From an uncultured Gammaproteobacteria bacterium (lineage in GTDB: Bacteria; Patescibacteriota; Microgenomatia; Levybacterales; UBA12049): a DNA stretch of 64,000 bases. Where the stretch lies: positions 71,803-135,802 of the forward strand of contig CAZEJU010000001.1 of assembly GCA_964512695.1 (NCBI GenBank), in the 5' to 3' direction. Below are positions 1-64,000 of this stretch, one piece after another. Position numbers and translations under genes: made by a program. Every line of letters begins with the position of its first letter. Within the stretch, counting starts at the first letter, position 1. The notes under the pieces are model-generated. The model was not told the origin of the DNA. It saw only the letters and a list, made by a program, of their open reading frames with translations, and made no database searches.

Positions 1-9
1 CCCAAAAGC

Positions 10-1209
10 ATGATGAAAGTTCTTCTTTTAGAAAATATTCATCCAATAGCAAAAGAGTTATTGGAATCAGAAGGGTATACTGTAGAAGCTCTTAAGAGAG
101 CCCTTACGAAAGATGAACTGAAAGAGAAAATAAAAGACGTTTCTATTTTAGGTATTCGTTCAAAAACTGAAATTTCAGAAGAAATTATTCAAGAAGCACA
201 AAAACTGTTAGCCATTGGGGTTTTCGCGATAGGCACGAACCAGGTAAATCTTCAAGCATGTTCCCAAAAGGGAATTGCCGTTTTTAATGCCCCATATAGT
301 AATACAAGAAGTGTTGTGGAGCTGACTTTTGGAAGTATTATCATGCTCTACAGAAAAGCTTTTGATAAAAGCATGAAATTACATAAAGGAATTTGGGAGA
401 AGTCAGCAAAAGGGTCTCATGAGGTCCGAGGGAAAAAATTAGGCATAGTCGGTTACGGAAATATAGGATCGCAATTATCTGTGGTCGCTGAGAGTTTCGG
501 CATGGATGTTTATTTTTACAATACGAGTGAGACGCTTGCTTTAGGAAACGCAAAAGCATGCAAATCCCTGGAAGAATTATTAAGAATAGCTGATGTTGTA
601 ACAATTCATGTCGATGGAAGGAAAAGTAATAAGGACTTAATTTCGGAAAGAGAGTTTTCACTCATGAAAGATGGCGTTATCTTTCTGAACTTGAGTAGGG
701 GATTTGTAGTAGATATCGATGCGTTAGTCGCACATATTAAAAATGGCAAAATTGCTGGAGCTGCTATTGATGTATTTCCGAAAGAGCCAAAAAGTAATGA
801 TGAATCATTTTTATCTCCTTTACAAAATCTACCAAATGTCATTTTAACCCCGCATCATGGTGCAGGAACAGAGGAAGCCCAAGAGAATATAGCTCGCTTC
901 GTCCCAAGTAAACTTAAAAACTTTATCGATACAGGAAATACAACGCTGAGCGTTAATTTTCCAGAGATCCAGCTTCCAGAACTTACCGAAGCCCACCGAT
1001 TTATTCATATACATCTGAATAAGCCTGGAATCTTGGCACAAATTAACAATATTTTTGCCAGAAATAAGATTAATATAGAAGGACAATATTTAAAAACTAA
1101 TGAAGATATTGGCTACGTAATTACTGATGTTAATAAAAACTATAGTAAAAAAGTTATCAGCGAGTTAAAATCAATACCAGAGACAATAAGAGTAAGAGTA
1201 CTCTATTAA
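10..1209 (+). CDS. serA: D-3-phosphoglycerate dehydrogenase with C-terminal ACT domain
   Basis: 2-hydroxyacid dehydrogenase fold with NAD-binding GxGxxG (GIVGYGNIGSQ). C-terminal ACT-like regulatory segment. Adjacent serC. Confidence 0.85.
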   Translation: MMKVLLLENIHPIAKELLESEGYTVEALKRALTKDELKEKIKDVSILGIRSKTEISEEIIQEAQKLLAIGVFAIGTNQVNLQACSQKGIAVFNAPYSNTRSVVELTFGSIIMLYRKAFDKSMKLHKGIWEKSAKGSHEVRGKKLGIVGYGNIGSQLSVVAESFGMDVYFYNTSETLALGNAKACKSLEELLRIADVVTIHVDGRKSNKDLISEREFSLMKDGVIFLNLSRGFVVDIDALVAHIKNGKIAGAAIDVFPKEPKSNDESFLSPLQNLPNVILTPHHGAGTEEAQENIARFVPSKLKNFIDTGNTTLSVNFPEIQLPELTEAHRFIHIHLNKPGILAQINNIFARNKINIEGQYLKTNEDIGYVITDVNKNYSKKVISELKSIPETIRVRVLY

Positions 1210-1288
1210 TTAAAAGTCAAAAGGTAAAAATTAAAAGTCTTTTGCAAGTGAACTCTTAACTTTTGACTTTTGACTTTTAACTTTTAAT
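1209..1288. repeat. Intergenic hairpin element built from tandem heptamers (ttaaaagtcaaaag ... cttttgacttttgacttttaacttttaa)
   Basis: Inverted arms of ttttgac/ttttaac heptamers read directly from the sequence. Related copies at 23891-23966 and 36486-36550. Position suits a serA terminator. Confidence 0.6.
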
Positions 1289-1295
1289 TAAACCT

Positions 1296-2363
1296 ATGGT
1301 CTATTTCACGCCTGGTCCATCACAACTCTATCCGACAGTTAAAGGTCATATTCTTAAAGCTTTAGAAGACGACATTCCCTCGTTATCTCACAGAAGTGAA
1401 AAGTTTCATGAATTTGTTAAAGACTCCTATATTTCTTTGCGCAAACTACTTTCAATACCTGAAGATTACTCTATTTTTTACACAGCTTCTGCAACTGAAG
1501 CCATGGAAAGAATTATCGAAAATTGCGTAGCAAAGAAAAGTTTTCACTTCGTGAATGGTTCATTTGCAAAAAGATTTTACCAAATCGCTAAAGATTTAAA
1601 AAAAGAACCTGAAGCAAAGTTTTTCGACGTTGGAAAAGCTTTTAACTGTAGTGATGTATCGATACATAGAAACACTGAGTTGATTGCAATTACGCAAACA
1701 GAAACAAGTGGAGGAGTTTCAATACCCTTAAAAGATATATATGCACTTCGTAAACAGCATCCTCAAGCACTCATTACAATCGATATTGTTTCTTCTATAC
1801 CCTATGTGAACTTAGATTATTCAAAATTAGATTGTATTTTTTTCTCTGTACAAAAAGGCTTCGGATTACCTGCTGGTCTGGGAATTCTCATTGTAAGCCC
1901 TCGAGCTATGGATAAGGCCTTATTTCTCATGCAAAAGGGTTTTAATGTGGGAAGCTATCATAAGTTTCATACATTAAAAGAACAAGGGGACAAGTTTCAA
2001 ACTATTGAGACACCAAATGTCTTAGGCATATTTTTATTTCATAAAGTTTTACAAGATTTCTTAGAAGTAGGTATAGAAACAATCAGAAAACAAACTGAAG
2101 AAAAAGCAACGACACTCTATGATTTTTTTGATAATCATAGGACGCTTCAACCTTTTGTGTCAGAAAAAAAATATCGTTCGAAAACGGTAGTCATTATCGG
2201 AACACCTGATGGATCGAAACCTATTCTAGCTAAACTAAAAGAGCATGGATACGTCGTAGGATCAGGGTATGGAGAGATGAAAGAAAACCAAATCCGCATA
2301 GCTAACTTTCCAGCACATAGTACCAATGATATGAAACACTTACTCCAAGCTATTCCTCAATAA
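1296..2363 (+). CDS. serC: Phosphoserine aminotransferase (class V aminotransferase)
   Basis: Length 355 aa and N-terminus typical of SerC. Directly follows serA. Confidence 0.8.
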   Translation: MVYFTPGPSQLYPTVKGHILKALEDDIPSLSHRSEKFHEFVKDSYISLRKLLSIPEDYSIFYTASATEAMERIIENCVAKKSFHFVNGSFAKRFYQIAKDLKKEPEAKFFDVGKAFNCSDVSIHRNTELIAITQTETSGGVSIPLKDIYALRKQHPQALITIDIVSSIPYVNLDYSKLDCIFFSVQKGFGLPAGLGILIVSPRAMDKALFLMQKGFNVGSYHKFHTLKEQGDKFQTIETPNVLGIFLFHKVLQDFLEVGIETIRKQTEEKATTLYDFFDNHRTLQPFVSEKKYRSKTVVIIGTPDGSKPILAKLKEHGYVVGSGYGEMKENQIRIANFPAHSTNDMKHLLQAIPQ

Positions 2364-2600
2364 CTTTCATTCTCCCCTTACTTTTTCCCTGATGTCCCGT
2401 TTAAACCAGATCCAACGTGGATTATTATACGTAGCCTCCATCTTTTAATATAAGACGTGAACTGATATCATCGTCCTATAGCTTCAACCCACAACTTCCT
2501 GATCCTACGTGTACGAATAGAATATTGTTCAGTTCACAGAAGTAGGATCAAAACCTCCCTTGCAACCGAAGCTAGAATAAGGTAAAATACGATAGTAATT

Positions 2601-2679
2601 GAGAATTGAAAGTTGAGAATTGAGAAATAAGTAATACATTTCTTCATAACTCTCAACTCTCCATTCTCAACTCTCAATT
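2601..2679. repeat. Intergenic hairpin element, gagaatt/ttgagaa heptamer family
   Basis: Arms gagaattgaaagttgagaattgagaa and tctcaactctccattctcaactctcaatt are inverted repeats. This explains the spurious ORF 2534-2788. Confidence 0.65.
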
Positions 2680-2684
2680 TAAAT

Positions 2685-2876
2685 ATGCCACACGAACCAA
2701 AGAAAAGACATTCGAGAGCGCGACAAGGAAAAAGAAGAGCAAGTATTAAGCTCGAAGTTCCAACCTTAACAACGTGCAGTAACTGCAACAGTAAGGTACT
2801 ATTTCATACTGTGTGCGCAAATTGTGGTTATTACAAAGGAACTCAGGTTATAGTTAAGAAGGAAGCGGCTAAGTAA
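2685..2876 (+). CDS. rpmF: 50S ribosomal protein L32
   Basis: 63 aa, basic N-terminus (PKKRHSRARQGKRRA), CxxC...CxxC zinc ribbon (CSNCNS...CANCG). Confidence 0.85.
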   Translation: MPHEPKKRHSRARQGKRRASIKLEVPTLTTCSNCNSKVLFHTVCANCGYYKGTQVIVKKEAAK

Positions 2877-2913
2877 ACCAATTGTGTATTCTGAACTTGT
2901 TTTTCGAGAGTAA

Positions 2914-3000
2914 TAATTCAGAATGTAAAGTTCAGAATTCAGAATGAAATGTACAAATAACTATTATACATATTATTCTGAATTAATAATTCTGAATTCT
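2914..3000. repeat. Intergenic imperfect inverted repeat of ttcagaat units
   Basis: ttcagaattcagaat opposed by attctgaattaataattctgaattc. Lies between rpmF and nusB. Confidence 0.5.
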
Positions 3001-3071
3001 ACATCTGCATATCAGAACAAGCTCATCTTAATTGTTTACTTCTAGTATAGATTTAAAGTATAGTTATAGGT

Positions 3072-3431
3072 ATGAAGACATCGTCTGATCCTCGTCATAA
3101 ACGTCGCCAACATATAGTACAGGAATTATTTAAAGTCGACTTTTATACGCAGCCGATAGATACAATTGCCAAACCAATTATAGAAAATAAACAACTGATT
3201 GATGAAAGAATCCAACAAGCTGCTCCTGAGTTTCCAATAGAAAAAATTAATAAAATAGATTTAGCAATATTACGTTTAGCTGTATTTGAATTACTAATAG
3301 AAAAAAAAGAACCTGCAAACGTTATTATTGATGAAGCTATAGAACTAGCAAAAGAATTTTCAGGCGATACAAGTCCAGCGTTTGTCAATGGGGCACTTGG
3401 AAATATAATACAACATGATAAATCTTCCTAA
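3072..3431 (+). CDS. nusB: Transcription antitermination factor NusB
   Basis: NusB-like helical protein. C-terminal motif AFVNGALGNI. Confidence 0.75.
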   Translation: MKTSSDPRHKRRQHIVQELFKVDFYTQPIDTIAKPIIENKQLIDERIQQAAPEFPIEKINKIDLAILRLAVFELLIEKKEPANVIIDEAIELAKEFSGDTSPAFVNGALGNIIQHDKSS

Positions 3432-4077
3432 TTTCAATAATAAAGATCTCTTACGGCAGGCGTTTATACACCGCTCATATCTTAATGAAACAAGAGAAAA
3501 ATTATCATCGAATGAACGTCTTGAATTTTTAGGAGATAGTATTTTATCATTTGTAACTTCTGAGCATCTTTATAAAACGTATCCTCAGTTTAACGAAGGC
3601 TTATTAACAAATATTCGTTCTCTTGTGGTTAACACAAAGAGTCTAGCAAATATAGCGAAAGAATATGACTTTGGAAAAAACTTAATGCTTTCACGTGGTG
3701 AGGAAGAATCTAAGGGTAGAGAAAATGAATCTTTACTAGCAAATTCTGTAGAAGCATTCATCGGAGCATTGTATTTAGACCAAGGAATTGACCCCGTCAG
3801 ACAATTTATACTTGGTATTTTAGTGCCTAAGATAGAAGCTATTGTCCAAAAGAAAGCGTTTAAAGATCCAAAAAGTATGCTCCAGGAATATGTCCAGGCA
3901 CAAAAGCAAAATTCCCCTGTCTATAAAGTGCTTTTGGAGGATGGCCCACCTCATGCAAGAACTTTCACGATCGGAGTATTCATTCAGGATAAACAACTCG
4001 GCCAAGGAACAGGTAAATCCAAACAAGAAGCAGAAGAAAATGCTGCAAAACAAGCACTTGAACAGATTGATAAATAA
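3415..4077 (+). CDS. rnc: Ribonuclease III
   Basis: RNase III signature ERLEFLGDSIL. C-terminal dsRBD. Overlaps nusB by 17 nt. Confidence 0.9.
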   Translation: MINLPNFNNKDLLRQAFIHRSYLNETREKLSSNERLEFLGDSILSFVTSEHLYKTYPQFNEGLLTNIRSLVVNTKSLANIAKEYDFGKNLMLSRGEEESKGRENESLLANSVEAFIGALYLDQGIDPVRQFILGILVPKIEAIVQKKAFKDPKSMLQEYVQAQKQNSPVYKVLLEDGPPHARTFTIGVFIQDKQLGQGTGKSKQEAEENAAKQALEQIDK

Positions 4078-4105
4078 GCACTCTGTCGGGCAACTAAAGT
4101 GAGCC

Positions 4106-4134
4106 TTGAGAAAATAGTCTAATTTTGTTAAAAT
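4106..4134 (+). promoter_or_regulatory. Sigma70-like promoter candidate for rpsP operon (TTGAGA-17-TAAAAT)
   Basis: -35 ttgaga at 4106-4111 and -10 taaaat at 4129-4134, with 17-nt spacer, just upstream of rpsP. Confidence 0.4.
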
Positions 4135-4141
4135 ACAACCT

Positions 4142-4375
4142 ATGGCACTTGTAATACGATCCATGAGAATGGGTAAAAAAGGAGAAAGAAAATTTCGCGT
4201 TGTTGTGAAAGAGAAAAGAAGCCGACGCGATGGAGATTTTGTGGAACTTTTAGGTTGGTATGAAAAAGGAAAACCTGCATATAAAAAAGAAATTAATATG
4301 GATAGGTATAATTACTGGGTTTCCAAAGGAGCATTACCAAGCGACACGGTTAGAAAACTGACTTCATCCGCATAA
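4142..4375 (+). CDS. rpsP: 30S ribosomal protein S16
   Basis: KFRVVVKEKRSRRDGDFVELLGWY matches the S16 core. Confidence 0.85.
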   Translation: MALVIRSMRMGKKGERKFRVVVKEKRSRRDGDFVELLGWYEKGKPAYKKEINMDRYNYWVSKGALPSDTVRKLTSSA

Positions 4376-4391
4376 ATCAGCTTTCAAAACA

Positions 4392-4658
4392 GTGTTTATC
4401 AATTACATGAAGGATACACTACAATTTATTATTACCTCTATAGTTCAGCATCCAGAAGCAGTGAGTATTACCGAAGAAGAAATAGACGGTGTTATAACGT
4501 TTACAATTTCCTCCGATCCGACTGACATAGGTAAGATAATCGGCAAAGAAGGAAAAATCATAAGGGCAATCCGAAACGCCATGAAGATTCCTGCTATTAA
4601 AGAAGGAAAAAGAATTAATATCAGCCTCGCAGAGACAGCTCAGACAACCGCACAATGA
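4392..4658 (+). CDS. KH-domain RNA-binding protein (KhpA/YlqC-like)
   Basis: GKIIGKEGKIIRAIR KH motif. Conserved position between rpsP and trmD. Confidence 0.6.
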   Translation: MFINYMKDTLQFIITSIVQHPEAVSITEEEIDGVITFTISSDPTDIGKIIGKEGKIIRAIRNAMKIPAIKEGKRINISLAETAQTTAQ

Positions 4659-4723
4659 TCGTCTCATTTCGAATAATATGAGCATCTACTCAGGATCTCA
4701 CTATGTTCGAGTTGACAAAATAT

Positions 4724-5434
4724 ATGAAAATAACGATTCTCACACTTTTCCCAGAAATGTTTGCAGGCCCATTTGACCATTCAATTATTAAAAGGGCACA
4801 AGAAAAAAAGCTTGTATCTATTGAATTCTGTAATATCCGGGATTTCGGCATAGGAAAACACAAACTTGTAGATGATACGCCATATGGTGGGGGAATCGGC
4901 ATGGTAATGCGTGCGGATGTTATCGCAAATGCTATTCAACATGTTAAAAAAACTTTCACGCAAACACATCCTGACGGAAAACAATACATCATTCTCATGA
5001 GCGCACGGGGTAAGACCTTTACTCAACAAATGGCTCAAGAATACACGCGTTACGACCATATCATTATTATTTGTGGACACTATGAAGGAGTGGATGAAAG
5101 AATTATTCACTTTATTGATGCGGAGATATCAATAGGTGATTTTATACTAACAGGCGGAGAACTTCCTAGCATGCTTATTACAGACGCTGTAGTGCGTTTA
5201 TTACCGGGAGTTTTAAAAAAAGGTGCTACAGAACATGAATCTTTTACTTATAACGTTGATAATCAAGAAATACTCGAATTTCCTCAATATACGAAACCTT
5301 CTACCTTCGATTCATATGACGTACCACCGGTACTTCTCTCAGGTAACCATAAAGTAATAGAGGAGTGGAGGAAAAAACAAGCAACAGCTCATACAAAAAA
5401 AAATAGAAGTGATTTAATAGAAAAAAATACATGA
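4724..5434 (+). CDS. trmD: tRNA (guanine37-N1)-methyltransferase
   Basis: MKITILTLFPEMF N-terminus and the SPOUT core. ORF start trimmed to the conserved Met. Confidence 0.85.
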   Translation: MKITILTLFPEMFAGPFDHSIIKRAQEKKLVSIEFCNIRDFGIGKHKLVDDTPYGGGIGMVMRADVIANAIQHVKKTFTQTHPDGKQYIILMSARGKTFTQQMAQEYTRYDHIIIICGHYEGVDERIIHFIDAEISIGDFILTGGELPSMLITDAVVRLLPGVLKKGATEHESFTYNVDNQEILEFPQYTKPSTFDSYDVPPVLLSGNHKVIEEWRKKQATAHTKKNRSDLIEKNT

Positions 5435-6115
5435 CTACTCAGTTGAAGCAGACCATACACGAAGTGTATTAAGAAGTTCTTTATCTTGCTGATTTAACTG
5501 TGTTAATGATACTGAATCAATTATCTTCAAGTCTGGAAATTCCTTAATGTAGAATGTTAATGATATAACAGCTTTCCCAGCAGAATACTCTATACTTTCT
5601 AATTTCGCTATAGGCAACTTCGTTTCAGACTCTTTAATAAAAGCATTAATATCATCTATAGTGCCATCTACACCAAATTTTATAGTTATTGGTGATACTT
5701 TTACAGTAGAAGGACTGCCGTCTTTGGATACCTCACCTATAGAAAATGTATAATCATCAATTCCTATTCTGCTAGTTAAAGCCATTTTTCCAATCGCTTG
5801 AAGTATTCCTATAAAATCTCTCTCATGAGGTAAAGCTTTCGTGGCAACTGAATACTCTTCATTTATTTGAACGTTATTCATATTACGTAGCAATCGACTA
5901 TTTTCTTGCATAACAGTAATGCGATCTTGGGTTTCCCGAATTTCGTTCTGGATAGAAAACCAATTTTGGAAATGAGGTAAAACAAAAAAGCCGAATAACA
6001 ATAAGCTAATCAATATAATAAAAGCAGGAGCAACTATCGGGTAATACGATGAATAACGAAATTGATTAAAAGCTAAACTTAGATTTCTGATGATGTAACG
6101 TAACTCATTATTCAT
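5435..6115 (-). CDS. pilO: Type IV pilus assembly protein PilO-like
   Basis: Single N-terminal TM helix followed by a coiled region. Last gene of the pilMNO set. Confidence 0.55.
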   Translation of the reverse strand: MNNELRYIIRNLSLAFNQFRYSSYYPIVAPAFIILISLLLFGFFVLPHFQNWFSIQNEIRETQDRITVMQENSRLLRNMNNVQINEEYSVATKALPHERDFIGILQAIGKMALTSRIGIDDYTFSIGEVSKDGSPSTVKVSPITIKFGVDGTIDDINAFIKESETKLPIAKLESIEYSAGKAVISLTFYIKEFPDLKIIDSVSLTQLNQQDKELLNTLRVWSASTE

Positions 6116-6648
6116 ACTTGATTAAACTCCATAACCATTGCGTAACGCTGTAATTCTCCTTCAAAGTAAATATTGTTAAGGATTATAGACCGAAACTTTT
6201 TATCTGTAACATTACTCTGTAGAATCGATGCCATAAAACTATCAAGCTGTTCTAATGAAACACTGGAAAGTTTAACGGTTATTTGCTTACCTCTAATTTT
6301 GACAGAATCTATAACAACGTTTCCTGGAATTCTGTTTTGGAAAGACTGAATAATATCTGCATATAGTGGACGTTCTTTTATCAAAGTATCTATTTGGACT
6401 AAACGTTCTTTTGTTAAGATCATTTTTCCCATTGTAGCGTGATGAACCTTAAGTTTTTCTACTTCTTCCTTTTCTCTTTGCTGTAGCGCTGGAAGCGGAG
6501 ATAGAGCTATAAGTATAAACAATATAATGGAAAAAAAAGAGACGATAAACAGACAACTAAAAGCAACAATACGAAAAAAAAGTGTGTTTTTTGATAATGG
6601 AACTTGCTCTGTTTGATTGTTTTGTAATAAATTAATGTTCTCTCTCAT
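6112..6648 (-). CDS. pilN: Type IV pilus assembly protein PilN-like
   Basis: Short cytoplasmic N-terminus, one TM helix, periplasmic domain. 4-nt overlap with pilM and pilO. Confidence 0.55.
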   Translation of the reverse strand: MRENINLLQNNQTEQVPLSKNTLFFRIVAFSCLFIVSFFSIILFILIALSPLPALQQREKEEVEKLKVHHATMGKMILTKERLVQIDTLIKERPLYADIIQSFQNRIPGNVVIDSVKIRGKQITVKLSSVSLEQLDSFMASILQSNVTDKKFRSIILNNIYFEGELQRYAMVMEFNQV

Positions 6649-7670
6649 ATATCTTTGATTGCTAACCCAATACCGATACTATATTCAGGCCCGTGTTCGG
6701 TAAGCGGTGGTGGAACATCTTTTATATGTAACGTTTTCCATGGATTAGCAACTACAGTTTCAATGCCTGTCTGCTGTACGAAAACTGGAATAATACCTGG
6801 TAGCTTTGCAGTTCCACCCGTTAGTATTATCTGTTTTATAGGATGATCATCTTTATATTTATCCAGATAGTAAGAAATAGCTTTTTTAATCTCTCCGATC
6901 AATGAAAGTAAAATAGGCTCAATAGCAACCCGAATTTTCCCGCCAAAGTTTTTCTCTTCGAGACCATATGTTTTTTTATATTCTTCCGCCTGTTCAGCAT
7001 TAAATGAAAATTCATTGGCAATACTCCTATTCATAGCGATACCTCCCAAAGGTACAGAGTAAAGAAAGACAAGCACACCTTTTTGGACAATAGCCAATGA
7101 TGAACCCAAACCACCTATATTTACTACAAGTGATGTGGGAAATTGATCTGAAACATCGAGCGAACGAATAACAGAAAGCATTTCAGGTTCTACGCTACCA
7201 ATATTTATGCCTGCTAACTCCATAATTTTTTGGTACTTTGAAAGAAGACTTATCGTCGCTCCTACTAATAAAACCTGCATTTTTGATTTATTATCATAGA
7301 ATACACCCCTACGTAACACATGCCAATCAATATTAATTGTAGAGAGGGGAACAGGTATGTGCTGTTCAGCCTCCCAGTAAATTGCGCTTGCAAGTTCTTT
7401 ATCTGAAAGAAAAGGCATGTCAATTACTTTTGCAAAAACTTGATTATCCGGAATAGAAAGATGAGCAGTGCGGGACTGTATTTTACCATCAAGAATCATT
7501 TTTCGAATCGACTGAGCTATTTCCTCTTGATCTAAAAAGGCATCTGACTGAATGCCATTTGCAGGAGTTTTAGCAATAATTGAAGATTTAAATAATACAT
7601 CATTACCTCTCCTCTCAAGGTAGACTGCCTTCATTGTTGAGTAACCTATATCTAACCCGAATGTATTCAT
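6645..7670 (-). CDS. pilM: Type IV pilus assembly ATPase-like protein PilM (actin fold)
   Basis: N-terminal GLDIGYSTMK actin-like phosphate-1 motif. 341 aa. Confidence 0.7.
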   Translation of the reverse strand: MNTFGLDIGYSTMKAVYLERRGNDVLFKSSIIAKTPANGIQSDAFLDQEEIAQSIRKMILDGKIQSRTAHLSIPDNQVFAKVIDMPFLSDKELASAIYWEAEQHIPVPLSTINIDWHVLRRGVFYDNKSKMQVLLVGATISLLSKYQKIMELAGINIGSVEPEMLSVIRSLDVSDQFPTSLVVNIGGLGSSLAIVQKGVLVFLYSVPLGGIAMNRSIANEFSFNAEQAEEYKKTYGLEEKNFGGKIRVAIEPILLSLIGEIKKAISYYLDKYKDDHPIKQIILTGGTAKLPGIIPVFVQQTGIETVVANPWKTLHIKDVPPPLTEHGPEYSIGIGLAIKDI

Positions 7671-7765
7671 AAAAAGAATTTAAAAAGAAATAGATAATAT
7701 GCAAAGTGTTAATTATTTGATGGTAAATCAATTTCTCAAATCCAACTTCCCATTCTTAAGTCCAG

Positions 7766-8620
7766 TTATCTTGGTAAAAAAAGTGTATAGTTAAAAACTT
7801 CAGCTGGTAAGAGCGGATGTTCTTGTAAAACTGATACTTTTCTTTTTACTTCTCCTGCAGTTCCAGTTGACTCAATAACCGTTCCTTGAGGGGGAAGTGC
7901 AGGACTACTTTGTATACCCAAGTAACTATTAGCGTATAAAGGAATTACCCGGGCTATTAAACCAGTACCCGCTGGTATAGAGATTGTAACGTTATATGCG
8001 AATGATTTGCCAGCAGCTGTACCTCCTAACTGTGGCGCGGAAAAATTATTACTATTCCTTCTTACATCGCAGGGATCATACGCATATCGAGCGGATGACG
8101 GATTATTCCGAGTACCGGTAAAAACAATCAATTCGATTGCTGCCATGCTATTTCCTCCTCCAGATGACGTTCCTTCTACTGGAGAACAGGTATCTGTAGA
8201 TGACCCCCAAAATAATGTCAGAGTTCCTCCCCATGGATTAGTGTAAAGCTGACTTGTATTTGAAGAATATTCAGAAAGCCAAATATCAGCTCCTTCATCT
8301 TTAAATACTAACTTTCCATTATTCAGAAGAAACTCTGTGCCACTTAACTGGCGCTTGGAGGTTGAGAAAGAAGTATTATTAGAAAAAGTACCATTCGGAA
8401 TTTCCTGGTTAGCTATAATAGTTTGTTCTATACCTGCTTCAGCTGCTGATAATGCTTTTTGAGATTGATCTTCTTCAGTTGTCAATTTTACATTAACAAT
8501 ACTCCGCGTAAAAAGAGAAAGTGAAACTGTTAACACAACAGTTATAATTAAGACAACGACGAGAAGTACTTGCCCTCTTTCGTAAACTTCTAATTCTTTT
8601 TTATTACATTTTATATTCAT
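7766..8620 (-). CDS. PilX-like minor pilus protein
   Basis: ERGQVLLVVVLIITVVLTVSL plus QSQKALSAAEAGIE resembles the PilX N-terminal domain. Start trimmed to an internal Met. Confidence 0.5.
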   Translation of the reverse strand: MNIKCNKKELEVYERGQVLLVVVLIITVVLTVSLSLFTRSIVNVKLTTEEDQSQKALSAAEAGIEQTIIANQEIPNGTFSNNTSFSTSKRQLSGTEFLLNNGKLVFKDEGADIWLSEYSSNTSQLYTNPWGGTLTLFWGSSTDTCSPVEGTSSGGGNSMAAIELIVFTGTRNNPSSARYAYDPCDVRRNSNNFSAPQLGGTAAGKSFAYNVTISIPAGTGLIARVIPLYANSYLGIQSSPALPPQGTVIESTGTAGEVKRKVSVLQEHPLLPAEVFNYTLFLPR

Positions 8621-8663
8621 CTCTCTTATGGTAACAATCATCTAATATATATGTCAACGTTTG

Positions 8664-9242
8664 CTACTTCGCATTTCTCATAGTCACCGAAGATTGAAAA
8701 ATAACCGAAGAAGGGTCATCCAGAAAAGATGTCTTCACTATTTTATCTATAGTAAAACTCACACCAATAGTATAAGGATTATCCGAAGCTGACTGGGTAC
8801 ATGTAAATGTGCAAGCAGTCATCTGATATGTAGTGTTATCAATAAGCGAAGCGCTATTCGAAGCAACTGTTTGAGGATTACCACCGCATGAAAAAGTTGT
8901 CTGACCACCGTCAAGTGCAGTAAATCTAACATATCTATATGTGGTTAGGGAACTTGATGATGGAAGTTGACAAACTTTCGTATACGTAACATTATCGTTA
9001 CTGACACCATCAAATAATTCCGCGTACTGTAGCATTTTTGTCATCTGCGTTATCGCGTAATTACCATTTTGTTTTATAGTTTCTAAATTATTTATTTTCT
9101 TAACACTTCTAAGTGAAATAAAAAAAACAGCGGCAATGGTAGAAGTGACTGTGGCAAGTACCACTAAAGAAATAAGTAATTCAACCAAGGTGAAACCTTT
9201 CTGAATTGAGAATGGAGAATTGAGAATGGAGAATTTTTTCAT
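8664..9242 (-). CDS. Type IV prepilin-like protein (minor pilin)
   Basis: KGFTLVELLISLVVLA prepilin cleavage/methylation motif. Unusually long 16-aa leader whose codons lie in a heptamer-repeat arm. Confidence 0.7.
   Translation of the reverse strand: MKKFSILNSPFSIQKGFTLVELLISLVVLATVTSTIAAVFFISLRSVKKINNLETIKQNGNYAITQMTKMLQYAELFDGVSNDNVTYTKVCQLPSSSSLTTYRYVRFTALDGGQTTFSCGGNPQTVASNSASLIDNTTYQMTACTFTCTQSASDNPYTIGVSFTIDKIVKTSFLDDPSSVIFQSSVTMRNAK
9203..9236. repeat. Half-copy of gagaatt heptamer element inside pilin 5' end
   Basis: tgaattgagaatggagaattgagaatggagaatt. Translates to FSILNSPFSIQ in the pilin leader. Confidence 0.55.
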
Positions 9243-9427
9243 TTATTTTTCTTTTTTGCTGATTTAATACTAAGAACAAGAATCGAAATAATTTCATCAC
9301 ATTCTTTCATCTCAGATATACCATCCTTAACAGGTAATAAGTTAGAGTCTGTGATTATTTGTAACCAATATAAAGTTTCTTTTGCTTCTCTAAGAGCAAT
9401 GCTCAATTTATATTCCTCCATCACCAT
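9239..9427 (-). pseudogene. Four-helix-bundle protein fragment (23S rRNA intervening-sequence protein family), C-terminal half only
   Basis: KLSIALREAKETLYWLQII matches helices 3-4 of the family. N-terminal half is absent and the ORF overlaps the upstream pilin 3' end. Confidence 0.45.
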
Positions 9428-9887
9428 AAATATTTGCAAAACAAGTGTCTGTGACCACTTTTTCACAATAATCACTTGTACTTGAGCATCGACTACTACT
9501 CCATGATACAATTACGCTAACCTTAGTCACAGTTTTACCGTTCCTATTACATGCAGAGGAACTACGGGTAAACTCAATTTCTCGGTTGAACATGGAATCT
9601 ACATTAAGCCCACATGAACCCACACGCGGGGTAAGCTGTGATGTACCACCAGCTAGACAGTAAAAGCCATTATATTGGTCAAAAGTAGCCCAATTCGTAT
9701 CACGTATCTGGCGTGTAACTTCTACTGCTTGCTGAGCAAGTGATTGTGCTTGGCTTCTACTTTTTGTTTTTTGAGCATTACTTAATGACGTAACTACTGC
9801 AACTGAAGTTATACTAATCAATACTATTACAATAGACAATGATATCAGGATCTCTACGAGAGATGATCCTTTTTGAAAAAATTTCAT
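9408..9887 (-). CDS. Type IV prepilin-like protein (minor pilin)
   Basis: MKFFQKGSSLVEILISL prepilin motif. Start trimmed so that it abuts the stop of the upstream pilin. Confidence 0.65.
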   Translation of the reverse strand: MKFFQKGSSLVEILISLSIVIVLISITSVAVVTSLSNAQKTKSRSQAQSLAQQAVEVTRQIRDTNWATFDQYNGFYCLAGGTSQLTPRVGSCGLNVDSMFNREIEFTRSSSACNRNGKTVTKVSVIVSWSSSRCSSTSDYCEKVVTDTCFANIYGDGGI

Positions 9888-9888
9888 A

Positions 9889-10368
9889 TTATTGGATTCT
9901 AATATTACCGTTAGCATCTATAACAATTGTTTTTGAGCCGGTTGAACTATTTAATTGTACTGACCCTGGATTTACAGCACCGCTCAGAATAGTAAATGTA
10001 TATGCTGGTTGTGTGGAACTAATCGATGTTATAGATGATGGTAGATTTTTCGTTTCAATCCACGTCCCGCTCGAACCACAGATAATGTATAAATCATATT
10101 TTCTATTAACAGAGTCAATCCTGACTTCATAAGCACTTAAAGGGTTCGTATTACATGAATTTACAGACGATGGTTTAACTTGTGTTTGGGCACGCGATTT
10201 AGCTTTCTGTAAAAGCAACACCACATCATACGCTGTATTTTGCAGCTGTTGGGTGTTATTAAATTGCGTATATCCTATGACACTTATCGTTCCAATTGCT
10301 ATCATTAATAGTGTTACAAGGAGTAACTCGACTATTGTAAACCCTCTGGATATTACACTATTTTTCAT
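9889..10368 (-). CDS. Type IV prepilin-like protein (minor pilin)
   Basis: SRGFTIVELLLVTLL prepilin motif. Confidence 0.7.
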   Translation of the reverse strand: MKNSVISRGFTIVELLLVTLLMIAIGTISVIGYTQFNNTQQLQNTAYDVVLLLQKAKSRAQTQVKPSSVNSCNTNPLSAYEVRIDSVNRKYDLYIICGSSGTWIETKNLPSSITSISSTQPAYTFTILSGAVNPGSVQLNSSTGSKTIVIDANGNIRIQ

Positions 10369-10417
10369 GTCTCTACTTATTATGTGATGTTATGTAGCTT
10401 ATATGCAAGTTTATGCT

Positions 10418-10879
10418 TTAAGGGCTAAGAAGTGTGTAAGACGCATTGGCTGCTGCACAGTTAGTATTTTCTTTCGTTGTATCTCTTTCAGGATCGTTAG
10501 CATTTTCTAAACATGCCCAGAGCGTATATGAACTACCAGTAGTGGAAGTATAAAAATAATTTCTCCCCCAGGCTGGATTTGCAAGCGGATCACAGGGAAC
10601 TTTGTTCATATATATACTCGCGCCACTCTGCAAAGTACTATCACACGTAGGGAAACTACTTGAGCCGGTAATAGGATATGCTCCTTGATCAGTACGATAG
10701 AGTTCTAAAGCAGTTTGTATTTGACGGAGATCACGTTTTCTCCGAGCGTCGTTTGATTTTCCCAAAATTGCTGCGGGATTAATAAGAAGGATGATGCCGC
10801 TTATAATAACTGAAAGCAGTGCTAGTACGACCAATAATTCGACAAGCGTAAACCCTTTTTTATAAAATATTTTTTTCAT
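10418..10879 (-). CDS. Type IV pilin / GspG-like pseudopilin (candidate major pilin)
   Basis: KKGFTLVELLVVLALL followed by RRKRDLRQIQTALELYRTDQGAYP, the GspG/PilA-like consensus. Confidence 0.75.
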   Translation of the reverse strand: MKKIFYKKGFTLVELLVVLALLSVIISGIILLINPAAILGKSNDARRKRDLRQIQTALELYRTDQGAYPITGSSSFPTCDSTLQSGASIYMNKVPCDPLANPAWGRNYFYTSTTGSSYTLWACLENANDPERDTTKENTNCAAANASYTLLSP

Positions 10880-10883
10880 AGTG

Positions 10884-11657
10884 TTACACGGTAATATAAG
10901 GCATGATAAATCCTATTACATATTCACCCATATAAAAAGCTATAAATGTTCCCGTCACGAGAAACGGTCCAAAAGGAATAGTATCGTGACGAAGCTTTTT
11001 ACTTCCTATAAGAATTAAGAAAACTGATACAAGCGCACCGATTACAAACGAAAGATAAAGAGCAATTATTATATATGGAAAACCAAGAAATAAACCCATG
11101 AATAAAACCAGCATTACATCTCCAAATCCCATTCCTCGACCTCTCGTAATAACAAAAAGAAATAAAAAGAATAAAAATGATCCGAGGGATGAAAGAATAT
11201 GTATTTTAAAAAGTTCCGGATCCCAATTAATAAGAAAATAGAGGATTATTACAGTACACCCAGCTACTATAGTAGGAAAGGGAATTAAACCATATTTATA
11301 ATCCGCAAAAAAAATTGTAATGAGAATACTTGTAATTACTACTATATATAATAGGTATAAAAGATTGAAAGGGTAAAGAAACACATAGGCAATAAGAAAT
11401 AATAAACCTGTACATATTTCGACAAAAGGATAGTAAAACGAAATGGTTTTTCTACAATATCTGCATTTGCCCCGTAAGAAAAGGTAGGAAAAAATTGGAA
11501 TGAGATCATACCAGGTTAGTCTATGACGGCAATGTTCACAATGTGATGGGGGATACAATATGGATTGACCTTTCGGTAATCTATCAGTAACAACATTCAG
11601 AAAACTTCCTACAATAGCACCAAAAATTAAAAAAAAGGTAGGCAGGAAAATATCCAT
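10884..11657 (-). CDS. pilD: Prepilin peptidase (A24 family)
   Basis: N-terminal Cys-rich zinc motif CEHC...CRYC. Polytopic membrane domain typical of PilD. Confidence 0.8.
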   Translation of the reverse strand: MDIFLPTFFLIFGAIVGSFLNVVTDRLPKGQSILYPPSHCEHCRHRLTWYDLIPIFSYLFLRGKCRYCRKTISFYYPFVEICTGLLFLIAYVFLYPFNLLYLLYIVVITSILITIFFADYKYGLIPFPTIVAGCTVIILYFLINWDPELFKIHILSSLGSFLFFLFLFVITRGRGMGFGDVMLVLFMGLFLGFPYIIIALYLSFVIGALVSVFLILIGSKKLRHDTIPFGPFLVTGTFIAFYMGEYVIGFIMPYITV

Positions 11658-11697
11658 ATCTTTATGATACTTTATCTCGTAGATATTGCAATAGAGT

Positions 11698-12237
11698 TTA
11701 GTATAGGCCGGTTACGCCTATAGAAGGTGGATTCGCTGAACAAAGTAAACCCGATTTTCCTTCCGCGGATGACCAGACATACCATGTAATAGTCGCACAC
11801 GCAGCACCAGCATTTGCTTTATTTATCTCTGTCTTAGATTCCATTTTCGTGTAAACAACCGCATCTGTGGTATCTGTTCTATAACAAAAATTGTTTTCAA
11901 GATTACCAGGATTTGTTACTATACCAGTACAGTCAGCGGTCGCAAAAGTAATACCACTAGGATTACTAGGAAATAACCTTAACTCTGAATTCGTTAAAGA
12001 TGTTCTCCACGTATTTGCAGCAGGCCATGCGGCGCCATTTTGGGTATAATAGCCTTGTAACGATCTACCTAATTGTGTAATAGATGATTTCCTGCCTGTA
12101 TCATCAGCACGTGCTAACTGTTCTACCGGATCTACAAGTACCAGTAATACTGCAGCTAAAACACTCAGTACACCTAGAACCACTAACAACTCTATAAGCG
12201 TAAAACCCTGTGAAATATATTTTCTAAACTTCTGCAT
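11698..12237 (-). CDS. Type IV prepilin-like protein
   Basis: SQGFTLIELLVVLGVL prepilin motif. Confidence 0.7.
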   Translation of the reverse strand: MQKFRKYISQGFTLIELLVVLGVLSVLAAVLLVLVDPVEQLARADDTGRKSSITQLGRSLQGYYTQNGAAWPAANTWRTSLTNSELRLFPSNPSGITFATADCTGIVTNPGNLENNFCYRTDTTDAVVYTKMESKTEINKANAGAACATITWYVWSSAEGKSGLLCSANPPSIGVTGLY

Positions 12238-12350
12238 AAAATATTAGGCTATATATAGTAGATTATAAATTTAGATAATTGTCAATAGCAGAGTCTTTTT
12301 TGCTTACTTTTTAAGTTCATAAAATCGAAAAAATATTTTTTTAAAAACTG

Positions 12351-13553
12351 CTAGAGAGAAGAAATCAATTTATAAATTGGTGTGATCACTGAAATTATGA
12401 GAAAGCCCACACCAATAGCAAGGGCAACCATAATTAAAGGTTCCATTGCTGTCGTTAATGATTTTACAGTTTGCTCAACTTCTTGTTCGAAATAATCTGC
12501 TACACGTGTCAGTGATTCATCTAATTTTCCTGTTTGCTCGCCAGTACGTATCATTTCGATTAATATAGGGGGAAAAATAGAGTGAGCATTCATAGCATCA
12601 CCTATAGAAATACCTTGTTCTACACTGTCTGCTACTTGTAGGACGGCTTTTTTATAAATGCTATTCCCTAATACATCAGCAGTTTTCTGCAAGGAATCAA
12701 TAATAACAGCACCAGTACCAGCTAATAATCCAAACGTTCGTGAGAATTCTACTAATATAGACTGCCTAATAAGCTTTTCGATAACAGGAATATGCAAAAT
12801 AAATGAATCAATCATACTCTTACCTTTCTCCGTTTTTCTCCATTTATTAAGGTAAACCGCACTCAAGAATAAAGCTAATAAGATAACAAAGAGATAATTA
12901 ATGATAAATTCAGAGATGGAAACAAGAATTTGAGTAGGTAAAGGCAAAGCAATATTTAATGAAGTATACAAGGTACTTAGTTGAGGAATAACAAAAAATA
13001 CCATAATTAAAACAACAATAATCATGAGAATCACAATAATAAGCGGATACAGGAACGCTGATTGAATTTGCGCTTGAAGTTGTCTTCTTTTTTCTAATGT
13101 ATCAGCAAGTCGTAACATTATCTTATCTAATAAGCCTGTGGTTTCTCCCGCCCTAATTATTGAGAGATAAATTGGTGAAAAAACACCAGGGTACTGAGCT
13201 AATGCTTCAGAAAAGGTTTTACCTTCTTCTATCGCATTAATAATACTATCTATCATTACTACCATATGATCCTTCTGAATCTGGTTTTTTAAAATAGTGA
13301 GGCCTTGTAATAACGTTAATCCTGCACTTAACATTGTGGCGATTTGTCTGGTAAAAAATATAGTGTCTTTTGCGTTTGCTTTCTTTCTAAAGGGAATAGA
13401 GAAAACTAAACCATTTGGTTGTTGCTCTTCTATACGTATTGGTAAAAGTGCATGCTCACGAAGGTAAAATGCTGCTTTTGTATGATCAGCAGCTTCCACA
13501 AAACCACGAACACGTTTGCCATTTTTCGCAACAGCTATGTAATAAAGTTTCAT
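12351..13553 (-). CDS. pilC: Type IV pilus assembly platform protein PilC (GspF family)
   Basis: 400 aa with two GspF-type repeats, each with TM segments. Confidence 0.8.
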   Translation of the reverse strand: MKLYYIAVAKNGKRVRGFVEAADHTKAAFYLREHALLPIRIEEQQPNGLVFSIPFRKKANAKDTIFFTRQIATMLSAGLTLLQGLTILKNQIQKDHMVVMIDSIINAIEEGKTFSEALAQYPGVFSPIYLSIIRAGETTGLLDKIMLRLADTLEKRRQLQAQIQSAFLYPLIIVILMIIVVLIMVFFVIPQLSTLYTSLNIALPLPTQILVSISEFIINYLFVILLALFLSAVYLNKWRKTEKGKSMIDSFILHIPVIEKLIRQSILVEFSRTFGLLAGTGAVIIDSLQKTADVLGNSIYKKAVLQVADSVEQGISIGDAMNAHSIFPPILIEMIRTGEQTGKLDESLTRVADYFEQEVEQTVKSLTTAMEPLIMVALAIGVGFLIISVITPIYKLISSL

Positions 13554-13576
13554 AGTGGAATCGAAAATTAAGAAAT

Positions 13577-13626
13577 GAGACGTGAGAATGCAAAGAAGTA
13601 TATGTAATTCTCAATTCTCAATTCTT
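13577..13626. repeat. Intergenic hairpin element, gagaatt heptamer family
   Basis: gagacgtgagaatg opposed by taattctcaattctcaattctt. Lies between pilT stop and pilC start. Confidence 0.5.
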
Positions 13627-13628
13627 TA

Positions 13629-14711
13629 TTAACCCTTGGCCATTCTTAATAATTCTTGTTCATGAAGAGCGTATGCACGTGCTTCGTCGAGAGTCACGAC
13701 TCCACCAAGAACAAGTTGTGCCAGAGAAGCTTCTAGGGTCATCATGCCTATATCCTTTGACGTCTGGATGACAGAATCGATAAGGTGTGTTTTTCCATCC
13801 CTGATATTACTTGCTATAGCAGGATTGCCTATAAGTATCTCAGTCGCCGCAACTCTTCCACCACCAATTCTTGGAACAAGCCTCTGCGATACGATACCAC
13901 GAAGAATTGCAGCAAGCTGAACTTTTATTTGTGCGCGCTGGTGGTCAGGAAACGCATCTATGATACGGTCGACACTTTGGGATGCGGAATTCGTGTGTAA
14001 CGTAGCAAATACCAAATGTCCTGTTTCAGCAAGAGTAATTGCCGCTTGAATAGTCTCGGGATCGCGCATTTCTCCTACGAGAACCACATCAGGATCTTCA
14101 CGTAATGCAGCACGAAGTGCCATAGGCCATGAATGTGTATCTTGGCCAAGCTCTCGTTGGGACACAATACTCATTCCAGCTGGATATATATACTCTATTG
14201 GATCTTCAATCGTTAAAATATGTACGGGCTTTGTCATATTTATTTCATTCAGCATTGCAGCTAGTGTAGTTGATTTACCATGACCGGTCGGACCAGTTAC
14301 TAGAACAAACCCTTGCTTTAAACTAGCAAGTTCATGGCAAACTTTCGGCAAACCTAACTCGTCTATTGAACGGATTTTGGGAGGAAGATAACGGAGTGCA
14401 GCTGCTAAATATCCCCTTTGATAATATGCATTAATACGGAAACGTCCCTCATCTCCATAAACACCACCACCATAACCGTATGAAAAATCTAACTCCTTAT
14501 TTGTAATTAATAGTTCTTTTTGTTCTGCGGTTAAAAGGGAAGCAACCATTTGCTCAATGTCATGGGGTTGTAAAACTGGATAATTTTTTACACCTTTCAA
14601 CACACCATCTATACGCAGGGTAGGTGGTATTCCTGCCAATAAATGCAAATCTGACCCTTTACTTTTAACAGTAAGTTCTAATAATTTTAATATTTCGCTC
14701 GTTACAGGCAT
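13629..14711 (-). CDS. pilT: Twitching-motility (retraction) ATPase PilT
   Basis: Walker A LVTGPTGHGKSTTLAAM. PilT-type motifs AALREDPDVVLVGEMRD and GHLVFATLHTNSA. Start trimmed to MPVTSEIL, because the upstream extension is translation of a repeat. Confidence 0.85.
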   Translation of the reverse strand: MPVTSEILKLLELTVKSKGSDLHLLAGIPPTLRIDGVLKGVKNYPVLQPHDIEQMVASLLTAEQKELLITNKELDFSYGYGGGVYGDEGRFRINAYYQRGYLAAALRYLPPKIRSIDELGLPKVCHELASLKQGFVLVTGPTGHGKSTTLAAMLNEINMTKPVHILTIEDPIEYIYPAGMSIVSQRELGQDTHSWPMALRAALREDPDVVLVGEMRDPETIQAAITLAETGHLVFATLHTNSASQSVDRIIDAFPDHQRAQIKVQLAAILRGIVSQRLVPRIGGGRVAATEILIGNPAIASNIRDGKTHLIDSVIQTSKDIGMMTLEASLAQLVLGGVVTLDEARAYALHEQELLRMAKG

Positions 14712-14715
14712 ATTT

Positions 14716-14798
14716 GAATTGAGAGTTGAGAGTGGAAAGTTGAGAGTTATTAAGAAACTTATTAAATATTTCTCAATTCTCAACTTTCAATTATCAAT
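14716..14798. repeat. Intergenic hairpin element, gagaatt heptamer family
   Basis: tgaattgagagttgagagtggaaagttgagagtt opposed by tctcaattctcaactttcaattatcaattt. Abuts the pilB stop. Explains spurious ORF 14719-14916. Confidence 0.65.
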
Positions 14799-16583
14799 TT
14801 ACTCTTGTGCGACTCTCAGTACTTCTTCTATTGTCGTTAAACCCTGCAGAACTTTCAAGTACCCGTCTTGCTTTAAAGTAATCATTCCTTCTACAGCTGC
14901 TTCTTTTTCTATTTGAGCTGTATCAGCACGCTCTAAAATCAAACGGGCAATTTTATCGGTTACTGACAAAACTTCAAAAATTCCGACTCTTCCTGAATAT
15001 CCGGTTGAACCACATTCTTGACAACCTTCTCCTTTATATAATCTCATATCATCAGATATTTTTGAAGAGAGTGTACCAAGTACTTCTTTTATTTCAGTTA
15101 TAATTTGCTTTGGTGGAACATAATTAGTTTTACAACTATCACATATTCTTCGAACGATCCTTTGGCCTACAATAGCATTGAGAGTCGAAGAAAGAAGAAA
15201 TCCCTCAGCACTTAGATCTAGTAAACGTGGTAAAGCTCCTGCCGCGTTTGAAGTATGAAGTGTTGAAAAGACGAGATGACCTGTTAACGCAGCTTGAATT
15301 GCCAGATCAGTTGTTTCTCGATCACGGATTTCTCCTACTAAGATAATATTTGGATCTTGTCGTAGAAATGAACGCAATCCCGATGCAAATGTTAACCCTA
15401 CAGCAGGATTTATCTGTACTTGGTTAACACCAGCTAGCTGATACTCTACTGGATCTTCGAGTGACATAATATTAACTTTAGGCGTATTCAATTTCGAAAG
15501 AATAGAGTAGAGCGTAGTAGTTTTACCACTACCTGTAGGACCACACACAATAATAATGCCGTGAGGTCGAAGTATAGCCAACTCCAGACTTTTCAAAGAT
15601 ATTCCTGTCAAACCTAATTCAGCTAAAGAAGGTACTCCTCCAGATTTACGTAAAAGTCTCATGACGACTTTTTCACCTGTAACAGTAGGAACTGTCGATA
15701 TACGAAGGTCAACTTCTTCACCACCAACTTTAAAGTTAAATCGTCCATCCTGAGGGGTTCTTCGCTCATCAATCTTCATTTCAGAGAGAATTTTAATACG
15801 GGAAATTAAAGCTTCTTGTACATTGCGGGGAAGACTAAGCTTGTCATATAAGATGCCATCAATTCTATACCGTACTCGGAGACGATCGTCTTGGGGTTCT
15901 ATATGGACATCTGATGCTCTACTCGAAACTGCATATTCTAAAATAGTTGAAAGAATTTTAGCTATAGGTGCTTCTTTAATAATTTGTGTCAGCTGTTTAC
16001 TATCAACGACACGCTTCTTTGTGTACGCTTCGGTTTCCTGAATTGCTTTACCCACTTCGCCCACGAGTTCTTGTCTGTATTGTTGCTGGATTGCTTCTTC
16101 AATTTCCTTGGGATTTGCTGCAAATGATTTAATTATCAGCTGTGTTTTCTGTCCTATAAACGCAATAGCATCTAGATCTACCGGATTTGCCATAGCTATA
16201 GAAAGCGTTTTGGTTTTATCATCATAGGAAAAAGGAATTACTTTAAATCTTTCAACTACGGCTTGAGATAAAAAATTTAATGCTTGAGGTGAAAACGATA
16301 TCGTGGAAAGAGAAATATAAGGAATTCCTAGTAGCTTTGCCCGCGCCTGAGCAATTTGCTCATCATCAACAAGGTGCATTGCGAGAAGAATTGCTTCTCG
16401 AGATTTACCCGTTGAAGCACTTTTTACTTTTATATCCTCATACTGCTCCTTTGTGATAATATGATCAATAAAAAGAACATCTACTATCGATTTCGCTTCT
16501 TCTATTTGAGATAAAGTAAACGAAGGATCAGATGTTTTTGTATCAGATACGTGTGGAACAAGTACATCAGTATCACTGGGCAT
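14799..16583 (-). CDS. pilB: Type IV pilus assembly (extension) ATPase PilB (GspE family)
   Basis: Walker A CGPTGSGKTTTLYS. N-terminal GSPII_E_N-like domain. C-terminal tetracysteine CDSC...CQEC. Confidence 0.85.
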   Translation of the reverse strand: MPSDTDVLVPHVSDTKTSDPSFTLSQIEEAKSIVDVLFIDHIITKEQYEDIKVKSASTGKSREAILLAMHLVDDEQIAQARAKLLGIPYISLSTISFSPQALNFLSQAVVERFKVIPFSYDDKTKTLSIAMANPVDLDAIAFIGQKTQLIIKSFAANPKEIEEAIQQQYRQELVGEVGKAIQETEAYTKKRVVDSKQLTQIIKEAPIAKILSTILEYAVSSRASDVHIEPQDDRLRVRYRIDGILYDKLSLPRNVQEALISRIKILSEMKIDERRTPQDGRFNFKVGGEEVDLRISTVPTVTGEKVVMRLLRKSGGVPSLAELGLTGISLKSLELAILRPHGIIIVCGPTGSGKTTTLYSILSKLNTPKVNIMSLEDPVEYQLAGVNQVQINPAVGLTFASGLRSFLRQDPNIILVGEIRDRETTDLAIQAALTGHLVFSTLHTSNAAGALPRLLDLSAEGFLLSSTLNAIVGQRIVRRICDSCKTNYVPPKQIITEIKEVLGTLSSKISDDMRLYKGEGCQECGSTGYSGRVGIFEVLSVTDKIARLILERADTAQIEKEAAVEGMITLKQDGYLKVLQGLTTIEEVLRVAQE

Positions 16584-16664
16584 TATGTTAATAGTATGAA
16601 AGGTACGTTATAATGTCAAGGAAACCAATGGTAAAGTATCCTGGGTATCAATAAAAGAAGCAAA

Positions 16665-17438
16665 GTGTTTCGTACTCAAAAAACTTTTAACATATATGGA
16701 ACATTTGATACTTTGCCTGCTTTTTATTCTATGAATAGTTTTATTATTTCATCTAACGATAAGACAATCCGGGAAGCATATGTTATGAATTTCTGCCAAG
16801 AAAATCACATATCAGATGTAGATATCTTTGTTCTCAATAAGTTACTGGAAGAAAAGAAGGCGAAAAAAACATCATTTAGTATAGGTATCCAAGATATCAA
16901 ACAGTTTCAACAACGTTTATTTCTAAAACCAGTAAAGAGTAAAGAAAAAGTATGTATTATTCATGATGCTCACTTACTGACAACTGAGGCCCAAAATGCT
17001 TTATTAAAAGTATTAGAAGAACCACCTCTTTCCACGTATATAATGCTTACTACAGAATCTTCTCATAAATTACTTCCTACTATTCTTTCACGTTGTGTCA
17101 TAAAAAACTATGCTACGAAACAAGCAATACCCCAAGAAGAGCAAACAGCATTACAAACAGTCCTTAACAATATCCCTAATGCCTCAATTATAGAAATTTT
17201 AGAACTCGCTAACGAACTAAGCACAGATAAGGAAAAAGTAAGTGCATGGATAGAAAAAGCTATGTGTATAGTACACAAAGACATACTAGACAGTGAAAAC
17301 GTGCAATCAGTCATAACTGCTAAGCAACTCCTCCATGCATATACATCGATAAAAACTACGAATGTGAACGTTAGGATGACGCTAGAATGCTGTTTTCTAT
17401 CAATCTCAGGATATCTAAATGAAGAAAAAGCCAATTAA
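16665..17438 (+). CDS. holB: DNA polymerase III delta-prime subunit-like
   Basis: EAQNALLKVLEEPP and TILSRC motifs. N-terminus is atypical and the start is uncertain. Confidence 0.55.
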   Translation: MFRTQKTFNIYGTFDTLPAFYSMNSFIISSNDKTIREAYVMNFCQENHISDVDIFVLNKLLEEKKAKKTSFSIGIQDIKQFQQRLFLKPVKSKEKVCIIHDAHLLTTEAQNALLKVLEEPPLSTYIMLTTESSHKLLPTILSRCVIKNYATKQAIPQEEQTALQTVLNNIPNASIIEILELANELSTDKEKVSAWIEKAMCIVHKDILDSENVQSVITAKQLLHAYTSIKTTNVNVRMTLECCFLSISGYLNEEKAN

Positions 17439-18788
17439 ACTTGAAGCAACAATAATAAGCATACTTATACCCAACTTCATAGCAAAATCCCGTCTCCCTT
17501 GAAGCAAACTATAGGAAACTTTACCGAACAGATTTACAGCATTAGCGATAATAAATGCCAATACGGCTAACGATATATCCAGCTGTTTACCTGCCAGTTG
17601 GGCGGTATTTATCATAACCGCGTCAAGACCCGCAAGCGCACCAATTGCTGTAGTTATTAAGAAAGCCCCACTACCGTAAAATTCTAATACAACTTTTGAA
17701 ATAATACTAATACCAATGTAAATTCCAGCGAAACGAAGTGCTGGGCCTAACTCGAAAATTTGATGATCTTTTCCTGTAGAGAAAGTCTCTGTTGCTTTAG
17801 TATCAATACTTTTTTCTTTAGCATTCAAAAAATAAAGAACCAAAAGCAGAGCTGCAATAATAATTAATAGAAATGTGGGAATAAGATTAATTACAAACTC
17901 TACATTCACCAGTGAGAGTAAGATAGCAATTTGAAAAAAACTGACAAGGTTAGAAACCAATGCCGCAGCAAGCAAATGGTTAATTCTGCCCGACTCTTTA
18001 CTTTGTTGGGCAAGAGATTGTGTTGTCGCAGTAGAAGAGACGAAGCCTCCCGCAATACTTGCTAATATCCATCCTTTTCGTTTTCCTACTGTCCTTTCGA
18101 GAACATACCCAATCAGATCAATACCAGTAATAAGGGCTACAATAAACCATAATCTAAATGGATTAAACAATTCCATATCCGCAATTTTTTCAACCGGGCC
18201 AAGATTCTCAAATAGCTGTTTTAAAATGCCGACATCTGATAATGAAAAAGCTTTATTCGGAAGAAAAGGAAGTATTACAAAAGCGACAATAGCATACGCT
18301 ATAAAAGCGTTTAGTTCACTTCGTTTAATATCCTGAACTGTATCTTTTATTTTCCGCTTTCGTGAGAGAATAAGAATAAGCACTACCGAAATTGCTAATG
18401 TCAACTGAACCGGAAAGGTGTCAAATCCTAAAAGTATTCCAATGAGAAAGCTATAAATCATTGCAAGTTCTGTTGTAATACCAGTATCTTTAGTAAGATA
18501 AGTATCCACGGCATAAAATACAATAAATAAAAGCATAGTAGCCCCACCAACTAATAAGGCTATATCAGCGTGTGTCCGATGGAGGAGAGCAATTATCGTT
18601 CCTAAAGAAGTTATGATAGAAAAGCTGCGTAATCCGAGTATTGCCTGCGGTTTTTCTCCTGAATGCATTGTTTTCTTTTCATTCAGTTCCCGCTCTAATC
18701 CTATAACTGCACCCAGAACAAATGATAAAATCAGACGAACTGGAATATCAAAAATGTTCATGAGATATATTTTATTAAAAATAGACAA
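17415..18788 (-). CDS. MgtC/SapB-like N-terminal domain plus DUF4010-type polytopic membrane protein
   Basis: LGAVIGLERE motif near the N-terminus. About 12 TM segments. Confidence 0.5.
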   Translation of the reverse strand: MSIFNKIYLMNIFDIPVRLILSFVLGAVIGLERELNEKKTMHSGEKPQAILGLRSFSIITSLGTIIALLHRTHADIALLVGGATMLLFIVFYAVDTYLTKDTGITTELAMIYSFLIGILLGFDTFPVQLTLAISVVLILILSRKRKIKDTVQDIKRSELNAFIAYAIVAFVILPFLPNKAFSLSDVGILKQLFENLGPVEKIADMELFNPFRLWFIVALITGIDLIGYVLERTVGKRKGWILASIAGGFVSSTATTQSLAQQSKESGRINHLLAAALVSNLVSFFQIAILLSLVNVEFVINLIPTFLLIIIAALLLVLYFLNAKEKSIDTKATETFSTGKDHQIFELGPALRFAGIYIGISIISKVVLEFYGSGAFLITTAIGALAGLDAVMINTAQLAGKQLDISLAVLAFIIANAVNLFGKVSYSLLQGRRDFAMKLGISMLIIVASSLIGFFFI

Positions 18789-18844
18789 AAAATGAAAGTA
18801 ATTTTCCGATTAGAACGAAGAGTATTTACATATACCAAATACCT

Positions 18845-19195
18845 TTATGCGCTACCACTCCAATTCGCCATCTGGTCAATAATTGAACGAAGAGATTTCC
18901 CTTTTTCAGTCACAGAGTACTCTACATGAAGAGGTACTTCCGCGAATACATGTCTTTTTATAATTCCTTCTTTTTCCATTTCCTGGAGACGCACTGATAA
19001 CGTTTTTGTACTTATGCCTTTCATAGAGCGTTGTAAAATCCCAAAACGGTTTTTCCCTTCAATAATATTATGAAGTATAAGAAGTGTCCATTTACTGCCA
19101 ATAACTTTTATGGTTTTCTCAACTAAACAAGGAGATCCACAATGTTCATCTTTTTCCCTTCGTGTAACTTCTTTTATGTTTTGTGTGCTTTTCAT
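18845..19195 (-). CDS. HxlR-family winged-helix transcriptional regulator
   Basis: CLVEKTIKVIGSKWTLLIL...VPLHVEYSVTEKG matches the HxlR consensus. Confidence 0.8.
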   Translation of the reverse strand: MKSTQNIKEVTRREKDEHCGSPCLVEKTIKVIGSKWTLLILHNIIEGKNRFGILQRSMKGISTKTLSVRLQEMEKEGIIKRHVFAEVPLHVEYSVTEKGKSLRSIIDQMANWSGSA

Positions 19196-19211
19196 ACTTT
19201 CCTTAATGTAA

Positions 19212-19232
19212 CTACTTTACATTGTAAAGTAG
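19212..19232. promoter_or_regulatory. Perfect 21-bp palindrome ctactttaca-t-tgtaaagtag in the HxlR/FMN-reductase divergent region. Candidate operator.
   Basis: Reverse-complement symmetry checked base by base. Located 17 nt upstream of the HxlR start. Confidence 0.5.
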
Positions 19233-19319
19233 CAAAGATACAATGTCAATATTACATACATAATTATTGAATGAATAGTCATATTTCGTAAGTAAACTAG
19301 TATCTATACTCTACCAGTT

Positions 19320-19907
19320 ATGAAAATACATATCATTCTCGGAAGTACAAGAGAAAAGAGAAATGGAGAAATTGTAGCGAAATGGGTTTTTAATCGACTA
19401 CAAGAACATACCGAAGTGCAAAGTGAACTTCTTGATTTACGCAACTACCCGTTGCCATTTTATGACGAACCAAAAACGCCAAAATCACTCGGTGAAAATG
19501 ATTATAAAAACCATATAGCAAGAGATTGGGTTAAGAAAATAGGGGAGGCAGATGGATATATTATCATCACACCAGAATATAATCATGGTTATCCAGCAGT
19601 TCTGAAAAACGCCTTAGATTATCCGTATAAACAATGGAATAATAAACCTGTCGCATTTATTAGCTATGGATTTTCCGCAAATGGTATTCGTTCTGTAGAA
19701 CAGCTTCGATTGGTAACGATCGAACTTCAAATGACACCCATCCAAGAAAGTATCATGCTTCCTGTTTCAGAATTTAAATCACTTTTTAGTGAAACAGGAG
19801 AGATGTTAGATGAGAAAAAAAATGAAAAACTTAAAACCCTGTTTACTCAACTTTTCTGGTGGACAAAAGCATTACTAGCTGCAAGACAAACTGAAGTAAA
19901 TACGTAA
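19320..19907 (+). CDS. NAD(P)H-dependent FMN reductase (flavodoxin-like fold)
   Basis: MKIHIILGSTREKRNGE N-terminus. Typical divergent partner of HxlR regulators. Confidence 0.7.
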   Translation: MKIHIILGSTREKRNGEIVAKWVFNRLQEHTEVQSELLDLRNYPLPFYDEPKTPKSLGENDYKNHIARDWVKKIGEADGYIIITPEYNHGYPAVLKNALDYPYKQWNNKPVAFISYGFSANGIRSVEQLRLVTIELQMTPIQESIMLPVSEFKSLFSETGEMLDEKKNEKLKTLFTQLFWWTKALLAARQTEVNT

Positions 19908-20081
19908 TGTAATGAATTACTACTTACAAATAGTAATCATCCCACCAGGCTACTATCACAAATTTTTTCCCGAACACTCCTTTTACGAGAAAATAGGCTT
20001 CTAGCTATTACTTTTTTATTACATAGCATCTTACAAAAGTGTGAGATAGTAAAACGAATTATAATCATCTCCAGAAAGGGG

Positions 20082-20420
20082 GTGATATATATGGCGAAAT
20101 ATCCTGTTTTCATCGGACTGTTATTACTTATAATATTCTTCGGATTTCTTATTTTTCCTTCCCACGATACTGATGCAAAAGTACAAGCAAACGAAGTAAC
20201 CAATACAAGTAAGATGCAGAAAGAAACAATGAATAGTACTTTTTACAATTTTTATTGGCTTTCACTTCTATCTATATTGGCTTTACCTTTCATACTACGT
20301 TTACTTAACCTAAAAGAGGATACAGATATCGACGAAGATGACTTACATGACTATTCAGAAAGTGTCGGTATGAAAGGCGGTTTTAGCAAAAGTGCATCTG
20401 AAGAAGATGAAGATTTATAG
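20082..20420 (+). CDS. Hypothetical small membrane protein with acidic C-terminus
   Basis: Two hydrophobic helices. C-terminal EDTDIDEDD...SEEDEDL. Confidence 0.3.
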   Translation: MIYMAKYPVFIGLLLLIIFFGFLIFPSHDTDAKVQANEVTNTSKMQKETMNSTFYNFYWLSLLSILALPFILRLLNLKEDTDIDEDDLHDYSESVGMKGGFSKSASEEDEDL

Positions 20421-20472
20421 GTACAACATACTAATAAGTTATACGAACAACGTACAGTTTTTTATTGTCTCA

Positions 20473-21843
20473 TTACTCAACAACACTACAAGCAATTTTT
20501 ATTCCTTCCGAGAACGTAGGATATGCATGAAGCATTTCTGCAAGCACCTTCGCTTTAACACGTAGTTTGATTGCTAACGCAATCTCATGGATCATTTCTC
20601 CAGCACTGGGTGCTACAATAGACCCCCCGATAATTACACCATTTTTATCAGTGATGATCTTAACGAACCCATCAAGTTCATTAGAAGTATTTGCTCTTCC
20701 CAAAATTGCTATTGCTATAATCCCTTTTTTAATTGGTATCCCTTTTGTTTTAGCATCTTCTTCACTCATTCCTACTGATGCAACTTCTGGCTCTATAAAC
20801 ACAGCACGTGGAACTACTTTATAATCTGGAACTATTTTTTCATTTGAAAAAGCGTTGCGGGCAGCTATATAACTTTGATAATAACCAACATGGGTAAAAA
20901 GAAATGGTCCTATAATATCGCCTGCTGCATATATGTGGGGTAGAGAGGTCTGTAAATATTTATTTACCTTGAGACGGTGATGTTCAATCTTAAGTCCCGC
21001 TCTCTCAGGATCAAAATCAAGTACTGGGACTTTTCCTGTCGCTATAAGTATTTCATCAAATTCATGTTTATATACTCCATCTTTTCTTCTAAACCAAACT
21101 TCTTTTTTTTGTCCTCTTTTTTCAATCTTTTCAATAGATGTATTTACCATTACAGATATTCCTTGATTTTCGAATAACGCTTGAACTAAACTGCTTACTT
21201 CTATGTCTTCTTTTGATAATATTCTTTCTGAACGATTTACCAAAACAACCTTACTACCAAAAGATGAAAAAATTTGTGCGAATTCGCATCCAACCGCCCC
21301 TCCGCCAAAAATAAGAATTGAAGATGGAAGTTTGGAGAAATCTACTGCTTGTTTAAACGTTATATATCCTGCCTCTTCTAAGCCTGATATTGGTGGAATA
21401 AAAACTTTCGAACCAGTAGCTATGAGAAATTTTCGCGCAGAATATACTTTTCCACCTGCTTCTATTTGATGAGGAGAAATAAAATGAGCCTTTGCGTGAT
21501 ATACGTGAATTCCATCTTTTTGAAAGGAATGCTTACCATGTGCCGCTCCGGTACGAGACACAACTAGATCTTTCCACTCTTTAATTTTTTGGTAATGCAA
21601 ACTTACACCTGTCGTTTTTATGCCAAAATATTCTAGGTTTTTTGCATGAGAATACATTTTTGCGCTATGCAGTAATGCTTTCGTTGGAACACACGCAAAA
21701 TTCGGACATTCTCCACCTATTGCATCTAACTCGAATAAAGCGACTTTTTTTCCTTTTGAAGCAGCAAAATGAGCCCCAACACTACCTCCAGCACCACTAC
21801 CAATCACGATTAAATCATAGTCATAATGTTTCTTTTTCAACAT
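20473..21843 (-). CDS. Class I pyridine nucleotide-disulfide oxidoreductase (dihydrolipoamide dehydrogenase / glutathione reductase family)
   Basis: FAD GxGxxG (VIGSGAGGSVGA). Redox-active GGECPNFACVPTK disulfide. C-terminal HAYPTFSEG dimerisation motif. Confidence 0.75.
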   Translation of the reverse strand: MLKKKHYDYDLIVIGSGAGGSVGAHFAASKGKKVALFELDAIGGECPNFACVPTKALLHSAKMYSHAKNLEYFGIKTTGVSLHYQKIKEWKDLVVSRTGAAHGKHSFQKDGIHVYHAKAHFISPHQIEAGGKVYSARKFLIATGSKVFIPPISGLEEAGYITFKQAVDFSKLPSSILIFGGGAVGCEFAQIFSSFGSKVVLVNRSERILSKEDIEVSSLVQALFENQGISVMVNTSIEKIEKRGQKKEVWFRRKDGVYKHEFDEILIATGKVPVLDFDPERAGLKIEHHRLKVNKYLQTSLPHIYAAGDIIGPFLFTHVGYYQSYIAARNAFSNEKIVPDYKVVPRAVFIEPEVASVGMSEEDAKTKGIPIKKGIIAIAILGRANTSNELDGFVKIITDKNGVIIGGSIVAPSAGEMIHEIALAIKLRVKAKVLAEMLHAYPTFSEGIKIACSVVE

Positions 21844-21902
21844 AATACATAAATATTCACTAAAAATAATAACTGATTAATGCGGACTTAACTCCGACTA
21901 CC

Positions 21903-22181
21903 TCAGTAAATATCTTTGTGATTTCTATACATGTATGTAGCATCTGGATGGTATTTCTCTAATTCCGTTGCCGCGATTTCACGTAGTTGCTTCGTAGTAA
22001 TTTCTTTTTTATCCGCAAGTTTTTTTTCTATCTCGCTACTAACCATATTCGCAAGTAACTCTGCTTCCTCATGATGCATTCTAAGGGTCATACATGCAGC
22101 ATATATACTGCCATAAAGCTTACGAATATCAAAATATTCTTTATGTCCTTTGCGTTTAATAATGTGTTGTTTGTCGTACAT
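21903..22181 (-). CDS. Stand-alone ATP-cone domain protein
   Basis: HIIKRKGHKEYFDIRKL...EEAELLANMV matches the ATP-cone pattern of NrdR/RNR N-termini. 92 aa only. Confidence 0.6.
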   Translation of the reverse strand: MYDKQHIIKRKGHKEYFDIRKLYGSIYAACMTLRMHHEEAELLANMVSSEIEKKLADKKEITTKQLREIAATELEKYHPDATYMYRNHKDIY

Positions 22182-22336
22182 ACTATACTACTGGTTATAG
22201 AAGTTCCAGAAGCTTAGATATTAAAAATCAAATAACAAAGAGTAAAAATACATAGAAACATTTAAAATTTTATATGTATATTTAATTTTTTATTTTTAAT
22301 ATTTTATACTTGGATCTTCCGATGTATATAAGGACA

Positions 22337-23041
22337 CTAACCGAAATTAATTGTACCATTTGCAATCAATATCAAAAGCCATCCGAGGAAGATTAACATT
22401 AAACCTATAGAGAACCGCATATAACCCTTATTTGCTTGCTTCCACTTCTTTACTTTATTTACTTTCATACCCGCTGCTACCAATAATAAAATAATAATTA
22501 GGGGAAGGACAAAGACAATGTTATACAAAATAAGAAGTATAAAAGCATTTACATCGAAATTTAATGAAAGCATAGTAATTATTGCTAAATAGGGTGCCCC
22601 AGTACAAGGAAGCTCAACCGCAGCAATAAAGCAACCTAAAAATATAACTCCAGGTACAGTAACATTTTTTGAATATGTATGAATCTTTTCAGCAAAATAG
22701 GGTGGTATTTGTAAAGAAAATCCTTTTCCGTACCAGAAAAAGTCCTTAATTTCCAGCAAACCAGCAGCGATAACAAAACCACCGACAATAATTGAAAGAT
22801 ACTCAGCCACATAAAGTGGAACTGTCGATAAAAAATATACTAAGCCTAAACCCGCTAGAAGATACGTTAAGAAAATAGCTCCAATATATAATCCGCCAAG
22901 TAGAAGTAATCTTCTTGTAGAATTCTTTCCTCCAAGTACGACAGAAATCATTAAAATAAGAACACCTATGGCACAAGGATTAATAGAATCAATTGCGGCT
23001 GAACCTATAACTACTGATAATGTCGGTAAATGCAAATCCAT
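22337..23041 (-). CDS. CcdA/DsbD-like thiol-disulfide transporter membrane protein
   Basis: Conserved Cys in TM1 (SINPCAIGV) and TM4 (ELPCTGAPYL), as in the DsbD transmembrane family. Confidence 0.5.
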   Translation of the reverse strand: MDLHLPTLSVVIGSAAIDSINPCAIGVLILMISVVLGGKNSTRRLLLLGGLYIGAIFLTYLLAGLGLVYFLSTVPLYVAEYLSIIVGGFVIAAGLLEIKDFFWYGKGFSLQIPPYFAEKIHTYSKNVTVPGVIFLGCFIAAVELPCTGAPYLAIITMLSLNFDVNAFILLILYNIVFVLPLIIILLLVAAGMKVNKVKKWKQANKGYMRFSIGLMLIFLGWLLILIANGTINFG

Positions 23042-23087
23042 ATACTTTCGTCCGTCAGCTGACTGACCGATATTCGTGTTTCGATTT

Positions 23088-23822
23088 TTATTTTATAGGA
23101 AACACTTCTTCTTCTAATTTTCCGATTTGTTTTGCTACTTTATAACTTCTACATAGTCTTTCAGTACGTAATTTTCGTTCACCAAACTCGACTATAACGC
23201 AGTCACCTGTAGGGACATTTCCGTAAGGTGAAATAATATAATTTTCTGGATTTGTTACTTTTTCCTGGTAATAATTATTATTTTTTGTAGTTCTAAAAAC
23301 AAATACTTGAACTTCTCCTAAACCACCATTTTCACATGCATCACCTGTTCTATATGTCAATAAACCTTTTTCTGTAGGAAGACTCAAGCTGTCACCAGTT
23401 ATATGTCCGCCTACTACATCAAAGAACTTACCCAAACTCGCGTCTGGAGGTGTAATAACAACACCTTCTAAATGGATACGTTTATCATTATGTTCATGCA
23501 AAGTGTTCGTTCCGATTTTATTCGATAAGCCTTTAGGATCTACCAATTCGATCTCTCTACCACATGCCCACACCTCAAAATCAGCATGCCAATGAACCGG
23601 ACCTTTACTTGATGAGATAGTATTTACGTAGAAAGTCGAAATAGCAAAATAAAGAGTGGGCAGTATAGAAGTCAAAACAATAGCGCCAAAGAGAAGTTTT
23701 TTTACTAATTCACCCGGTTTTTTAAGCGTTAATGAAATTCCTGTAAACACAAAAAGAAGAACTGAAGCAATACCTACAGTATATAATGACGTTCTCGCAA
23801 TGACTTCCTCTATGTTTTCCAT
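23088..23822 (-). CDS. Hypothetical N-terminally anchored extracytoplasmic protein with paired cysteines
   Basis: N-terminal TM helices followed by a soluble domain with Cys in WACGRE, GDACENGG, GDCVIV and RLCRS. Confidence 0.3.
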   Translation of the reverse strand: MENIEEVIARTSLYTVGIASVLLFVFTGISLTLKKPGELVKKLLFGAIVLTSILPTLYFAISTFYVNTISSSKGPVHWHADFEVWACGREIELVDPKGLSNKIGTNTLHEHNDKRIHLEGVVITPPDASLGKFFDVVGGHITGDSLSLPTEKGLLTYRTGDACENGGLGEVQVFVFRTTKNNNYYQEKVTNPENYIISPYGNVPTGDCVIVEFGERKLRTERLCRSYKVAKQIGKLEEEVFPIK

Positions 23823-23890
23823 GGGCAGAAACTAATATAATACTACCATATACTACTTTTAAAGTAATATACAAGAAGTAAGAACGAAAA

Positions 23891-23966
23891 AGTTAAAAGT
23901 CAAAGGCAATAAGTTTCTATTGTACTTTTAACTTTCAACTTTTGACTTTTGACTTTTAACTTTTAT
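23891..23966. repeat. Intergenic hairpin element, ttttgac heptamer family
   Basis: agttaaaagtcaaagg...tacttttaactttcaacttttgacttttgacttttaacttttatt. Same family as 1209-1288. Confidence 0.6.
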
Positions 23967-26621
23967 TTATATCTCTATTTGTTTTTTAAACAGCTTAAAA
24001 GGAATCCAAAGTAAAATACTAACAACAAAGATATAAAGCCAATCTATAGAATCAATACGATGTACTTCGAACAGTCTCGCTAAAAACGGAACGTAAACAA
24101 TCATAACTTGGAGTATGATTGTTAGGATAATAGCCATGAATAACCACTTATTCGACAAGAAAGGTGTGTTATAACTCGAACGTATAATAAAAAGATAGAC
24201 AAGCTCAAAGAACGCTATTGCGATAAACGTTGCACCTTTAGCTTCGATTTCACTTTCCCGGTTTATATTAAAAACATACAAACCTATAAGCGCAACTGTA
24301 AGCATACAACCGAAAATCACCATTTCTACCCACATCTTTCTCGTAATAATAGCGGTATGGAATTTTTTAGGTGAAAAATTCATAATATCTTTTTCTGCCT
24401 TATCCATTCCCAATGCAACTGCAGGTAATCCATCTGTAACGACATTTATCCAGAGCAACATGGTAGCAGTAAGTAATAAATCCTTGAAAAGGATAATACC
24501 CGCAAAAATTAAAATTACTTCTCCTATATTACATGAAAGTAAATATTGAACGAATTTTCTGATATTTTGGAATATTCCTCGTCCTTCTTCAATAGCAGCA
24601 ACAATTGTAGAAAATTTATCATCAAGTAATACGATTTCCGAAGCTTCTTTCGCAACATCAGTTCCTGTAATTCCCATTGCGATTCCTACATCAGCTTTTT
24701 TCAATGCTGGAGCATCATTTACACCATCACCAGTCATAGCGACTATGTGTCCGTTTTTCTTTAACGCTGTGACGATCTTCATCTTAGATGCTGGATTAAT
24801 ACGCGCATAGACACTAATTCTTTCAACTGCTTTCGTAAATTCTTTTTCACTCATAGCTTCTAGTGCTTGACCCGTAATAGATTCTCCTTCTATACCTATC
24901 TCTCGTGCAATAGCTTTTGCGGTAGCTTCATGATCACCAGTAATCATCAGCGTCCGTATGCCAGATCGCTTACACTGTTCAATTAAAGGCTTTACTTCAA
25001 CTCTTGCAGGATCAATCATTCCTTGGACACCTAAAAATTCAAGCTCTTTTTCAAATATCCCAGGTTTTTCTTTTAATTTTTCAAAATCTTTTATCGAAAG
25101 TGGACGGCAGGCAAATGCCAAAGTACGCAGAGCCCGAGAATTCATATCATCAACAATTTTTTGAATTTGCTGCCGTTCTTCTTTGCCTTCTGTGGTTCTT
25201 TCAAGAATGACTTCCGGGGCACCTTTCGTATATAACATGTAGTTTTTACCTACTTTTACAACAACTGACATCATTTTCCGTTCACTACTAAAAGGAATTT
25301 CAAATACTCTTTCAAACTTTTCGTCAAAACCCGCTTTTTTCGCGCTGACTAAAAGAGCAATTTCAGTGGGATCTCCTAAAAAACTATTTTTTTGATCTGT
25401 GGCATTATTACAAACATACCCAGCTTCGAAAAGAGAACGGAGTGGGGAAGGGTCGACTTTTTTATTATCTAAAAGTAACATTCCCTGTTTTTCATATCCT
25501 GTCCCAGTTAGGGTATACAGTTTTTTCGCTGCATATAATTCCCGGACAGTCATTTCATTCTTCGTTAACGTTCCAGTTTTATCTGAACAAATGACATCGA
25601 CTGACCCCAGGGTTTCAACAGCATTGAGCTTTCTAACTAATGCATTCTTTTTTACCATGCGTTGTGTACCCACAGCTAAACTAATTGTTACTACAGCAGG
25701 CAAACCTTCAGGGATTGCGGCAACTGCGAGTGCTACTGCTGCTATAAATGAATGAAGAACTTTCTGAAGTAACGGTTGTGATGAATATTCGTTTGCAAAA
25801 AACGCAATAAAGAAAAATACTACTATACAAATTCCTAAAACGATATAACCAATAGCTTTCCCTATAGCATCTAAACGTTTTTGAATAGGTGTTTGATCTG
25901 TTCTTTCTCCGGCTACTAGCTGTGCAATCGCACCGATCTCTGTGGCGTCACCAGTTTTTACAACAACACCTAATCCTCGTCCGGATGTGACCGCAGTACC
26001 TGCAAAAACCATGTTCGTCTGATCTGCTATTTGCAACTTTTCATTCAGTATTTCATCACTTTTTTCTACTGTGGTTGATTCTCCCGTAAGGGAGGCTTCA
26101 TTTAGATAGAGGCTTGAGGATTGCAACACCCGAATATCGGCAGGAACTTTAAGACCTTCTTCAAGAAAAATAATATCTCCTGGAACGATCTCAGTGACAT
26201 CAATTTCTTTTTCTTCATTATCTCTTCGAACTTTTGCTTTAAAAGCAAGAAGCTTTTTTAATGATTCTAGTGCTTTTTCAGCTTTATATTCCTGGATGAA
26301 TCCAAGAAATGTAATCATTAAAACAATAGCCAGGATAAGTCCAGCTTCGATGAGATCTGATTGTTCACGTTCCCCAAAAAAATAGACAAAGAGTACAAGA
26401 ACAACTGCTACTAATAATATAATAGTTAAGGCATTTTTAAACTGGCTTAAAAAAATTGAAAGGGCTGAAATCTTTTTCTTCGGAGTAAGTCTATTTAAAC
26501 CATATTCTTCTATGCGCTTTTTAACATCAGATTCAGATAAACCTGCTATAGATGTACCTAATAAAGCTAGAACTTTTTCTTTTGGCAGAGAATGGGGGGA
26601 AGTAATACTATTCGTTGGCAT
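23967..26621 (-). CDS. P-type cation-transporting ATPase, P2 (Ca2+-type)
   Basis: DKTGTLT phosphorylation motif. MITGDHEATAKAIA TGD motif. GDGVNDAPALKKADVGIAMG hinge motif. Ten TM helices. Start trimmed to MPTNSI. Confidence 0.85.
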   Translation of the reverse strand: MPTNSITSPHSLPKEKVLALLGTSIAGLSESDVKKRIEEYGLNRLTPKKKISALSIFLSQFKNALTIILLVAVVLVLFVYFFGEREQSDLIEAGLILAIVLMITFLGFIQEYKAEKALESLKKLLAFKAKVRRDNEEKEIDVTEIVPGDIIFLEEGLKVPADIRVLQSSSLYLNEASLTGESTTVEKSDEILNEKLQIADQTNMVFAGTAVTSGRGLGVVVKTGDATEIGAIAQLVAGERTDQTPIQKRLDAIGKAIGYIVLGICIVVFFFIAFFANEYSSQPLLQKVLHSFIAAVALAVAAIPEGLPAVVTISLAVGTQRMVKKNALVRKLNAVETLGSVDVICSDKTGTLTKNEMTVRELYAAKKLYTLTGTGYEKQGMLLLDNKKVDPSPLRSLFEAGYVCNNATDQKNSFLGDPTEIALLVSAKKAGFDEKFERVFEIPFSSERKMMSVVVKVGKNYMLYTKGAPEVILERTTEGKEERQQIQKIVDDMNSRALRTLAFACRPLSIKDFEKLKEKPGIFEKELEFLGVQGMIDPARVEVKPLIEQCKRSGIRTLMITGDHEATAKAIAREIGIEGESITGQALEAMSEKEFTKAVERISVYARINPASKMKIVTALKKNGHIVAMTGDGVNDAPALKKADVGIAMGITGTDVAKEASEIVLLDDKFSTIVAAIEEGRGIFQNIRKFVQYLLSCNIGEVILIFAGIILFKDLLLTATMLLWINVVTDGLPAVALGMDKAEKDIMNFSPKKFHTAIITRKMWVEMVIFGCMLTVALIGLYVFNINRESEIEAKGATFIAIAFFELVYLFIIRSSYNTPFLSNKWLFMAIILTIILQVMIVYVPFLARLFEVHRIDSIDWLYIFVVSILLWIPFKLFKKQIEI

Positions 26622-26950
26622 ACGTAATATGGCTATCCTGTTGCGATCTCTAAAATATACAATACTCCACGACCCATTGACAAGCATTAAAATCTTTGCT
26701 TAAGTATAGTTAATTATGGGCATTTTTGGATTAATATCAGGGAAAAAAACAGATAAAAAAGATAAGAAAAGTCAAAAAAAAGTTTCATCCAAAATGATGA
26801 AAGCTAAATCAGTAAAAAAGAAAGCTAAAACCTGCGAATTCTGCTAGATATTATTTTTCTTCTTCGGTTGCATGACGTGCGTCGGAAGTCAACTATATCT
26901 AAGTTTCACTACACATTATATTCGGACAAAGACCTTCTGACAGATAACGC

Positions 26951-27178
26951 TTATTTTTTATGTTTATGATGTACATGATGTGTTGCTTTTTTCCGGCGGC
27001 GGTGAAGATAGATATATTCTAAAAACAAAGCTCCAACTATAAGAAAAAATAATAAAAATAAAGTACTATCTCCGGAACACGAAATTCGATCCAGCATATG
27101 TTGTGCTTTCGCCATGCATTGTTCTTCATACAGTAACTCATATCCTGGTGAAGTTGGTGGTAAATTCTTATAATTCAT
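26951..27178 (-). CDS. Hypothetical small membrane protein with His/Lys-rich tail
   Basis: One hydrophobic helix, then RRRKKATHHVHHKHKK. Confidence 0.25.
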   Translation of the reverse strand: MNYKNLPPTSPGYELLYEEQCMAKAQHMLDRISCSGDSTLFLLFFLIVGALFLEYIYLHRRRKKATHHVHHKHKK

Positions 27179-27187
27179 AGTTTAATA

Positions 27188-27745
27188 CTAACGAAAAACA
27201 ATAACTGAAGCAATAAAGAAATAAATGAGTAAGCTGAGTAAATCCTGGATAACAGTCGCAAACGGACCAGCTCCAACTGCAGGATCTTTATGTTCTTTCC
27301 AGAGAAGGGTAGGGACGAGAAGACCGATAATAGGAGCAATTGCCATCGTTACATACATAGAGAGGCCTACTGCAAAAGTAGTATCAACTGATTTAAACCA
27401 TAGGTAAGCAAAAATTCCAGTACAAATTCCAAAAAATAAACCAAGTAAGTTGCCGAGAACAAACTCCTTAATAAGATAAATTGAGATATGTGTCCGTTTT
27501 CGGGTTAAATTTCTGATATATACGGATTGTGTCTGATGCCCCATGGCATCAGCCATATACACAATGACAGGAATGAAAAACGCAAGGTATAAATTTTTTT
27601 CAAGAACTTTTTCGAAAGAGGAGGCAAGGATAGTCGCGCCAATACCCCCAAGCAAACCGATAGCCAACCAAGGAACGCGATGTTCGATCATAAGACTCAT
27701 CGGTTCTTTCGCATCATCCTCAAGCAATATTTTTTCCCCAGCCAT
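27188..27745 (-). CDS. MgtE-family divalent cation transporter, transmembrane domain only
   Basis: Matches the MgtE C-terminal channel domain (PWLAIGLLGG...DPAVGAGPFATVIQDLLSLLIYF). No N-terminal or CBS regulatory domains. Confidence 0.6.
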   Translation of the reverse strand: MAGEKILLEDDAKEPMSLMIEHRVPWLAIGLLGGIGATILASSFEKVLEKNLYLAFFIPVIVYMADAMGHQTQSVYIRNLTRKRTHISIYLIKEFVLGNLLGLFFGICTGIFAYLWFKSVDTTFAVGLSMYVTMAIAPIIGLLVPTLLWKEHKDPAVGAGPFATVIQDLLSLLIYFFIASVIVFR

Positions 27746-28052
27746 ACCTAAACTCTACCACATTATTAAAATTATAAACAAGTATTTACTTTAACTAACC
27801 CCTAATATGATTTCTAAAAGTATCCATCCTGGCATAAAACTTAATACTCCCTTTGAAGTTATTCGGCTCTCACAAATGTCCAGAGAGATTACTATCTTAT
27901 TTACAAAAAATATTTTCAGTGATATACTAGCTTGTAATCATCGAAGATTCATTCCTGGATTAATATCGTGATTCTGCTTCGAATCAAATGTATTTCTTCC
28001 TAGCCTTCAATTGATTACTCTTTAATCAAATTTTGTTTTATATTTTAATCTT

Positions 28053-30001
28053 TTGTTTATGAGCGCTGGCAACAGAAATAGCGAAATAAGTAATAATAAA
28101 AATCATAAAAAAATGACACTTCTTGCCTTAGGTGCTCTTGGCGTAGTATATGGAGACATAGGGACATCTCCACTATATGCTATAAATGAAATTTTCTTCG
28201 GACATGCAAAGCTTTCTCATACATATAACAATATTATAGGAGGGATCAGTACTGTATTTTGGGCACTAACACTTATTGTATCTTTTAAGTATGTACTGTT
28301 TGTACTTCGTGCCGATAACGAAGGAGAGGGAGGAGTCTTTGCGTTATATGGATTGATAAGACATTTAAAAAAAAGTCTGTCGGATTATTACTTGCACTGC
28401 TTATAATCGCAGCTGGACTGTTATTCGGTGATGGCATTATTACTCCAGCGATCAGTGTTGTCTCAGCTATCGAAGGCTTAAAAATTGCTACGCCATTATT
28501 GTCTCCTTATGTAGTTCCAATAACAATACTCATCCTTACAGGGCTTTTTATGATTCAAAGTAAAGGTACAGCAAAAATTGGAAATCTCTTTGGACCCATA
28601 GTCAGCATTTGGTTTCTTTCCATAAGTTTATTGGGCATTAATCAGATTTTTCAACATCCGCAAATACTTCAGGCATTCAATCCATTAAATATGCTAACTT
28701 TTATACAAACACATGAATTACACACCATACTATTTTTTTTAGGATCTGTGATGCTTGTAGTAACTGGTGGAGAAGCAATGTATGCTGATATGGGACATTT
28801 TGGTCGAACCCCTATCCGAATAAGTTGGTTTTCTATTGTATATCCTTCACTTGTTTTAAATTACCTTGGTCAAGGAGCATATTTATTAAGTCATAAAGAA
28901 ATTATAGGTGAAAATATCTTTTATAGTATGGTTCCTAGTTGGGGACTTTATCCTATGGTAATACTTGCTACAATGGCAACAATTATTGCATCTCAAGCAC
29001 TAATATCAGGCGCGTTTTCTTTAACCATTCAAGCCATTCAGCTGGGCTTATTACCATATATGAAGGTAATACATACACACGAAGAGCAAAAAGGCCAAAT
29101 TTATATTCCATTTGTAAACTGGGCATTATATATCGGTTGTGTTCTACTTGTAGTTACATTCAAATCAAGCACAAATCTCGCCTCTGCATATGGTTTAGCA
29201 GTGTCAGGAGTAATGCTTGTTACCTCTCTGGGAATGATAATGATTTCTCATTACTATTGGAAGTGGAGCTGGTTTAAGACATTAGCCTTATGGATACCAT
29301 TGGCATGTATTGATGGAATATTCTTAACTTCTAATTCAATAAAAATTTTTTCTGGAGGATATATACCGTTAATTATCGGATTTGGTGTTCTAATATTTAT
29401 GCAAACGTGGGAATGGGGCAGAAAACATGTTACCGATACGTTCGAAAAACTAAAAAATTACAAAGTTGCGGACTTAGTACGTATTAAAAAAGAAAATGAT
29501 TCCGTTTTACCTAGATCTATAGTGCTTATGACAAAACAACCCTTAGAAAGGTTGGAGGATAGTAGCCCATATATGCAACTTTTCTTAGATAGATATGGAA
29601 TTCTACCCGAACATTTATTGTTCCTTTACGTTGAAGTTACAGATCAACCGCATAACTACCAAGATAGATATGAGATTATTTCATTTTATCAACATATCGA
29701 TAAAGGAAGTATATTATCCGTTAAAGCAAAGTACGGATTTATGGAAGATATTGATGTTGAGTTATTACTTAGAGATCTTGCAAAACATAAAGCAATTCCT
29801 ATAGAAGAAGATCCGCGAGAGTGGCTTATTCATGCTGTACATGAAAGAATACTACGTGGCGAATTTAAATCAATAGTTGATAAAATGCGATATATACTAT
29901 TTATTATGATACATAGAGTCACTACTCACGCTGATACATACTTCAACCTCGGTAGAAGAAATAAACTTACAATTGAGATACTTCCAGTATATATCCACTA
30001 G
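28053..30001 (+). pseudogene. kup: KUP-family K+ uptake transporter interrupted by a frameshift in an A8 homopolymer
   Basis: N-terminal piece [18 protein letters not shown] (frame 0) ends shortly after the A-run at 28367-28374. The downstream 500-aa ORF (frame 2) continues the Kup sequence (LLFGDGIITPAISVVSAIEGL...). An A9 run would restore one frame. Confidence 0.7.
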
Positions 30002-30107
30002 ATTTTTTTCAAGGGAAAAAAGTTATTTAACACGTTAAGTAAAGTACTACAATGTTATTACTCCACCTAAGTCTCTCAATCTAACAAAAGGTAAAATTTG
30101 TAAATGG

Positions 30108-30438
30108 TTGCGATTAAGCAATATTTATCACAAAGAAACTCACATAGTTTTTCATTTTACTGGACTCTCTGTTATTTCGGGCAGAAACGAAGTCGCATTT
30201 GGTGATTATATGGGTTCCGCAGCAGCAAATACCTTACTATTCGGAGTATTTACTTTACTTCATAATGGGGAAAATGCTGACCATAGCTAATTTCTTTACA
30301 ACGTTTTTTTTCATCACCCTGGCATTAGTATCATTCTATGTCCTAGCAGAAATGAACAACAAACTGACAAGAAATAAAGGATATATTTTATTAGCAATGT
30401 ATGTATTATTTGTCTGTTACGAATTTTTCAGCGTTTGA
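30108..30438 (+). pseudogene. Possible remnant of a CaCA (Na+/Ca2+ exchanger)-type transporter C-terminus, split across two frames
   Basis: AFGDYMGSAAANTLLFGVFTLL loosely resembles the CaCA alpha-repeat (GSNIFNILLVLG). The hydrophobic tail continues in the second short ORF. Weak. Confidence 0.25.
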
Positions 30439-30453
30439 AGTATTCCGACTACA

Positions 30454-30849
30454 TCATTTTACTCTGAAGTTCTTATCTTTATTTTTATCCCATCGTTCCT
30501 TCAGTACTGTCATTACTTCCTCTTCTAAAATACCTTGAGATATAAGTTTATCTCGAAGATCCGGATCATATTTTTGATAATTCCTCTCCATTTTTTTTGA
30601 AATAGCTTCCTCTAAATCTATTTCACACTTCGAAGCAAGAGAGGTTAAAATTAATATACAATCTGCGATTTCTTCCGCAATTTCTCCCTTGATCCCTGAG
30701 GTAATTGCTGTCTCAAGTTCTTCCATCTCTTGTATAGCTCGTTTAAAGGTCACTATAGATTCTACATCTAATCCAAGCCTTTTTAGAAGATATGCTTGTT
30801 TATCCTGCATTTCCTTTAGTGTACGAACGTTATAATTCTGCGTTTTCAT
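30454..30849 (-). CDS. MazG-like all-alpha nucleoside triphosphate pyrophosphohydrolase
   Basis: EMEELETAI...EIAEEIADCILILTSLASKCEIDLEEAISKKMERN is the MazG/dCTPase-type EExxE helix pattern. Confidence 0.6.
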   Translation of the reverse strand: MKTQNYNVRTLKEMQDKQAYLLKRLGLDVESIVTFKRAIQEMEELETAITSGIKGEIAEEIADCILILTSLASKCEIDLEEAISKKMERNYQKYDPDLRDKLISQGILEEEVMTVLKERWDKNKDKNFRVK

Positions 30850-30856
30850 ATTACTA

Positions 30857-32527
30857 TTATAGATAAGAAGCATCAAATACTGTTTGGGAAGTAAGATTAT
30901 TGGGTTGGTAAAAATCCTGCAGTGCTTGTTCTACAATTTCCCGTACTCGTCCGCTTGGGACATCTGCAATTTTTAGATCTTTAGGTAACCAGGTATTTTG
31001 GGATTCCGCTCGATACTGTGCTTTCCCATTTAAGCCGGTTTCGCGATGTCGTACATAACTTAATTGTGGAATTACATGCGGCATACTCTCTTCAACTCTT
31101 TTCCAATCTTCAGTGCCAGGATATGGTTTGAATTGAAATGCAGCAATTTCTGTCATACCTCGTCCTTTCAATTCTTTAATAAATGCTAATGTTCTCAGCA
31201 TCTGTTCTTCTGTTTCTCCCGGAAAACCGAAAATAAAGAAACCTTTTGCTTGTATATCATATGCTGCCAGTTTATCAACTGCTGCTCGAACATCATCAGT
31301 TGTCACTTTTTTCTTAATTTGTTTTAACATGTCATCGTCTCCACTCTCTACTCCCAAGGCTATTTTCCAACAACCTGAATCGTGCATTAATTTCATGGTT
31401 TCAGGATCAAAATCTTTAATAACAGGCGCGCGAGTTAAACCCCGCCAAATTGTTTGACCTAATAACCCCCTTTCATCCATACCTCTATGTAAATCTCGTA
31501 CATGTGCAGGAGAGACGATAGCCATATCATCTAAAAAATGGATAGCATTAGCACCTAAATCCCTAACAGCATGCTCTACATTAGTAATAATTCTTCCCAT
31601 CTCAGGTCTTTCATAAGGTTTAAAACCTCTAACTCCTCTATTAACAAGAACAGGAGATGAGCAGAATGTACAATCAAAAGGACAGCCATTAGTTTCAAAA
31701 AGATTGGCTTCACGAATTTTCGTCCTCTTGCCGTGTATATAAACATCATGTTCATAAACAGGTTCCTCAGCATATACTCTTTGATCCACTAAAGGAATTC
31801 TATCAATTGGCCAACCCTTTACGAAATTATCGGGAGATACACTTGATAGATCATCTCCTGGATAGAATACTCCCATCATACGGGGGTTTTCATCATGAAT
31901 CAGTCCGTGTACAAGTTTATTTATTACAGGTTCTCCTGGACCTCGCACAATTGCGGCATTAGGAAAGTCTTCACGAGCTATACGGGGATCTAATGTAGCG
32001 TGTATACCACCTAAAATAACTTTAACACCCATTTTATCGCAAAGTTCAGCAATTTCTATAGCTTCTTGCACGTTTACTGACGTAGGATTAAGTCCAACAA
32101 CTTTTGCACCTGTTTTCACTATCTGTTCAACTATTTCTGTAGGTTGTAACCGTAGACGATGCGCATCGAGGATACCAGCTGATACGGGAGGATATGGTCT
32201 TACTTTACCTTTTCCGGGTATTTCAATCTCCATTTCATGAGCAACGTTAGCAGTAGCGACGACGCGCAGGGGACCATGCGGGAGTTCTTCACCATCTGGA
32301 ATTACTCCTTGCTGATAGGATGATGGCACATTAATCATAAGGAGATCATATGGTCCGCCAGGATAGGGACGAGCCATATGTTCTCTTTTGGCTATTTCCG
32401 GTAATTTATCTTCTTCTATCTTAAAATTTCTCCCACGAACCTCATCAAGTGATTCCTTTACACCTGATCTTGTCTGTGCTTTAAATTGAATTTCATCCAA
32501 GCTAATAAATGGCCCTCTGTCTGTCAT
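30857..32527 (-). CDS. Cobalamin-binding radical SAM protein (class B radical SAM)
   Basis: B12-binding Rossmann segment (VVGLNPTSV...VILGGIHATL) upstream of CPFDCTFC (CxxxCxxC). Amino-acid usage (G/P/R/V/D-rich) unlike neighbouring genes. Confidence 0.75.
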   Translation of the reverse strand: MTDRGPFISLDEIQFKAQTRSGVKESLDEVRGRNFKIEEDKLPEIAKREHMARPYPGGPYDLLMINVPSSYQQGVIPDGEELPHGPLRVVATANVAHEMEIEIPGKGKVRPYPPVSAGILDAHRLRLQPTEIVEQIVKTGAKVVGLNPTSVNVQEAIEIAELCDKMGVKVILGGIHATLDPRIAREDFPNAAIVRGPGEPVINKLVHGLIHDENPRMMGVFYPGDDLSSVSPDNFVKGWPIDRIPLVDQRVYAEEPVYEHDVYIHGKRTKIREANLFETNGCPFDCTFCSSPVLVNRGVRGFKPYERPEMGRIITNVEHAVRDLGANAIHFLDDMAIVSPAHVRDLHRGMDERGLLGQTIWRGLTRAPVIKDFDPETMKLMHDSGCWKIALGVESGDDDMLKQIKKKVTTDDVRAAVDKLAAYDIQAKGFFIFGFPGETEEQMLRTLAFIKELKGRGMTEIAAFQFKPYPGTEDWKRVEESMPHVIPQLSYVRHRETGLNGKAQYRAESQNTWLPKDLKIADVPSGRVREIVEQALQDFYQPNNLTSQTVFDASYL

Positions 32528-32649
32528 AAATTTTTCTCAAAACTGAATAATATCAAAAAGTGCTATAGTAAGTCAATACAAGAGTTATACCATAGATAAT
32601 TGCATCTTATAAGATAGTTATTTCTCTGTATTTTTAGTATAATAACGGT

Positions 32650-33492
32650 ATGAAGTACTTTATTGCACTTTCTTTCGAACACAGAAAAAAACTTGCACCA
32701 GCAATTTCAACTGTTAAGTCATTACTTGAAGAACGGGATGATGAATATATTGTGTATGTGGATCGACAGTTTGAAAATGTCTCTAACACGGTCTTAATGG
32801 AAGGAGCGCTCCGTGAATTAGATGACTCAGATGCTTTATTAGTCGAATCTTCCCATAAAGCAGTAGGAGTGGGGATAGAAGTAGGTGTCGCTTATACACT
32901 CGGTATGCCTGTAGTTTTATTTCGTCAGTCAGGAACTGAACCGTCTACTACCCTGGAGGGTTTAGCATCCGCACCCCCGATACTCTATGAATCTACTAAT
33001 GAATTACGAATGAAAATGACACCAATTTTAGATATTCTGCCTGATCTAATAGTTCCTGAACACCGTGAAGACCGTTGGATGATTAAAGGCTATGTGGAAA
33101 GAGCCAAAAGAGAAGCATCAATGTATGTTAAAAGATATCTTGAAGAGAACGATAAACCCGGACATATACGCCCCTTAGAACAAAGAGTATTATTATTACA
33201 ATTCGCACAGGAATTACTTCATGACGAATCTTTTTTACGACAAGACAGCTTTTCCGTTCGTACCTACGATGTAAGAACACATAAACACTATCAACAAACA
33301 CAAATCGAATTACAAAAAGCAATTTCAGCGCTTACGAGAGAATCATCCATGGTTTGTAGATTGAACGATATAGCCGAAACAACTAGTAATGAATGGAAAA
33401 CCGAAGCCCGCACTGCTTTTTGGGGAAGACCACGGGAAGATCGGTATATTAGCAAAGAAACGGGAACATTTTCTAGGTCTAAAGAAAAATAA
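32650..33492 (+). CDS. Nucleoside 2-deoxyribosyltransferase-like domain protein with C-terminal domain of unknown function
   Basis: DALLVESSHKAVGVGIEVGVAYTLGMPVVLF aligns with the NDT-family acceptor/active-site region. About 170 aa C-terminal extension without recognisable motifs. Confidence 0.5.
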   Translation: MKYFIALSFEHRKKLAPAISTVKSLLEERDDEYIVYVDRQFENVSNTVLMEGALRELDDSDALLVESSHKAVGVGIEVGVAYTLGMPVVLFRQSGTEPSTTLEGLASAPPILYESTNELRMKMTPILDILPDLIVPEHREDRWMIKGYVERAKREASMYVKRYLEENDKPGHIRPLEQRVLLLQFAQELLHDESFLRQDSFSVRTYDVRTHKHYQQTQIELQKAISALTRESSMVCRLNDIAETTSNEWKTEARTAFWGRPREDRYISKETGTFSRSKEK

Positions 33493-33676
33493 AAAGAACA
33501 TAATTAACGTATTTTTCCCTACCCCTCTTGCTTCTCATTACAACCCATGGAGATCAAGGAAAAAACATATTAGATGGGTTTGGAATCGTAGTTAATCTAT
33601 CTCAACCAACACAAAAAATCAGGTATATAAAGCGCAAGCATAGACTACGAAAAATAGACGAAAGTCCAAACTATAA

Positions 33677-35698
<2,022 letters not shown>

Positions 35699-35728
35699 GT
35701 ATAAAAGTTGTGCTATAATTATAAAGGT

Positions 35729-36265
35729 ATGCCAGACTATAATAAACTACTTACTCCAGGAAACATTAACGAAGGTTGGGTTAACGCGATTATTGATATC
35801 CCCGAAGGTTCTTCACTCAAAATAGAATTCGACAGAAAGCATGGTATTTTCATGTTAGATCGAGTAGAACCAAATGTTTTTCCAAAACCAGTAAATTACG
35901 GGTTTATTCCTGGAACAAAAGATACTGATGGGGACGAATTAGATGTATTAGTTGTGTGTCACGAACCAATTCCTACAGGAGTTTTAGTAAAAGCAAAAAT
36001 TCTCGGTATTTTTAATTTCGAAGATGATGGAGAAATGGATTACAAAATTGTCTGTGTTCCTGATGATGACAGAAATACTGGAGATGCTATCGAAACCCTC
36101 GATGATCTCGGAAAACGCTGGAAACAAAAGATAGAGTTCCATTTCGCACATTATAAAGATTTGAAAAAACCAGGCACCACAAAAGTTCTAGGATGGGGAG
36201 ATGTACATGAAGCGAAAGAGATTATCTCTGAGTGTATTAAACGCTACAAAGAAGAAGGCTTCTAA
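35729..36265 (+). CDS. ppa: Inorganic pyrophosphatase (family I)
   Basis: DGDELDVLVVCHEP metal-binding motif. About 175 aa. Confidence 0.8.
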   Translation: MPDYNKLLTPGNINEGWVNAIIDIPEGSSLKIEFDRKHGIFMLDRVEPNVFPKPVNYGFIPGTKDTDGDELDVLVVCHEPIPTGVLVKAKILGIFNFEDDGEMDYKIVCVPDDDRNTGDAIETLDDLGKRWKQKIEFHFAHYKDLKKPGTTKVLGWGDVHEAKEIISECIKRYKEEGF

Positions 36266-36311
36266 TGACAAGTACCCTATGCTATTTTTCTACCAAAATA
36301 AGGAATAGGAT

Positions 36312-36497
36312 TTGAAGATGAAATGTCCCATTGATAAAACTGAAATGGAAAAAGGAGCTATTAGTATTCCTGGGAAAGTTGATACAATGTGGTATTCAAG
36401 AAAATCACTCCTAGATAGTATAAGGGGTAAAGAATTAATTGCTTATAGATGTCCTAAATGTGGAAAAATCGAATTAACAACTGAACCAGATAAATAA
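36312..36497 (+). CDS. Small zinc-ribbon protein
   Basis: CPIDK...CPKCG paired CxxC-like motifs. 61 aa. Confidence 0.35.
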   Translation: MKMKCPIDKTEMEKGAISIPGKVDTMWYSRKSLLDSIRGKELIAYRCPKCGKIELTTEPDK

Positions 36498-36550
36498 TTT
36501 TAACTTTTGATTTTTCCCTAAGGTCCTTGTCCTTAGGATCAAGGAGACTT
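36486..36550. repeat. Intergenic element with interleaved palindromes (cctaagg/ccttagg and tccttg/caagga) flanked by ttttaac units
   Basis: ttttaacttttgatttttccctaaggtccttgtccttaggatcaaggagacttttaacttt. Confidence 0.45.
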
Positions 36551-36563
36551 TTAACTTTATTTT

Positions 36564-39131
36564 ATGAATGTAGGTAAATTACAACCAATAGATATAACAG
36601 AAGAGGTAAAAAGAGCGTATTTAAATTACGCGATGTCTGTTATCGTATCCCGCGCGCTTCCTGATGTTCGTGATGGATTAAAACCTGTTCACAGGCGTAT
36701 TCTTTTTGCTTTACATGAAATGGGATTAACCCACGCGGCTAAATACTCTAAATGCGCGAAAATCGTCGGAGAAGTCATGGGTAAATATCACCCTCATGGC
36801 GATATGCCAATTTATGACGCATTAGTACGTTTAGCCCAGGATTTCGCAATGCGATATCCATTAGTCGACGGTCAAGGAAACTTCGGTTCTATTGATGGAG
36901 ACCCTCCAGCTGCTATGCGTTATACAGAAGCGAAAATGGCAACTATTACATCTGAACTACTAGCAGATCTCGATAAAGAAACAGTCGATTTTACACCGAA
37001 TTTCGATGCTACTCTCCAAGAACCAGATTTCCTTCCCGCCAAATTACCAAACCTACTCTTGATGGGTTCTGAAGGTATTGCTGTCGGTATGGCCACGAAG
37101 ATTCCTCCACATAATCTCGCTGAAGTCGTTGATGCAATTATTCACATGATAGGAAAAACAAAAATAGAGAAAGCTAATCTCACAAATGGGGAGGCACAAA
37201 CGAAACTCGTTAGTGGAGAAGTAGGAACAGCACCTGATCTAGCAATAAACAGAAAAGATTCATACACCGTAACCTCTGACGTGACGATAGAGGAACTTCT
37301 GGAGTTTATTAAAGGACCTGATTTTCCAACAGGTGGGATAATCTACGATGCCGCTGAAATAAAAAATATGTACATGACAGGACGTGGGAAAGTTCTGATG
37401 AGAGGTAAAACAGAGATTGAAGATATCGGACAAGGAAAATCTGCAATCATAGTTACAGAGATTCCATATCAAGTTAATAAAGCACAATTAATTGCAAAAA
37501 TTGCTGATCTTGCTAAAGACAAAAAGGTGGAAGGTATTTCTGACCTTCGTGATGAATCCGATAGACGTGGCCTACGAATATATATTGAATTAAAAAGAGA
37601 TGCAGTTCCAAAAAAGGTTCTCAATAACTTATTCAAGTATACGAATTTACAAGCAACATTCCCGGCAAATATGGTTGCACTTGTAGATGGCACACCTCAA
37701 ACACTGAATCTTAAAATTATTCTTGAAGAGTATATCAAACACCGTTATATCGTTATTCGAAGAAGATCAGAATTCGAATTAAAACAAGCAAAAGCCCGTC
37801 TTCATATTCTCGAAGGTTTAAAAATCGCAGTTGATCATATTGATGCAGTTATAAAAACAATTCGCGAATCCGCAACACAAGAAGAAGCAAAAACTAATTT
37901 AATGGCGAAGTTTAAATTATCTGAGATTCAATCCACAGCTATTCTCGACATGCAACTTCGTAGATTAGCTGCTCTTGAACGACAAAAAATTGAGGATGAA
38001 CTTACGATGGTGAAAGAAACTATCGCGTATCTTGAAGATCTATTAGCACATAATGAAAAAATACTCGATGTCGCAAAGCAAGAGTTGGTTAAGATAAAAG
38101 AGAAATATACAGATGCCCGCAGAACAAAAGTCTTTAAAGGAAAAGTCGATGAGTTTTCAGAAGAAGACCTCATCCCAAATGAACCGACTGTTATTACGCT
38201 TACACAGACAGGCTATATAAAACGTCAAAGTATGAATTCTTTCACCACACAAAATAGAGGAGGGAAAGGAGTATCTGGAATGAAAATGAAAGACGAAGAT
38301 ACCATCGCACATATACGTTCTGCGATGACACATGATAATATTCTTTTCTTTAGTAATAAAGGGAAAGTCTATCAACTTCGTGCATATGAAATCGCTGAAA
38401 GTAGCCGGGTTAGTAAAGGATCAGCAATTATTAACTTATTAAATATCGAGGCTGGAGAGAAGGTAGAATCTTTCGTTATTTATAAACCAGATTTGAAGAG
38501 CGGTTATGTTTTCTTAACGACAAGAAATGGAACTGTTAAAAAAACAGCACTAAAAGAATTTGCGAATATACGACGAAGCGGTATGATTGCTATTAAACTA
38601 GAAAAAGGTGATGAACTTGTTTGGAGTAATTTTACAACTGGAGAGAACGAAGTACTTATTATCACCAAAGAAGGAAAAGCAATCCGATTTAAAGAAGATG
38701 CTGTACGGTCCACAGGCCGCGACACAATGGGTGTAAGAGGAATTAAACAATTGGAAGGTGATGAAGTAATAGGTATGGATGTTATTACAAAAGGAGATAA
38801 CCCTGACTTATTAACAATAATGCAGAATGGGCTTGGAAAGAAAACTGAAATACGCCAATTCCCGTTACAGAGTAGGGGAGGGCAAGGCGTAAAAGTTGCC
38901 AAAGTAACTGAAAAAACTGGTCAAGTAGCTATAGCACAAGTAATTCCTGCTACAGGAGAAGAAGTAATCATTACATCCTCAAAAGGACAGGTTGTAAAGT
39001 TATCCCTCAGTCAAATTCCAAAACTCTCACGAGACACTCAAGGTGTTATTCTTATGCGGTTCTCTGATAAATCGGATAAGGTTACATCAGCTACTTGTAT
39101 AGAAAAAACCCCAAGTACTTCAACTCCATAA
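36564..39131 (+). CDS. gyrA: DNA gyrase subunit A
   Basis: [27 protein letters not shown]-terminal signature. C-terminal beta-pinwheel repeats. Confidence 0.9.
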
Positions 39132-39159
39132 GTAGCTTCAGCCATGATATAATGAGGCT

Positions 39160-40026
39160 ATGAAAATTGATGGAAAAACAATTGCAGATAAAATATATGA
39201 ACAGCTCAAGACTAGAACGCAAGAGCTAAAAAATGAAGGAATTAATCCTCACATTGTCGTTATCCTTATAGGGGAAGATCCGGGAAGTGTATCATATGTA
39301 CAGCAAAAGAAGAAATGGTCTGAATTTATAGGTATTAGATTTAGTCTCATACACTATCAGCAAAACGTATCACAAGAAGAAGTTGAGAAGGCAGTAGATC
39401 ATTTAAATAACGATAGACAAGTGCATGGTATTATTATCCAGCGACCAGTTCCCAAACATTTTAACCAAGGAAAACTTTTAAAGATAATCTCCTCTAAAAA
39501 AGACATCGATGGATTTCACCCAGATTCACCTTTCGAAGTTCCTGTCGCTCAGGCAGTATGGAGGCTACTCGAAGAAGTCTACACCAGGTCTAACCTTTAT
39601 GGAGGTTCGACCATAGCACAAGGTTTAACCTTCACTTCTTGGCTTATGCCAAAAAATATAGTCGTCATCGGAAGAGGGGAAACAGCAGGCGGACCGATAA
39701 TTAGTCTTCTGCAAAAGAAAAACCTTAATCCTACTGTAATAGATAGTAAAACTCCTGATCCCCAAAAGAAGATTCAAAAAGGTGACATCGTAATTTCAGC
39801 AGTAGGTAAACCCGGTGTACTGGATAAAAACAGTATTAAACAAGGAGCAATACTTATCGGTGTCGGTTTACGAAAAGACGATTTTGATTCATTAAAGGGT
39901 GATTATTATGAACAGGATATAGTATCAACAGCATCTTTTTATACACCAACTCCAGGAGGCGTAGGGCCAGTAAACGTCGCATACCTTTTAACAAACGTAA
40001 TTGAAGCTGCAGAAAAATACAACTAA
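39160..40026 (+). CDS. folD: Bifunctional methylenetetrahydrofolate dehydrogenase / methenyl-THF cyclohydrolase
   Basis: IDGKTIADKI...VVILIGEDPGSVSYVQQKKK matches the FolD N-terminus. 288 aa. Confidence 0.8.
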   Translation: MKIDGKTIADKIYEQLKTRTQELKNEGINPHIVVILIGEDPGSVSYVQQKKKWSEFIGIRFSLIHYQQNVSQEEVEKAVDHLNNDRQVHGIIIQRPVPKHFNQGKLLKIISSKKDIDGFHPDSPFEVPVAQAVWRLLEEVYTRSNLYGGSTIAQGLTFTSWLMPKNIVVIGRGETAGGPIISLLQKKNLNPTVIDSKTPDPQKKIQKGDIVISAVGKPGVLDKNSIKQGAILIGVGLRKDDFDSLKGDYYEQDIVSTASFYTPTPGGVGPVNVAYLLTNVIEAAEKYN

Positions 40027-40091
40027 TTACTGTATTTTTGAGATTGATAAGTACAAATGCCTACCCAAACCACCTCGAAGGTGGAAACGCA

Positions 40092-40748
40092 TCATCCTTT
40101 TTTATTTTCTAGATATTCCTTTCCATGTCCGACTTCTCTATTAACGGGGATATTCTTTTTACAGAGAGGACATTTTTTTTCTTGATATGCTTCTGCTTTA
40201 AATACTGCAAGTGAGTAAAAAGGAGCTTCCATTGAGATATCATTTACACCATCTGGATTACGGTTTACAAGAACATACACTCCAACAACTGTACCGCTCG
40301 CTTCTTTCACACGTTCTACTACTTTTTTTACTGATGCACCAGTAGTTGTCAGATCTTCAACTACTAGAACTCTTTTATTTTTTACTAATGCATCATATCC
40401 TCTTTTAAACATTTGAGGTCTATCGAAAACTTGTTTCTCATCATATGATTTTTCTGTAAAAACACTTAACACTTCTTTCTTCGTCAAAAGAGATACATGA
40501 TACGCAGTCCATTGAGAAAGGACAATACCACAGATAGCAGGACCGACTACGATATCTATGTCCCAATCTTTTACCTGTTCAGCAATCAACTTACAAACTT
40601 GGGAAGTTAGTCGTGTATAAGGGTATAGTTTATCTTTTCGGATATAGACACTACCATGTTTTCCTGAAGTATAGACGAAATGGTCATCAGTAATGACTGC
40701 ACCAATTTTCTTCAATATACCAATTACGTTTTTATCTGCGCTCCTCAT
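40092..40748 (-). CDS. pyrE: Orotate phosphoribosyltransferase-like type I PRTase
   Basis: PRPP-binding motif RVLVVEDLTTTGASV. Next to pyrF. C-terminal CPLCKK extension. Confidence 0.6.
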   Translation of the reverse strand: MRSADKNVIGILKKIGAVITDDHFVYTSGKHGSVYIRKDKLYPYTRLTSQVCKLIAEQVKDWDIDIVVGPAICGIVLSQWTAYHVSLLTKKEVLSVFTEKSYDEKQVFDRPQMFKRGYDALVKNKRVLVVEDLTTTGASVKKVVERVKEASGTVVGVYVLVNRNPDGVNDISMEAPFYSLAVFKAEAYQEKKCPLCKKNIPVNREVGHGKEYLENKKG

Positions 40749-40754
40749 AGGGTA

Positions 40755-41576
40755 TTATAGTCTATATTTATTTATCTCAGCTCTCATGCTCATCGTTTCT
40801 TTTCTTGCTTTTTCAGCAAAATCTTCACCTTTTGATGCAAATATAATCCCCCGTGATGAGTTAATAATCATGCCTGCTTTTTGAGAATTCAATCCAGCTT
40901 TTACTGTTTTCTCGACATCTCCGCCCTGCACACCTATCCCTGGGACAAGAAAAGTCATTTCTCCAGAAATCTTTCTTACTGCTGCTAATTCCTCAGGATA
41001 TGTCGCTCCTGTAACTAATAAACAATTACCATTTCCATTCCACTCCTTCACAACTTTCTTTGCAACATGCCTATATAATGGTTCGCCATCAATTGCTAAA
41101 TCTTGAAACTCACCAGCACCAGGATTAGATGTACGACAGAGAAAGATACAACCCTTATCTGTTCTCTCGAGAAATCCCCGTTGTGCTTCCTGACCGAGGT
41201 ATACATGTAATGTAACAGCATCTACTCCTAAGTAATCAAAAACATATTTTACATAATTTTTGGTCGTTTCTCCCATATCACCACGTTTCGCATCAAGAAT
41301 AGTAACTACTTCTGGGTAAACCGTTTTCAAATAATCGATTGTCATCTTTAGATCCTTAATTCCATCTGCACCCCGTGCTTCATAAAAGGCAGAGTTTGGT
41401 TTATACGCACAGACTACATCATAAGTAGCATCGATAATCGCTTTATTAAATTCGAACTGAGGATATTGTTTTGACTTCAAATGTGTAGGAAGTTTCCCGA
41501 AATCACTATCAAGCCCGACACAAACAAGAGAATTATTTTTTTTTATAATAAAATCCAATTTTTGTTGGAAAATCAT
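40755..41576 (-). CDS. pyrF: Orotidine 5'-phosphate decarboxylase
   Basis: ILDAKRGDMGET active-site lysine motif. 273 aa. Confidence 0.75.
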   Translation of the reverse strand: MIFQQKLDFIIKKNNSLVCVGLDSDFGKLPTHLKSKQYPQFEFNKAIIDATYDVVCAYKPNSAFYEARGADGIKDLKMTIDYLKTVYPEVVTILDAKRGDMGETTKNYVKYVFDYLGVDAVTLHVYLGQEAQRGFLERTDKGCIFLCRTSNPGAGEFQDLAIDGEPLYRHVAKKVVKEWNGNGNCLLVTGATYPEELAAVRKISGEMTFLVPGIGVQGGDVEKTVKAGLNSQKAGMIINSSRGIIFASKGEDFAEKARKETMSMRAEINKYRL

Positions 41577-43720
41577 ACTTTAGGATATGTCTGAGCTTCA
41601 TAAGTATATCTATTATACTTGCCATTTGTTTTCTTAACACTTTGCTGCATTGTAAACTCTATTCCTAACCTTTCTTTAATTTCAACTGCTAAATATGGAT
41701 TCCACATCGCACCTGTCGCGCTCATTACAGCATCAGCTCCCGCAGTAATATATTCCGCGTAGTCATCAGGTGTGATAACACCACCGACACCGATAATTGA
41801 GAAATCCATCTGCAGCTCTTCACGTAATCGATGCAACCGTTTTACCATATCAATTCCCGCCCATTTAATAGCATGACCACAAACACCGCTATATAGTCTA
41901 CCTTTTCCCGGCAATGCTTGCTCTCCTTTTTCATCAACGATAGCAGCTTGCATTGTGTTAATAACTGATAGTCCCTGTACGAATGGTCCGACAAGTTTTA
42001 CAAGTTTTTTTAACTGCTCATCATCCTGAAAATACGCAAGTTTCAGTAATAGGGGAGTCGTACCTATTTTGTTTTTAACCGCTTCGGTAATTAATCGTGT
42101 GCGCTCTATATCGAAACAGAGTAGATGCGCTGTTCCTTCATTTGGGCAACTCAGATTTGCTTCTAAAATTTTTACACCTGTTTCTTTTACTAACTGTGCT
42201 GCTTTCACAAAATCTCGTATATATGCTTTCACGTTTCCATCTCCTTTCGTTGTTCCTTGGAAACTACCGATAACAATTTGTCCTTTCTTCGCATACGTAA
42301 CTGCATCCGCCAGGTCACTTTGCCAAAAGTCTGGTTTAAAAGAAGGCACACCAAAAGAGTTCGTAATGGATAAAGGCTGACTATACTTTACGGTAGCGAC
42401 TAACGGCTCTTTCGATTTCTCAATTGTTAAATCTCCTTCTAATTGCACACCAACTACATTTGGCCATGGATGACATGGATATTGTCTTGTCCGGACAGTT
42501 TTATAGGTAACCAAATCAAATCCCTTATCTAAAGCGGCTTTCACAAATTTTCCATTTACCAAAGGACCCGCGGGAATACCAAATGGTAAAGTAACTTTCT
42601 CACCAAGAAAATCATAGGTCTGTGCAGCTTTATCGATAGTTGTTTCGCTATTTGCAAATACACTAAATGGTCCTTTTTCACAATTTTCTTCATAAGAGAG
42701 TAGGGGATCATAGAACGGTCGATCTTCAGATAAGGAAACATCCTCGATTCCCAGAGCTTTTCTCCCGTTGGTAGTCGCGATTTTTACTAATCCATCAATA
42801 TCGTAGAATCTATTTGTTTCCATTAAGACACGAAGATCGTTCCACATATTTCCATCGTTATATGGCATAAAAATATCAGCAAGATTATCGATGCCGATTG
42901 CGATAGGGATATCGAGAGGATACATTTCATCAAGAGGGATAATCGGATTATGAATAGGAGCAAGAGTTTCACTTCTTCGAGCATTTAACCAAGACATAGG
43001 GCAAGAAACGAAAATTAATGCAGCTTTTTTAATTAATCTATATATTTGTTCACGGTAGGCTTTTGGATGAGCATTGATAGAAATTCCGTGGATACCGACA
43101 ACTTTTCCTTCCATACCATGCATAATAGTTTTTTTTGCTAGCATCTCAGTTTCTTTTTCTTCAGGAATGTTTAGCTCATCGATATGGACATGGAGCATCT
43201 TCTTTCTTTTTTTCGCAGCAGATAATAAGATGTCTAAATGTTCTTCTTCATGCCCTTCATCTGCTTTTAAAAGACCACCAATTATATCTACAAAGTCAGC
43301 TCCTATCTCAAACCATTCTCTTGTTTCTTTCGTAAGAATTCCATAGCTAGATTGGTTAATGAATTTAATAATAATTTGAGAAGAGTAATTTTCCCTAAGT
43401 TTTTGCGCAGCTTTAATCGCTTTATCTTTTACATCATAATCTACATCAATAAATGTGCATGTAGCAGATACACCTTGGCTAATTAAAAGTTCGATTGCGG
43501 CAGCCATGCGATCATAAATTTGATCGACTGTTGATGTTTTCCGGATATCAGCATTTAACTTCCATTTTTCATGTCTATATGCATTTGCAAGTTTGTATTT
43601 CTCAGGAGTAATTGTAAATGCTCGATCGAAATGTCCATGGCAATTCACCCATCCGCCATTTTCTTTTATTTTTTGTTCAATAATAACACGGAGATTGAGG
43701 TAGTCTACTTTTTTACTCAT
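41573..43720 (-). CDS. Fusion protein: amidohydrolase-superfamily domain (dihydroorotase/dihydropyrimidinase-like) + dihydroorotate dehydrogenase-like domain
   Basis: N-terminal NCHGHFDR (HxH) and MLHVHIDE metal ligands. C-terminal class-1 DHOD-like GPLVNGK, ANLSCPN (catalytic Cys) and IIGVGGV. Confidence 0.65.
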   Translation of the reverse strand: MSKKVDYLNLRVIIEQKIKENGGWVNCHGHFDRAFTITPEKYKLANAYRHEKWKLNADIRKTSTVDQIYDRMAAAIELLISQGVSATCTFIDVDYDVKDKAIKAAQKLRENYSSQIIIKFINQSSYGILTKETREWFEIGADFVDIIGGLLKADEGHEEEHLDILLSAAKKRKKMLHVHIDELNIPEEKETEMLAKKTIMHGMEGKVVGIHGISINAHPKAYREQIYRLIKKAALIFVSCPMSWLNARRSETLAPIHNPIIPLDEMYPLDIPIAIGIDNLADIFMPYNDGNMWNDLRVLMETNRFYDIDGLVKIATTNGRKALGIEDVSLSEDRPFYDPLLSYEENCEKGPFSVFANSETTIDKAAQTYDFLGEKVTLPFGIPAGPLVNGKFVKAALDKGFDLVTYKTVRTRQYPCHPWPNVVGVQLEGDLTIEKSKEPLVATVKYSQPLSITNSFGVPSFKPDFWQSDLADAVTYAKKGQIVIGSFQGTTKGDGNVKAYIRDFVKAAQLVKETGVKILEANLSCPNEGTAHLLCFDIERTRLITEAVKNKIGTTPLLLKLAYFQDDEQLKKLVKLVGPFVQGLSVINTMQAAIVDEKGEQALPGKGRLYSGVCGHAIKWAGIDMVKRLHRLREELQMDFSIIGVGGVITPDDYAEYITAGADAVMSATGAMWNPYLAVEIKERLGIEFTMQQSVKKTNGKYNRYTYEAQTYPKV

Positions 43721-44528
43721 ACGCTTCTTCTAATACTTGTACTAAACAATGTATACCGCCGCCTGCTTTTAAAAATTCACTAACATCTGCTTCAATAACT
43801 GCATAACCTAATTCTTTTAACCTGTCGTTAAATGTCGTATGGTTTTTCTGCACAACAACATGGTGATCTGTCACTAAACTATTAGCAGCAAAGCTAGTAA
43901 TTTCATCGTCGGTAAATCTTTGCAGATTTGGAATCATGTTTTTTAATATCTCTTGCGAAGCTTCTGAAAAGGCTGGAGGATAGTAGAACGCGGTATCTTT
44001 ATTAAGTGGAAAAAAAGCTAGATCAAGATGATAAAAACGGGAATCAACCAATTCAAGAGGAACAACATCAATATTTAAAGCCTGGGCTACAAGTTCTGGC
44101 GCTGTTTTAGATGAACGAAAACCAACACCTATAAAAAGAGTATCTCCCACAAATAACGATTCACCAGAACCTTCTAAAAAGCAATCCTTAGGTAAAGTTC
44201 TCAAAAAAAAATTGTTATTTTCAAACCATTTTTTATAAATTGCTGTTTCACCTTGCCGATTTGGATAACGAAAGTTACTTAGGAGAACCTTATTATTTAT
44301 AGTTATTCCTTGATCAGCGCTGAATACCATATCAGGAAAACCTTCAACTGGATCTATAGATATAACGGCAATATTCTGACGCTCTAAAGAAGCTACGAGA
44401 TTCTCCCATTGCTGGATTGCGCGGTTTCTATTAACAGAACCAGGCTTCATCCACGGGTTAATAACATAGTCGACAGAGAAGTAACGTGGATTACACATAA
44501 GAAGTTTCTTTATATATTTCGTTTTCAT
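43713..44528 (-). CDS. Amidinotransferase-superfamily enzyme (DDAH / arginine deiminase-like)
   Basis: FYHLDLAF and C-terminal GGGIHCL catalytic cysteine motif. Confidence 0.55.
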   Translation of the reverse strand: MKTKYIKKLLMCNPRYFSVDYVINPWMKPGSVNRNRAIQQWENLVASLERQNIAVISIDPVEGFPDMVFSADQGITINNKVLLSNFRYPNRQGETAIYKKWFENNNFFLRTLPKDCFLEGSGESLFVGDTLFIGVGFRSSKTAPELVAQALNIDVVPLELVDSRFYHLDLAFFPLNKDTAFYYPPAFSEASQEILKNMIPNLQRFTDDEITSFAANSLVTDHHVVVQKNHTTFNDRLKELGYAVIEADVSEFLKAGGGIHCLVQVLEEAYE

Positions 44529-44595
44529 AATTTTATTCTCCTTCTCTTCTTACAAGAAAGCATGATAATGTCAAAATGAAGAGTCTGTAGCATTT

Positions 44596-46212
44596 TTACT
44601 TCATTGCCGAGCTATGAATTTTATCTATCGTTTCTCTCGCCACACTCATACTAGTGATAAGATGAACATTCTTCGCGACAGCTTTTTGGCGGATAGTAAA
44701 TCCATCACTTTTCTCATGTTCTTTCGGTCTTCTTCCTGTAGGAATATCGATAATCAAATCAAAACGATTTGCATCTAAAAGATCTGTTAAATTTGGTTTT
44801 CTAGCCTGTGAAATTTTATATATAAGTACAGCTTCAATATTATTTGTTTTGAGGAATTTATGTGTTTTATAAGTGGCGTATAATTTATAACCATTTTCTG
44901 ATAATTTCTTTATATAAGGTAGTAATTTTATTTTGTTTTTTCTACCGCCTATTGTAACAAGAGCGGTTTTTTCACTTCTTCTCGCAAGCTTCATTTGTAA
45001 AGTATAAATTTCTATAAATCCTGCCGAGGCATTTTGATTAAATGCAGTTGAGGCCATAAATGTCGCTAGTTTCTCCTGGAAAATAGAGTTTGGTGTTTCA
45101 GTCGCCACAGGTTCTACTAGTCCTTTATATAATGTAAGTGTTACCTTACCAGTTACTTTCTTATTAACCTGATCTATATACGCATTTAAATCATTCATGA
45201 GCGGTTCATACCAGAGACCGCCGTAGCAAAGATACGCCCATTTCGTATCGACAATTGATTTGAATTCATTTTCCAAACGTGTAGACACATACTTTTCTAG
45301 ATTCCTATGTGCAGTAATTATTATTTCTGCTGCAGGAGCCTCGTATAAACCGCGGACCTTTAATCCGACAACTCGATCTTCTATATGATGAGCTAATCCA
45401 ATCCCATGCTTCGCGCCTATTTCGTTTAGTCGTAATATAATTTGCGATAATTTCATAGGCTTACCATTAAGGGCGACGGGTATACCTTTAATAAACTCCA
45501 ATTCGACTTTTTTAGGTCTATTCGGAGCATTTTCTGGAAGAGTACTTATAAGGAGAATGTTCTCTAAAGGAGGAATTAATGCAGGATTTTCTATCTCTCC
45601 ACCTTCACCAGTTACACCCCACATATTATCATCATATGAATACAGCTTGTCCGCAGTTTGACGAACTGGAATCCCATGTTTTTTTGCATAGAGAATTTCT
45701 TCATCTCTACCCATAGACCATTCGCGGACTGGAGCTATAATCTTAATATCCGGATTAAGTGTTAATGCAGTTCCTTCTATGCGTACTTGATCATTTCCTT
45801 TTCCTGTACAACCATGAGCAATGGTATCTGCGCCTTCTTGGGCTGCAATTTTTACTGCCCATTTAGCTAGAAGAGGTCTGCCAAGTGGAGTGGAAAGATA
45901 ATATCGTCCTTGATAAGAACCATTTGCTTTAATACCCTTGGCTATGTATTCATTCGCGAATTCATCTTTGGCATCAATAACATATGATTTGATAGCGCCG
46001 AGTTTTAATGCTTTGTTTTTAATTTCTTCTAAATCGTCAGTTTGCTGACCTATATCTATGCAGAGCGCGATAACTTCTGCATTATATTCCTCCTGAATCC
46101 ACTTGAGCATTACTGATGTATCAAGACCTCCAGAATAGAGGAGAACTACTTTTTTTACTTCACCCTTTTTCCCCTCGTATGATGCAACTCGTTGATAAAC
46201 GTTATCTTTCAT
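44596..46212 (-). CDS. argG: Argininosuccinate synthase fused to C-terminal MGS-like domain
   Basis: LLYSGGLDTS PP-loop and ArgG core to about residue 400. C-terminal ~140 aa with DLIIDIPTG resembles the MGS-like allosteric domain. Confidence 0.75.
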   Translation of the reverse strand: MKDNVYQRVASYEGKKGEVKKVVLLYSGGLDTSVMLKWIQEEYNAEVIALCIDIGQQTDDLEEIKNKALKLGAIKSYVIDAKDEFANEYIAKGIKANGSYQGRYYLSTPLGRPLLAKWAVKIAAQEGADTIAHGCTGKGNDQVRIEGTALTLNPDIKIIAPVREWSMGRDEEILYAKKHGIPVRQTADKLYSYDDNMWGVTGEGGEIENPALIPPLENILLISTLPENAPNRPKKVELEFIKGIPVALNGKPMKLSQIILRLNEIGAKHGIGLAHHIEDRVVGLKVRGLYEAPAAEIIITAHRNLEKYVSTRLENEFKSIVDTKWAYLCYGGLWYEPLMNDLNAYIDQVNKKVTGKVTLTLYKGLVEPVATETPNSIFQEKLATFMASTAFNQNASAGFIEIYTLQMKLARRSEKTALVTIGGRKNKIKLLPYIKKLSENGYKLYATYKTHKFLKTNNIEAVLIYKISQARKPNLTDLLDANRFDLIIDIPTGRRPKEHEKSDGFTIRQKAVAKNVHLITSMSVARETIDKIHSSAMK

Positions 46213-46217
46213 AAATC

Positions 46218-46241
46218 AAAAAAAAAGACCTTTCGGTCTTT
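46218..46241 (-). terminator. Rho-independent terminator-like hairpin (aagacc-tttc-ggtctt followed by U9 on the minus strand) immediately 5' of argG
   Basis: Plus strand reads aaaaaaaaa gacc tttc ggtc ttt. On the minus strand this is a stem-loop followed by a T9 run, 5 nt upstream of the argG ATG. Confidence 0.4.
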
Positions 46242-46382
46242 AAACTAAAAAATTAAGTAACTGATGCTTCTCAATGCATACGTTTTCTAAAAAATCTGTA
46301 AATATTTGAGAAAAATTGCTTTTTACCATTACAGTTACTGTAAAGAATTACATGATATATGTCAACTATAAAAAACTGTATC

Positions 46383-46470
46383 ACTACTAACTACTAACTA
46401 CTAACTACTAACTCATGACTCATAACAGGTAACTCGTAACTCATAATTCACAATTTGTAACTGCAAACTA
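46383..46470. repeat. Tandem heptamer array (CTAACTA)n degenerating into TAACTNN units
   Basis: ctactaactactaactactaactactaactcatgactcataacaggtaactcgtaactcataattcacaatttgtaactgc. 7-nt periodicity visible. Confidence 0.7.
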
Positions 46471-46597
46471 AGATTATAATTGACCGCCTAAAAACAATTT
46501 AGTACAATCTCATGAGATAAAGAACTAAGACAAACTATCATGCAGTTTGTTTTTTCGTTTTTTAGCCTACATGTAATTCGCACGTTAATACTGCATA

Positions 46598-46650
46598 AAA
46601 AGTCACGGCAGAGAGAGGAGAAAATGACTGTCTCTTTTGTCTGCCGTGAC
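46598..46650. repeat. GC-rich 13-bp-stem hairpin (aagtcacggcaga...tctgccgtgactt)
   Basis: Perfect 13-bp inverted repeat. Immediately precedes the RBS of the small basic ORF. Confidence 0.55.
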
Positions 46651-46710
46651 TTTATGGGATAAGTTACGGTGGCCACGGGACCAATCCCGAAATACCTCAT
46701 AGGAGAGGTT

Positions 46711-46857
46711 ATGGCTAAGAAAAAGCCAGGAGTGGTGCAACATCCTCGAAAGCGTGAACATCGAGACAAGCCCAAGCCGAAAGCGATCATGAAGAACGCG
46801 CGGAAATGGGATGCACGAGCAAAAATGTCTGCTCGAGAGAACGCACCGCCTGACTAA
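46711..46857 (+). CDS. Small highly basic protein (48 aa) of unknown function
   Basis: AGGAGAGG RBS 2 nt before ATG. Sequence MAKKKPGVVQHPRKREHRDKPKPKAIMKNARKWDARAKMSARENAPPD. About 50% GC against a ~33% background. Confidence 0.4.
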   Translation: MAKKKPGVVQHPRKREHRDKPKPKAIMKNARKWDARAKMSARENAPPD

Positions 46858-46896
46858 ACCATCACACTCTCGACTTAACCCTAAGTTTGCAGTACC

Positions 46897-46928
46897 GTGT
46901 TCGGGGGCAGCAGACATCTGTCTGCTGT
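46897..46928. repeat. GC-rich hairpin (ggggcagcagaca-tc-tgtctgctgtcccc)
   Basis: 13-bp stem with one bulged T. Follows the stop of the small basic ORF. Confidence 0.5.
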
Positions 46929-46987
46929 CCCCACAGTTGTTAATTATCCCTTTGACAATTCATCGTCATTTTCGGTAATATATCTCT

Positions 46988-47761
46988 ATGAAACAGATTC
47001 CACCATCTGTACAAACATCACTTTTAACTGTTCTTTTTACATTCTTTTTCCTCTATATTTTTGCCCGGCTCTTCGGTCCAATACCTTTCTCAGTAAACAG
47101 TATTACAACACTGAAATCTGACTTATTTACTGTAAGTGGAGAAGGGGAGGCGACTGCAGTTCCTGATACTGCAGTACTTAATTTAGGAATTACAGAAAAC
47201 GCTTCAACAGTAGAGCAAGCAAAAAATAGCGTTAATGAAAAAGCTAATCAAATAATAGAAGCATTTAAAGAACTCGGTATAGAAGAAAAGAATATTAAAA
47301 CTACAAATTATTCAGTTTACCCAAATTATGACTATACGAATGGAAAAGAGAGGATTACAGGATATAATGTTTTTCAAAACCTCGAAGTAGAAGTTTCTCC
47401 CATAGAAAAAGCAAATCAAGCTGTAGATGTAGCAACTGAAAACGGTGCGAATATGATGGGGAATATACGATTTACGCTCAATGATGAAGATAGAGAAAAA
47501 CTTGAAATGCAGGCTCGAGAGAATGCTATTAGAAAAGCTAAAAGTAAAGCTTCCTCTATCGCTAATGCTTCCGGAATCCGGCTAGGAAAACTTATTAATG
47601 TTTCAGAAGCTAATGAGCAAGTATATCCTCCGATTTTGTATGATGAAAAATCTATAGCATTACAGGAAGGTGGAAATAGAACAGAAGCTCAAACAACAGG
47701 TTTACAGCCTGGTGAAAACAGTATAAAAGTATCCGTCACCCTCTCCTACGAAACTTTATAA
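46988..47761 (+). CDS. SIMPL-domain (DUF541) protein
   Basis: N-terminal signal-anchor. Composition and length typical of SIMPL/YggE-like proteins. Confidence 0.55.
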   Translation: MKQIPPSVQTSLLTVLFTFFFLYIFARLFGPIPFSVNSITTLKSDLFTVSGEGEATAVPDTAVLNLGITENASTVEQAKNSVNEKANQIIEAFKELGIEEKNIKTTNYSVYPNYDYTNGKERITGYNVFQNLEVEVSPIEKANQAVDVATENGANMMGNIRFTLNDEDREKLEMQARENAIRKAKSKASSIANASGIRLGKLINVSEANEQVYPPILYDEKSIALQEGGNRTEAQTTGLQPGENSIKVSVTLSYETL

Positions 47762-47811
47762 TCTTTCCTGGATTAAAGTGAAATTGTAGCACGAGAATCT
47801 AAAAGATTTGG

Positions 47812-48747
47812 TTACTTATTCCCTGAATGAAAGGATTTATGGACATCACGTAATTGTTTATTCGTAACATGCGTATAGATTTGGGTAGTAGCGATATTTT
47901 TATGACCAAGCATTTCCTGAACTGAACGTAAATCCGCGCCATTACTGAGTAAATCAGTCGCAAATGAATGCCGTAAAGTATGCACAGAAGCATCTACAGG
48001 TAGGCGAGCCATCTTTACATACTTTTTAACCATACGCTCTACACTTCTCACAGTTAAACGCATCTTTTCCCCGTCATTTTCCGATTCAATTCTTCCGGAA
48101 TAACGAATAAATAATGGCCGATATCTATCAGTTCGAACTTCCAAGTATCTCCCTAACCAGTCCACCGCCCTGTCAGATACGAATACGACACGAGCCCGTC
48201 CACCTTTTCCTATAATACCGAATTCGCCTCTATCAAAATTAATCTGGTCATGATTAAGTTTTACTAACTCTGATACGCGTAATCCTGTAGAGAAGAGTAG
48301 TTCTAAGATCGCACGATCCCGGAGGCCGTCTTCTTTCGATGTGTCTGGCATAGTAACCAGTTTTTCTACTTGTTCACGATCAAGAAACTTAAGTGACTTA
48401 CTTTCCGCTTTAGGAAGTTCAAGCTTAGCAGGTTCGACGGTTTTAAAGTCATTTTTAATAAGATACTTTAAAAATGATCTAAGGGCTATAACATAATAGT
48501 TTTGTGTGACACGCTTAATTGTCCGGCCTTTATCGTCAGTTTTATTTACCAAGTAAATTCTGTAGCGACGGATGATTTGTAAATCCAAATCTTCAAACTT
48601 CTTTTCAGGATAATTCTTTTTTAACCACTCAGAAAAAGTCCCAAGATATAACTTATAATTACGAATTGTTAGCTTCGAACAATTCCTTTCAACTTCTAAG
48701 TATTCCAAGAAATCCTGGATTAGTTCTGGAAGGCGGGGAGCAGACAT
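47812..48747 (-). CDS. xerD: Tyrosine site-specific recombinase XerC/XerD family
   Basis: LRDRAILELLFSTGLRVSEL, GKGGRARVV, HTLRHSFATDLLSNGADLRSVQEMLGHKNIATTQIYTHV (R-H-R-Y catalytic set). Confidence 0.85.
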   Translation of the reverse strand: MSAPRLPELIQDFLEYLEVERNCSKLTIRNYKLYLGTFSEWLKKNYPEKKFEDLDLQIIRRYRIYLVNKTDDKGRTIKRVTQNYYVIALRSFLKYLIKNDFKTVEPAKLELPKAESKSLKFLDREQVEKLVTMPDTSKEDGLRDRAILELLFSTGLRVSELVKLNHDQINFDRGEFGIIGKGGRARVVFVSDRAVDWLGRYLEVRTDRYRPLFIRYSGRIESENDGEKMRLTVRSVERMVKKYVKMARLPVDASVHTLRHSFATDLLSNGADLRSVQEMLGHKNIATTQIYTHVTNKQLRDVHKSFHSGNK

Positions 48748-48805
48748 AGTATCTACTGTACAAAAAACATAGGATAATGTCAACTATTGTGCGACGCGGG
48801 ATTGT

Positions 48806-49339
48806 TTATAAGGATAGTAAAGAAGATACCCAATACAATGCGATATATAACAAAATCACACTTCTAAAAAAGAGATTCCTTTTACTTTTTACTAATGACT
48901 TCCGCGAAGAATCGACAAAGGGTTGTTTGATTACATACCATCCAAATAATAAAAATGAGAGTACTACAAGTACCCTAAGTGCTGTAGTACTGATATGTAC
49001 AACTTTATAAAATATATAAAAAAACTCGTTGTAATTTCTTTGAAACGGTAGGACCCGCCAAGGTAATAAAAAATCAAAATTACTCATGAAAATTTCAAAA
49101 GCCATACATCCCGCAGCAAAACTTATTAAGATTCTGTAGATGAGTTTATATTTGGTAAAAATAAAAAAAAGTAACGTCCCGAGAAAAATCCCCGCTACTA
49201 TACTGGTAAGAGCTTCTAGTGTAAAAATATTGAAAGTACGATAGTACCCGCAAATCGGCATTCCATAGTACCTATACCCTTCGGGTGGTACATAATCGAT
49301 ATACGGCGTACACGCATATGCTTTCGGAATAAGTTCCAT
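48806..49339 (-). CDS. Hypothetical polytopic membrane protein
   Basis: Four predicted TM helices. No recognisable motif. Confidence 0.3.
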   Translation of the reverse strand: MELIPKAYACTPYIDYVPPEGYRYYGMPICGYYRTFNIFTLEALTSIVAGIFLGTLLFFIFTKYKLIYRILISFAAGCMAFEIFMSNFDFLLPWRVLPFQRNYNEFFYIFYKVVHISTTALRVLVVLSFLLFGWYVIKQPFVDSSRKSLVKSKRNLFFRSVILLYIALYWVSSLLSL

Positions 49340-49386
49340 AGGTTAGTATGGGAACATTTTATCGATATTGTCAATGGAAGGATGTA

Positions 49387-49989
49387 TTAACACTTTCCTT
49401 GAGGAATATTAATAATAACTGTCTTATACTCTAGTGCTTTAAGAAGCGTAGTGAGCTGATTTCTTCCATTCTTAGATGCTTCCTGTAGAATGCCACCATT
49501 ACAAGCTGCTTGTTTAATAGTATCTTCTGCTACTTTACGTGCCTTCGATTCTAAGTCTTTGTTTCCTTTTGTTAATAAACCTTGTTTTCTATCATACACA
49601 CGTGTTTCTTCATTATTTAGCTTAGAAACTAATATTTCTGCCGCGGGAAGTGTTAACCGAATAGTATCGCCATCAATTTGTATTGACTTATCATCCAATA
49701 TCGAGAGATCAAAACCAGCAATAACTTCTCCATGAGCTATTAAAAGGATTTGATCTCCAAATAAAAACTCTTGGAATACATTCCCACTTGTACCCGCATC
49801 AATCACTTTTTCAATAGTAAATGAGGCTGTTTCAAGTCTCTGCAACGACTGAATCTGCTTGATAACTGTTTGTCTACTAACTTTAAAAATAGTAGGGGAG
49901 GGTGAGAAGAAAGCTTTAAGCCCTAAAATTAAAGTAATAAAAGGTATAAAAAGCAAAATTATTAATAATACCGTAAGTTGTTTCTTCAT
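49387..49989 (-). CDS. DUF4230-like membrane-anchored protein
   Basis: N-terminal TM helix and ~170-aa soluble domain. Weak family resemblance. Confidence 0.3.
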   Translation of the reverse strand: MKKQLTVLLIILLFIPFITLILGLKAFFSPSPTIFKVSRQTVIKQIQSLQRLETASFTIEKVIDAGTSGNVFQEFLFGDQILLIAHGEVIAGFDLSILDDKSIQIDGDTIRLTLPAAEILVSKLNNEETRVYDRKQGLLTKGNKDLESKARKVAEDTIKQAACNGGILQEASKNGRNQLTTLLKALEYKTVIINIPQGKC

Positions 49990-51106
49990 TTGCTCTAATT
50001 ATAAAAATATTTATTTCGTAAAACAAGTGAAAAACCGGTGGAGAAGTCTTCCGTGAAAATTAATTTTCACGAGATGTTAAAAAATCATTATATCTTAGTC
50101 ATAGCTATCTACTGGATATACTACAGAACTATGTATTTATCAAGTCAAATCATCAACTTTATAAATTCTTAGAAACAATGAGTGATTACATAGTTATCAT
50201 TTATTTCCCGAGGTGTAGATATAGTTTAACCCCCGGGGTTAGAAAGTCGATGTAAGGAATATGTAGGTTACTTATTCTAAAATCTGTCTGGAAAGGCTTT
50301 CTTTTTTTGCTTAAATTATCACATAAAAACAAGGCTAAAATGAAGGCCGTAGAATGCCCTAGAAAGGTTTTATTTTATGAAGACGGCTAATATGTCATCG
50401 ATAATTTCCATGAAAAATGTCTTCCCTAATGAAAAAAAACCGGGGAAGATACAACTGTGAAAAACCTTACAAAAATAGCCTCAAAAAAGCTGCATGAAAT
50501 CAAAGATAAACCTATAGTTAAAATTTGAATGGATTTCTACGTACACGCACTAAAAGGTAATATAGATGAGTTAGTAATCACTTATTTACGTGCATAATAA
50601 CAAAATAATACGGTATGTTTTTAAGATTAAGTAAAACCTCTTCTCCGGTTTCTGAACTTACGTAACGTCGTAAAAGTTATATTGTTCGACGTTACAGTTT
50701 AACGGGCAATCCCAAGGAGAGTAGTATGAAATGAAGACATGACAAAGTGTACTAAAGTAAAGCCGAAGATAAAGCTACTTCTCTTAAGCAAATGGACATA
50801 GTAAGCCTCCTCCCCAAGAAACACCAGAATACACTGTAGAAACCTATTTTCGTATTTTTTTCATATTTATGTGCGTATTTTCCCCACGCGGTAGGACACC
50901 TATCACTTGAAAGACACAATCGCTTAGCCTCTGTACCTGCCTTACTTTGATGTTTCTTTACGTGCCACAGTCAGCTTTGTGAAAAGTGAAGGTATATCGT
51001 GAAAAGTTTTATATAAAGGCCTATAATTTTAATATACCTTTCTATATAAAACTATATCATTTAGCCTCAGAGACTCTCCTCTCTTCCCTAGTTTCTAAAC
51101 ATTAAA

Positions 51107-51235
51107 ACTAGACTAACTACTAACTTCTAACTGCTAACTACTAACTTCTAACTGCTAACTACTAACTACTAACTGCTAACTGCTAACTGCTAACTGCTAA
51201 CGACTAACTTCTAACTACTAACTTCTACCTTCTGA
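51107..51235. repeat. Tandem heptamer array (TAACTNN)n, about 18 units
   Basis: taactac taacttc taactgc taactac taacttc taactgc taactac taactac taactgc x4 taacgac taacttc taactac taacttc. Same unit and orientation as 46383-46470. Confidence 0.75.
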
Positions 51236-51265
51236 CTCGTAAGTGGGAAAACTCCTCTATCGTAC

Positions 51266-52117
51266 CTATTTCCCCCACTGAGTGAAACCTAGTAAAACTA
51301 AAAATACTATGACGCAAATCCAAACATATTCCCAAAGAACACCACGAAATAACCTTCTTTCATACCATATATGCGATAACCCCACGAGTGTCGAAAAAAA
51401 CCCAGTAAGAAAAATAGAAATAATATGAGGTCCACTCGGCCAAAACCATAATATCGCAGCAGCTTCAATTAAACACAATGTCACACTTCCACTCCAAAGA
51501 TGCAGTGAGGGGTATTCAGTTTTTTGCAAAGCATATGTCCGTATTGATTGATATACAAGCGGAAATGTATATAAAGATAACAGCGCAACCATTAAATATA
51601 CAGGTAAATGCAGAGAAAAAACTGTATCCGTTAAGAAAAAATACGACAAGATCGTAATTATAAACGAAACAATTCTAGCTCCTGATAACAAAGCAATTGT
51701 TCTTGCGGACGATACAATAAATACATTTTGACTTAAAAAAAGTGAATAGAGACCAAGCGCATATACTGTTACCGCAATAAGTCTCGCAATTAAGTTTGAT
51801 GGGAGCAAAAAATAGAACATCGTAAACGCAAAACTATAGAAAAAAGGTAATACGAAAACGCTTCCAAGAAAACTTTCCTTAAGATTTGTATATATGCTCC
51901 ACAGAAGAAACAAATCAGTTATACAAGCTAAACCTAATGCGACAAAAACAGCGTACTTACCTGCTTCAACGCTGCTACTAGCGAAAAGTCCAATAGATAA
52001 GAAGATAACAGCGATAACAAACTTTTGTCTTTTAGAAATAGTAATAGACACAGTCTTTTTTTGCAGTTTTTTTTGCCTTAAAACAGGTTGTTGTCTTGGC
52101 TGAAGAGTAAATTTCAT
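51266..52117 (-). CDS. Hypothetical polytopic membrane protein
   Basis: At least 8 hydrophobic helices. No motif recognised. Confidence 0.3.
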   Translation of the reverse strand: MKFTLQPRQQPVLRQKKLQKKTVSITISKRQKFVIAVIFLSIGLFASSSVEAGKYAVFVALGLACITDLFLLWSIYTNLKESFLGSVFVLPFFYSFAFTMFYFLLPSNLIARLIAVTVYALGLYSLFLSQNVFIVSSARTIALLSGARIVSFIITILSYFFLTDTVFSLHLPVYLMVALLSLYTFPLVYQSIRTYALQKTEYPSLHLWSGSVTLCLIEAAAILWFWPSGPHIISIFLTGFFSTLVGLSHIWYERRLFRGVLWEYVWICVIVFLVLLGFTQWGK

Positions 52118-52136
52118 TTCAGTAACTGATAGCCGG

Positions 52137-52889
52137 TTACAGTAATTCTTTCCCTATCTCATCCGGTATATCAAAGTTTGCGTATATTTTCTGGATGTCA
52201 TCCATCTCCTCAAGCCTTTCGACGAATGCAAGAGCTTTACTTGCTGCTTCTTTATCCATTATTTGGACAGTTGTTAAAGGAACTCGTATAAATTCGAAGT
52301 TTTTAACAGTTAACCCTTGGGTTTGGAGTGAATCCCGAACTTTACCAAGATCTTCAGGTTTTGTATAAATAAGAATTTCATCGCCAGCTTCCTCAACATC
52401 TTCTGCTCCTGCATCTGCAGACATCAGAAAAACATCATCCAAAGCATATCCATTTTTTTCTATAGAAAGTATCCCTTTCTGAGTAAATTGATATTGGACA
52501 GAACCAGGAGTTCCTAACCTACCACCCATCTTTTCAACTTTACTTTTTACTTCTGGCGTTGTCCGCATTTTATTATCTGTAATAGCTTCAATAATCATAC
52601 TAAAACCACCCGGACCAAAACCTTCATACACAATCTCCTCCATTTCATTTGCGTCTTTCCCAGCTGCCCTTTGCATAGCTCTATCGATATTATCTTTTGG
52701 CATATTCGCTGCACGAGCGATATCTACAGCGAGTCTTAAACGGGGGTTACTGTTTGGATCGGCTACTCCTCCACCCTGCCGAACAGCTATCGTAATGGAT
52801 TTTGACAACTTGGTAAAAAGCTGACCTCGTTTAGCATCAGCTGCACCTTTTTGACGTTTAATAGTGGACCACTTTGAATGACCAGACAT
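52137..52889 (-). CDS. yebC: YebC/PmpR-family DNA-binding regulatory protein
   Basis: MSGHSKWSTIKRQKGAADAKRGQLFTKL N-terminal signature. Start trimmed to this Met. Confidence 0.85.
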   Translation of the reverse strand: MSGHSKWSTIKRQKGAADAKRGQLFTKLSKSITIAVRQGGGVADPNSNPRLRLAVDIARAANMPKDNIDRAMQRAAGKDANEMEEIVYEGFGPGGFSMIIEAITDNKMRTTPEVKSKVEKMGGRLGTPGSVQYQFTQKGILSIEKNGYALDDVFLMSADAGAEDVEEAGDEILIYTKPEDLGKVRDSLQTQGLTVKNFEFIRVPLTTVQIMDKEAASKALAFVERLEEMDDIQKIYANFDIPDEIGKELL

Positions 52890-53073
52890 ACATAGAAAAG
52901 GTATCAAAGGCAGAATACGTATCAAATATATCAAAAGAAATGACAATTATTCACTTTACCTTTGATACTTCTGATACCTCTAATACTTTTGATACCGTGT
53001 TATATTATACTCTGTCACACTTGACTTTTGCAATAAATATGCCTAGAATAGTAAATTAACGATTTTACCCCAC

Positions 53074-53784
53074 ATGGTACCGCTGAAAATACAAGCTGTT
53101 CAAACAGCACTACAAGGAGACTGGAAAGCTGCAATTGTATTAAACGAAATGCTTCTCGAAGAAAATCCTGAAGATATTGATGCATTAAACAGATTAGCAT
53201 TCGCCAAAGCTAGTATAGGAGAATCAAAGGAAGCAAAAAACATTTACCAAAAAGTTCTGACATTAGATGCAAATAATCCCATCGCAATCAAAAATCTTCA
53301 AAGAATGTCAGGCAGTTCAAATGCAACAACACAATACCAACATATCGTAAAGAACGTTTTTATCGAAGAACCAGGTAAAACAAAAGTTGTTGAATTAATT
53401 AATACCGCCGATAAAAAAGTTGTAACGCCATTACGAAATGGTGAGAATTTGATGCTCCATGTTAAACGCATGAAAATTTTTGTTCTTGATAATCAAAAAC
53501 AATATATAGGCATGCTTCCAGACGATATCGGTAATAGATTAATTAATTTTATTGAAGGCGGGAATCAATATGAAGCATATGTAAAAACAATTCATACGAA
53601 TAGAGTCATTATCCTTGTTAAAGAAGTTAAAAGAGCAAATAAGTTCAAGAACCAACCTTCGTTTATCTCACTAGAAAAGACTAAGCTTTCTATTGATAAC
53701 AAATCTAACAGCAAGAATAATAAAATAAGACATCAATCCGATGACTCTGGTTCAGATATGGATTACGAAGAATCTGAATCTTGA
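53074..53784 (+). CDS. Hypothetical protein with N-terminal TPR-like repeats and acidic Ser-rich tail
   Basis: ALNRLAFAKASIGESKEAKNIYQKVLTLDANNP TPR-like. C-terminal SDDSGSDMDYEESES. Confidence 0.35.
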   Translation: MVPLKIQAVQTALQGDWKAAIVLNEMLLEENPEDIDALNRLAFAKASIGESKEAKNIYQKVLTLDANNPIAIKNLQRMSGSSNATTQYQHIVKNVFIEEPGKTKVVELINTADKKVVTPLRNGENLMLHVKRMKIFVLDNQKQYIGMLPDDIGNRLINFIEGGNQYEAYVKTIHTNRVIILVKEVKRANKFKNQPSFISLEKTKLSIDNKSNSKNNKIRHQSDDSGSDMDYEESES

Positions 53785-53918
53785 TGGAAAATAACTCTCC
53801 CCTTTTTTAACTCTTTTTTAACTTTTTCTGTTGATTGTGTTTTTAGTTGCTTCTTTAAGGATATATAGGCAAATAACAAAGACAAGAATAAAATAATTAC
53901 CATCGGTAATACCATATA

Positions 53919-54749
53919 TTAAAATACTGTTTCTCTGATACCATCCTCCCCTATTAAAATTATAATATCTGCAATTTCTCTTGTTTCGCTTTCTGCAACT
54001 GGGTACTTGAGAATCTTTGCCAACTTCGTTTGTGTATAACTGGACTTACCATAATAAAGTATCTTTGATCGAATTCCTTTCTGGTCACTACTTACAATAG
54101 AAATCACGTTGCATCCAGCGTTTTTAAGAATGCGTTCTAAACGCCTTCCTAAGCCTTCTACATTTGTGCCATTAACAATCTGTATAGACGTTTTCTCTTG
54201 AAGGAATGTCTGGTCAGTAAATAATTTAATAGCTATTTCGTCAATTTCGCTAGCAGGTTTAGATACTGCAACTGATGTTTCAGTAAAGTCTTGTTGTTTA
54301 ATTGACTGCATAGTGAAAAGCATACGCAAGACATCAACAGATGTAATATGGGTACTATTCTCTTTTTGTTGTAATAAAATTTTAATAAGCATATTTCTAG
54401 GATTTTTATCAATGTCTATACCCGGCTTTAACTGAACTGTCGCGTCTATCGGTATTCCGAGCGTTCTACCAGGACTATGTGCTTTTTTTTTGCCTTCTAT
54501 AGTTACTTGTGAAAAAGTTCTCTGTACTGGATCTATAGAATATATGACGGAATTCCCTGGATTTTCACTAACTGCAACTGTAAATCGTTGTTTTCCATCA
54601 AAAGTACTTTGTTGTAAGACACTAACGAGTTTCATAAGAAATGATATACCCAGCAGTAAGATAACAGCTACCAAAAAGATAAGCGCTTTTTTTAAACTTG
54701 TCATTCCTGTTTCAACACGAACGTTTTTATTCATTTTATTTTTTATCAA
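53919..54749 (-). CDS. Membrane-anchored protein with LytR_C (LytR/CpsA/Psr C-terminal) domain
   Basis: IQIVNGTNVEGLGRRLERILKNAGCNVISIVSS matches the LytR_C pattern. N-terminal TM anchor. Confidence 0.45.
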   Translation of the reverse strand: MIKNKMNKNVRVETGMTSLKKALIFLVAVILLLGISFLMKLVSVLQQSTFDGKQRFTVAVSENPGNSVIYSIDPVQRTFSQVTIEGKKKAHSPGRTLGIPIDATVQLKPGIDIDKNPRNMLIKILLQQKENSTHITSVDVLRMLFTMQSIKQQDFTETSVAVSKPASEIDEIAIKLFTDQTFLQEKTSIQIVNGTNVEGLGRRLERILKNAGCNVISIVSSDQKGIRSKILYYGKSSYTQTKLAKILKYPVAESETREIADIIILIGEDGIRETVF

Positions 54750-55458
54750 TCACCGCTTGTAATTCACCTGGCAACTGACTAGTAAATGATAAAGACTCAC
54801 CACTTCTCGGATGGAGAAAAGTTATTGCAGCAGCATGGAGAAATACTCTGGATAGAACTTGACGGTCATCCCTTTGTGTTTTTCTTCCTGCATAGAGAAA
54901 ATCTCCGAAAATTGGATGACCAATATATTTTAAATGAACCCTTATTTGATGGGTTCTTCCTGTTTCAGGAAATAATGCAACTAAAGATAACTCTTCTTTC
55001 GCAAATTCATAATACTTACTACTCAATACTTTATACATAGTCTTTGCTTCCCTACCTCCTGCAACAATCCCAAATTGTTTTCTATTCCAAGGCAGTCTGC
55101 CCACAGGAACATTTATTTCTCCTTCTTCTGGTATTACTTTTCCATGTGCTAGAGCTATGTACTTTTTTTTAACAATTCTCTCTTTAAATTGACGCTGAAG
55201 TTCAATAAATGATTCAGGATTTTTTGCGAGGATAAGAATTCCCGACGTTTCTTTATCTAACCTATGGACGACCCCTCCTCTATTACAAAAATCATTTCCT
55301 TGATCATTTTTTAATATTTCACTTTTAATTTTTAATTTCTCTTCTGCCCAATCCTGAACAGTTACTTCTCCTTTCGTAGTATCTGCACGGTTCACTATTA
55401 TACCTGCAGGTTTATCTATTACGAGAACATCCTCATCTTCGTAAATTATTGTTATCAT
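54736..55458 (-). CDS. RluA-family pseudouridine synthase
   Basis: VVHRLDKETSGILILAKN catalytic Asp motif. Lacks N-terminal S4 domain. Confidence 0.8.
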   Translation of the reverse strand: MITIIYEDEDVLVIDKPAGIIVNRADTTKGEVTVQDWAEEKLKIKSEILKNDQGNDFCNRGGVVHRLDKETSGILILAKNPESFIELQRQFKERIVKKKYIALAHGKVIPEEGEINVPVGRLPWNRKQFGIVAGGREAKTMYKVLSSKYYEFAKEELSLVALFPETGRTHQIRVHLKYIGHPIFGDFLYAGRKTQRDDRQVLSRVFLHAAAITFLHPRSGESLSFTSQLPGELQAVIDKK

Positions 55459-55592
55459 TTCTGTATTATAACTTAGAGGCTAGAAAGAATAAAGAAAAAT
55501 CGTCCTTTACATACAAATATCCCTCGAAATTTATGGGTCTAGTTGAGATTTTTAACTCAAGAATTATATACATAGTATGATGCATTTTATTA

Positions 55593-56240
55593 TTACTTAG
55601 AAGATGACTTCAATTGAGTCCGTATAAGTAATAAAGAAGCAAATAAGAATATACATATATAAACGTAATCTTCAATAGCTGGTAAAGCATTATTTCTATA
55701 AAGCGCAACCACATCATCTAATAAAGAAACGAGTGAAAACATAATTAAAAATAATAGTGCTATATTTCCTTCTTTAAATACGCCTCTATTATTCATAGGA
55801 AGTAAAACAAAAAAGAAAAAAAGAAAAAGAACAGTATAGATTAAAAAAATGTAAATATTAGAGAACACTGTTAAAAACAGTAAAGGAAAAACGCTAAGAT
55901 ATGAAATCGCGACATAATCTAAAAACTTCCAAGTTAGAATATGGCGTCTTTTAGTTACTATAAAAAATACTAATAAACTTCCAATAATCATTCCTTGAAA
56001 AGAAAACCCAGGGCTAGGAGGAAAAAAAAGGAGGCCGATTACATTTTTTCCTGGCTGGAAATGTTCAGCTGCAAAAACAATCCTTGACAGAATCCCTCCC
56101 CAGAATATACCAGTAATTACTGTGTCAAATAAATCATCCAACGTTATATTTTTTCTAATAAAATAAAAATCGTCTTTTACGATTGAATAAAAAGTAAATA
56201 AAAACAACAAAAACAGAGCTAATAATAGTAATAGTTGCAT
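55593..56240 (-). CDS. Hypothetical polytopic membrane protein
   Basis: Six hydrophobic helices. 1-nt overlap with the MFS gene start. Confidence 0.3.
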   Translation of the reverse strand: MQLLLLLALFLLFLFTFYSIVKDDFYFIRKNITLDDLFDTVITGIFWGGILSRIVFAAEHFQPGKNVIGLLFFPPSPGFSFQGMIIGSLLVFFIVTKRRHILTWKFLDYVAISYLSVFPLLFLTVFSNIYIFLIYTVLFLFFFFVLLPMNNRGVFKEGNIALLFLIMFSLVSLLDDVVALYRNNALPAIEDYVYICIFLFASLLLIRTQLKSSSK

Positions 56241-57514
56241 TATATTTTAATAAATATTCTTACAAAACCTAAAATAATAAAACTTATACCTATTCCTAAA
56301 AGAACTCTACCAACCCCTATAAGATCTGAAAAACTACCGACTAATATTATAGGAATAAAAGAAAAAATACCCACAAATGTATTAAGAATTCCATATACTC
56401 TACCTCTGATTTCATCTGTAGTTTTTTCCTGTAATAAAGTGTTTGATGGAATAAATACAAACGCGTTAGCAATACCTAAAAAGAATGATAAAAGAATTAT
56501 AATGTCCGTATGAGTTATTTGGAGAAGCTTTGGGAGGAATGCATTCATCGTTATAATAATATGACGTGAAGCTAACCTATTACCATACGGCATAATTGCT
56601 ATTGCAATTCCCGAAAGAAGTAAACCAGTATTAACTATTTTGTCAAGCGTAAAACGATTCGCTATGGCACTTAAAAATAATGCACCCATAATTACTCCAA
56701 CAGTAGCAGGAGTAATAACTAATAATGGAAATTGTTCCACACTGATATGCAGAACATCATTCGCATAGCCAGGCGCGATAGAAGCTATAAGAAGAATTAA
56801 TATTTGTGATAATGCAAGAAGAAATATAGAATGAGTTATTTCTTTTGAGTCTTTAATAATCCTTAATGTATGCTTTACTTCATGAGAAATTGTTCGCAAA
56901 GGTACACTTTCTTCCACATGTATACCTTTTTTTTCTTCTGATTTGGGCATTTTTATAAGATAGATAAGATAACTTGCAACGAGTAACATTCCCGCAAGAA
57001 GTAGCAACGTTTTTACTAAACCTAAAGCTAAAAGTATAGGCCCTGAGAAAAGGTATGCTAAAAGAATAGAGCCTACTATTCCTATACCAAATAAAGCGTT
57101 TGCAGATAAAAGTAAATAATCCTTAACTACAAGAGGTATAATGGGAGATTCAGCAGGAATAAAAAATTGCGTCAAAATACTAATGATAAAAGATAATATG
57201 AATATTGCAAGAACGTTTTGGGAAAAAAAGGCTAAAAGCAAAATCCCTATCGCCCGTAAAATATTTGTAATATATAAAACCCTTTTCTTATCCCACCTAT
57301 CGATATAAACTCCAGCAATTATTCCGAAAAACACAGATGGAAGTGTAAATGATAAAACAATTGCAGAAACAAGCGTATTAGACTTTGTGAGATCAAATAC
57401 CATAACAATAAGGAGGAAATTAAGAAGGTTTACAGGGATTTGTGTAAATATTTCTCCAACCCAAAGATATTGGAATTGTCTACTGGACAACGCACTGAAG
57501 AGATGGTTTTTCAT
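56240..57514 (-). CDS. Major facilitator superfamily transporter
   Basis: 12 TM helices in 6+6 arrangement. Loop after TM2 (GVYIDRWDKKRV) resembles the MFS DRxGRR motif. Confidence 0.65.
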   Translation of the reverse strand: MKNHLFSALSSRQFQYLWVGEIFTQIPVNLLNFLLIVMVFDLTKSNTLVSAIVLSFTLPSVFFGIIAGVYIDRWDKKRVLYITNILRAIGILLLAFFSQNVLAIFILSFIISILTQFFIPAESPIIPLVVKDYLLLSANALFGIGIVGSILLAYLFSGPILLALGLVKTLLLLAGMLLVASYLIYLIKMPKSEEKKGIHVEESVPLRTISHEVKHTLRIIKDSKEITHSIFLLALSQILILLIASIAPGYANDVLHISVEQFPLLVITPATVGVIMGALFLSAIANRFTLDKIVNTGLLLSGIAIAIMPYGNRLASRHIIITMNAFLPKLLQITHTDIIILLSFFLGIANAFVFIPSNTLLQEKTTDEIRGRVYGILNTFVGIFSFIPIILVGSFSDLIGVGRVLLGIGISFIILGFVRIFIKI

Positions 57515-57523
57515 GCTAAGTGC

Positions 57524-58093
57524 CTATTTTTTTTCTGATGTAGCTTTTTCTGTGTAGGCACCAGTTCGGGTATCCACGCGAATCGCCTCCCCTATCGAAA
57601 TAAATAGTGGAACTTTTGTTTTTATACCATTTTCTAGAGTCGCGTCTTTAAAAACATTTGTTGCTGAATTTCCTTTTATAGCAGGGCCAGTTTCTACAAC
57701 GTTAAAAACCATTTTCGGTGGTAACTGAACAAAAAGCGGATCATTATCGAGGAAACTTACAGTAAAACTCTCACCTTCTTTTAAATATTCATGCCCGTCA
57801 ATTTTAATTAAAGGTATTTGTACTTGTTCATATGTCTCTGGATGCATAAAATATGCGGAATCATCATCTTTATATAAAAACTGCATTTCACGTTTCGAAA
57901 TTAAAACATCCTGAACTTTTGCTCCGTTTATATACCCTTTTTCCAACGTCGCTCCATTTGAAAGGTTTTTGACTTTCACTTTAATGCTCGCACTTCCACG
58001 ACCCATTTTTATATGTTCATAAGAAAGTACTTGATATAATACTCCTTCTTCTCTATATGTCGTACCGGCGCGTAAATCAGTTACAGATATCAT
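57524..58093 (-). CDS. efp: Translation elongation factor P
   Basis: 189 aa. Three beta-barrel domains. KxG region in IKMGRGSASIKVKVKN. Confidence 0.85.
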   Translation of the reverse strand: MISVTDLRAGTTYREEGVLYQVLSYEHIKMGRGSASIKVKVKNLSNGATLEKGYINGAKVQDVLISKREMQFLYKDDDSAYFMHPETYEQVQIPLIKIDGHEYLKEGESFTVSFLDNDPLFVQLPPKMVFNVVETGPAIKGNSATNVFKDATLENGIKTKVPLFISIGEAIRVDTRTGAYTEKATSEKK

Positions 58094-58118
58094 AGTTTTA
58101 AAAAGCTATAGCCCAATT

Positions 58119-59645
58119 TTAGCGTTTATTGTTCAGATTTTCAAATATACGTAAAATCATTCTTACTCCAAACCCTGTTCCACCTTTTTGGATGACACCT
58201 GAAGGGTTCGAAGAGAAAGCCGGGCCTGCTATATCCATATGTGCCCAAGGTATAGTATCAACAAATTCTTCGAGGAATAATGCAGCAGTAATGGCCCCAC
58301 CATATCTCGTATTAGGTATGTTAGCTATATCCGCGACTTCACTTTTATTTAATTTTTTATATGTTTTTTCTAAAGGCATTTCCCAGACTTTTTCCCCTTC
58401 ATAACTTGCAGCTTCTTTAATCTGTGCTGCTAACTCTTTATTATTTACGAATAATCCTGCAATATCGTTTCCTAAAGCTACCATACACGCGCCTGTTAAG
58501 GTAGCAAAGTCTACAATTTTCGTCGCTTTTTGTTTTACTGCATACGATAAACTATCAGCCATAGTAACACGTCCTTCTGCATCAGTATTCAGGACTTCAA
58601 TTGTTTTACCATTATATGCGCGAACGACATCACCGGGAACTAGTGACGAACCTGAAATTAAATTGGGTGTTGCGGCTATTAAACCAATTACAGAAACATT
58701 TGGTTTTATTTTTTCTATTACTGAAAAAATACCCAGCACAGCAGCTCCCCCTGACATATCCATTTTCATATCCATCATGTGATCACCAGGTTTCACGTTT
58801 ATTCCACCGCTATCAAATGTAATTCCTTTCCCTATTATTGCCCATTTTTCTGTAGATTCGGATTTTCCTTCTGGATTATATTCCAAATGAATAAATTTAG
58901 GCGGAGTATCTGACGCGCGCGCGATTCCGAGAAATGCTTCCATTCCCATTTTCTCAAGTTCTGCTTTATCATATATCTTACAAGTAATTTGTTTACTGCT
59001 TTTTGCTATGTCTTGTGCTAGTTTTGCTAGAAATGTTGGAGTTGCGATTGCTGGCTGTTCATTAACGAGATCTCTCGCTACTTTTGTAGCTTCATAATAT
59101 AAGGTTGCTCTATGTATAATTTTTTTCAGCATCTCATTTTCTTCTTGCTGCGCGATAATAACCATATCAAAATTCCTTTCATGTTTCTCTGCTTTCTTAT
59201 ATTTCATGAATGTATAGTTTCCAAGCAATAAACCTTCAACTATATGATGTAAAACGTCATGGACATCAAATCCAGTCTCTTCTTTTGTCGGGATCACAAA
59301 AGCTGTAGAATCGGTTTTCGTCCTAACTTTCCTCGTAAAGAGCCCCATCACTTCCCGTAAATCATCTAAAATAAACTCTTTTTTATCTCCTAAACCAAGA
59401 ACAAAAATACGCGATGGTGCTATATTTTTTTGAGGAACTACAGCTAGAATCTCTCCTTTTTTACCTTTAAACTGTTCTAAACTCGCAACTTTCTCTAGGT
59501 GGCCGTCAAGTGTTTGATTTAACTGCTGAAAAACTTCCGAAGGTTCGTATGTTACTTTATCTCCGATTTTCTTACTGTAGGTGAAAATGATTGCAATATC
59601 TGTAGAAATCGCGTCGAGTGTGTTCGTGGAGAATTCGAAAGTCAT
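58119..59645 (-). CDS. pepA: Leucyl aminopeptidase (M17 family)
   Basis: NTDAEGRVTMADSL signature and metal ligands (DMKMDMSGGAAV). Confidence 0.85.
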   Translation of the reverse strand: MTFEFSTNTLDAISTDIAIIFTYSKKIGDKVTYEPSEVFQQLNQTLDGHLEKVASLEQFKGKKGEILAVVPQKNIAPSRIFVLGLGDKKEFILDDLREVMGLFTRKVRTKTDSTAFVIPTKEETGFDVHDVLHHIVEGLLLGNYTFMKYKKAEKHERNFDMVIIAQQEENEMLKKIIHRATLYYEATKVARDLVNEQPAIATPTFLAKLAQDIAKSSKQITCKIYDKAELEKMGMEAFLGIARASDTPPKFIHLEYNPEGKSESTEKWAIIGKGITFDSGGINVKPGDHMMDMKMDMSGGAAVLGIFSVIEKIKPNVSVIGLIAATPNLISGSSLVPGDVVRAYNGKTIEVLNTDAEGRVTMADSLSYAVKQKATKIVDFATLTGACMVALGNDIAGLFVNNKELAAQIKEAASYEGEKVWEMPLEKTYKKLNKSEVADIANIPNTRYGGAITAALFLEEFVDTIPWAHMDIAGPAFSSNPSGVIQKGGTGFGVRMILRIFENLNNKR

Positions 59646-59709
59646 ATAGAGTATTCTATGGATTTCTAAGCTAAAAATCAACTATTATCCACTTCTCTAT
59701 CGTGAAGGT

Positions 59710-60996
59710 CTACAGGTATTTTTTGAATTTATACCCAGCTTTTAACTGTAACAACATACCTATTATTCCCATAATAAAAATTATAGTTAACAAGTGGAAA
59801 TTTACTTTAACATAATTTTTTACTATTACTCCAAACAAATGGAAAAGAGGTAAAAATAAAAGCATCCACCGGTAGAAACTCTTTACTGTGTATTGAGAAT
59901 ACATGTATATTGCTAAAAATGAACAGATAATAAGTATACCAACATCATGGAAGTACATGTATGGTGCAGTAAAAAGTACCGCGTAAAGCAATATGGTAAA
60001 TTGTATATCAAAATAAAATTTTGAATTATTATATCGTTTCCGCCAAGTTACAAAAAGTATTCCAAGACAAATTACACTTCCCATTAACCATAACGGGAAC
60101 ACGTCGAAAAAACTTTCCTTTTTCAAAGATAACGTTAAAAAACCCATCCAATTAACCATGTCCTTAGGGTAATAACCGAAGTTTCCGGGGATAGCAGTTA
60201 TTTCATGTAAAAGTACCATATAATTCTGCAACCCTTTTGATCCGAGAGCCGCGTATGATATCAAAAAAAGAACAGTTACGCCAAACAAAATTCCCTGTAA
60301 GACACGGATTCTTTTTTGAAAAACGAAAGCTAAAAGAATGATAATGAAAAATTGAGGCTTCATTAACGTTAAACTTAATAGTATTCCTCCTTTTATATCT
60401 TCCTCCTTTCTTATTACATACCACCCTCCTACTAATACCCAAGTAAGCAGTAATGAGATTTGTCCTTGGAGGACAGTACTCCATAAAGGAAGAAAACAGA
60501 GATACGAAAAAATAAAATATATTTTTAATGGTATGTTTTGTCTCGGTAAAGCATTTAAAAGTTTTAAAAAGAAGAAATATAAGCTTATAAATAAAAATAA
60601 AGATAGTACTCCCCACAAAAAATATGCCTGATAAAAATTAAACGAACTCAAAAAAAATAGTAAAACAGCAACAAATGGAGGAAGTAAGTACGGAAGAAGT
60701 TGTTTTTCGTTTCGCAATTCAGGAATAAATTTTTTTTGCCAATAGTATTGCGTCTGCATACCATAGAGATTTTCTTTTTCTTCGTGCGATACTATCGTTA
60801 TACCCGTATAAAACGCGCGAAAATCAGTCCCGTTTACTAACCTTCTATACTCTTTTTGAAATGCTACTTTAAAAAGAATAATAAAAAGAAGTAACGATGT
60901 AACAATTATTGCACTTATACATAATAAGAAACGAGTAAACCGCCCTGTCTGCTTATATAAACTCATACATGTATTACATAAACAATTTGAGTCCAT
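59710..60996 (-). CDS. Polytopic membrane protein, possibly GT-C-fold glycosyltransferase (DUF2029/GT87-like)
   Basis: About 11 TM helices and a 428-aa architecture typical of polyprenyl-phosphate-dependent glycosyltransferases. No diagnostic motif confirmed. Confidence 0.3.
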   Translation of the reverse strand: MDSNCLCNTCMSLYKQTGRFTRFLLCISAIIVTSLLLFIILFKVAFQKEYRRLVNGTDFRAFYTGITIVSHEEKENLYGMQTQYYWQKKFIPELRNEKQLLPYLLPPFVAVLLFFLSSFNFYQAYFLWGVLSLFLFISLYFFFLKLLNALPRQNIPLKIYFIFSYLCFLPLWSTVLQGQISLLLTWVLVGGWYVIRKEEDIKGGILLSLTLMKPQFFIIILLAFVFQKRIRVLQGILFGVTVLFLISYAALGSKGLQNYMVLLHEITAIPGNFGYYPKDMVNWMGFLTLSLKKESFFDVFPLWLMGSVICLGILFVTWRKRYNNSKFYFDIQFTILLYAVLFTAPYMYFHDVGILIICSFLAIYMYSQYTVKSFYRWMLLFLPLFHLFGVIVKNYVKVNFHLLTIIFIMGIIGMLLQLKAGYKFKKYL

Positions 60997-61071
60997 GTCA
61001 AGCTAAAAGTGCTATAATAAGTGATGTAAAATCTAGTAAAACTATTTGCCGGGATAGTAGACCCCAAATAT

Positions 61072-61155
61072 GGGCGGGTGGCGGAATGGTATACGCGGTA
61101 GTCTCAAAAACTACTGGTTATAATGACTATGAGGGTTCGACTCCCTCCTCGCCCA
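61072..61155 (+). tRNA. tRNA-Leu (anticodon CAA), class II with long variable arm; CCA not encoded
   Basis: Acceptor GGGCGGG/CTCGCCC (one G-U). D arm GCGGAATGGTATACGC. Anticodon stem GTAGT/ACTAC with loop CTCAAAA. Long variable arm. T arm GAGGG-TTCGACT-CCCTC. Discriminator A. Confidence 0.75.
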
Positions 61156-61519
61156 CAAAGTATCACTTCTGCCCCAAACTTACGGGTATAAAGGTACTGT
61201 GAATATGAGCTATAAAAAGTGAGCTGGTATTCATCCAATCGTCTCCTTACCTTGAGAGGGAGTGCGTGAATACCCGTCAGTAATCCGCCTTACGAATGGA
61301 AGCACGAATGATTGATGTCTTAATTGTTGTAGTGTTTTACTCCTATCCTGGAACAATTCAATCGACTTAATATATAAGAAACATTTGCAATTGCTGACCA
61401 CTTTTGAAATACTAAATAAGAATGAATACGATCATATCGATACTTCACAATATTCTCCTGGATGATCGGAAAGTAAAATTAGACTCAAATAATTTAGGAA
61501 AGGGGATGAATTTCATACC

Positions 61520-62065
61520 ATGAATAAAATCGTAATTATGATTGCCATTATCGTAATTGGCGGAATGGGATTATTCTTGTATTCAAATAATAGTAATAAG
61601 AGTGACTTAGCTAATAATGAAAAGTCTGCAACACAGACCTACTACAATCCTGTTCGTGGGATCAAGTTTCAACATCCTTCGACCTGGAAAGTAGATTCTC
61701 AAATCGTTGATGGGCCAAATCCTATTATTGCAAAGTTTGATAGGGATTCGGATACTTCCCTTATGCTTTTACATGAGGCGAATACCAACAATATCAACTT
61801 TGATGAATATAAGAGAACTTCTTTAGATGAGCTAAAGTTTGCACCTGGCTATTTATTAGTATCAGAAGAAACCAAAACAGCGAATGCAGTTCAGACATAC
61901 CAAGTTACTGCGAAGTTTGAGAAGGGCGTACAAAGCCGGAGCATACACTTCATGTCACCAGACAATAGCAAACTGTTTACGCTCGTATATCGCTCAACAG
62001 AAGGTAAATTCAGTCAGTATCTAAACGAACTTGAATCAATATTGGGCACGATAGAAGTTAAATAG
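61520..62065 (+). CDS. Hypothetical signal-anchored secreted protein
   Basis: N-terminal hydrophobic anchor then a soluble domain. No motif recognised. Confidence 0.3.
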   Translation: MNKIVIMIAIIVIGGMGLFLYSNNSNKSDLANNEKSATQTYYNPVRGIKFQHPSTWKVDSQIVDGPNPIIAKFDRDSDTSLMLLHEANTNNINFDEYKRTSLDELKFAPGYLLVSEETKTANAVQTYQVTAKFEKGVQSRSIHFMSPDNSKLFTLVYRSTEGKFSQYLNELESILGTIEVK

Positions 62066-62100
62066 GACTATTCCTGATTAGCTATTAACGCTTAAACTGG

Positions 62101-62787
62101 ATGAGTTTGAGTGTAGATTTTGTGGGCATAAATAATCTTATTCAGCGGAAAAAAGTTATGGCTTTATCACCATATCATCAAAAATACACCAGTCTATCCG
62201 ATGCTGAAATTCAAAAAAGGGCTGATGAGAAAAAGAAAGAATTAGCCGCGATTTTTCAGCAGGTACAACTAAAAACTGTCGGTGAGCCCGTAAGAATCGC
62301 GGTTATGGGATGTGGTGATAAAAGATTTATAAAATATCATAAAGAAATTTTTCAAAGTTTTATCAAAAAACCAGTAGAAATTTTTACATTCGATATTACA
62401 ATAGATCATCTTGCCGACGAAGAGAATGTTATACAACATGATTGCACCCTTCCTCTGCCAAATGGTCATTTTGATACAACGTATGCTCATGTACTTTTAC
62501 GATTTGTTGAAACCGATAAACAATGGGATTTAATAAAAAACTCGGTTGACGTACTAAAATCAGGTGGATTGGCAATTCACCTTTTAGATAAAGAAGATTA
62601 CGAAACAAAAGAACTAAAACTTTCAAATGGGTTATTCTCCGTTCCACTAGATAAATGGAAAGCAAGGCTTGATGAATTAGGTTATGAATACAAAGCGATA
62701 CCAGTAAAATACGGCGTGGCATTGGTAATTTTAAAAAATAGTTTGTTCCAAAGATCTTTAGAATTCCACCATTTTACTATGAGATAA
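62101..62787 (+). CDS. Class I SAM-dependent methyltransferase
   Basis: Motif I VRIAVMGCGDKRF and Rossmann-fold order. Substrate unknown. Confidence 0.5.
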   Translation: MSLSVDFVGINNLIQRKKVMALSPYHQKYTSLSDAEIQKRADEKKKELAAIFQQVQLKTVGEPVRIAVMGCGDKRFIKYHKEIFQSFIKKPVEIFTFDITIDHLADEENVIQHDCTLPLPNGHFDTTYAHVLLRFVETDKQWDLIKNSVDVLKSGGLAIHLLDKEDYETKELKLSNGLFSVPLDKWKARLDELGYEYKAIPVKYGVALVILKNSLFQRSLEFHHFTMR

Positions 62788-62840
62788 GGGATAAGCCGAA
62801 GAGAAGTACATATAAAAATTCCTATAAATACCTGAGTATT

Positions 62841-63410
62841 TTATAGCTCTACTTTTATTTTTTTTAATTCTTCCACAAGAACACTAACAGGTAGTCCAAC
62901 TATATTATAAAAATCTCCGTCTATCCGATCTACAAGTACACTTCCCTTTTCCTGAATCCTAAACGCCCCAGCAGCACCTTTATATTCACCCGTCCTTACG
63001 TACCATTCAATATCTTTTTTTGTTAATTTTTTAAAATAGACTTTCGTTTCTACCGAAGCTGTATAGGTTTTTTTCATTCCCGTATGCATAACCGTAAAGC
63101 CAGTAATAACACTAAGCTCTTTCCCGCTTAATTTCTGTAGTATTCTTCTCGCATGATTTTCGTTTTCTGGTTTACCTAAAATCTCGTCGTTATAAACGAT
63201 AAACGTATCTGCCGCAATAATAACAGCATCCGCATGCTTTACCGCGACTGCTTTTGCCTTTTCCAAAGATAACAGTTCTGCATTACTTCGTGGTTTTAAC
63301 CGGGGATTTAATTTTTCTTCTATTTTCGGTCCTACTGTACGAAATTTTAACCCAATCTTCTGGAGTAGTTCTTTCCGTCGTGGTGATGTCGAAGCAAGAA
63401 TAATCCTCAT
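62841..63410 (-). CDS. maf: Maf-family nucleoside triphosphate pyrophosphatase
   Basis: MRIILASTSPRRKELL N-terminal signature. 189 aa. Confidence 0.85.
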   Translation of the reverse strand: MRIILASTSPRRKELLQKIGLKFRTVGPKIEEKLNPRLKPRSNAELLSLEKAKAVAVKHADAVIIAADTFIVYNDEILGKPENENHARRILQKLSGKELSVITGFTVMHTGMKKTYTASVETKVYFKKLTKKDIEWYVRTGEYKGAAGAFRIQEKGSVLVDRIDGDFYNIVGLPVSVLVEELKKIKVEL

Positions 63411-63982
63411 ATACTTGGATTATAGATAACAATTCCTTTATACGCAAAGAATTTCCCGAAATCTTTAAATGATATTTTCGCAAAAGCCTGAGACTTACTC
63501 CAATAACCTGATGGGTTATGAAGATAGAACAGTTTTTTATCAAAATCGTAACCTACTATTAAAACTAGATGGCCTCCTATTTGCATGGACGTATCTTTTG
63601 GATTCCTAATACGGGGATCAACTGATACTAAAACAAAGTTCTTCTTCAACAGCTCGGTGATAATATCATGCATAATAAATATTTTCTTAACGCTTGCCTG
63701 TAAACCGAATTCGTTTTTTAGAAAAACAATAAAAGGTTCATAAAATAAACCTTCAATTGATTTTTTATATTCTTTTGTTTTCAGATATCTGTTGTGAACC
63801 TTATACCCACCATATTGCTCACACAATTTCGCCAACGTATAAAGTTTAATATTTTTCTTCAAACTATACTCTAATACTGACTTCAGACATGCCATACCAC
63901 ATGAGTTCCAACTCCAATGTAAATATTCATGTCTATTAAGTGCACCAGAACTTTTCCAGTTAGGATCTTCTTCTGCTGACAA
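63407..63982 (-). CDS. C39-like papain-fold cysteine peptidase domain protein
   Basis: CGMACLKSVL (catalytic Cys context of C39 peptidases) and GGHLVLIVGYD (His). Start lies near the window end. Confidence 0.45.
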   Translation of the reverse strand: MSAEEDPNWKSSGALNRHEYLHWSWNSCGMACLKSVLEYSLKKNIKLYTLAKLCEQYGGYKVHNRYLKTKEYKKSIEGLFYEPFIVFLKNEFGLQASVKKIFIMHDIITELLKKNFVLVSVDPRIRNPKDTSMQIGGHLVLIVGYDFDKKLFYLHNPSGYWSKSQAFAKISFKDFGKFFAYKGIVIYNPSI

Positions 63983-64000
63983 TTTCCCTGAAAGAAAAGA

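Follow-up and report, generated by a model that had tools for sequence, protein, structure and literature searches.

Heptanucleotide repeat arrays and spacer-filling hairpins in a genome segment of an uncultured Patescibacteria-like bacterium

Results

Hairpins and direct arrays of the window

The window, a 64,000-nucleotide stretch of DNA, comes from a tiny uncultured bacterium that is CPR/Levybacteria-like (Patescibacteria-like); its repeat elements are numbered E1–E11. Six loci hold true inverted heptamer arrays, with arms of 20–37 nt that are 73–91% complementary and form imperfect, AU-rich stems of 22–35 paired positions. E1 (1206–1291, plus strand; AAAAGTY/RACTTTT heptamers, fold z = −3.3) occupies the whole spacer between serA (stop at 1209) and serC (ATG at 1296), ending 4 nt before the ATG. 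E2 (2597–2679, plus strand; ARTTGAG/CTCAAYT heptamers, z = −4.1, −4.4 in a second folding) is the entire 5′ leader of rpmF, its last base lying 5 nt before the ATG at 2685. A putative promoter upstream of rpmF (2560–2588, plus strand; TTGCAA-17-TAAAAT) is conserved in six genomes, and from this promoter-like site we infer that rpmF transcription starts at the first bases of E2. E3 (2915–3000, plus strand; degenerate AATTCAG/CTGAATT heptamers, z = −5.5) lies between rpmF (stop at 2876) and nusB-rnc (ATG at 3072). The rnc gene (3415–4077, plus strand; Pfam Ribonucleas_3_3 and dsrm) encodes RNase III, a nuclease that may act in trans on the long stems.

The remaining hairpins are on the minus strand. 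E5 (13577–13626; z = −3.7) separates pilT (stop at 13629) from pilC (ATG at 13553) and ends 23 nt before the ATG; its 5′ arm consists of three exact GAATTGA units and its 3′ arm is degenerate. E6 (14716–14798; z = −4.5), a copy of E2, fills the spacer between pilB (stop at 14799) and pilT (ATG at 14711), ending 4 nt before the ATG. E7 (23888–23966; z = −4.5) belongs to the E1 family, adjoins the stop codon (23967) of a P-type ATPase gene and is followed by a U-rich tail, UUUUUCGUUCUU; it is the most terminator-like of the seven hairpins. The seventh, E11 (52897–52996; z = −6.5), has arms built from 9-mers (TGATACNNN) and lies between a promoter-like site (53033–53004, minus strand; TTGCAA-18-TATAAT) and the yebC ATG (52889).

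Four elements are of a different kind. E4 (9199–9236, minus strand; period 7/14, sense TTCTCCA TTCTCAA) lies within prepilin leader-peptide codons (MKKFSILNSPFSIQKG, then FTLVE) at the 5′ end of the ORF. E8 (36486–36563, plus strand), directly 5′ of the gyrA ATG (36564), is a small ordinary GC hairpin (CCTAAGG/CCTTAGG) with direct TRACTTT units on either side. From the same sample, a Logan contig begins at E8 and short-read contigs are interrupted within E2 and at E8. E9 (46381–46455; z = +0.2), 5′ of argG, consists of (TAACTAC)4–5 followed by TAACTCR units. E10 (51112–51237; TRF score 155–194) has about 17 CTAACTN units, among them TAACTGC, TAACTAC and TAACTTC, with a 21-nt super-period detected by TRF, and sits 29 nt past the stop of the ORF at 51266–52117.

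The preliminary description had counted at least nine inverted-heptamer loci. TRF finds period-7 arrays at every one of them, but significantly stable stems (z = −3.3 to −5.5) form at six. Of the supposed hairpins, 9203–9236 is one direct array that lacks an inverted counterpart (z = +0.4) and 36486–36550 contains no inverted heptamer array (z = −0.4), which leaves six heptamer hairpins, not nine. The placement in gene gaps beside stop codons is borne out for the six hairpins, and the idea of several sub-families sharing one architecture is supported. Two spurious antisense ORFs, 2534–2788 and 14719–14916, do have the look-alike translations reported for them, because 2597–2679 and 14716–14798 are 90% identical DNA. 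E11, the direct array at 46381–46455 and E10, likewise a direct array and no hairpin, had been overlooked.

Abundance of period-7 arrays in the window, relatives and viral contigs

A period scan with Markov shuffles gave 10 period-7 tandem arrays in the 64-kb window against 0.3 expected, and no other period exceeded three arrays, the multiple 14 excepted. TRF and shuffles place the arrays among heptanucleotide LSSRs, that is, head-to-tail units of 5–11 nt in runs longer than chance. Across 1.13 Mb of related loci there are 70 period-7 arrays versus 0–25 at other periods, and loci of related Patescibacteria contain 7–14 heptamer arrays per 100 kb versus 0.6 in distant loci. An inverted partner is present for 18 of 80 arrays in the relatives (1% in the null); the majority, 62, are single direct arrays. 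More than 120 viral contigs carry (TTGAGAR)n arrays. The architecture and the same heptamers thus recur in related Patescibacteria MAGs and many viral contigs, so that the motif is not confined to the window and is not genome-specific; the proposal that it was is mistaken.

The information content of the units is 4.9 bits versus 3.9 in the null, which indicates a consensus common to units. The 64 kb contain no fewer than four unrelated unit families, and sequence is shared only within the pairs E2/E6 (90% identity over 83 nt, loop included) and E1/E7 (an exact 29-mer). Strains 99.4% identical over 13 kb, from an array-poor species, show no 7-nt indels. On the best reading, the arrays are heptanucleotide simple-sequence repeats typical of the Levybacteria-like (Patescibacteria/CPR) lineage, grown by strand slippage. 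Heptamer repeats themselves are already known; what sets the present ones apart is their occurrence in Patescibacteria/CPR, for which there is apparently no earlier report in the literature, and their inverted pairing into spacer-filling hairpins.

Position of the elements relative to genes

The hairpins extend from the stop codon or predicted transcription start to 4–23 nt before the next ATG. Those in 26 co-directional gaps start a median of 2 nt past the stop codon and fill 78% of the gap. E2 and E11 begin about 7–8 nt after a predicted promoter-like −10 box. A hairpin in the rpmF leader is present in five of six genomes, with unrelated sequences. The window, L030, L091 and L041 all have a filled pilB-pilT junction; in 11 of 16 relatives it is empty, with 0–22 nt from stop to start, and the hairpin there is hence dispensable. 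At the serA-serC junction one heptamer family has been kept in the window and in the distant relatives L002 and L007. L041 also has an AAAAGTC/GACTTTT hairpin in a convergent gap, in contact with both stop codons. Prepilin leader peptides contain or adjoin arrays in the window and in L002, L003, L032 and L035, and the orthologous arrays of the window and L002 are about equal in copy number despite 18% PilM divergence.

Strand orientation, translation signals and terminators

Solo arrays past a stop codon are purine-rich in 11 cases and pyrimidine-rich in 2, compared with 3 and 8 before a start codon (Fisher p = 0.011; some 24 solo arrays in all, on home-made gene calls). The strand that precedes a start is pyrimidine-rich, with C but almost no G (roughly YAAYTYT), and these arrays stop 3–13 nt short of the start codon. 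The prepilin-leader arrays run contrary to this rule, being mostly purine-rich. Among viral contigs, the YTCTCAA strand is followed by an ORF start within 20 nt in 53 cases, versus 25 for the opposite strand. The 5′ arm is A-rich in 12 heptamer hairpins, versus 2 of opposite polarity (p = 0.013). Comparison of sense and antisense folds for 50 co-directional hairpins gave 26 versus 24, no advantage for the sense strand; in the window hairpins the antisense strand folds better. The G·U signature expected from strand-specific selection for RNA structure was not seen.

Only nine of 61 genes have Shine-Dalgarno-like motifs, −10 boxes peak 5–9 nt before the ATG, and the genome probably uses many leaderless mRNAs. 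Consensus scans found canonical GC-rich terminator-like sites at chance frequency (12 versus 10.8 and 12 versus 11.8), and the window's six convergent gaps are all without a significant hairpin. The GC-rich stem plus U tract of a rho-independent terminator is not the structure of these elements; a U-rich tail occurs only at E7.

Discussion

A role in RNA and its alternatives

We tentatively favour the reading that the elements are UTR and intercistronic RNA hairpins built by slippage, which putatively control access to translation as well as the processing or stability of the mRNA; among classes of function, one at the RNA level, mRNA stability for instance, is the most plausible. This reading draws on the excess of period-7 arrays, their inverted partners and significant folds, on the tight fit to spacers and the recurrence of hairpins at the same junction despite sequence turnover, and on the orientation bias of solo arrays, hairpin arms and viral arrays. 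It is also consistent with the scarcity of Shine-Dalgarno motifs, the RNase III gene in the window, and the hmw and TAACTGA precedents discussed below. The equal folding of sense and antisense strands and the absent G·U signature count against it, as do the empty pilB-pilT junctions of most relatives, the small number of solo arrays behind the orientation statistics, and the purine-rich arrays of the prepilin leaders.

Arrays of opposite orientation in one spacer pair into an imperfect hairpin of 25–35 bp over most or all of that spacer. In the scheme favoured here, slippage would lengthen the arrays. The elements would act in the transcript, transcription and promoters being deduced from sequence. 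With Shine-Dalgarno sites so rare, translation of the downstream gene would begin from a leader supplied by the 3′ arm, which is poor in G and unstructured, and pairing with the complementary 5′ arm would sequester that leader. To free it, either a ribosome finishing the upstream gene would have to unwind the stem (translational coupling) or RNase III would have to cut it. The stems may also protect mRNA 5′ and 3′ ends, their length may be tuned by changes in copy number, and a few hairpins (E7 and that in the L041 convergent gap) may terminate transcription as well.

The arrays could instead be a neutral or selfish by-product, expanded by slippage, inverted by template switching or quasi-palindrome correction, and persisting only where harmless, for example folded away in tight gene junctions. 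A functionless origin of this kind, which we regard as somewhat unlikely, would account for the patchy presence and absence at orthologous junctions, the complete turnover of heptamer sequences between relatives, the equal stability of sense and antisense, the alternative pairing registers of the arms, offset by 7, and the combination of one freshly homogenised arm with a degenerate one, as in E5. As the work of Mrazek (2007) is summarised in PMC4679880, many genomes have heptanucleotide long SSRs as their most frequent long-unit class, and these have been attributed to polymerase slippage. The functionless reading explains less well why the orientation of solo arrays depends on position, why the A-to-T polarity of heptamer hairpins is fixed, why the same junctions bear hairpins of unrelated sequence in several genomes, and why stem ends match stop codons and predicted transcription starts so closely; nor were 7-nt indels found among the near-identical strains.

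Function at the level of DNA seems improbable, whether as sites for regulatory or nucleoid proteins or through changes of promoter spacing or reading frame that would cause phase variation, in type IV pilins for instance. The unit consensus would suit it, as would the enrichment of TTGA (the −35 core), the most enriched 4-mer (z = 6.2), the 21-bp super-period of E10, equal to two helical turns, and the frame shift that a change of one unit would cause in the five sets of prepilin-leader arrays. The heptamers are so many and so different, however, that one sequence-specific protein is unlikely to recognise them all; housekeeping genes (serC, rpmF, nusB) flank most hairpins, no change in copy number was seen among the near-identical strains of the array-poor species, and that of the prepilin array is nearly unchanged between the window and L002.

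That the hairpins are in general transcription terminators, whose arms, A-rich on the 5′ side and U-rich on the 3′ side, would stop RNA polymerase in one or both directions, is quite improbable. The A-to-T arm polarity is what a bidirectional terminator requires, hairpins start 0–2 nt past stop codons, UUUUUCGUUCUU follows E7, and the L041 hairpin reaches both stops of its convergent gap; moreover, with canonical GC-rich terminators at chance, something else must end transcription. Against the bidirectional terminators suggested in the preliminary description stands the lack of a significant hairpin in all six convergent gaps of the window. E1, E5 and E6 lie so close to the next ATG, inside the apparent operons serA-serC and pilB-pilT-pilC, that there is no room for a new promoter, and in most hairpins no U tract follows the stem.

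REP/BIME, ERIC and Correia-type MITEs are intergenic hairpin repeats, co-transcribed with their neighbours, that can stabilise mRNA or be cut by RNase III; within each such family a single conserved sequence with defined ends is dispersed in copies, which transposases move. The present elements, in contrast, are built of tandem units, vary in sequence between sites and lack insertion signatures. Assignment to REP/BIME fails on the many copies of one 20–40 nt imperfect palindrome, since the unit families are unrelated; as MITEs, E2 and E6 are without target-site duplication and the entire element is inverted repeat. A REP/MITE-like system of short non-autonomous hairpins, copied between intergenic sites by the product of a transposase gene located elsewhere, is very improbable: the E2/E6 identity, the 29-mer of E1 and E7 and the short-read contig breaks would agree with it, but only E2/E6 looks duplicated, its identity continues asymmetrically through AAATATGCC, start codon included, the 62 ORFs of the window encode an Xer-like recombinase and no transposase or RAYT, copies of different sub-families share neither length nor terminal sequence, single direct arrays predominate in relatives, and the serA-serC family stays at its junction in three genomes.

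The reading as RNA hairpins may be extended to a modular, slippage-tunable ‘UTR code’ of Shine-Dalgarno-poor bacteria (CPR) and many phages, a proposal we consider unlikely. G-less (YAAYTYT)n tracts would be portable initiation leaders, gated by the complementary purine-rich tract past the upstream stop through a hairpin that nothing but RNase III or a ribosome ending translation there can open. In the same scheme the repeats within prepilin leader peptides would make the type IV pili of episymbiotic CPR bacteria phase-variable.

Relation to described repeats

Contrary to the suggestion that the elements match no described family, close precedents exist in LSSRs, cyanobacterial STRRs, the TAACTGA repeats (PMC4679880) and the hmw hairpin (PMC12721329). 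LSSRs (Mrazek et al., 2007) and STRRs share with the present arrays tandem 7-nt units, a mainly intergenic position, many variants, lineage enrichment and attribution to slippage. Unlike them, the units of the window are AT-rich, differing from STRR1–3, and about one-fifth to one-half of the arrays are paired with an inverted array into long spacer-filling hairpins. The STRR units of heterocystous cyanobacteria are CCCCAGT, TTGGTCA and CAACAGT. Identity with cyanobacterial STRRs was rejected, these units being absent from the list of unit consensuses and the organism Patescibacteria-like.

Phage T7 early mRNA, with its intercistronic RNase III sites, and the MS2 coat-replicase coupling each place a long stem between cistrons. 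The functional analogy is that the stem lies exactly between cistrons with the downstream start region adjacent or inside; those phage stems are unique conserved sequences without repeat construction, and the matching role of the window hairpins is a prediction from sequence.

In the 5′-UTR of Haemophilus influenzae hmw1A/hmw2A an (ATCTTTC)n tract forms a hairpin that RNase III cuts, controlling expression (PMC12721329). There too a heptamer SSR is an arm of a long imperfect hairpin, the UTR position of ours being predicted. The hmw case differs in being a single virulence locus, with a G-rich sequence free of repeats as its second arm; the hairpins described here have heptamer arrays in both arms and lie at many loci that include housekeeping genes.

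TAACTGA repeats occur in Beggiatoaceae, cyanobacteria and Bacteroidetes just 5′ of start codons, in regions with few ribosome-binding sites, and a translational role has been proposed (MacGregor, 2015; PMC4679880). The present arrays likewise stand a few nucleotides 5′ of starts that lack a ribosome-binding site. That study dealt with essentially one unit and one indirect repeat, whereas here units are many, inverted pairs are common and a complementary purine-rich class lies past stop codons. TRF found no exact TAACTGA array in the window. The related units TAACTGC, TAACTAC and TAACTTT are present, and the relative L002 carries an exact (TAACTGA)n array, as (TCAGTTA)n, at 5606–5634.

Heptamer arrays and hairpins in the window

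Scanned for tandem repeats of periods 4 to 14, the window contains 10 arrays at period 7 against 0.3 in Markov shuffles; nine arrays have period 14, a multiple of 7, and the remaining periods yield 0–3 each, so the heptamer periodicity is both real and specific. Tandem Repeats Finder likewise returns period 7 at each locus listed in the preliminary description, which had counted at least nine hairpins built from heptamers. An inverted-repeat search pairs the arrays of five repeat elements, E1 (1206–1291), E2 (2597–2679), E3 (2915–3000), E6 (14716–14798) and E7 (23888–23966), with alternative registers of arm pairing that differ by a shift of 7 nt, and folding adds E5 (13577–13626). All six form stable stems (z = −3.3 to −5.5, where z scores RNA folding against shuffles). 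Two other loci on that list are not hairpins: E4 (9199–9236, listed as 9203–9236) consists of one direct array (z = +0.4), and the 36486–36550 segment of E8 (36486–36563) is a small ordinary GC hairpin between direct TRACTTT units (z = −0.4). The earlier observation is confirmed in part, and its interpretation, discussed below, is supported in part. E9 (46381–46455) and E10 (51112–51237) are direct arrays, the latter with some 17 units and a super-period of 21 nt. The strongest hairpin of the window, E11 (52897–52996, z = −6.5), whose arms are 9-mers (TGATACNNN), had been overlooked. Two look-alike reading frames translate as described earlier; they are antisense to rpmF and pilB, and resemble each other only because E2 and E6 are 90% identical DNA. 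A search of Rfam gave tRNA-Leu as the sole match.

Gene context and expression signals

Where relatives of GyrA and PilM carry names, these are Levybacteria or ‘Patescibacteria group’, and closest by synteny is a ‘Ca. Levyibacteriota’ MAG (L002; PilM 82%, SerC 71%); for the hairpin-rich region none nearer was found. E1 lies in the serA–serC spacer, E2 separates a promoter-like site from rpmF, and E3 is located between rpmF and nusB–rnc (RNase III). On the minus strand, E6 and E5 are located in the pilB–pilT and pilT–pilC spacers respectively. E4 falls within a prepilin leader peptide (MKKFSILNSPFSIQKG/FTLVE), E7 is 3′ of a P-type ATPase gene and E11 is 5′ of yebC. Shine-Dalgarno-like motifs are found upstream of only 9/61 called window genes. 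In the upstream regions of the window and its close relatives (L002, L003, L028–L032, L089–L091), −10-like (TATAAT-like) boxes peak 5–9 nt before the ATG, a peak not seen in distant PilT loci, and T occupies position −1 in 64% of genes. Boxes at this distance indicate frequent leaderless mRNAs, and the lineage seems to depend on leaderless initiation without Shine-Dalgarno sites. A canonical promoter scan gives chance level, falling below chance in the second 20 kb.

Distribution in relatives and viral contigs

The arrays had been thought genome-specific; they recur in related Patescibacteria loci and in viral contigs. Their density at period 7 is 14 per 100 kb in the window, 11 in syntenic relatives, 7 in loci retrieved via SerC, 12 in PilT relatives of 56–70% identity and 0.6 in PilT loci of 52% identity or less. 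Across 1.13 Mb of loci there are 70 arrays at period 7 and 0–25 at any other period. Of the 80 arrays in related loci, 18 are matched by an inverted partner no more than 150 nt away (1% expected), and significant hairpins are present in 15/29 gaps with heptamer arrays vs 61/255 (p = 0.003). The unit sequences are varied, with a loose common consensus YAAYTYT (information content 4.9 bits vs at most 4.1 for shuffled units) and TTGA/TCAA as the most enriched 4-mer. One family, TRACTTT, is common to the window and five loci of relatives (L002, L007, L010, L014 and L041); another, CTCAAYT, to the window, L002 and L030. In viral sequences, arrays of (TTGAGAR)3 or longer are present in more than 120 IMG/VR contigs (GC 31–69%), often several and at most six to a contig. 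Such an array often takes up the entire distance from one ORF to the next, the YTCTCAA strand lying 0–19 nt before the start codon.

Several heptamer hairpins of relatives (L027 1680–1810, L002 11130–11205 and L091 2697–2768) have internal loops or mismatches at 7-nt spacing, only a core of 4–5 nt per unit being complementary between the arms and the other 2–3 nt unpaired. Short-read contigs (Logan, ENA) from the same or related populations stop inside repeats (L001, ending at window position ~2626; L088, starting at ~36490; L098 6053–6193). In one of these contigs an inverted segment follows at the rpmF leader hairpin. As a practical consequence, the repeats break or mis-join short-read assemblies of such genomes.

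Orthologous junctions

Upstream of the rpmF leader a promoter-like TTGCAA-17-TA(A/C)AAT is conserved in six genomes, and in 5/6 the leader is a long hairpin (z = −2.4 to −5.9); the hairpin sequences are unrelated between genomes, several being visibly heptameric. The serA–serC gap has an AAAAGTN hairpin in the window and L002; in L007 it contains a direct array of 13 units from that family, and in most other relatives it is only a few bases long. At the pilB–pilT junction there is a hairpin in the window, L030 (also of the CAACTTT family), L091 (a different, AGAGC-type heptamer) and L041; L089 has an 84-nt spacer that folds weakly, and in eleven other relatives the stop–start distance is 0–22 nt. 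As in the window (z = −5.5), the rpmF–nusB spacers of L090 (z = −3.4) and L089 (z = −2.4) contain a hairpin, with a marginal fold in L002 (z = −2.1; 8/200 shuffles equally good). What recurs is therefore the position; sequences are replaced, and no single site needs the element. The prepilin arrays of the window and L002 are orthologous and opposite in orientation, which fits descent from an inverted pair with a different arm retained in each lineage. The 90% identity of E2 and E6 (2597–2693 vs 14702–14798, minus strand) extends beyond the hairpin through AAATATGCC. It thus takes in the rpmF and pilT start codons together with the beginning of codon 2, which looks like the copying of a cassette made up of leader and start.

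Position and orientation relative to genes

For the 26 co-directional gaps that have a significant hairpin and do not exceed 160 nt, the main stem starts a median of 2 nt past the upstream stop, ends a median of 15.5 nt ahead of the next start and fills 78% of the gap. E1 and E6 run from the stop codon to 4 nt short of the ATG; E2 and E11 start ~7–8 nt past a −10 box that resembles a promoter element, and 5 and 7 nt, respectively, separate their ends from the ATG. On the sense strand, unpaired arrays tend to be purine-rich when they adjoin a stop codon (11 vs 2) and pyrimidine-rich and nearly G-free when they adjoin a start codon (8 vs 3), a split that is significant in small numbers (Fisher p = 0.011). 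A plain sense/antisense tally shows no orientation bias, which emerges only once arrays are divided by position. Heptamer hairpins carry the A-rich or purine-rich arm on the 5′ side (12 vs 2, p = 0.013), a polarity that is absent over all hairpins (34 vs 29). Where an ORF starts within 20 nt downstream in viral contigs, the YTCTCAA strand is found 53 times and the other strand 25 (p = 0.002). Since the stop/start rule depends on the transcribed strand, it points to a role linked to transcription or translation and not to DNA alone. A G·U strand-asymmetry test gives no signal (sense 26 vs antisense 24); for the window's own hairpins the antisense strand folds better, a bias that did not generalize.

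Possible role of the arrays

We propose, tentatively and with a chance of being right that we put slightly below even, that slippage-born heptamer arrays act as initiation leaders and gating hairpins in the transcript. The arrays would be heptamer simple sequence repeats (SSRs) born by slippage, whose C-bearing, G-poor orientation would be unable to self-fold; placed at a ribosome loading site lacking a Shine-Dalgarno sequence, such a pyrimidine-rich array would be an unstructured initiation leader. The same kind of role has been proposed for TAACTGA repeats by MacGregor (PMC4679880). A purine-rich array directly after the upstream stop would pair with the leader and sequester it, until a ribosome terminating on the upstream gene melts the 5′ arm, resulting in translational coupling; alternatively, RNase III (encoded at 3415–4077) may open or cut the stem. 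RNase III acts on the stem of the Haemophilus hmw (ATCTTTC)n 5′-UTR hairpin, and cleavage raises expression (PMC12721329). Stems starting at the transcription start (E2, E11) may also protect the 5′ end and those 3′ of stop codons (E3, E7) the 3′ end; E7 could act as a terminator, as could a hairpin that L041 has in a convergent gap. The missing sense/antisense stability asymmetry, the dispensability at orthologous sites and the small numbers in the orientation tests count against this mechanism.

Purely neutral slippage would produce the turnover and patchiness of the arrays; it leaves the orientation rules and exact boundaries unexplained, and we consider it unlikely. Improbable, too, is a function in DNA-level protein binding or phase variation, with which the TTGA enrichment, the 21-bp super-period and the arrays within or against type IV prepilin/pseudopilin leader peptides of five genomes agree (window 9199–9236; L002 17652–17701; L003 17487–17520; L032 18516–20329; L035 12522–12555 and 15275–15298). 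Gain or loss of one unit in a leader array would change the reading frame, which makes phase variation of pilins possible; against this, ten near-identical strains (99.4% identical) of a relative with few arrays show no 7-nt indels. Tandem −35 boxes were also considered in view of the TTGA enrichment, and are retained only within this DNA-level alternative, as strands are inconsistent relative to genes. Classical terminators, or the bidirectional ones suggested in the preliminary description, are a distinctly poor prospect: the A-to-T polarity, E7 and L041 agree with termination, but promoter-proximal and intra-operon positions do not, 0/6 convergent gaps of the window have a hairpin, and a consensus scan finds canonical terminator-like sites at chance level only. 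The REP/MITE-like mobile family also suggested there, for which the E2/E6 pair, a 29-mer common to E1 and E7 and the assembly breaks at repeats are the whole of the support, is highly improbable, given that target-site duplications are absent, the window encodes no transposase or RAYT (a Xer-like recombinase only), the sub-families have no common sequence and the E2/E6 identity crosses AAATATGCC including the start codon.

Relation to known repeats

The arrays fall within the definition of heptanucleotide long SSRs, differ from STRR in units and phylum, and lack the hallmarks of REP, MITE and Rho-independent terminators. Strictly defined TAACTGA repeats are absent from the window, which has related TAACTNN units; true ones occur in L002. 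The closest functional precedent of the hairpins is that of hmw, at one locus and with one repeat arm, whereas here both arms are repeat arrays and many loci are involved, including housekeeping genes. A literature search found no report of heptamer repeats in Patescibacteria, and this lineage-wide pattern sets the arrays apart from hmw. This CPR/Patescibacteria lineage is seemingly without Shine-Dalgarno sites and classical terminators. If its spacers are expandable heptamer modules folding into gating hairpins, they would be a simple, evolvable means of coupling translation, processing mRNA and perhaps producing phase variation of pilins. The heptamer repeats that have long gone unexplained in cyanobacteria, Beggiatoaceae, Bacteroidetes and many phages would then have a functional reading as well.

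Other features of the window

A 1.27-kb stretch (49990–51265), with a 17-unit CTAACTN array at its boundary, has no ORF of at least 60 aa and no Rfam match at E ≤ 1; a tyrosine-recombinase gene (47812–48747) lies ~1.2 kb away. The stretch may be the remnant of an insertion or specify an unknown RNA. Two ORFs (28059–28406 and 28550–30001) match profile positions 1–85 and 146–443 of a Kup-type K+ transporter (Pfam K_trans), the gene probably being frameshifted or disrupted. The argininosuccinate synthase ORF (44596–46212, minus strand) is extended at its C terminus by ~120 aa, which match the C terminus of the large subunit of carbamoyl-phosphate synthase.

Follow-up and report, generated by a model that had tools for sequence, protein, structure and literature searches.

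A rare radical SAM gene family linked to nucleotide pyrophosphatase and MilB/DNPH1-fold genes in Patescibacteria and Micrarchaeota

Three neighbouring genes in a 64,000-nt stretch of DNA (the window, meaning that whole stretch) encode a radical SAM (rSAM) protein of class-B architecture, a MazG-type NTP pyrophosphohydrolase and a 280-aa protein with an N-terminal domain of the MilB/DNPH1/NDT fold. Related rSAM genes are nearly always linked to NDT-like and/or NTP pyrophosphatase genes, and the fold of the pyrophosphatase is swapped from locus to locus. Our preferred but tentative reading is that the locus may exemplify a nucleotide-modification module, rare yet conserved, found in ultra-small symbionts (Patescibacteria/CPR and Micrarchaeota), in which the core rSAM would act on a free ribonucleotide.

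Ultra-small and reduced in genome, CPR bacteria and DPANN archaea are believed to rely on hosts for their nucleotides; most accessory enzymes that they encode are uncharacterised. The rSAM family spans two domains of life and its genomic partners point consistently to free nucleotides, which makes it a lead toward new radical SAM chemistry on nucleotides and a lead on nucleotide-pool control in reduced symbionts.

Locus layout and composition

As listed in Table 1, three ORFs lie at the positions given in the original prediction. Only 7 nt separate the rSAM stop from the MazG start, which makes co-transcription of the two genes probable. This start belongs to the form on record in the protein collection (source NCBI); with an alternative upstream TTG at 30876 the protein would have 140 aa and its gene would overlap rSAM by 20 nt. 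The gene overlap claimed earlier thus holds for the TTG start and gives way to a 7-nt gap with the recorded ATG. A promoter-like sequence, TTGACT-18-(TG)TATTAT (minus strand, 32576-32547), faces the rSAM gene in the intergenic region, where promoter-like sites are not above the chance number. No riboswitch or other RNA match was found with Rfam in 26-38 kb of the window, this intergenic region included.

Table 1. Features of the locus, with positions in the window.
Feature	Position	Strand	Remarks
MazG-type all-alpha NTP pyrophosphohydrolase	30454..30849	-	131 aa from ATG 30849; Pfam MazG-like and MazG
Radical SAM enzyme (rSAM), class-B architecture, 556 aa	30857..32527	-	Pfam Radical_SAM and B12-binding
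Divergent intergenic region, 122 nt	32528..32649	.	Separates the predicted rSAM-MazG operon from the NDT-like gene
MilB/DNPH1/NDT-fold N-terminal domain, residues 1-133 of the 280-aa protein	32650..33048	+	
Orphan C-terminal domain, predicted all-helical, residues ~134-280 of the 280-aa protein	33049..33492	+	
Whole gene of the 280-aa protein, divergent from rSAM	32650-33492	+	

The identity proposed for the MazG-type protein was confirmed by both Pfam models. The 140-aa ORF scored 31.2 bits with MazG-like (cutoff 27) and 24.9 bits with MazG (cutoff 22), and the acidic metal-binding helices of the family, EELE then EEIAD, can be read from its sequence. The nearest solved structures were the archaeal pyrophosphatase 4qgp and DCTPP1/RS21-C6.

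The locus had also been described as a compositionally foreign islet. Per-gene GC, GC1-3 and amino-acid z-scores were calculated against the 61 window genes. The rSAM gene had a GC of 0.400 (z +1.3), a GC3 of 0.234 (z -0.6) and a GC1 z-score of +2.2, and the G/P/R/V/D/A content of its protein reached z +2.7; GC z-scores were +1.0 for the 280-aa gene (GC3 z +0.3) and -0.9 for the MazG gene. The raised local GC is therefore slight and holds for the two larger genes, not for MazG, and the G/P/R/V/D richness attributed to both larger proteins stands out in rSAM only. Because only GC1 and the G/P/R/V/D/A content stand out, the deviation of rSAM is one of amino-acid composition. GC3 is native in all three genes, and 1-kb bins reaching a GC of 0.39 are also present elsewhere in the window. 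No flanking direct repeats, mobility genes, integrase or adjacent tRNA were found by the locus; the whole window has a single tRNA.

A recent foreign island was ruled out by these z-scores, the 1-kb bins and the repeat and tRNA checks, and the islet claim fails because synonymous-site composition is native and mobility signatures are missing. That the three genes were recently acquired and came together through an accident of insertion is scarcely credible: the slight rise in GC and the patchy spread of the rSAM family over bacteria and archaea both speak for it, but native GC3, the lack of repeats, integrase and adjacent tRNA, and a linkage kept in 26 of 30 loci and absent from controls (see below) speak against it.

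The radical SAM protein and its family

The rSAM protein matched Pfam Radical_SAM (E 4e-20) and, at residues 128-202, Pfam B12-binding (35.8 bits, cutoff 32.1), in agreement with the prediction of a class-B protein in which a B12-binding domain is followed by the cluster motif CPFDCTFC. The cysteines C282-x3-C286-x2-C289, which place the protein in the radical SAM superfamily, are invariant in 25 homologues, and the family has one extra conserved Cys, C163. The AF2 model (pLDDT 84.6) shows an alternating beta/alpha core and a mostly helical C-terminal part with no TRAM-like beta-barrel.

Foldseek matched this model to MgmA, AprD4, TsrM, OxsB, MiaB and TokK, each at 14-18% identity. In sequence-profile and fold comparisons alike, AprD4 and MgmA ranked highest among solved structures, with OxsB also near the top. 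The invariant GLNPTSVN loop aligns with the cobalamin-face loop of TokK (W76-N77) and OxsB (N186). AprD4 (a 1,2-diol dehydratase) and MgmA/QCMT (an MCR glutamine C-methylase) have the same two-domain architecture as the window rSAM at 16-18% identity, but they act on an aminoglycoside and a protein, respectively, and have no known nucleotide-related partners; AprD4 is not known to use cobalamin in spite of its architecture. It is listed as unrelated to B12 enzymes in a review (class-B rSAM review).

No NCBIfam model reached its cutoff. The best was the PhpK family (104 bits vs 600), followed by TIGR04013 (95 vs 251), HpnJ (82 vs 578) and AprD4 (65 vs 500), so the window rSAM falls outside every curated NCBIfam class-B family and the possibility that it belongs to a well-known one was not borne out. 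About 95 homologues were found at 35-61% identity (35-63% for the family overall), after which identity drops sharply to about 31% or less. Judged by sequence comparison, the window rSAM is the founding member here of a sharply bounded, uncharacterised family.

The hosts of this family are Patescibacteria and Micrarchaeota, patchily distributed across bacteria and archaea. It is rare (~15 of the species-representative genomes scanned), and no member was found in viral contigs. A ribonucleotide-reductase-like or thymidylate-synthase-like role stays speculative in view of the family's rarity, of C163 as the sole extra conserved Cys, and of the FolD and de novo pyrimidine genes in the window organism.

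Conserved linkage to nucleotide-cleaving enzymes

We compared 31 non-redundant loci of the rSAM family, 30 of them informative, within 3.5 kb of the rSAM gene. A partner (an NDT-like gene and/or an NTP pyrophosphatase) was present in 26 of the 30. The NDT-like gene occurs in 16 loci, where it usually shares the strand of rSAM and abuts or overlaps its stop codon. NTP pyrophosphatases occur in 15, as Maf (8), Ham1 (5), MazG (3) or a Nudix domain fused to the NDT-like protein (1, in L163, the closest homologue); some loci carry two. The partnered loci split into NDT-like-only (11), pyrophosphatase-only (10) and both (5), and four (L004, L015, L085, L168) have no partner. No NDT-like, Maf or Ham1 gene was found in 130 control loci (1.3 Mb) of other class-B rSAMs. 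The divergences of rSAM and NDT-like proteins are correlated (r 0.58, Mantel p ~2e-4).

The co-occurrence of rSAM and NDT-like genes in other genomes, posed as a test of the original prediction, was thus positive, and the conserved linkage strongly supports the view of the three genes as a functional, nucleotide-directed unit. Since the rSAM gene almost always lies beside nucleotide-cleaving enzymes, its product probably modifies a nucleotide. Four unrelated pyrophosphatase folds occupy one slot, and nucleotide pyrophosphatase activity is therefore apparently what is selected. Word-indexed search with the 280-aa protein had given one relative only; that the partner is common emerged once the loci retrieved by means of the rSAM alignment were searched with tblastn and HMMs.

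The neighbourhoods often include nucleotide kinases (adenylate, guanylate, cytidylate-like and thymidylate-like) and also contain NDK, AMP/thymidine-phosphorylase-type, nucleoside hydrolase and HAD genes; five of the family loci carry members of a P-loop kinase family. Like most annotated related loci, the window locus has housekeeping surroundings (gyrB/gyrA, secY-adk, pth, YceG). L163 sits among defence and mobile genes (KAP-NTPase/QatB, ArdC, RadC).

Viperin loci typically carry a kinase next to the rSAM gene, and OxsB is a B12-rSAM that acts on deoxyadenosine phosphates with a phosphohydrolase partner. By analogy, the window rSAM might turn an NTP supplied by a kinase into an antiviral or antimetabolite nucleotide, the pyrophosphatase and glycosidase protecting or resetting the producer. 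These precedents, the rare, patchy and cross-domain distribution typical of accessory or conflict genes, and the surroundings of L163 favour this alternative. We consider it improbable nevertheless, given the housekeeping surroundings elsewhere, the lack of family members in viral contigs and the lack of visible effector or sensor genes. Against PADLOC models the MazG and NDT-like proteins had no match, and the sole hit for rSAM, PDC-M51A at 20.5 bits, was faint and had no matched stretch. The PADLOC result and the housekeeping surroundings likewise give no positive support to the nucleotide-depleting defence function suggested originally, L163 alone being found among defence or mobile genes.

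Both precedents differ in detail. Viperins, radical SAM enzymes that act on an NTP, fall outside class B and lack a cobalamin domain; their sequence relationship to the window rSAM is limited to the rSAM core. OxsB, which performs the ring contraction in the oxetanocin A pathway (class-B rSAM review), resembles the window rSAM as a cobalamin-domain rSAM acting on a nucleoside phosphate with a co-encoded phosphohydrolase (OxsA, Bacillus megaterium), but it is only 14-15% identical and has extra N-terminal and helix-bundle domains. OxsA is an HD-domain phosphohydrolase, not a MazG, Maf, Ham1 or Nudix protein, and this plasmid-borne antibiotic system has no N-glycosidase partner.

Some loci lie in glycan clusters. 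A glycosyltransferase/flippase cluster surrounds L169, a sugar-phosphate nucleotidyltransferase gene directly follows the NDT-like gene in L093 and L096, and GT and PMT genes lie downstream in L168. The true substrate might accordingly be NDP-X, a small molecule or sugar linked to a nucleotide handle that pyrophosphatases would later strip, leaving a product for glycan or cell-surface synthesis. Fom3, acting on CMP-linked hydroxyethylphosphonate, is a parallel, and Nudix enzymes do cleave NDP-X. However, such surroundings are limited to 3-4 of the 31 loci, Maf, Ham1 and MazG prefer NTPs, and an NMP glycosidase would have no obvious role, which makes this explanation very unlikely.

The NDT-like protein and a putative reaction sequence

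Residues 1-133 of the 280-aa protein form a domain with the MilB/DNPH1/NDT fold, a flavodoxin-like alpha/beta fold of the NDT superfamily, as originally proposed. The window protein scored 21.5 bits with Pfam NDT (PF05014), below the gathering cutoff of 28.8, and three rSAM-adjacent orthologues scored above it (L001, 31.3; L163, 39.2; L169, 29.8); the family profile matched DNPH1 at 7e-13. E77 in GVGIEVG aligns with the DNPH1 nucleophile (rat E93, human E104) and is kept in all type-1 partners, in line with the catalytic Glu position predicted. S99, aligned with the 5'-phosphate Ser of rat DNPH1 (S117), is invariant in NDT-like partners. The position of rat S87 is Ala71 in the window protein and Ser in several type-1 orthologues, with Ala, Gln or Lys in others.

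Two further positions differ from DNPH1. Human D80 (rat D69) acts as general acid (PMC10603095); its position is Ala53 in the window protein and Ala, Val or Thr in other type-1 sequences, with no conserved acidic residue nearby. Because this Asp is replaced, glycosidase activity of the type-1 family is not assured. The position of human Y24, which selects 2'-deoxyribose, is Phe4 in the window protein and Phe in all type-1 partners, and F17 of MilB, at the same position, accepts ribose (PMC10603095). The domain is probably a ribonucleoside 5'-monophosphate N-glycosidase or a nucleotide-binding module.

The C-terminal part of the 280-aa protein had been called an uncharacterised domain of ~170 aa; it is indeed an orphan, predicted to be all-helical (AF2 helices 142-166, 175-191, 208-238 and 243-258; pLDDT ~55-87), with a length of ~150 aa instead. 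No Pfam family matched it, the C-terminal extension of the L008 orthologue showed no similarity to it, and P0122 was its sole relative when 1.84 billion representatives were searched exhaustively with phmmer.

The NDT-like protein might alternatively be a nucleosidase for the inhibitory 5'-deoxyadenosine (or SAH) released by the rSAM, its other neighbours being coincidental. The tight pairing of overlapping rSAM and NDT-like genes and a Phe that would admit a ribo sugar agree with this role. It is highly improbable, as the invariant Ser99 matches a 5'-phosphate-binding Ser and 5'-deoxyadenosine has no phosphate, and as four kinds of pyrophosphatase, the Nudix fusion and the kinases would be left unexplained.

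A house-cleaning function has more in its favour, although we still regard it as unlikely. The rSAM would then modify a macromolecule such as tRNA or rRNA, or yield a non-canonical nucleotide as side product, and MazG, Maf, Ham1 or Nudix together with a DNPH1-like protein would prevent modified NMP/NTP from being built back into nucleic acids, the role that DCTPP1 and DNPH1 have in mammals. Each of the four pyrophosphatase families counts among the classic house-cleaning enzymes. In the mammalian pair, likewise, a MazG-type pyrophosphatase and a DNPH1-type N-hydrolase handle a modified nucleotide one after the other, and its members are the best sequence-level solved relatives of the window proteins. 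The complementarity of NDT-like-only and pyrophosphatase-only loci is as expected of interchangeable disposal routes, and the rSAM fold resembles the tRNA enzyme MiaB. Against this, the rSAM model lacks the TRAM-like barrel, recurrent adjacent kinases are hard to square with pure disposal, and to our knowledge no RNA-modifying enzyme is operonically joined to a sanitiser. The mammalian genes are unlinked and have no rSAM, and DNPH1 is deoxy-specific (Tyr24) and uses Asp80, where the window protein has Phe and Ala.

For the preferred reading, modification of a free ribonucleotide, we infer the substrate, chemistry, step order and cobalamin dependence as follows. The MazG-type pyrophosphatase would turn the relevant NTP into NMP, either supplying substrate or barring the modified nucleotide from the NTP pool. 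The rSAM would make a 5'-deoxyadenosyl radical and modify the base or sugar. C-methylation is the most likely chemistry, because most characterised class-B enzymes perform it; a dehydration or rearrangement, as in AprD4 or OxsB, would be the alternative. The MilB/DNPH1-like protein would bind the 5'-phosphate and cut the N-glycosidic bond via Glu77, giving a (possibly modified) free base and ribose 5-phosphate. Since NDT-like-only, pyrophosphatase-only and combined loci are largely complementary, alternative disposal fits at least as well as successive steps. Also against the preferred reading are the AprD4 architecture without cobalamin, the loci in glycan clusters, the four partnerless loci and the window Pfam NDT score below cutoff.

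No description of this gene combination was found in the literature searched, consistent with the original statement that it is not a described pathway, but its logic has precedents in OxsB/OxsA and MilA/MilB. In MilA/MilB and BcmA/BcmB (mildiomycin, bacimethrin) the base of CMP is modified and then freed by an NDT-fold N-glycosidase. The modifier there is a thymidylate-synthase homologue and not an rSAM; the window NDT-like protein lacks the catalytic-triad Asp, and no downstream antibiotic-assembly genes are present. A more doubtful proposal is that the rSAM family performs new radical chemistry on free ribonucleotides in a pathway restricted to CPR bacteria and DPANN archaea, for example cobalamin-dependent base C-methylation at the NMP with MilB-like release of the base, or synthesis of a nucleotide analogue. 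If true, the former could supply a methylated pyrimidine or purine independently of folate, and the latter would serve conflict between host and symbiont or with viruses.

Profile search with the NDT-like alignment mostly returned a divergent, derived type-2 form of ~198 aa, not short type-1 proteins. In this form the Glu is replaced by Gln and a probable ribbon-helix-helix tail is present, and it resembles a regulator of these operons that senses nucleotides. Together the two forms offer a lead on how the MilB/DNPH1 fold may have been put to new use, in one case as an enzyme and in the other, given the probable DNA-binding tail, as a likely sensor.

Domains and family of the radical SAM protein

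All three ORFs of the original prediction were found (Table), and Pfam agreed with their domain assignments. The radical SAM protein (rSAM) matched Radical_SAM (E = 4e-20) and B12-binding (35.8 bits, cutoff 32.1), and the MazG protein matched MazG-like (31.2 bits, cutoff 27). Residues 22-96 of the 280-aa nucleoside deoxyribosyltransferase (NDT)-like protein gave a sub-threshold match to Nuc_deoxyrib_tr (21.5 bits, cutoff 28.8). The predicted overlap of the MazG and rSAM genes holds for an upstream TTG start and is replaced by a short gap when the recorded ATG is used.

Table. Coordinates of the module and of other features. Positions without a prefix refer to the window and those with an L prefix to loci around rSAM-family genes; z-scores are relative to the 61 window ORFs of at least 100 aa.
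Feature	Position	Strand	Description
rSAM gene	30857-32527	-	556 aa; followed by the MazG-type gene; GC 0.400 (z +1.3), GC3 0.234 (z -0.6)
MazG gene	30454-30849	-	131 aa from ATG 30849 (protein-collection version), 7 nt past rSAM stop codon; GC z -0.9, GC3 z +0.2
Alternative MazG start	30876	-	TTG; 140 aa, 20-nt overlap with rSAM gene
NDT-like gene	32650-33492	+	280 aa; divergent, 122 nt from rSAM start; GC z +1.0, GC3 z +0.3
NDT-like::Nudix fusion	L163:6712-7527		271 aa
Type-2 NDT-like genes	L014:9225-9812; L088:176-787	-; -
rSAM-Maf site	L014:4526-8563		directly after 428-aa ORF and adenylate kinase
Split rSAM genes	L013:8304-9375; L012:7950-9539		two ORFs each
Kup-type ORFs	28053-28406; 28499-30001		117 aa; 500 aa
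FolD and pyrimidine genes	39160-43720		6-10 kb from module
GC-rich patch	46380-46930
ORF-sized stretch in patch	46603-46917		GC 0.51 (window 0.36)
ACTAACT tandem repeat	46380-46412		ahead of basic ORF
Strong hairpins	46605-46653; 46904-46933		on either side of basic ORF
Small, very basic ORF	~46712-46858		MAKKKPGVVQHPRKREHRDKPKPK...

About 95 homologues of rSAM had 35-61% identity, after which identity dropped sharply to 31% or less. Members with an assigned name come from Patescibacteria (Woesebacteria, Levybacteria). In species-representative genomes about 15 loci were found, some in Saccharibacteria, Curtissbacteria and Microgenomates and three in Micrarchaeota archaea; a metagenome scan gave 17 more and a viral scan none. 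The protein belongs to the radical SAM superfamily and has class-B (cobalamin-domain) architecture, and it falls in no curated family: nothing in NCBIfam came near its cutoff, the best being the PhpK family (104 bits versus 600). The closest solved structures by sequence profile were AprD4, MgmA/QCMT, OxsB and TokK, and the AF2 model (pLDDT 84.6) matched the folds of MgmA, AprD4, TsrM, OxsB, MiaB and TokK, with identities of 14-18% throughout. We therefore regard rSAM as an uncharacterised family of its own, whose architecture is the class-I B12-rSAM one set out in a 2026 review (PMC12931638). A GLNPTSVN loop is invariant in the family (G145, N147, T149, S150, N152) and aligns with the cobalamin-facing loop of TokK (W76-N77) and OxsB (N186), an alignment that is suggestive of cofactor binding and falls short of proof.

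The rSAMs of the Micrarchaeota loci (L004, L005, L006) were 43-45% identical to the bacterial ones of L001-L014 (Patescibacteria), and in L005 and L006 a Maf gene lies directly downstream of rSAM. A family common to archaeal and CPR ultra-small symbionts implies inter-domain transfer of the module. The rSAM genes of L012, L013 and L095 are split into two ORFs and may be pseudogenes or sequencing frameshifts. Five module-bearing TPA MAGs (L001, L002, L008, L012, L013) carry Gammaproteobacteria or Pseudomonadales labels, which, judged by gene content and relatives, look like mislabelling.

Linkage to nucleotide enzymes

A word-indexed search with the 280-aa protein gave one relative only. With tblastn and HMM searches from the partners, an NDT-like gene was found adjoining rSAM in many family loci, usually directly downstream in the same orientation, where the two coding regions abut or overlap. 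The rSAM-adjacent slot was also occupied by Maf (Pfam E ~1e-36), by Ham1/ITPase (1.5e-36) or, in the window, L165 and L166, by MazG. In L163, which has the closest rSAM homologue (61% identity), the slot holds a single protein in which an NDT-like domain is fused to a Nudix domain of the MutT type. In five lineages rSAM is followed by a member of a P-loop kinase family. Adenylate, guanylate, cytidylate-like and thymidylate-like kinases, NDK, an AMP/thymidine-phosphorylase-type gene, nucleoside hydrolase and HAD phosphatases are near rSAM in various loci.

Loci with rSAMs at least 90% identical were merged, which left 31 lineages (30 informative). A partner was located within 3.5 kb of rSAM in 26 of the 30, an NDT-like gene in 16, a pyrophosphatase in 15 and both in 5, while 130 control loci (1.3 Mb) around other class-B rSAMs contained no NDT-like, Maf or Ham1 gene. 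The co-occurrence that the original prediction had proposed to check is therefore borne out, and this conserved, specific linkage supports a nucleotide-directed module. Pairwise divergences of rSAM and NDT-like proteins were correlated (r 0.58, Mantel p ~2e-4); this is supporting evidence only, because shared species history contributes to it.

In one Patescibacteria lineage (L014, also L090) the rSAM-Maf pair directly follows an adenylate kinase gene and a 428-aa ORF that is probably secY. The site looks like the end of a ribosomal-protein operon, which suggests that rSAM-Maf may be expressed constitutively at housekeeping level in this lineage.

NDT-like partner and proposed reaction

A profile built from the partners matched DNPH1/Rcl (7e-13) and the CMP N-glycosidase BcmB (2e-5), and classical deoxyribosyltransferases at just 0.004-0.06. 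In the AF2 model of the window protein (pLDDT 77.8), residues 1-133 form an alpha/beta domain and residues 142-265 a helical one. Residues of the window protein were mapped onto rat Rcl (human DNPH1 numbers in brackets), with roles from PMC10603095. E77 corresponds to the nucleophile E93 (E104) and is retained in every type-1 partner, the short form with this Glu; S99, at the phosphate-binding S117, and E66, at E82, are invariant. Like MilB with F17, the partner has Phe (F4) in place of Y13 (Y24), and A53 occupies the position of the general acid D69 (D80), which is non-acidic in type 1 and Ala in most. MilB F17 admits ribose, and F17Y returns the preference to deoxyribose (PMC10603095). The partner, with the fold and nucleophile of DNPH1 and without its Asp and Tyr, resembles a MilB-type ribonucleoside-monophosphate N-glycosidase. 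Because the partner lacks one feature that defines the catalytic triad of DNPH1, glycosidase activity is probable, not certain.

In the type-2 form (~198 aa; also P0123-P0145) the position of the nucleophile Glu is taken by Gln, and the tail at the C-terminus gives weak ribbon-helix-helix matches. Several P hits lie on contigs of the lengths recorded for rSAM hits. The tail is probably such a domain, and type 2 probably arose from the enzyme fold and regulates transcription by sensing nucleotides. The C-terminal appendage differs among partners: that of the window is an orphan helical domain with P0122 as sole relative in an exhaustive search, and that of L008 is an unrelated 177-aa extension.

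Pyrophosphatases convert NTP to NMP, and kinases work in the reverse direction; the common denominator of the partners would be a nucleoside 5'-phosphate. The pyrophosphatase fold is swapped for three others and is also directly fused, so pyrophosphatase activity appears to be what is selected, and these swaps, with the convergence of the partners, would place rSAM on a free ribonucleotide. From the observed domains and linkage we infer a scheme in which MazG would take NTP to NMP, rSAM would radically modify the NMP, and the NDT-like (MilB/DNPH1-like) protein would bind the NMP and cut the base from ribose 5-phosphate. As most characterised class-B enzymes perform C-methylation, this is by analogy the most likely rSAM chemistry.

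Loci with only an NDT-like gene and loci with only a pyrophosphatase are largely complementary, which is a real caveat for successive steps; the two enzymes as interchangeable means of excluding an rSAM-made non-canonical nucleotide from the NTP pool would fit equally well. Alternatively, rSAM could make a viperin- or OxsB-like nucleotide analogue. L163 lies among KAP-NTPase/QatB, ArdC-N and RadC genes, a neighbourhood suggestive of defence or of a mobile element, but it is the only such locus and PADLOC gave no support for a defence system, so the defence function once considered possible finds no backing. Glycan surroundings at L169, L093/L096 and L168 are in favour of another rival, an NDP-linked substrate, and the partner might instead clear 5'-deoxyadenosine.

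In OxsB/OxsA, a B12-rSAM and a nucleotide phosphohydrolase work on a nucleoside phosphate. The module is similar in logic to OxsB/OxsA, to MilA/MilB and BcmA/BcmB (base changed at the NMP level, then freed) and to the sanitising pair DCTPP1 and DNPH1, but is a member of none. A literature search, partly aimed at this gene combination, found no description, in agreement with the earlier view that the pathway is not a described one, though such logic is known. The module overturns nothing; for CPR and DPANN organisms it offers a well-defined lead towards the discovery of an enzyme.

Composition and surroundings of the module

The module had been described as a compositionally foreign islet, which the data ruled out. 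Against the window genes, GC3 z-scores were only -0.6 to +0.3, and GC of 0.39 also occurred in other 1-kb bins of the window. No direct repeats were found flanking the module, the sole tRNA of the window is 28 kb away, and the neighbours are housekeeping genes (P-type ATPase, MgtE, Kup, gyrB, inorganic pyrophosphatase, gyrA, FolD and pyrimidine biosynthesis). The outliers, first-codon-position GC of rSAM (z +2.2) and G/P/R/V/D/A content of its protein (z +2.7), reflect which amino acids a conserved enzyme contains and do not mark the DNA as foreign.

Two ORFs share the sequence of the Kup-type K+ transporter, the longer matching K_trans profile positions 130-443 and the C-terminal domain; a frameshift, pseudogene or assembly error could account for this. 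The pyrimidine cluster contains FolD, a phosphoribosyltransferase-domain protein (likely orotate phosphoribosyltransferase), OMP decarboxylase and a 715-aa fusion of an amidohydrolase (dihydroorotase-like) with dihydroorotate dehydrogenase, so the organism possesses folate-dependent enzymes as well as those for making pyrimidines de novo. In L008, which has the NDT-like partner nearest to that of the window, homologues of the fusion are ~4 kb from the module of that locus. The GC-rich patch matched no Rfam family; it contains a tandem repeat and, between two strong hairpins, a small, very basic ORF.

Follow-up and report, generated by a model that had tools for sequence, protein, structure and literature searches.

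Ribosomal protein bS21 (rpsU; PF01165) is a small, very basic protein of 55-90 aa, which is anchored to 16S rRNA by its carboxyl-terminal helix (PMC9723584). Both S21 genes of phages and paralogues of bS21 have been described (PMC9723584, PMC7550191, PMC9578407), and most Microgenomates carry a standard bS21 that can be detected as such (PMC9297842). In Flavobacterium johnsoniae, the only gene with a strong Shine-Dalgarno (SD) sequence is rpsU, which is transcribed alone and autoregulated by ribosomes that lack bS21 (PMC9976891; PMC7797042). A different group of described loci, the GC-IGR candidates, comprises long GC-rich intergenic regions of AT-rich genomes, which are enriched for structured RNAs and short ORFs (PMC6429828). 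Here, we compare these systems to a small GC-rich islet in the genome of a Microgenomates (Patescibacteria) bacterium. The explanation we favor, with middling confidence, is that the islet is foreign DNA with an rpsU-like gene, which would be truncated, in decay, or of accessory function.

The islet occupies positions 46598..46933 (+ strand) of the window, the 64-kb stretch of DNA that was analyzed, and stands out by a peak in GC content, by a strong hairpin at either end, and by a break in synteny with the closest relative, L002. It lies between argG and a SIMPL gene, whose promoters diverge, in a slot of variable content. Homology to L002, whose ArgG is 90% identical, breaks at 46253 and 46952, and in that genome the slot is filled by two ABC-transporter genes instead of the islet; its content differs in L021, too. 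Absence or variability among relatives, which the preliminary description of this DNA had named beforehand as a refuting test, was observed in the form of absence: the islet was found neither at the syntenic site of L002 nor in any of 80 related loci. No trace of the ABC-transporter genes of L002 was found in the islet slot, and we rejected the idea that the islet is a relic of them. Similar GC-rich intergenic islands were not detected in the 80 related loci either, where GC peaks corresponded to 16S rRNA or lay within long ORFs. The only independent contig (L001, from Logan SRR11524805) begins inside the islet at 46767 and matches the window with 100% identity from there over the right junction and on into the SIMPL gene and a recombinase gene. 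In exact-sequence look-ups of four proteins of the window, SIMPL alone was on record, in a 1.15-kb Logan contig.

The preliminary description had depicted a GC-rich patch with two hairpins, a ribosome binding site, a 48-aa ORF, and two minus-strand ORFs, and each of these parts was found where it had placed them. The GC content of the islet is 0.509 (46598-46933), compared to a mean of 0.356 (sd 0.036) for 336-nt sliding windows across the 64 kb. At 51% vs 35.6%, or +4.3 sd, it is the highest value of the whole window. GC content is raised in every part of the islet, including hairpin 1 (0.44), the spacer (0.52), the ORF (0.52), the 3' region (0.48), and hairpin 2 (0.63), and both the hairpins and the GC level are clearly above chance expectation. 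The GC content, GC3, codon usage, and SD use of the islet or its ORF all fall outside the range of the host. The islet is lineage-specific, compositionally foreign DNA in a variable slot of this genome, and looks like DNA that was acquired from outside its Patescibacteria host.

The two hairpins dominate the predicted structure. Hairpin 1 (46599..46653, + strand) has arms of 23 nt each (46599-46621 and 46631-46653) that are 87% complementary, with 14 perfect pairs, a G/G mismatch, 8 further pairs (2 of them G.U), and a 9-nt loop; it is present as claimed, and longer than the 13-bp stem originally described. Hairpin 2 (46903..46932, + strand) begins 46 nt 3' of the ORF stop, and its arms (46903-46916 and 46919-46932) form 13 Watson-Crick pairs and one G.U pair, with the loop AUCU. 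These are the 2 strongest G+C-containing local hairpins within the 64 kb (z of -9.6 for hairpin 1 and -6.7 for hairpin 2, compared to shuffles), and neither arm was found a second time in the window. The 10-mer TGTCTGCYGT is found in hairpin 2 and, equally oriented, in the 3' arm of hairpin 1; it has 3 matches in the window where 0.08 would be expected.

Several features suggest that the + strand is the one that is transcribed. The hairpins contain 3 transition pairs that deviate from Watson-Crick pairing, all of which are G.U on this strand, and each hairpin has a lower energy as + strand than as minus strand RNA (-35.1 vs -26.0 kcal/mol for hairpin 1, and -27.9 vs -22.6 kcal/mol for hairpin 2). 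In addition, a promoter-like site, TTGACC-17-TACAAT, is found upstream of the islet at 46480..46508 (+ strand), as a consensus match only, with 10/12 matches. It is followed by the palindrome TCTCATGAGA (46508-46517), and between it and hairpin 1 lies an AT-rich stem, ACAAACT/AGTTTGT, followed by a T-run (46530..46563, + strand). Read from the sequence, this stem is weakly terminator-like, and it falls below the G-C-pair threshold of the scan applied here. Two observations make the assignment of the strand tentative. Hairpin 1 is preceded by A5 and followed by T3, so that the minus-strand stem is followed by U5, compared to UUUAU on the + strand, and hairpin 2 has the G+C-rich stem of an intrinsic terminator but lacks a U-tract on both strands.

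The whole patch folds with a z of -7.5, while the part of the islet outside the two hairpins is modestly better than shuffles, with a z of -2.1 on the + strand. Two smaller elements are predicted within this fold. A small stem, ACCUC/GAGGU (46694..46709, + strand), pairs part of the SD sequence of the ORF, AGGAGAGG, and is predicted in both the MFE and centroid folds. Further upstream (46613..46662, + strand), the SD-like purine tract GAGAGGAGAAA is base-paired within hairpin 1, and an ATG in the hairpin loop (46624) opens a mini-ORF of 12 codons, MTVSFVCRDFMG, which ends at a TAA (46660) and is in frame with the main ORF. A known structured RNA, which the preliminary description had proposed to look for with an Rfam scan and had named as a refuting result, was not recovered: Rfam 15 gave no match to the islet at E up to 1, and nothing at gathering score over the whole window. 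The sub-threshold matches were plant miRNA precursors only, caused by the long hairpin. Likewise, ARAGORN found no tRNA or tmRNA in the islet region.

The ORF (46711..46857, + strand) encodes a basic peptide of 48 aa, and its translation is exactly the peptide quoted in the preliminary description. Its ATG at 46711 is preceded by the SD sequence at 46701-46708, which had also been described. A 48-codon ORF starting with ATG is by itself not above chance, as 22% of composition-matched shuffles have one; an SD followed by an ATG and an ORF of at least 48 codons is found in 0.34%. An in-frame SD-like site is present in 1 of the 55 host genes in the window and lacking in the other 54, while 24 of the 55 have a -10-like TAnnnT just upstream of the start codon. 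Calculated with an assumed canonical 16S 3' tail, the SD duplex of the ORF has an energy of -7.6 kcal/mol, compared to a host median of -2.1; energies of -7 or below are seen for 5 of 54 host genes. The codon usage of the ORF also sets it apart. Its GC3 is 0.50, where the host maximum is 0.44, and its codon index is 0.50, where the host minimum is 0.54, which places the ORF outside all 1333 host windows of 48 codons. None of its 7 arginine codons is AGA.

On the opposite strand, two ORFs of 104 aa (46603..46917) and 100 aa (46488-46790) overlap the islet. Long open antisense frames are favored by the A-poor composition of the antisense strand (the + strand contains 30% A and 19% T), and 11% of shuffles have a minus-strand frame that stays open for 104 codons or more, although complete minus-strand ORFs of 100 aa or more, from start to stop, are seen in only 1%. 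As no homologue or family was found for either ORF, we rejected them as real genes, in agreement with their initial assessment as probable artefacts of GC content.

Homologues of the peptide, for which BLAST and HMM searches had been proposed, were not found in any collection searched. A word-indexed search of 5.8 billion protein clusters returned no homologue, and none that shared even three 5-residue words. Full HMMER on 1.84 billion representatives returned no match at E up to 1e-3, a result that is little informative on remote relatives, as a 48-aa query needs about 40 bits there by a rough estimate. Pfam, PHROGs, NCBIfam, and PADLOC assigned no family. A single-sequence AF2 model predicts one helix (residues 23-44, pLDDT about 88), which gave no matches with Foldseek, as expected for a single helix. 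The peptide is hydrophilic and basic and its model lacks a hydrophobic helix, and a type I toxin-antitoxin toxin was therefore rejected as a candidate.

The lone lead came from the PDB, where the top six matches were all bS21 (E 0.15-2.5). All six alignments are ungapped and place residues 4-45 of the peptide (42 of its 48 residues; 46720-46845) on residues 24-65 of S21, comprising the RKREH..KP core and the AK..ARENA helix. In S21, the central motif R-[KR]-R-E-[FH]-Y-E-K-P-[ST] follows G-x-[LV]; the peptide reads G-V-V-Q-H-P-R-K-R-E-H-R-D-K-P-K, in which R, K, R, E, H, K, and P match. It deviates in having R for Y and K for S/T, and the conserved F-Y of REFYEKP corresponds to H-R. Further downstream, its AKMSARENA aligns with the AKKLARENA of gammaproteobacterial S21. 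The predicted helix is in register with the long C-terminal helix of S21 under this alignment.

This resemblance goes beyond amino acid composition, as judged by shuffle controls for the Smith-Waterman, profile, and PDB comparisons. Four composition-matched shuffles of the peptide gave nothing in the PDB search, or one unrelated match (E 2.3). Aligned to five S21 sequences, the peptide had Smith-Waterman scores of 46-68, compared to 28 +/- 5 for shuffles, and none of 5000 shuffles attained the score for four of the five. With tblastn, S21 queries matched essentially this ORF alone in 746 kb of sequence (the window and the 80 related loci). A profile of our own, built from 47 IMG/VR S21 sequences with those of Escherichia coli and Bacillus subtilis and narrower than curated models, gave the peptide 16.0 bits (P 6e-7), while the best of 3000 shuffles scored 13.1 bits. 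This profile ranked the ORF first among the 11,856 open frames of at least 30 aa in the 746 kb, with an E of about 0.014 for that set; the same scan also gave a chance match of 11.3 bits.

Other measures keep the match at the border of significance. In hhalign, the peptide aligned to S21 with a P of 5.8e-4 and a probability of 29%, and correction for all families brings the E to about 0.1-0.5. The curated models Pfam PF01165 and NCBIfam rpsU gave no match to the peptide even at E up to 10, no viral S21 passed in tblastn against the peptide, and no similarity to any rpsU was detected at the DNA level by blastn against phages, plasmids, and E. coli. Neither the N-terminal strand of S21 nor its most conserved element, the ALRRFKR helix, is present in the ORF, its upstream extension, or any of the six frames of the intergenic region. 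We also rejected the ATG at 46624 as the start of a longer, ancestral S21 frame: it is in frame, but this frame is interrupted by the TAA at 46660 and gains nothing in S21 score. We therefore regard the S21 similarity as specific yet of borderline significance. For the small nucleic-acid-binding protein suggested in the preliminary description, this provides a borderline candidate, a resemblance to residues 24-65 of bS21, a protein that binds 16S rRNA, on which curated models are silent.

Given these data, the ORF most likely stems from a bS21 gene, as a strongly diverged copy with a shortened N-terminus. It would have kept the connecting segment and the core motif G-V-V-Q-x-x-R-K-R-E-H-x-x-K-P, as well as the basic C-terminal helix A-K-x-x-A-R-E-N-A, and would have lost the N-terminal strand and the ALRRFKR helix, which overlies the anti-SD in bS21. 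The unit would form a monocistronic + strand transcript with a long 5' stem-loop, the SD, the ORF, and a strong 3' stem-loop 46 nt past the stop, in which the SD would be partly paired with the upstream ACCUC. As to its origin, the donor may have been an SD-using source with a GC content of about 50%, such as an S21-carrying phage or another bacterium. At present, the gene may be a decaying relic, or, if the peptide is made, may encode an accessory bS21-like peptide that binds the 30S platform. As most Microgenomates have a standard bS21, the gene of the islet would be an extra copy.

Comparison with known bS21 loci shows both sides of this assignment. Like the phage S21 genes (preceded by AUAGGAGUGACU) and the rpsU of F. 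johnsoniae, the islet would carry a monocistronic gene with an SD, and its predicted product is small and very basic, like bS21, with a C-terminal helix predicted in the same register. Unlike bS21, the peptide is shorter, lacks the N-terminal elements, and stays under the thresholds of curated family models. The two very strong flanking hairpins are also without counterpart at 44 viral S21 loci, where median energies were -10 and -12 kcal/mol, compared to -35 and -34 for the islet.

Alternatively, the likeness to S21 could be due to chance, and the islet could be an orphan element, either a stable small RNA of the + strand, enclosed by the 5' and 3' stem-loops and containing an ORF by accident, or a small ORF restricted to this lineage. 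We consider this doubtful, but deserving of serious weight. Like the GC-IGR candidates (PMC6429828), the islet lies in a long intergenic region, is far more GC-rich than its genome, and has predicted structure; the strong fold of the whole patch, the G.U pairs favoring the + strand, the loss of significance of the S21 match upon correction for all families, and the frequency of 48-codon ORFs in shuffles are all in line with this. Unlike those candidates, it has no family of relatives in the collections searched that could show covariation, and no Rfam match, and its interior folds only slightly better than shuffles. Its perfect, bulge-free stems are unlike those of evolved structured RNAs. In addition, the S21 matches are specific, collinear over most of the peptide, and not seen with shuffled controls, which argues against this alternative.

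The hairpins at both boundaries raise the question of whether the islet is what remains of a miniature mobile element with hairpin ends, for instance a PATE of the IS200/IS605 type or a different foldback element, in which one transposase would have acted on both subterminal hairpins and the ORF would be incidental cargo. The left end of IS200 has a terminator hairpin and a stem that occludes the RBS. Similar to IS200/IS605 ends and PATEs, the islet has hairpins at both ends with a common core sequence, the shared 10-mer, and it has a foreign composition and sits at a synteny break point. However, its stems are only partly alike, no transposase homology was found in the three ORFs tested, no target-site signature is present, and terminal inverted or direct repeats of at least 8 nt were not found. 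The islet is also single-copy wherever we searched: no second copy was detected in the window, the 80 related loci (682 kb), JGI metagenomes, IMG/VR, or phage and plasmid collections, and blastn against phages, plasmids, and E. coli returned nothing. The proposed search for further copies of the flanking hairpins came back empty in the window and these collections, as pattern scans retrieved nothing from IMG/VR and, from metagenomes, 8 palindromes that are unrelated. Two viral matches came from back-translated scans of JGI metagenomes and IMG/VR; both are portal proteins of phages with nothing but the seeded MAKKKPGV in common with the peptide, and were dismissed as chance. The template repeat of a diversity-generating retroelement was similarly rejected, as no variable-repeat copy was found and the best match at non-A positions in the window was 59%, which is noise. 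Of the foreign miniature element that was first suggested, the foreign part holds, by composition and by absence from the site of the nearest relative, while the miniature mobile part does not, and we regard such an element as improbable.

Less plausible still, the ORF could encode a working bS21-like protein or paralogue of the organism itself, controlled by its SD in a genome that lacks SDs, like the rpsU of Bacteroidia, whose autoregulation relies on SD-blind ribosomes. The genome is nearly SD-free and the S21-like ORF is among its few SD-led frames, as in Bacteroidia. Moreover, the purine tract 90 nt upstream, in the same frame, forms an extended SD-like duplex of -13.6 kcal/mol with the assumed canonical 16S tail. 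However, the ATG that follows this tract is a different one, with a frame closed by a stop codon, and the SD of the ORF itself is an ordinary one, not of the extended type (below -13 kcal/mol) required by the Bacteroidia mechanism. The host is a Patescibacterium, and the ORF is foreign and truncated: its codon usage and GC content are far from those of the host, and the N-terminal helix is missing, in a lineage that mostly has a standard bS21. No orthologue with even three 5-residue words in common was found in the 5.8 billion clusters, although relatives with 90% identical ArgG exist. Finally, an assembly artefact, in which a chimeric join or contaminant reads were placed between two genuine host genes, is most unlikely: the islet is a foreign singleton whose left junction has no independent support, as L001 starts at 46767, but that contig is identical over the right junction, both flanking genes belong to the host and are neighbors in L002 as well, and CAGTTGTTAAT, just right of hairpin 2, resembles the end of the heptamer array of L002.

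A more far-reaching version of the rpsU-like reading, which we put forward as a long shot, is that of an "anchor-only" bS21 variant. Brought in by mobile DNA, it would combine the 16S-binding core and C-terminal helix without the helix that covers the anti-SD, and would be made from one of very few SD-led messages in an otherwise SD-less, largely leaderless host. Such a peptide could compete with the bS21 of the host and shift mRNA initiation, while the stem-loops would control stability and translation. If true, this would represent a ribosome-specialization device, in the style of phages or paralogues, in the candidate phyla radiation.

The meaning of the islet depends on which state it is in. 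If it holds a decaying fragment only, it amounts to a commonplace remnant of horizontal transfer in a variable intergenic slot, and its main value is one of caution, in that a GC-rich, hairpin-rich island is not necessarily a structured RNA. If instead the link to S21 holds and the cell produces the peptide, it would be a minimal form of bS21, encoded in a genome where SD sequences are hardly ever used, and the lineage is one noted for its reduced ribosomes. This would bear on the tuning of start-site choice by ribosome composition, as seen in the autoregulation of rpsU in Bacteroidia, the bS21 paralogues of Francisella, and phage S21.

The patch at 46598-46933 is indeed GC-rich: its GC content, 0.509, is the highest in the 64 kb, where equally long sliding windows average 0.356 ± 0.036. 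The excess extends beyond the open reading frame (ORF), with 0.52 in the spacer, 0.52 in the ORF (46711-46857, + strand), and 0.48 in the 3′ region. The two bounding hairpins are the top two G+C-containing local hairpins of the window. Hairpin 1 (46599-46653) is longer than first described: 14 perfect pairs are followed by a G/G mismatch and 8 further pairs, of which two are G·U, around a 9-nt loop (−35.1 kcal/mol, z −9.6 against shuffles). Hairpin 2 (46903-46932) has 13 pairs plus one G·U (−27.9 kcal/mol, z −6.7 against shuffles) and lacks a U-tract. The Shine-Dalgarno (SD) sequence AGGAGAGG (46701-46708), the start codon (ATG, 46711), and the 48-aa basic translation agree exactly with those in the preliminary description. 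Perfect GC-rich hairpins were few in the related genomes (682 kb); some stand directly 3′ of the argG stop with A and T tracts alongside, and look like terminators because of this position and these tracts.

The islet occupies a 775-bp intergenic region, flanked by a gene for argininosuccinate synthase fused to a C-terminal MGS-like domain (argG; 44596-46212, − strand, 538 aa) and by a SIMPL/DUF541 gene (46988-47761, + strand). A scan confirmed 374 ArgG relatives, the best 80 of which align full length (residues about 1-535) and therefore also carry the MGS-like extension. Judged by these relatives, the organism is a member of the Microgenomates (Levy-/Roizmanbacteria-like Patescibacteria). 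Many GTDB records with Patescibacteria-type ArgG-MGS (L003-L081) are titled “uncultured Gammaproteobacteria bacterium” and look like mislabelled MAGs. In the nearest relative's locus, L002 (the best ArgG match, 90% identical), argG and SIMPL are again the neighbouring genes, with an ABC ATPase and an ABC permease between them; similarity ends at 46253 and restarts at 46952, the conserved SIMPL promoter. A different gene fills this slot in the further relative L021. The slot that holds the islet, flanked by two divergent promoters, is thus variable. Nothing resembling it was found in the 80 related loci.

Several other signals were seen around the islet. Upstream, a promoter-like consensus match (TTGACC-17-TACAAT, 46480-46508) is overlapped at its −10 end by the perfect 10-bp palindrome TCTCATGAGA (46508-46517), which could be an operator. 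A stem that resembles a terminator, AAAGACC-GAAA-GGTCTTT followed by a T-run (46224-46241, − strand), abuts the argG ATG at 46212 and is conserved in L002; a promoter-like site is present at 46365-46337. This may serve argG as an operator or attenuator. Arrays of tandem heptamers, with units such as AACTTTT, AACTCTC, and ACTAACT, occur in many intergenic regions (1251-1287, 2597-2677, 9203-9235, 13606-13625, 14719-14748, 23924-23965, 46383-46450, and 51112-51237, with 16.6 copies at 51112-51227), one of them ~150 nt left of the islet. In the window, a 93-nt inverted repeat made of such arrays has its arms 12 kb apart (2597-2689 and 14707-14799, 90% complementary). A (CAGTTGT)x9 array adjoins the SIMPL gene of L002 (1745-1805).

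The islet is real and foreign-looking relative to its host, as had been proposed: codon usage, GC3, and SD of the ORF are all outside the host range or unusual. Its codon index is 0.50, whereas all 1333 host windows of 48 codons reach at least 0.54; its GC3, 0.50, exceeds the host maximum of 0.44; and AGA, the host's favourite arginine codon, is used for none of its seven arginines. The ORF's SD duplex is −7.6 kcal/mol, against a host median of −2.1, assuming a canonical 16S tail. Among 55 host genes (the long ORFs of the window), one has an in-frame SD-like site between −30 and +90, and 24 carry a −10-like TAnnnT (frequently TATAAT itself) 4-16 nt ahead of the start codon. This placement points to leaderless messages, and the two counts together suggest that host initiation is mostly leaderless or SD-independent.

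A small nucleic-acid-binding protein, one of the options first raised, gains borderline support from similarity of the peptide to ribosomal protein bS21, while the Pfam and NCBIfam S21 models reported no match to it. All six chains found by a PDB sequence search were bS21 (E 0.15-2.5), each aligned without gaps, S21 24-65 to peptide 4-45 (for example, KKPGVVQHPRKREHRDKPKPK...AKMSARENA against ...AKKLARENA in S21); four shuffled peptides gave no match, or one unrelated at E 2.3. Smith-Waterman scores against five S21 sequences were 46-68, compared with 28 ± 5 for shuffles, and for four of the five no shuffle in 5000 reached the score. A tblastn search with S21 queries of the window and the 80 loci matched essentially only this ORF. 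Our own profile, built from 47 IMG/VR S21 sequences and those of E. coli and B. subtilis, gave 16.0 bits (P 6e-7; maximum of 3000 shuffles, 13.1 bits). Of the 11,856 open frames that it scored across 746 kb, this ORF came first; the next, at 11.3 bits, was a clear chance match. With hhalign, P was 5.8e-4 and the probability 29%. A single-sequence AF2 model predicts one helix (residues 23-44), at the position of the S21 C-terminal helix under the alignment. The N-terminal ALRRFKR helix was not found in any frame, H-R stands where S21 has a conserved F-Y, and no viral S21 passed in tblastn against the peptide. Allowing for the number of families able to match, the overall E-value is ~0.1-0.5. 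Considering that bS21 is itself small, basic, and close in size to the peptide, and that 42 of the 48 residues align collinearly, we put homology to bS21 at somewhat better than even.

The best-supported reading, with about an even chance of being correct, is a lineage-specific islet in which two transcript-boundary stem-loops enclose an rpsU-like ORF that is truncated and diverged. The ORF would probably have come from a phage or another bacterium and be either a relic or an accessory copy.

On coding versus RNA, 22% of composition-matched shuffles contain a 48-codon ATG ORF, and 0.34% contain one that is also led by an SD. Without the two hairpins, the fold is only mildly unusual (z −2.1 for the + strand and −3.3 for the minus strand). 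The hairpins contain three non-Watson-Crick transition pairs, each of them G·U on the + strand, where both stems are also stabler, which weakly favours a + strand RNA; a U5 after hairpin 1 on the minus strand speaks against it. There was no match to Rfam, tRNA, or tmRNA models. The antisense ORFs (46603-46917, 104 aa; 46488-46790, 100 aa; both − strand) look like products of an A-poor antisense strand and have no homologues, in keeping with the artefacts first suspected. Islet DNA, peptide, and both antisense ORFs had no relative among 5.8 billion protein clusters, 1.84 billion representatives, JGI metagenomes, IMG/VR, or phage, plasmid, and E. coli records; the islet is a singleton in these collections. 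For a 48-residue query, we estimate that only close relatives can pass the E-value cut-off of the billion-sequence library, and its null result therefore leaves room for remote homology. Two viral matches to the peptide were phage portal proteins sharing nothing but the seeded octapeptide, and no DGR-like variable repeat was found.

It is rather unlikely that the islet holds an orphan small RNA or a small ORF unrelated to S21. A relic of a hairpin-ended miniature element is improbable, as neither terminal repeats of the islet nor a second copy of the hairpin arms was found in the window. A native bS21 under SD control is very improbable. In the Bacteroidia, which nearly lack SD sequences, rpsU of Flavobacterium johnsoniae is the sole gene with a strong SD and is autoregulated (PMC9976891, PMC7797042). 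The parallel is partial: the islet SD is of ordinary strength, and the extended SD-like tract (−13.6 kcal/mol) lies within hairpin 1, ahead of an ATG whose frame meets a stop codon. An assembly artefact is hardly credible; the only public contig identical to the locus (Logan SRR11524805; 46767-47920) starts mid-ORF, perhaps because coverage was low or because strain polymorphism created a branch point within the islet.

For the rpsU-like reading, phage S21 genes and bS21 paralogues that alter ribosome specificity are documented (PMC9723584, PMC7550191, PMC9578407), and most Microgenomates have a normal bS21 (PMC9297842); with the Bacteroidia precedent, this makes an extra, foreign S21-like gene plausible. 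In IMG/VR, 225 viral contigs (L103-L171) encode S21 relatives, many with a basic N-terminal insert (MPSIDLRPRKRHPKDKRP...) ahead of the PFDVALRKF helix and a AUAGGAGUGA-type SD. The C-terminal helix of bS21 anchors it to 16S rRNA, and the N-terminal helix, which lies over the anti-SD, diverges in phage S21 (PMC9723584). Of these parts of bS21, the N-terminal helix is missing from the peptide, whereas the C-terminal anchor helix is retained, as is the connecting segment. Our analysis rules against a new class of structured RNA, and the islet possibly encodes a minimal bS21 variant in a Patescibacterium that is nearly devoid of SD sequences.
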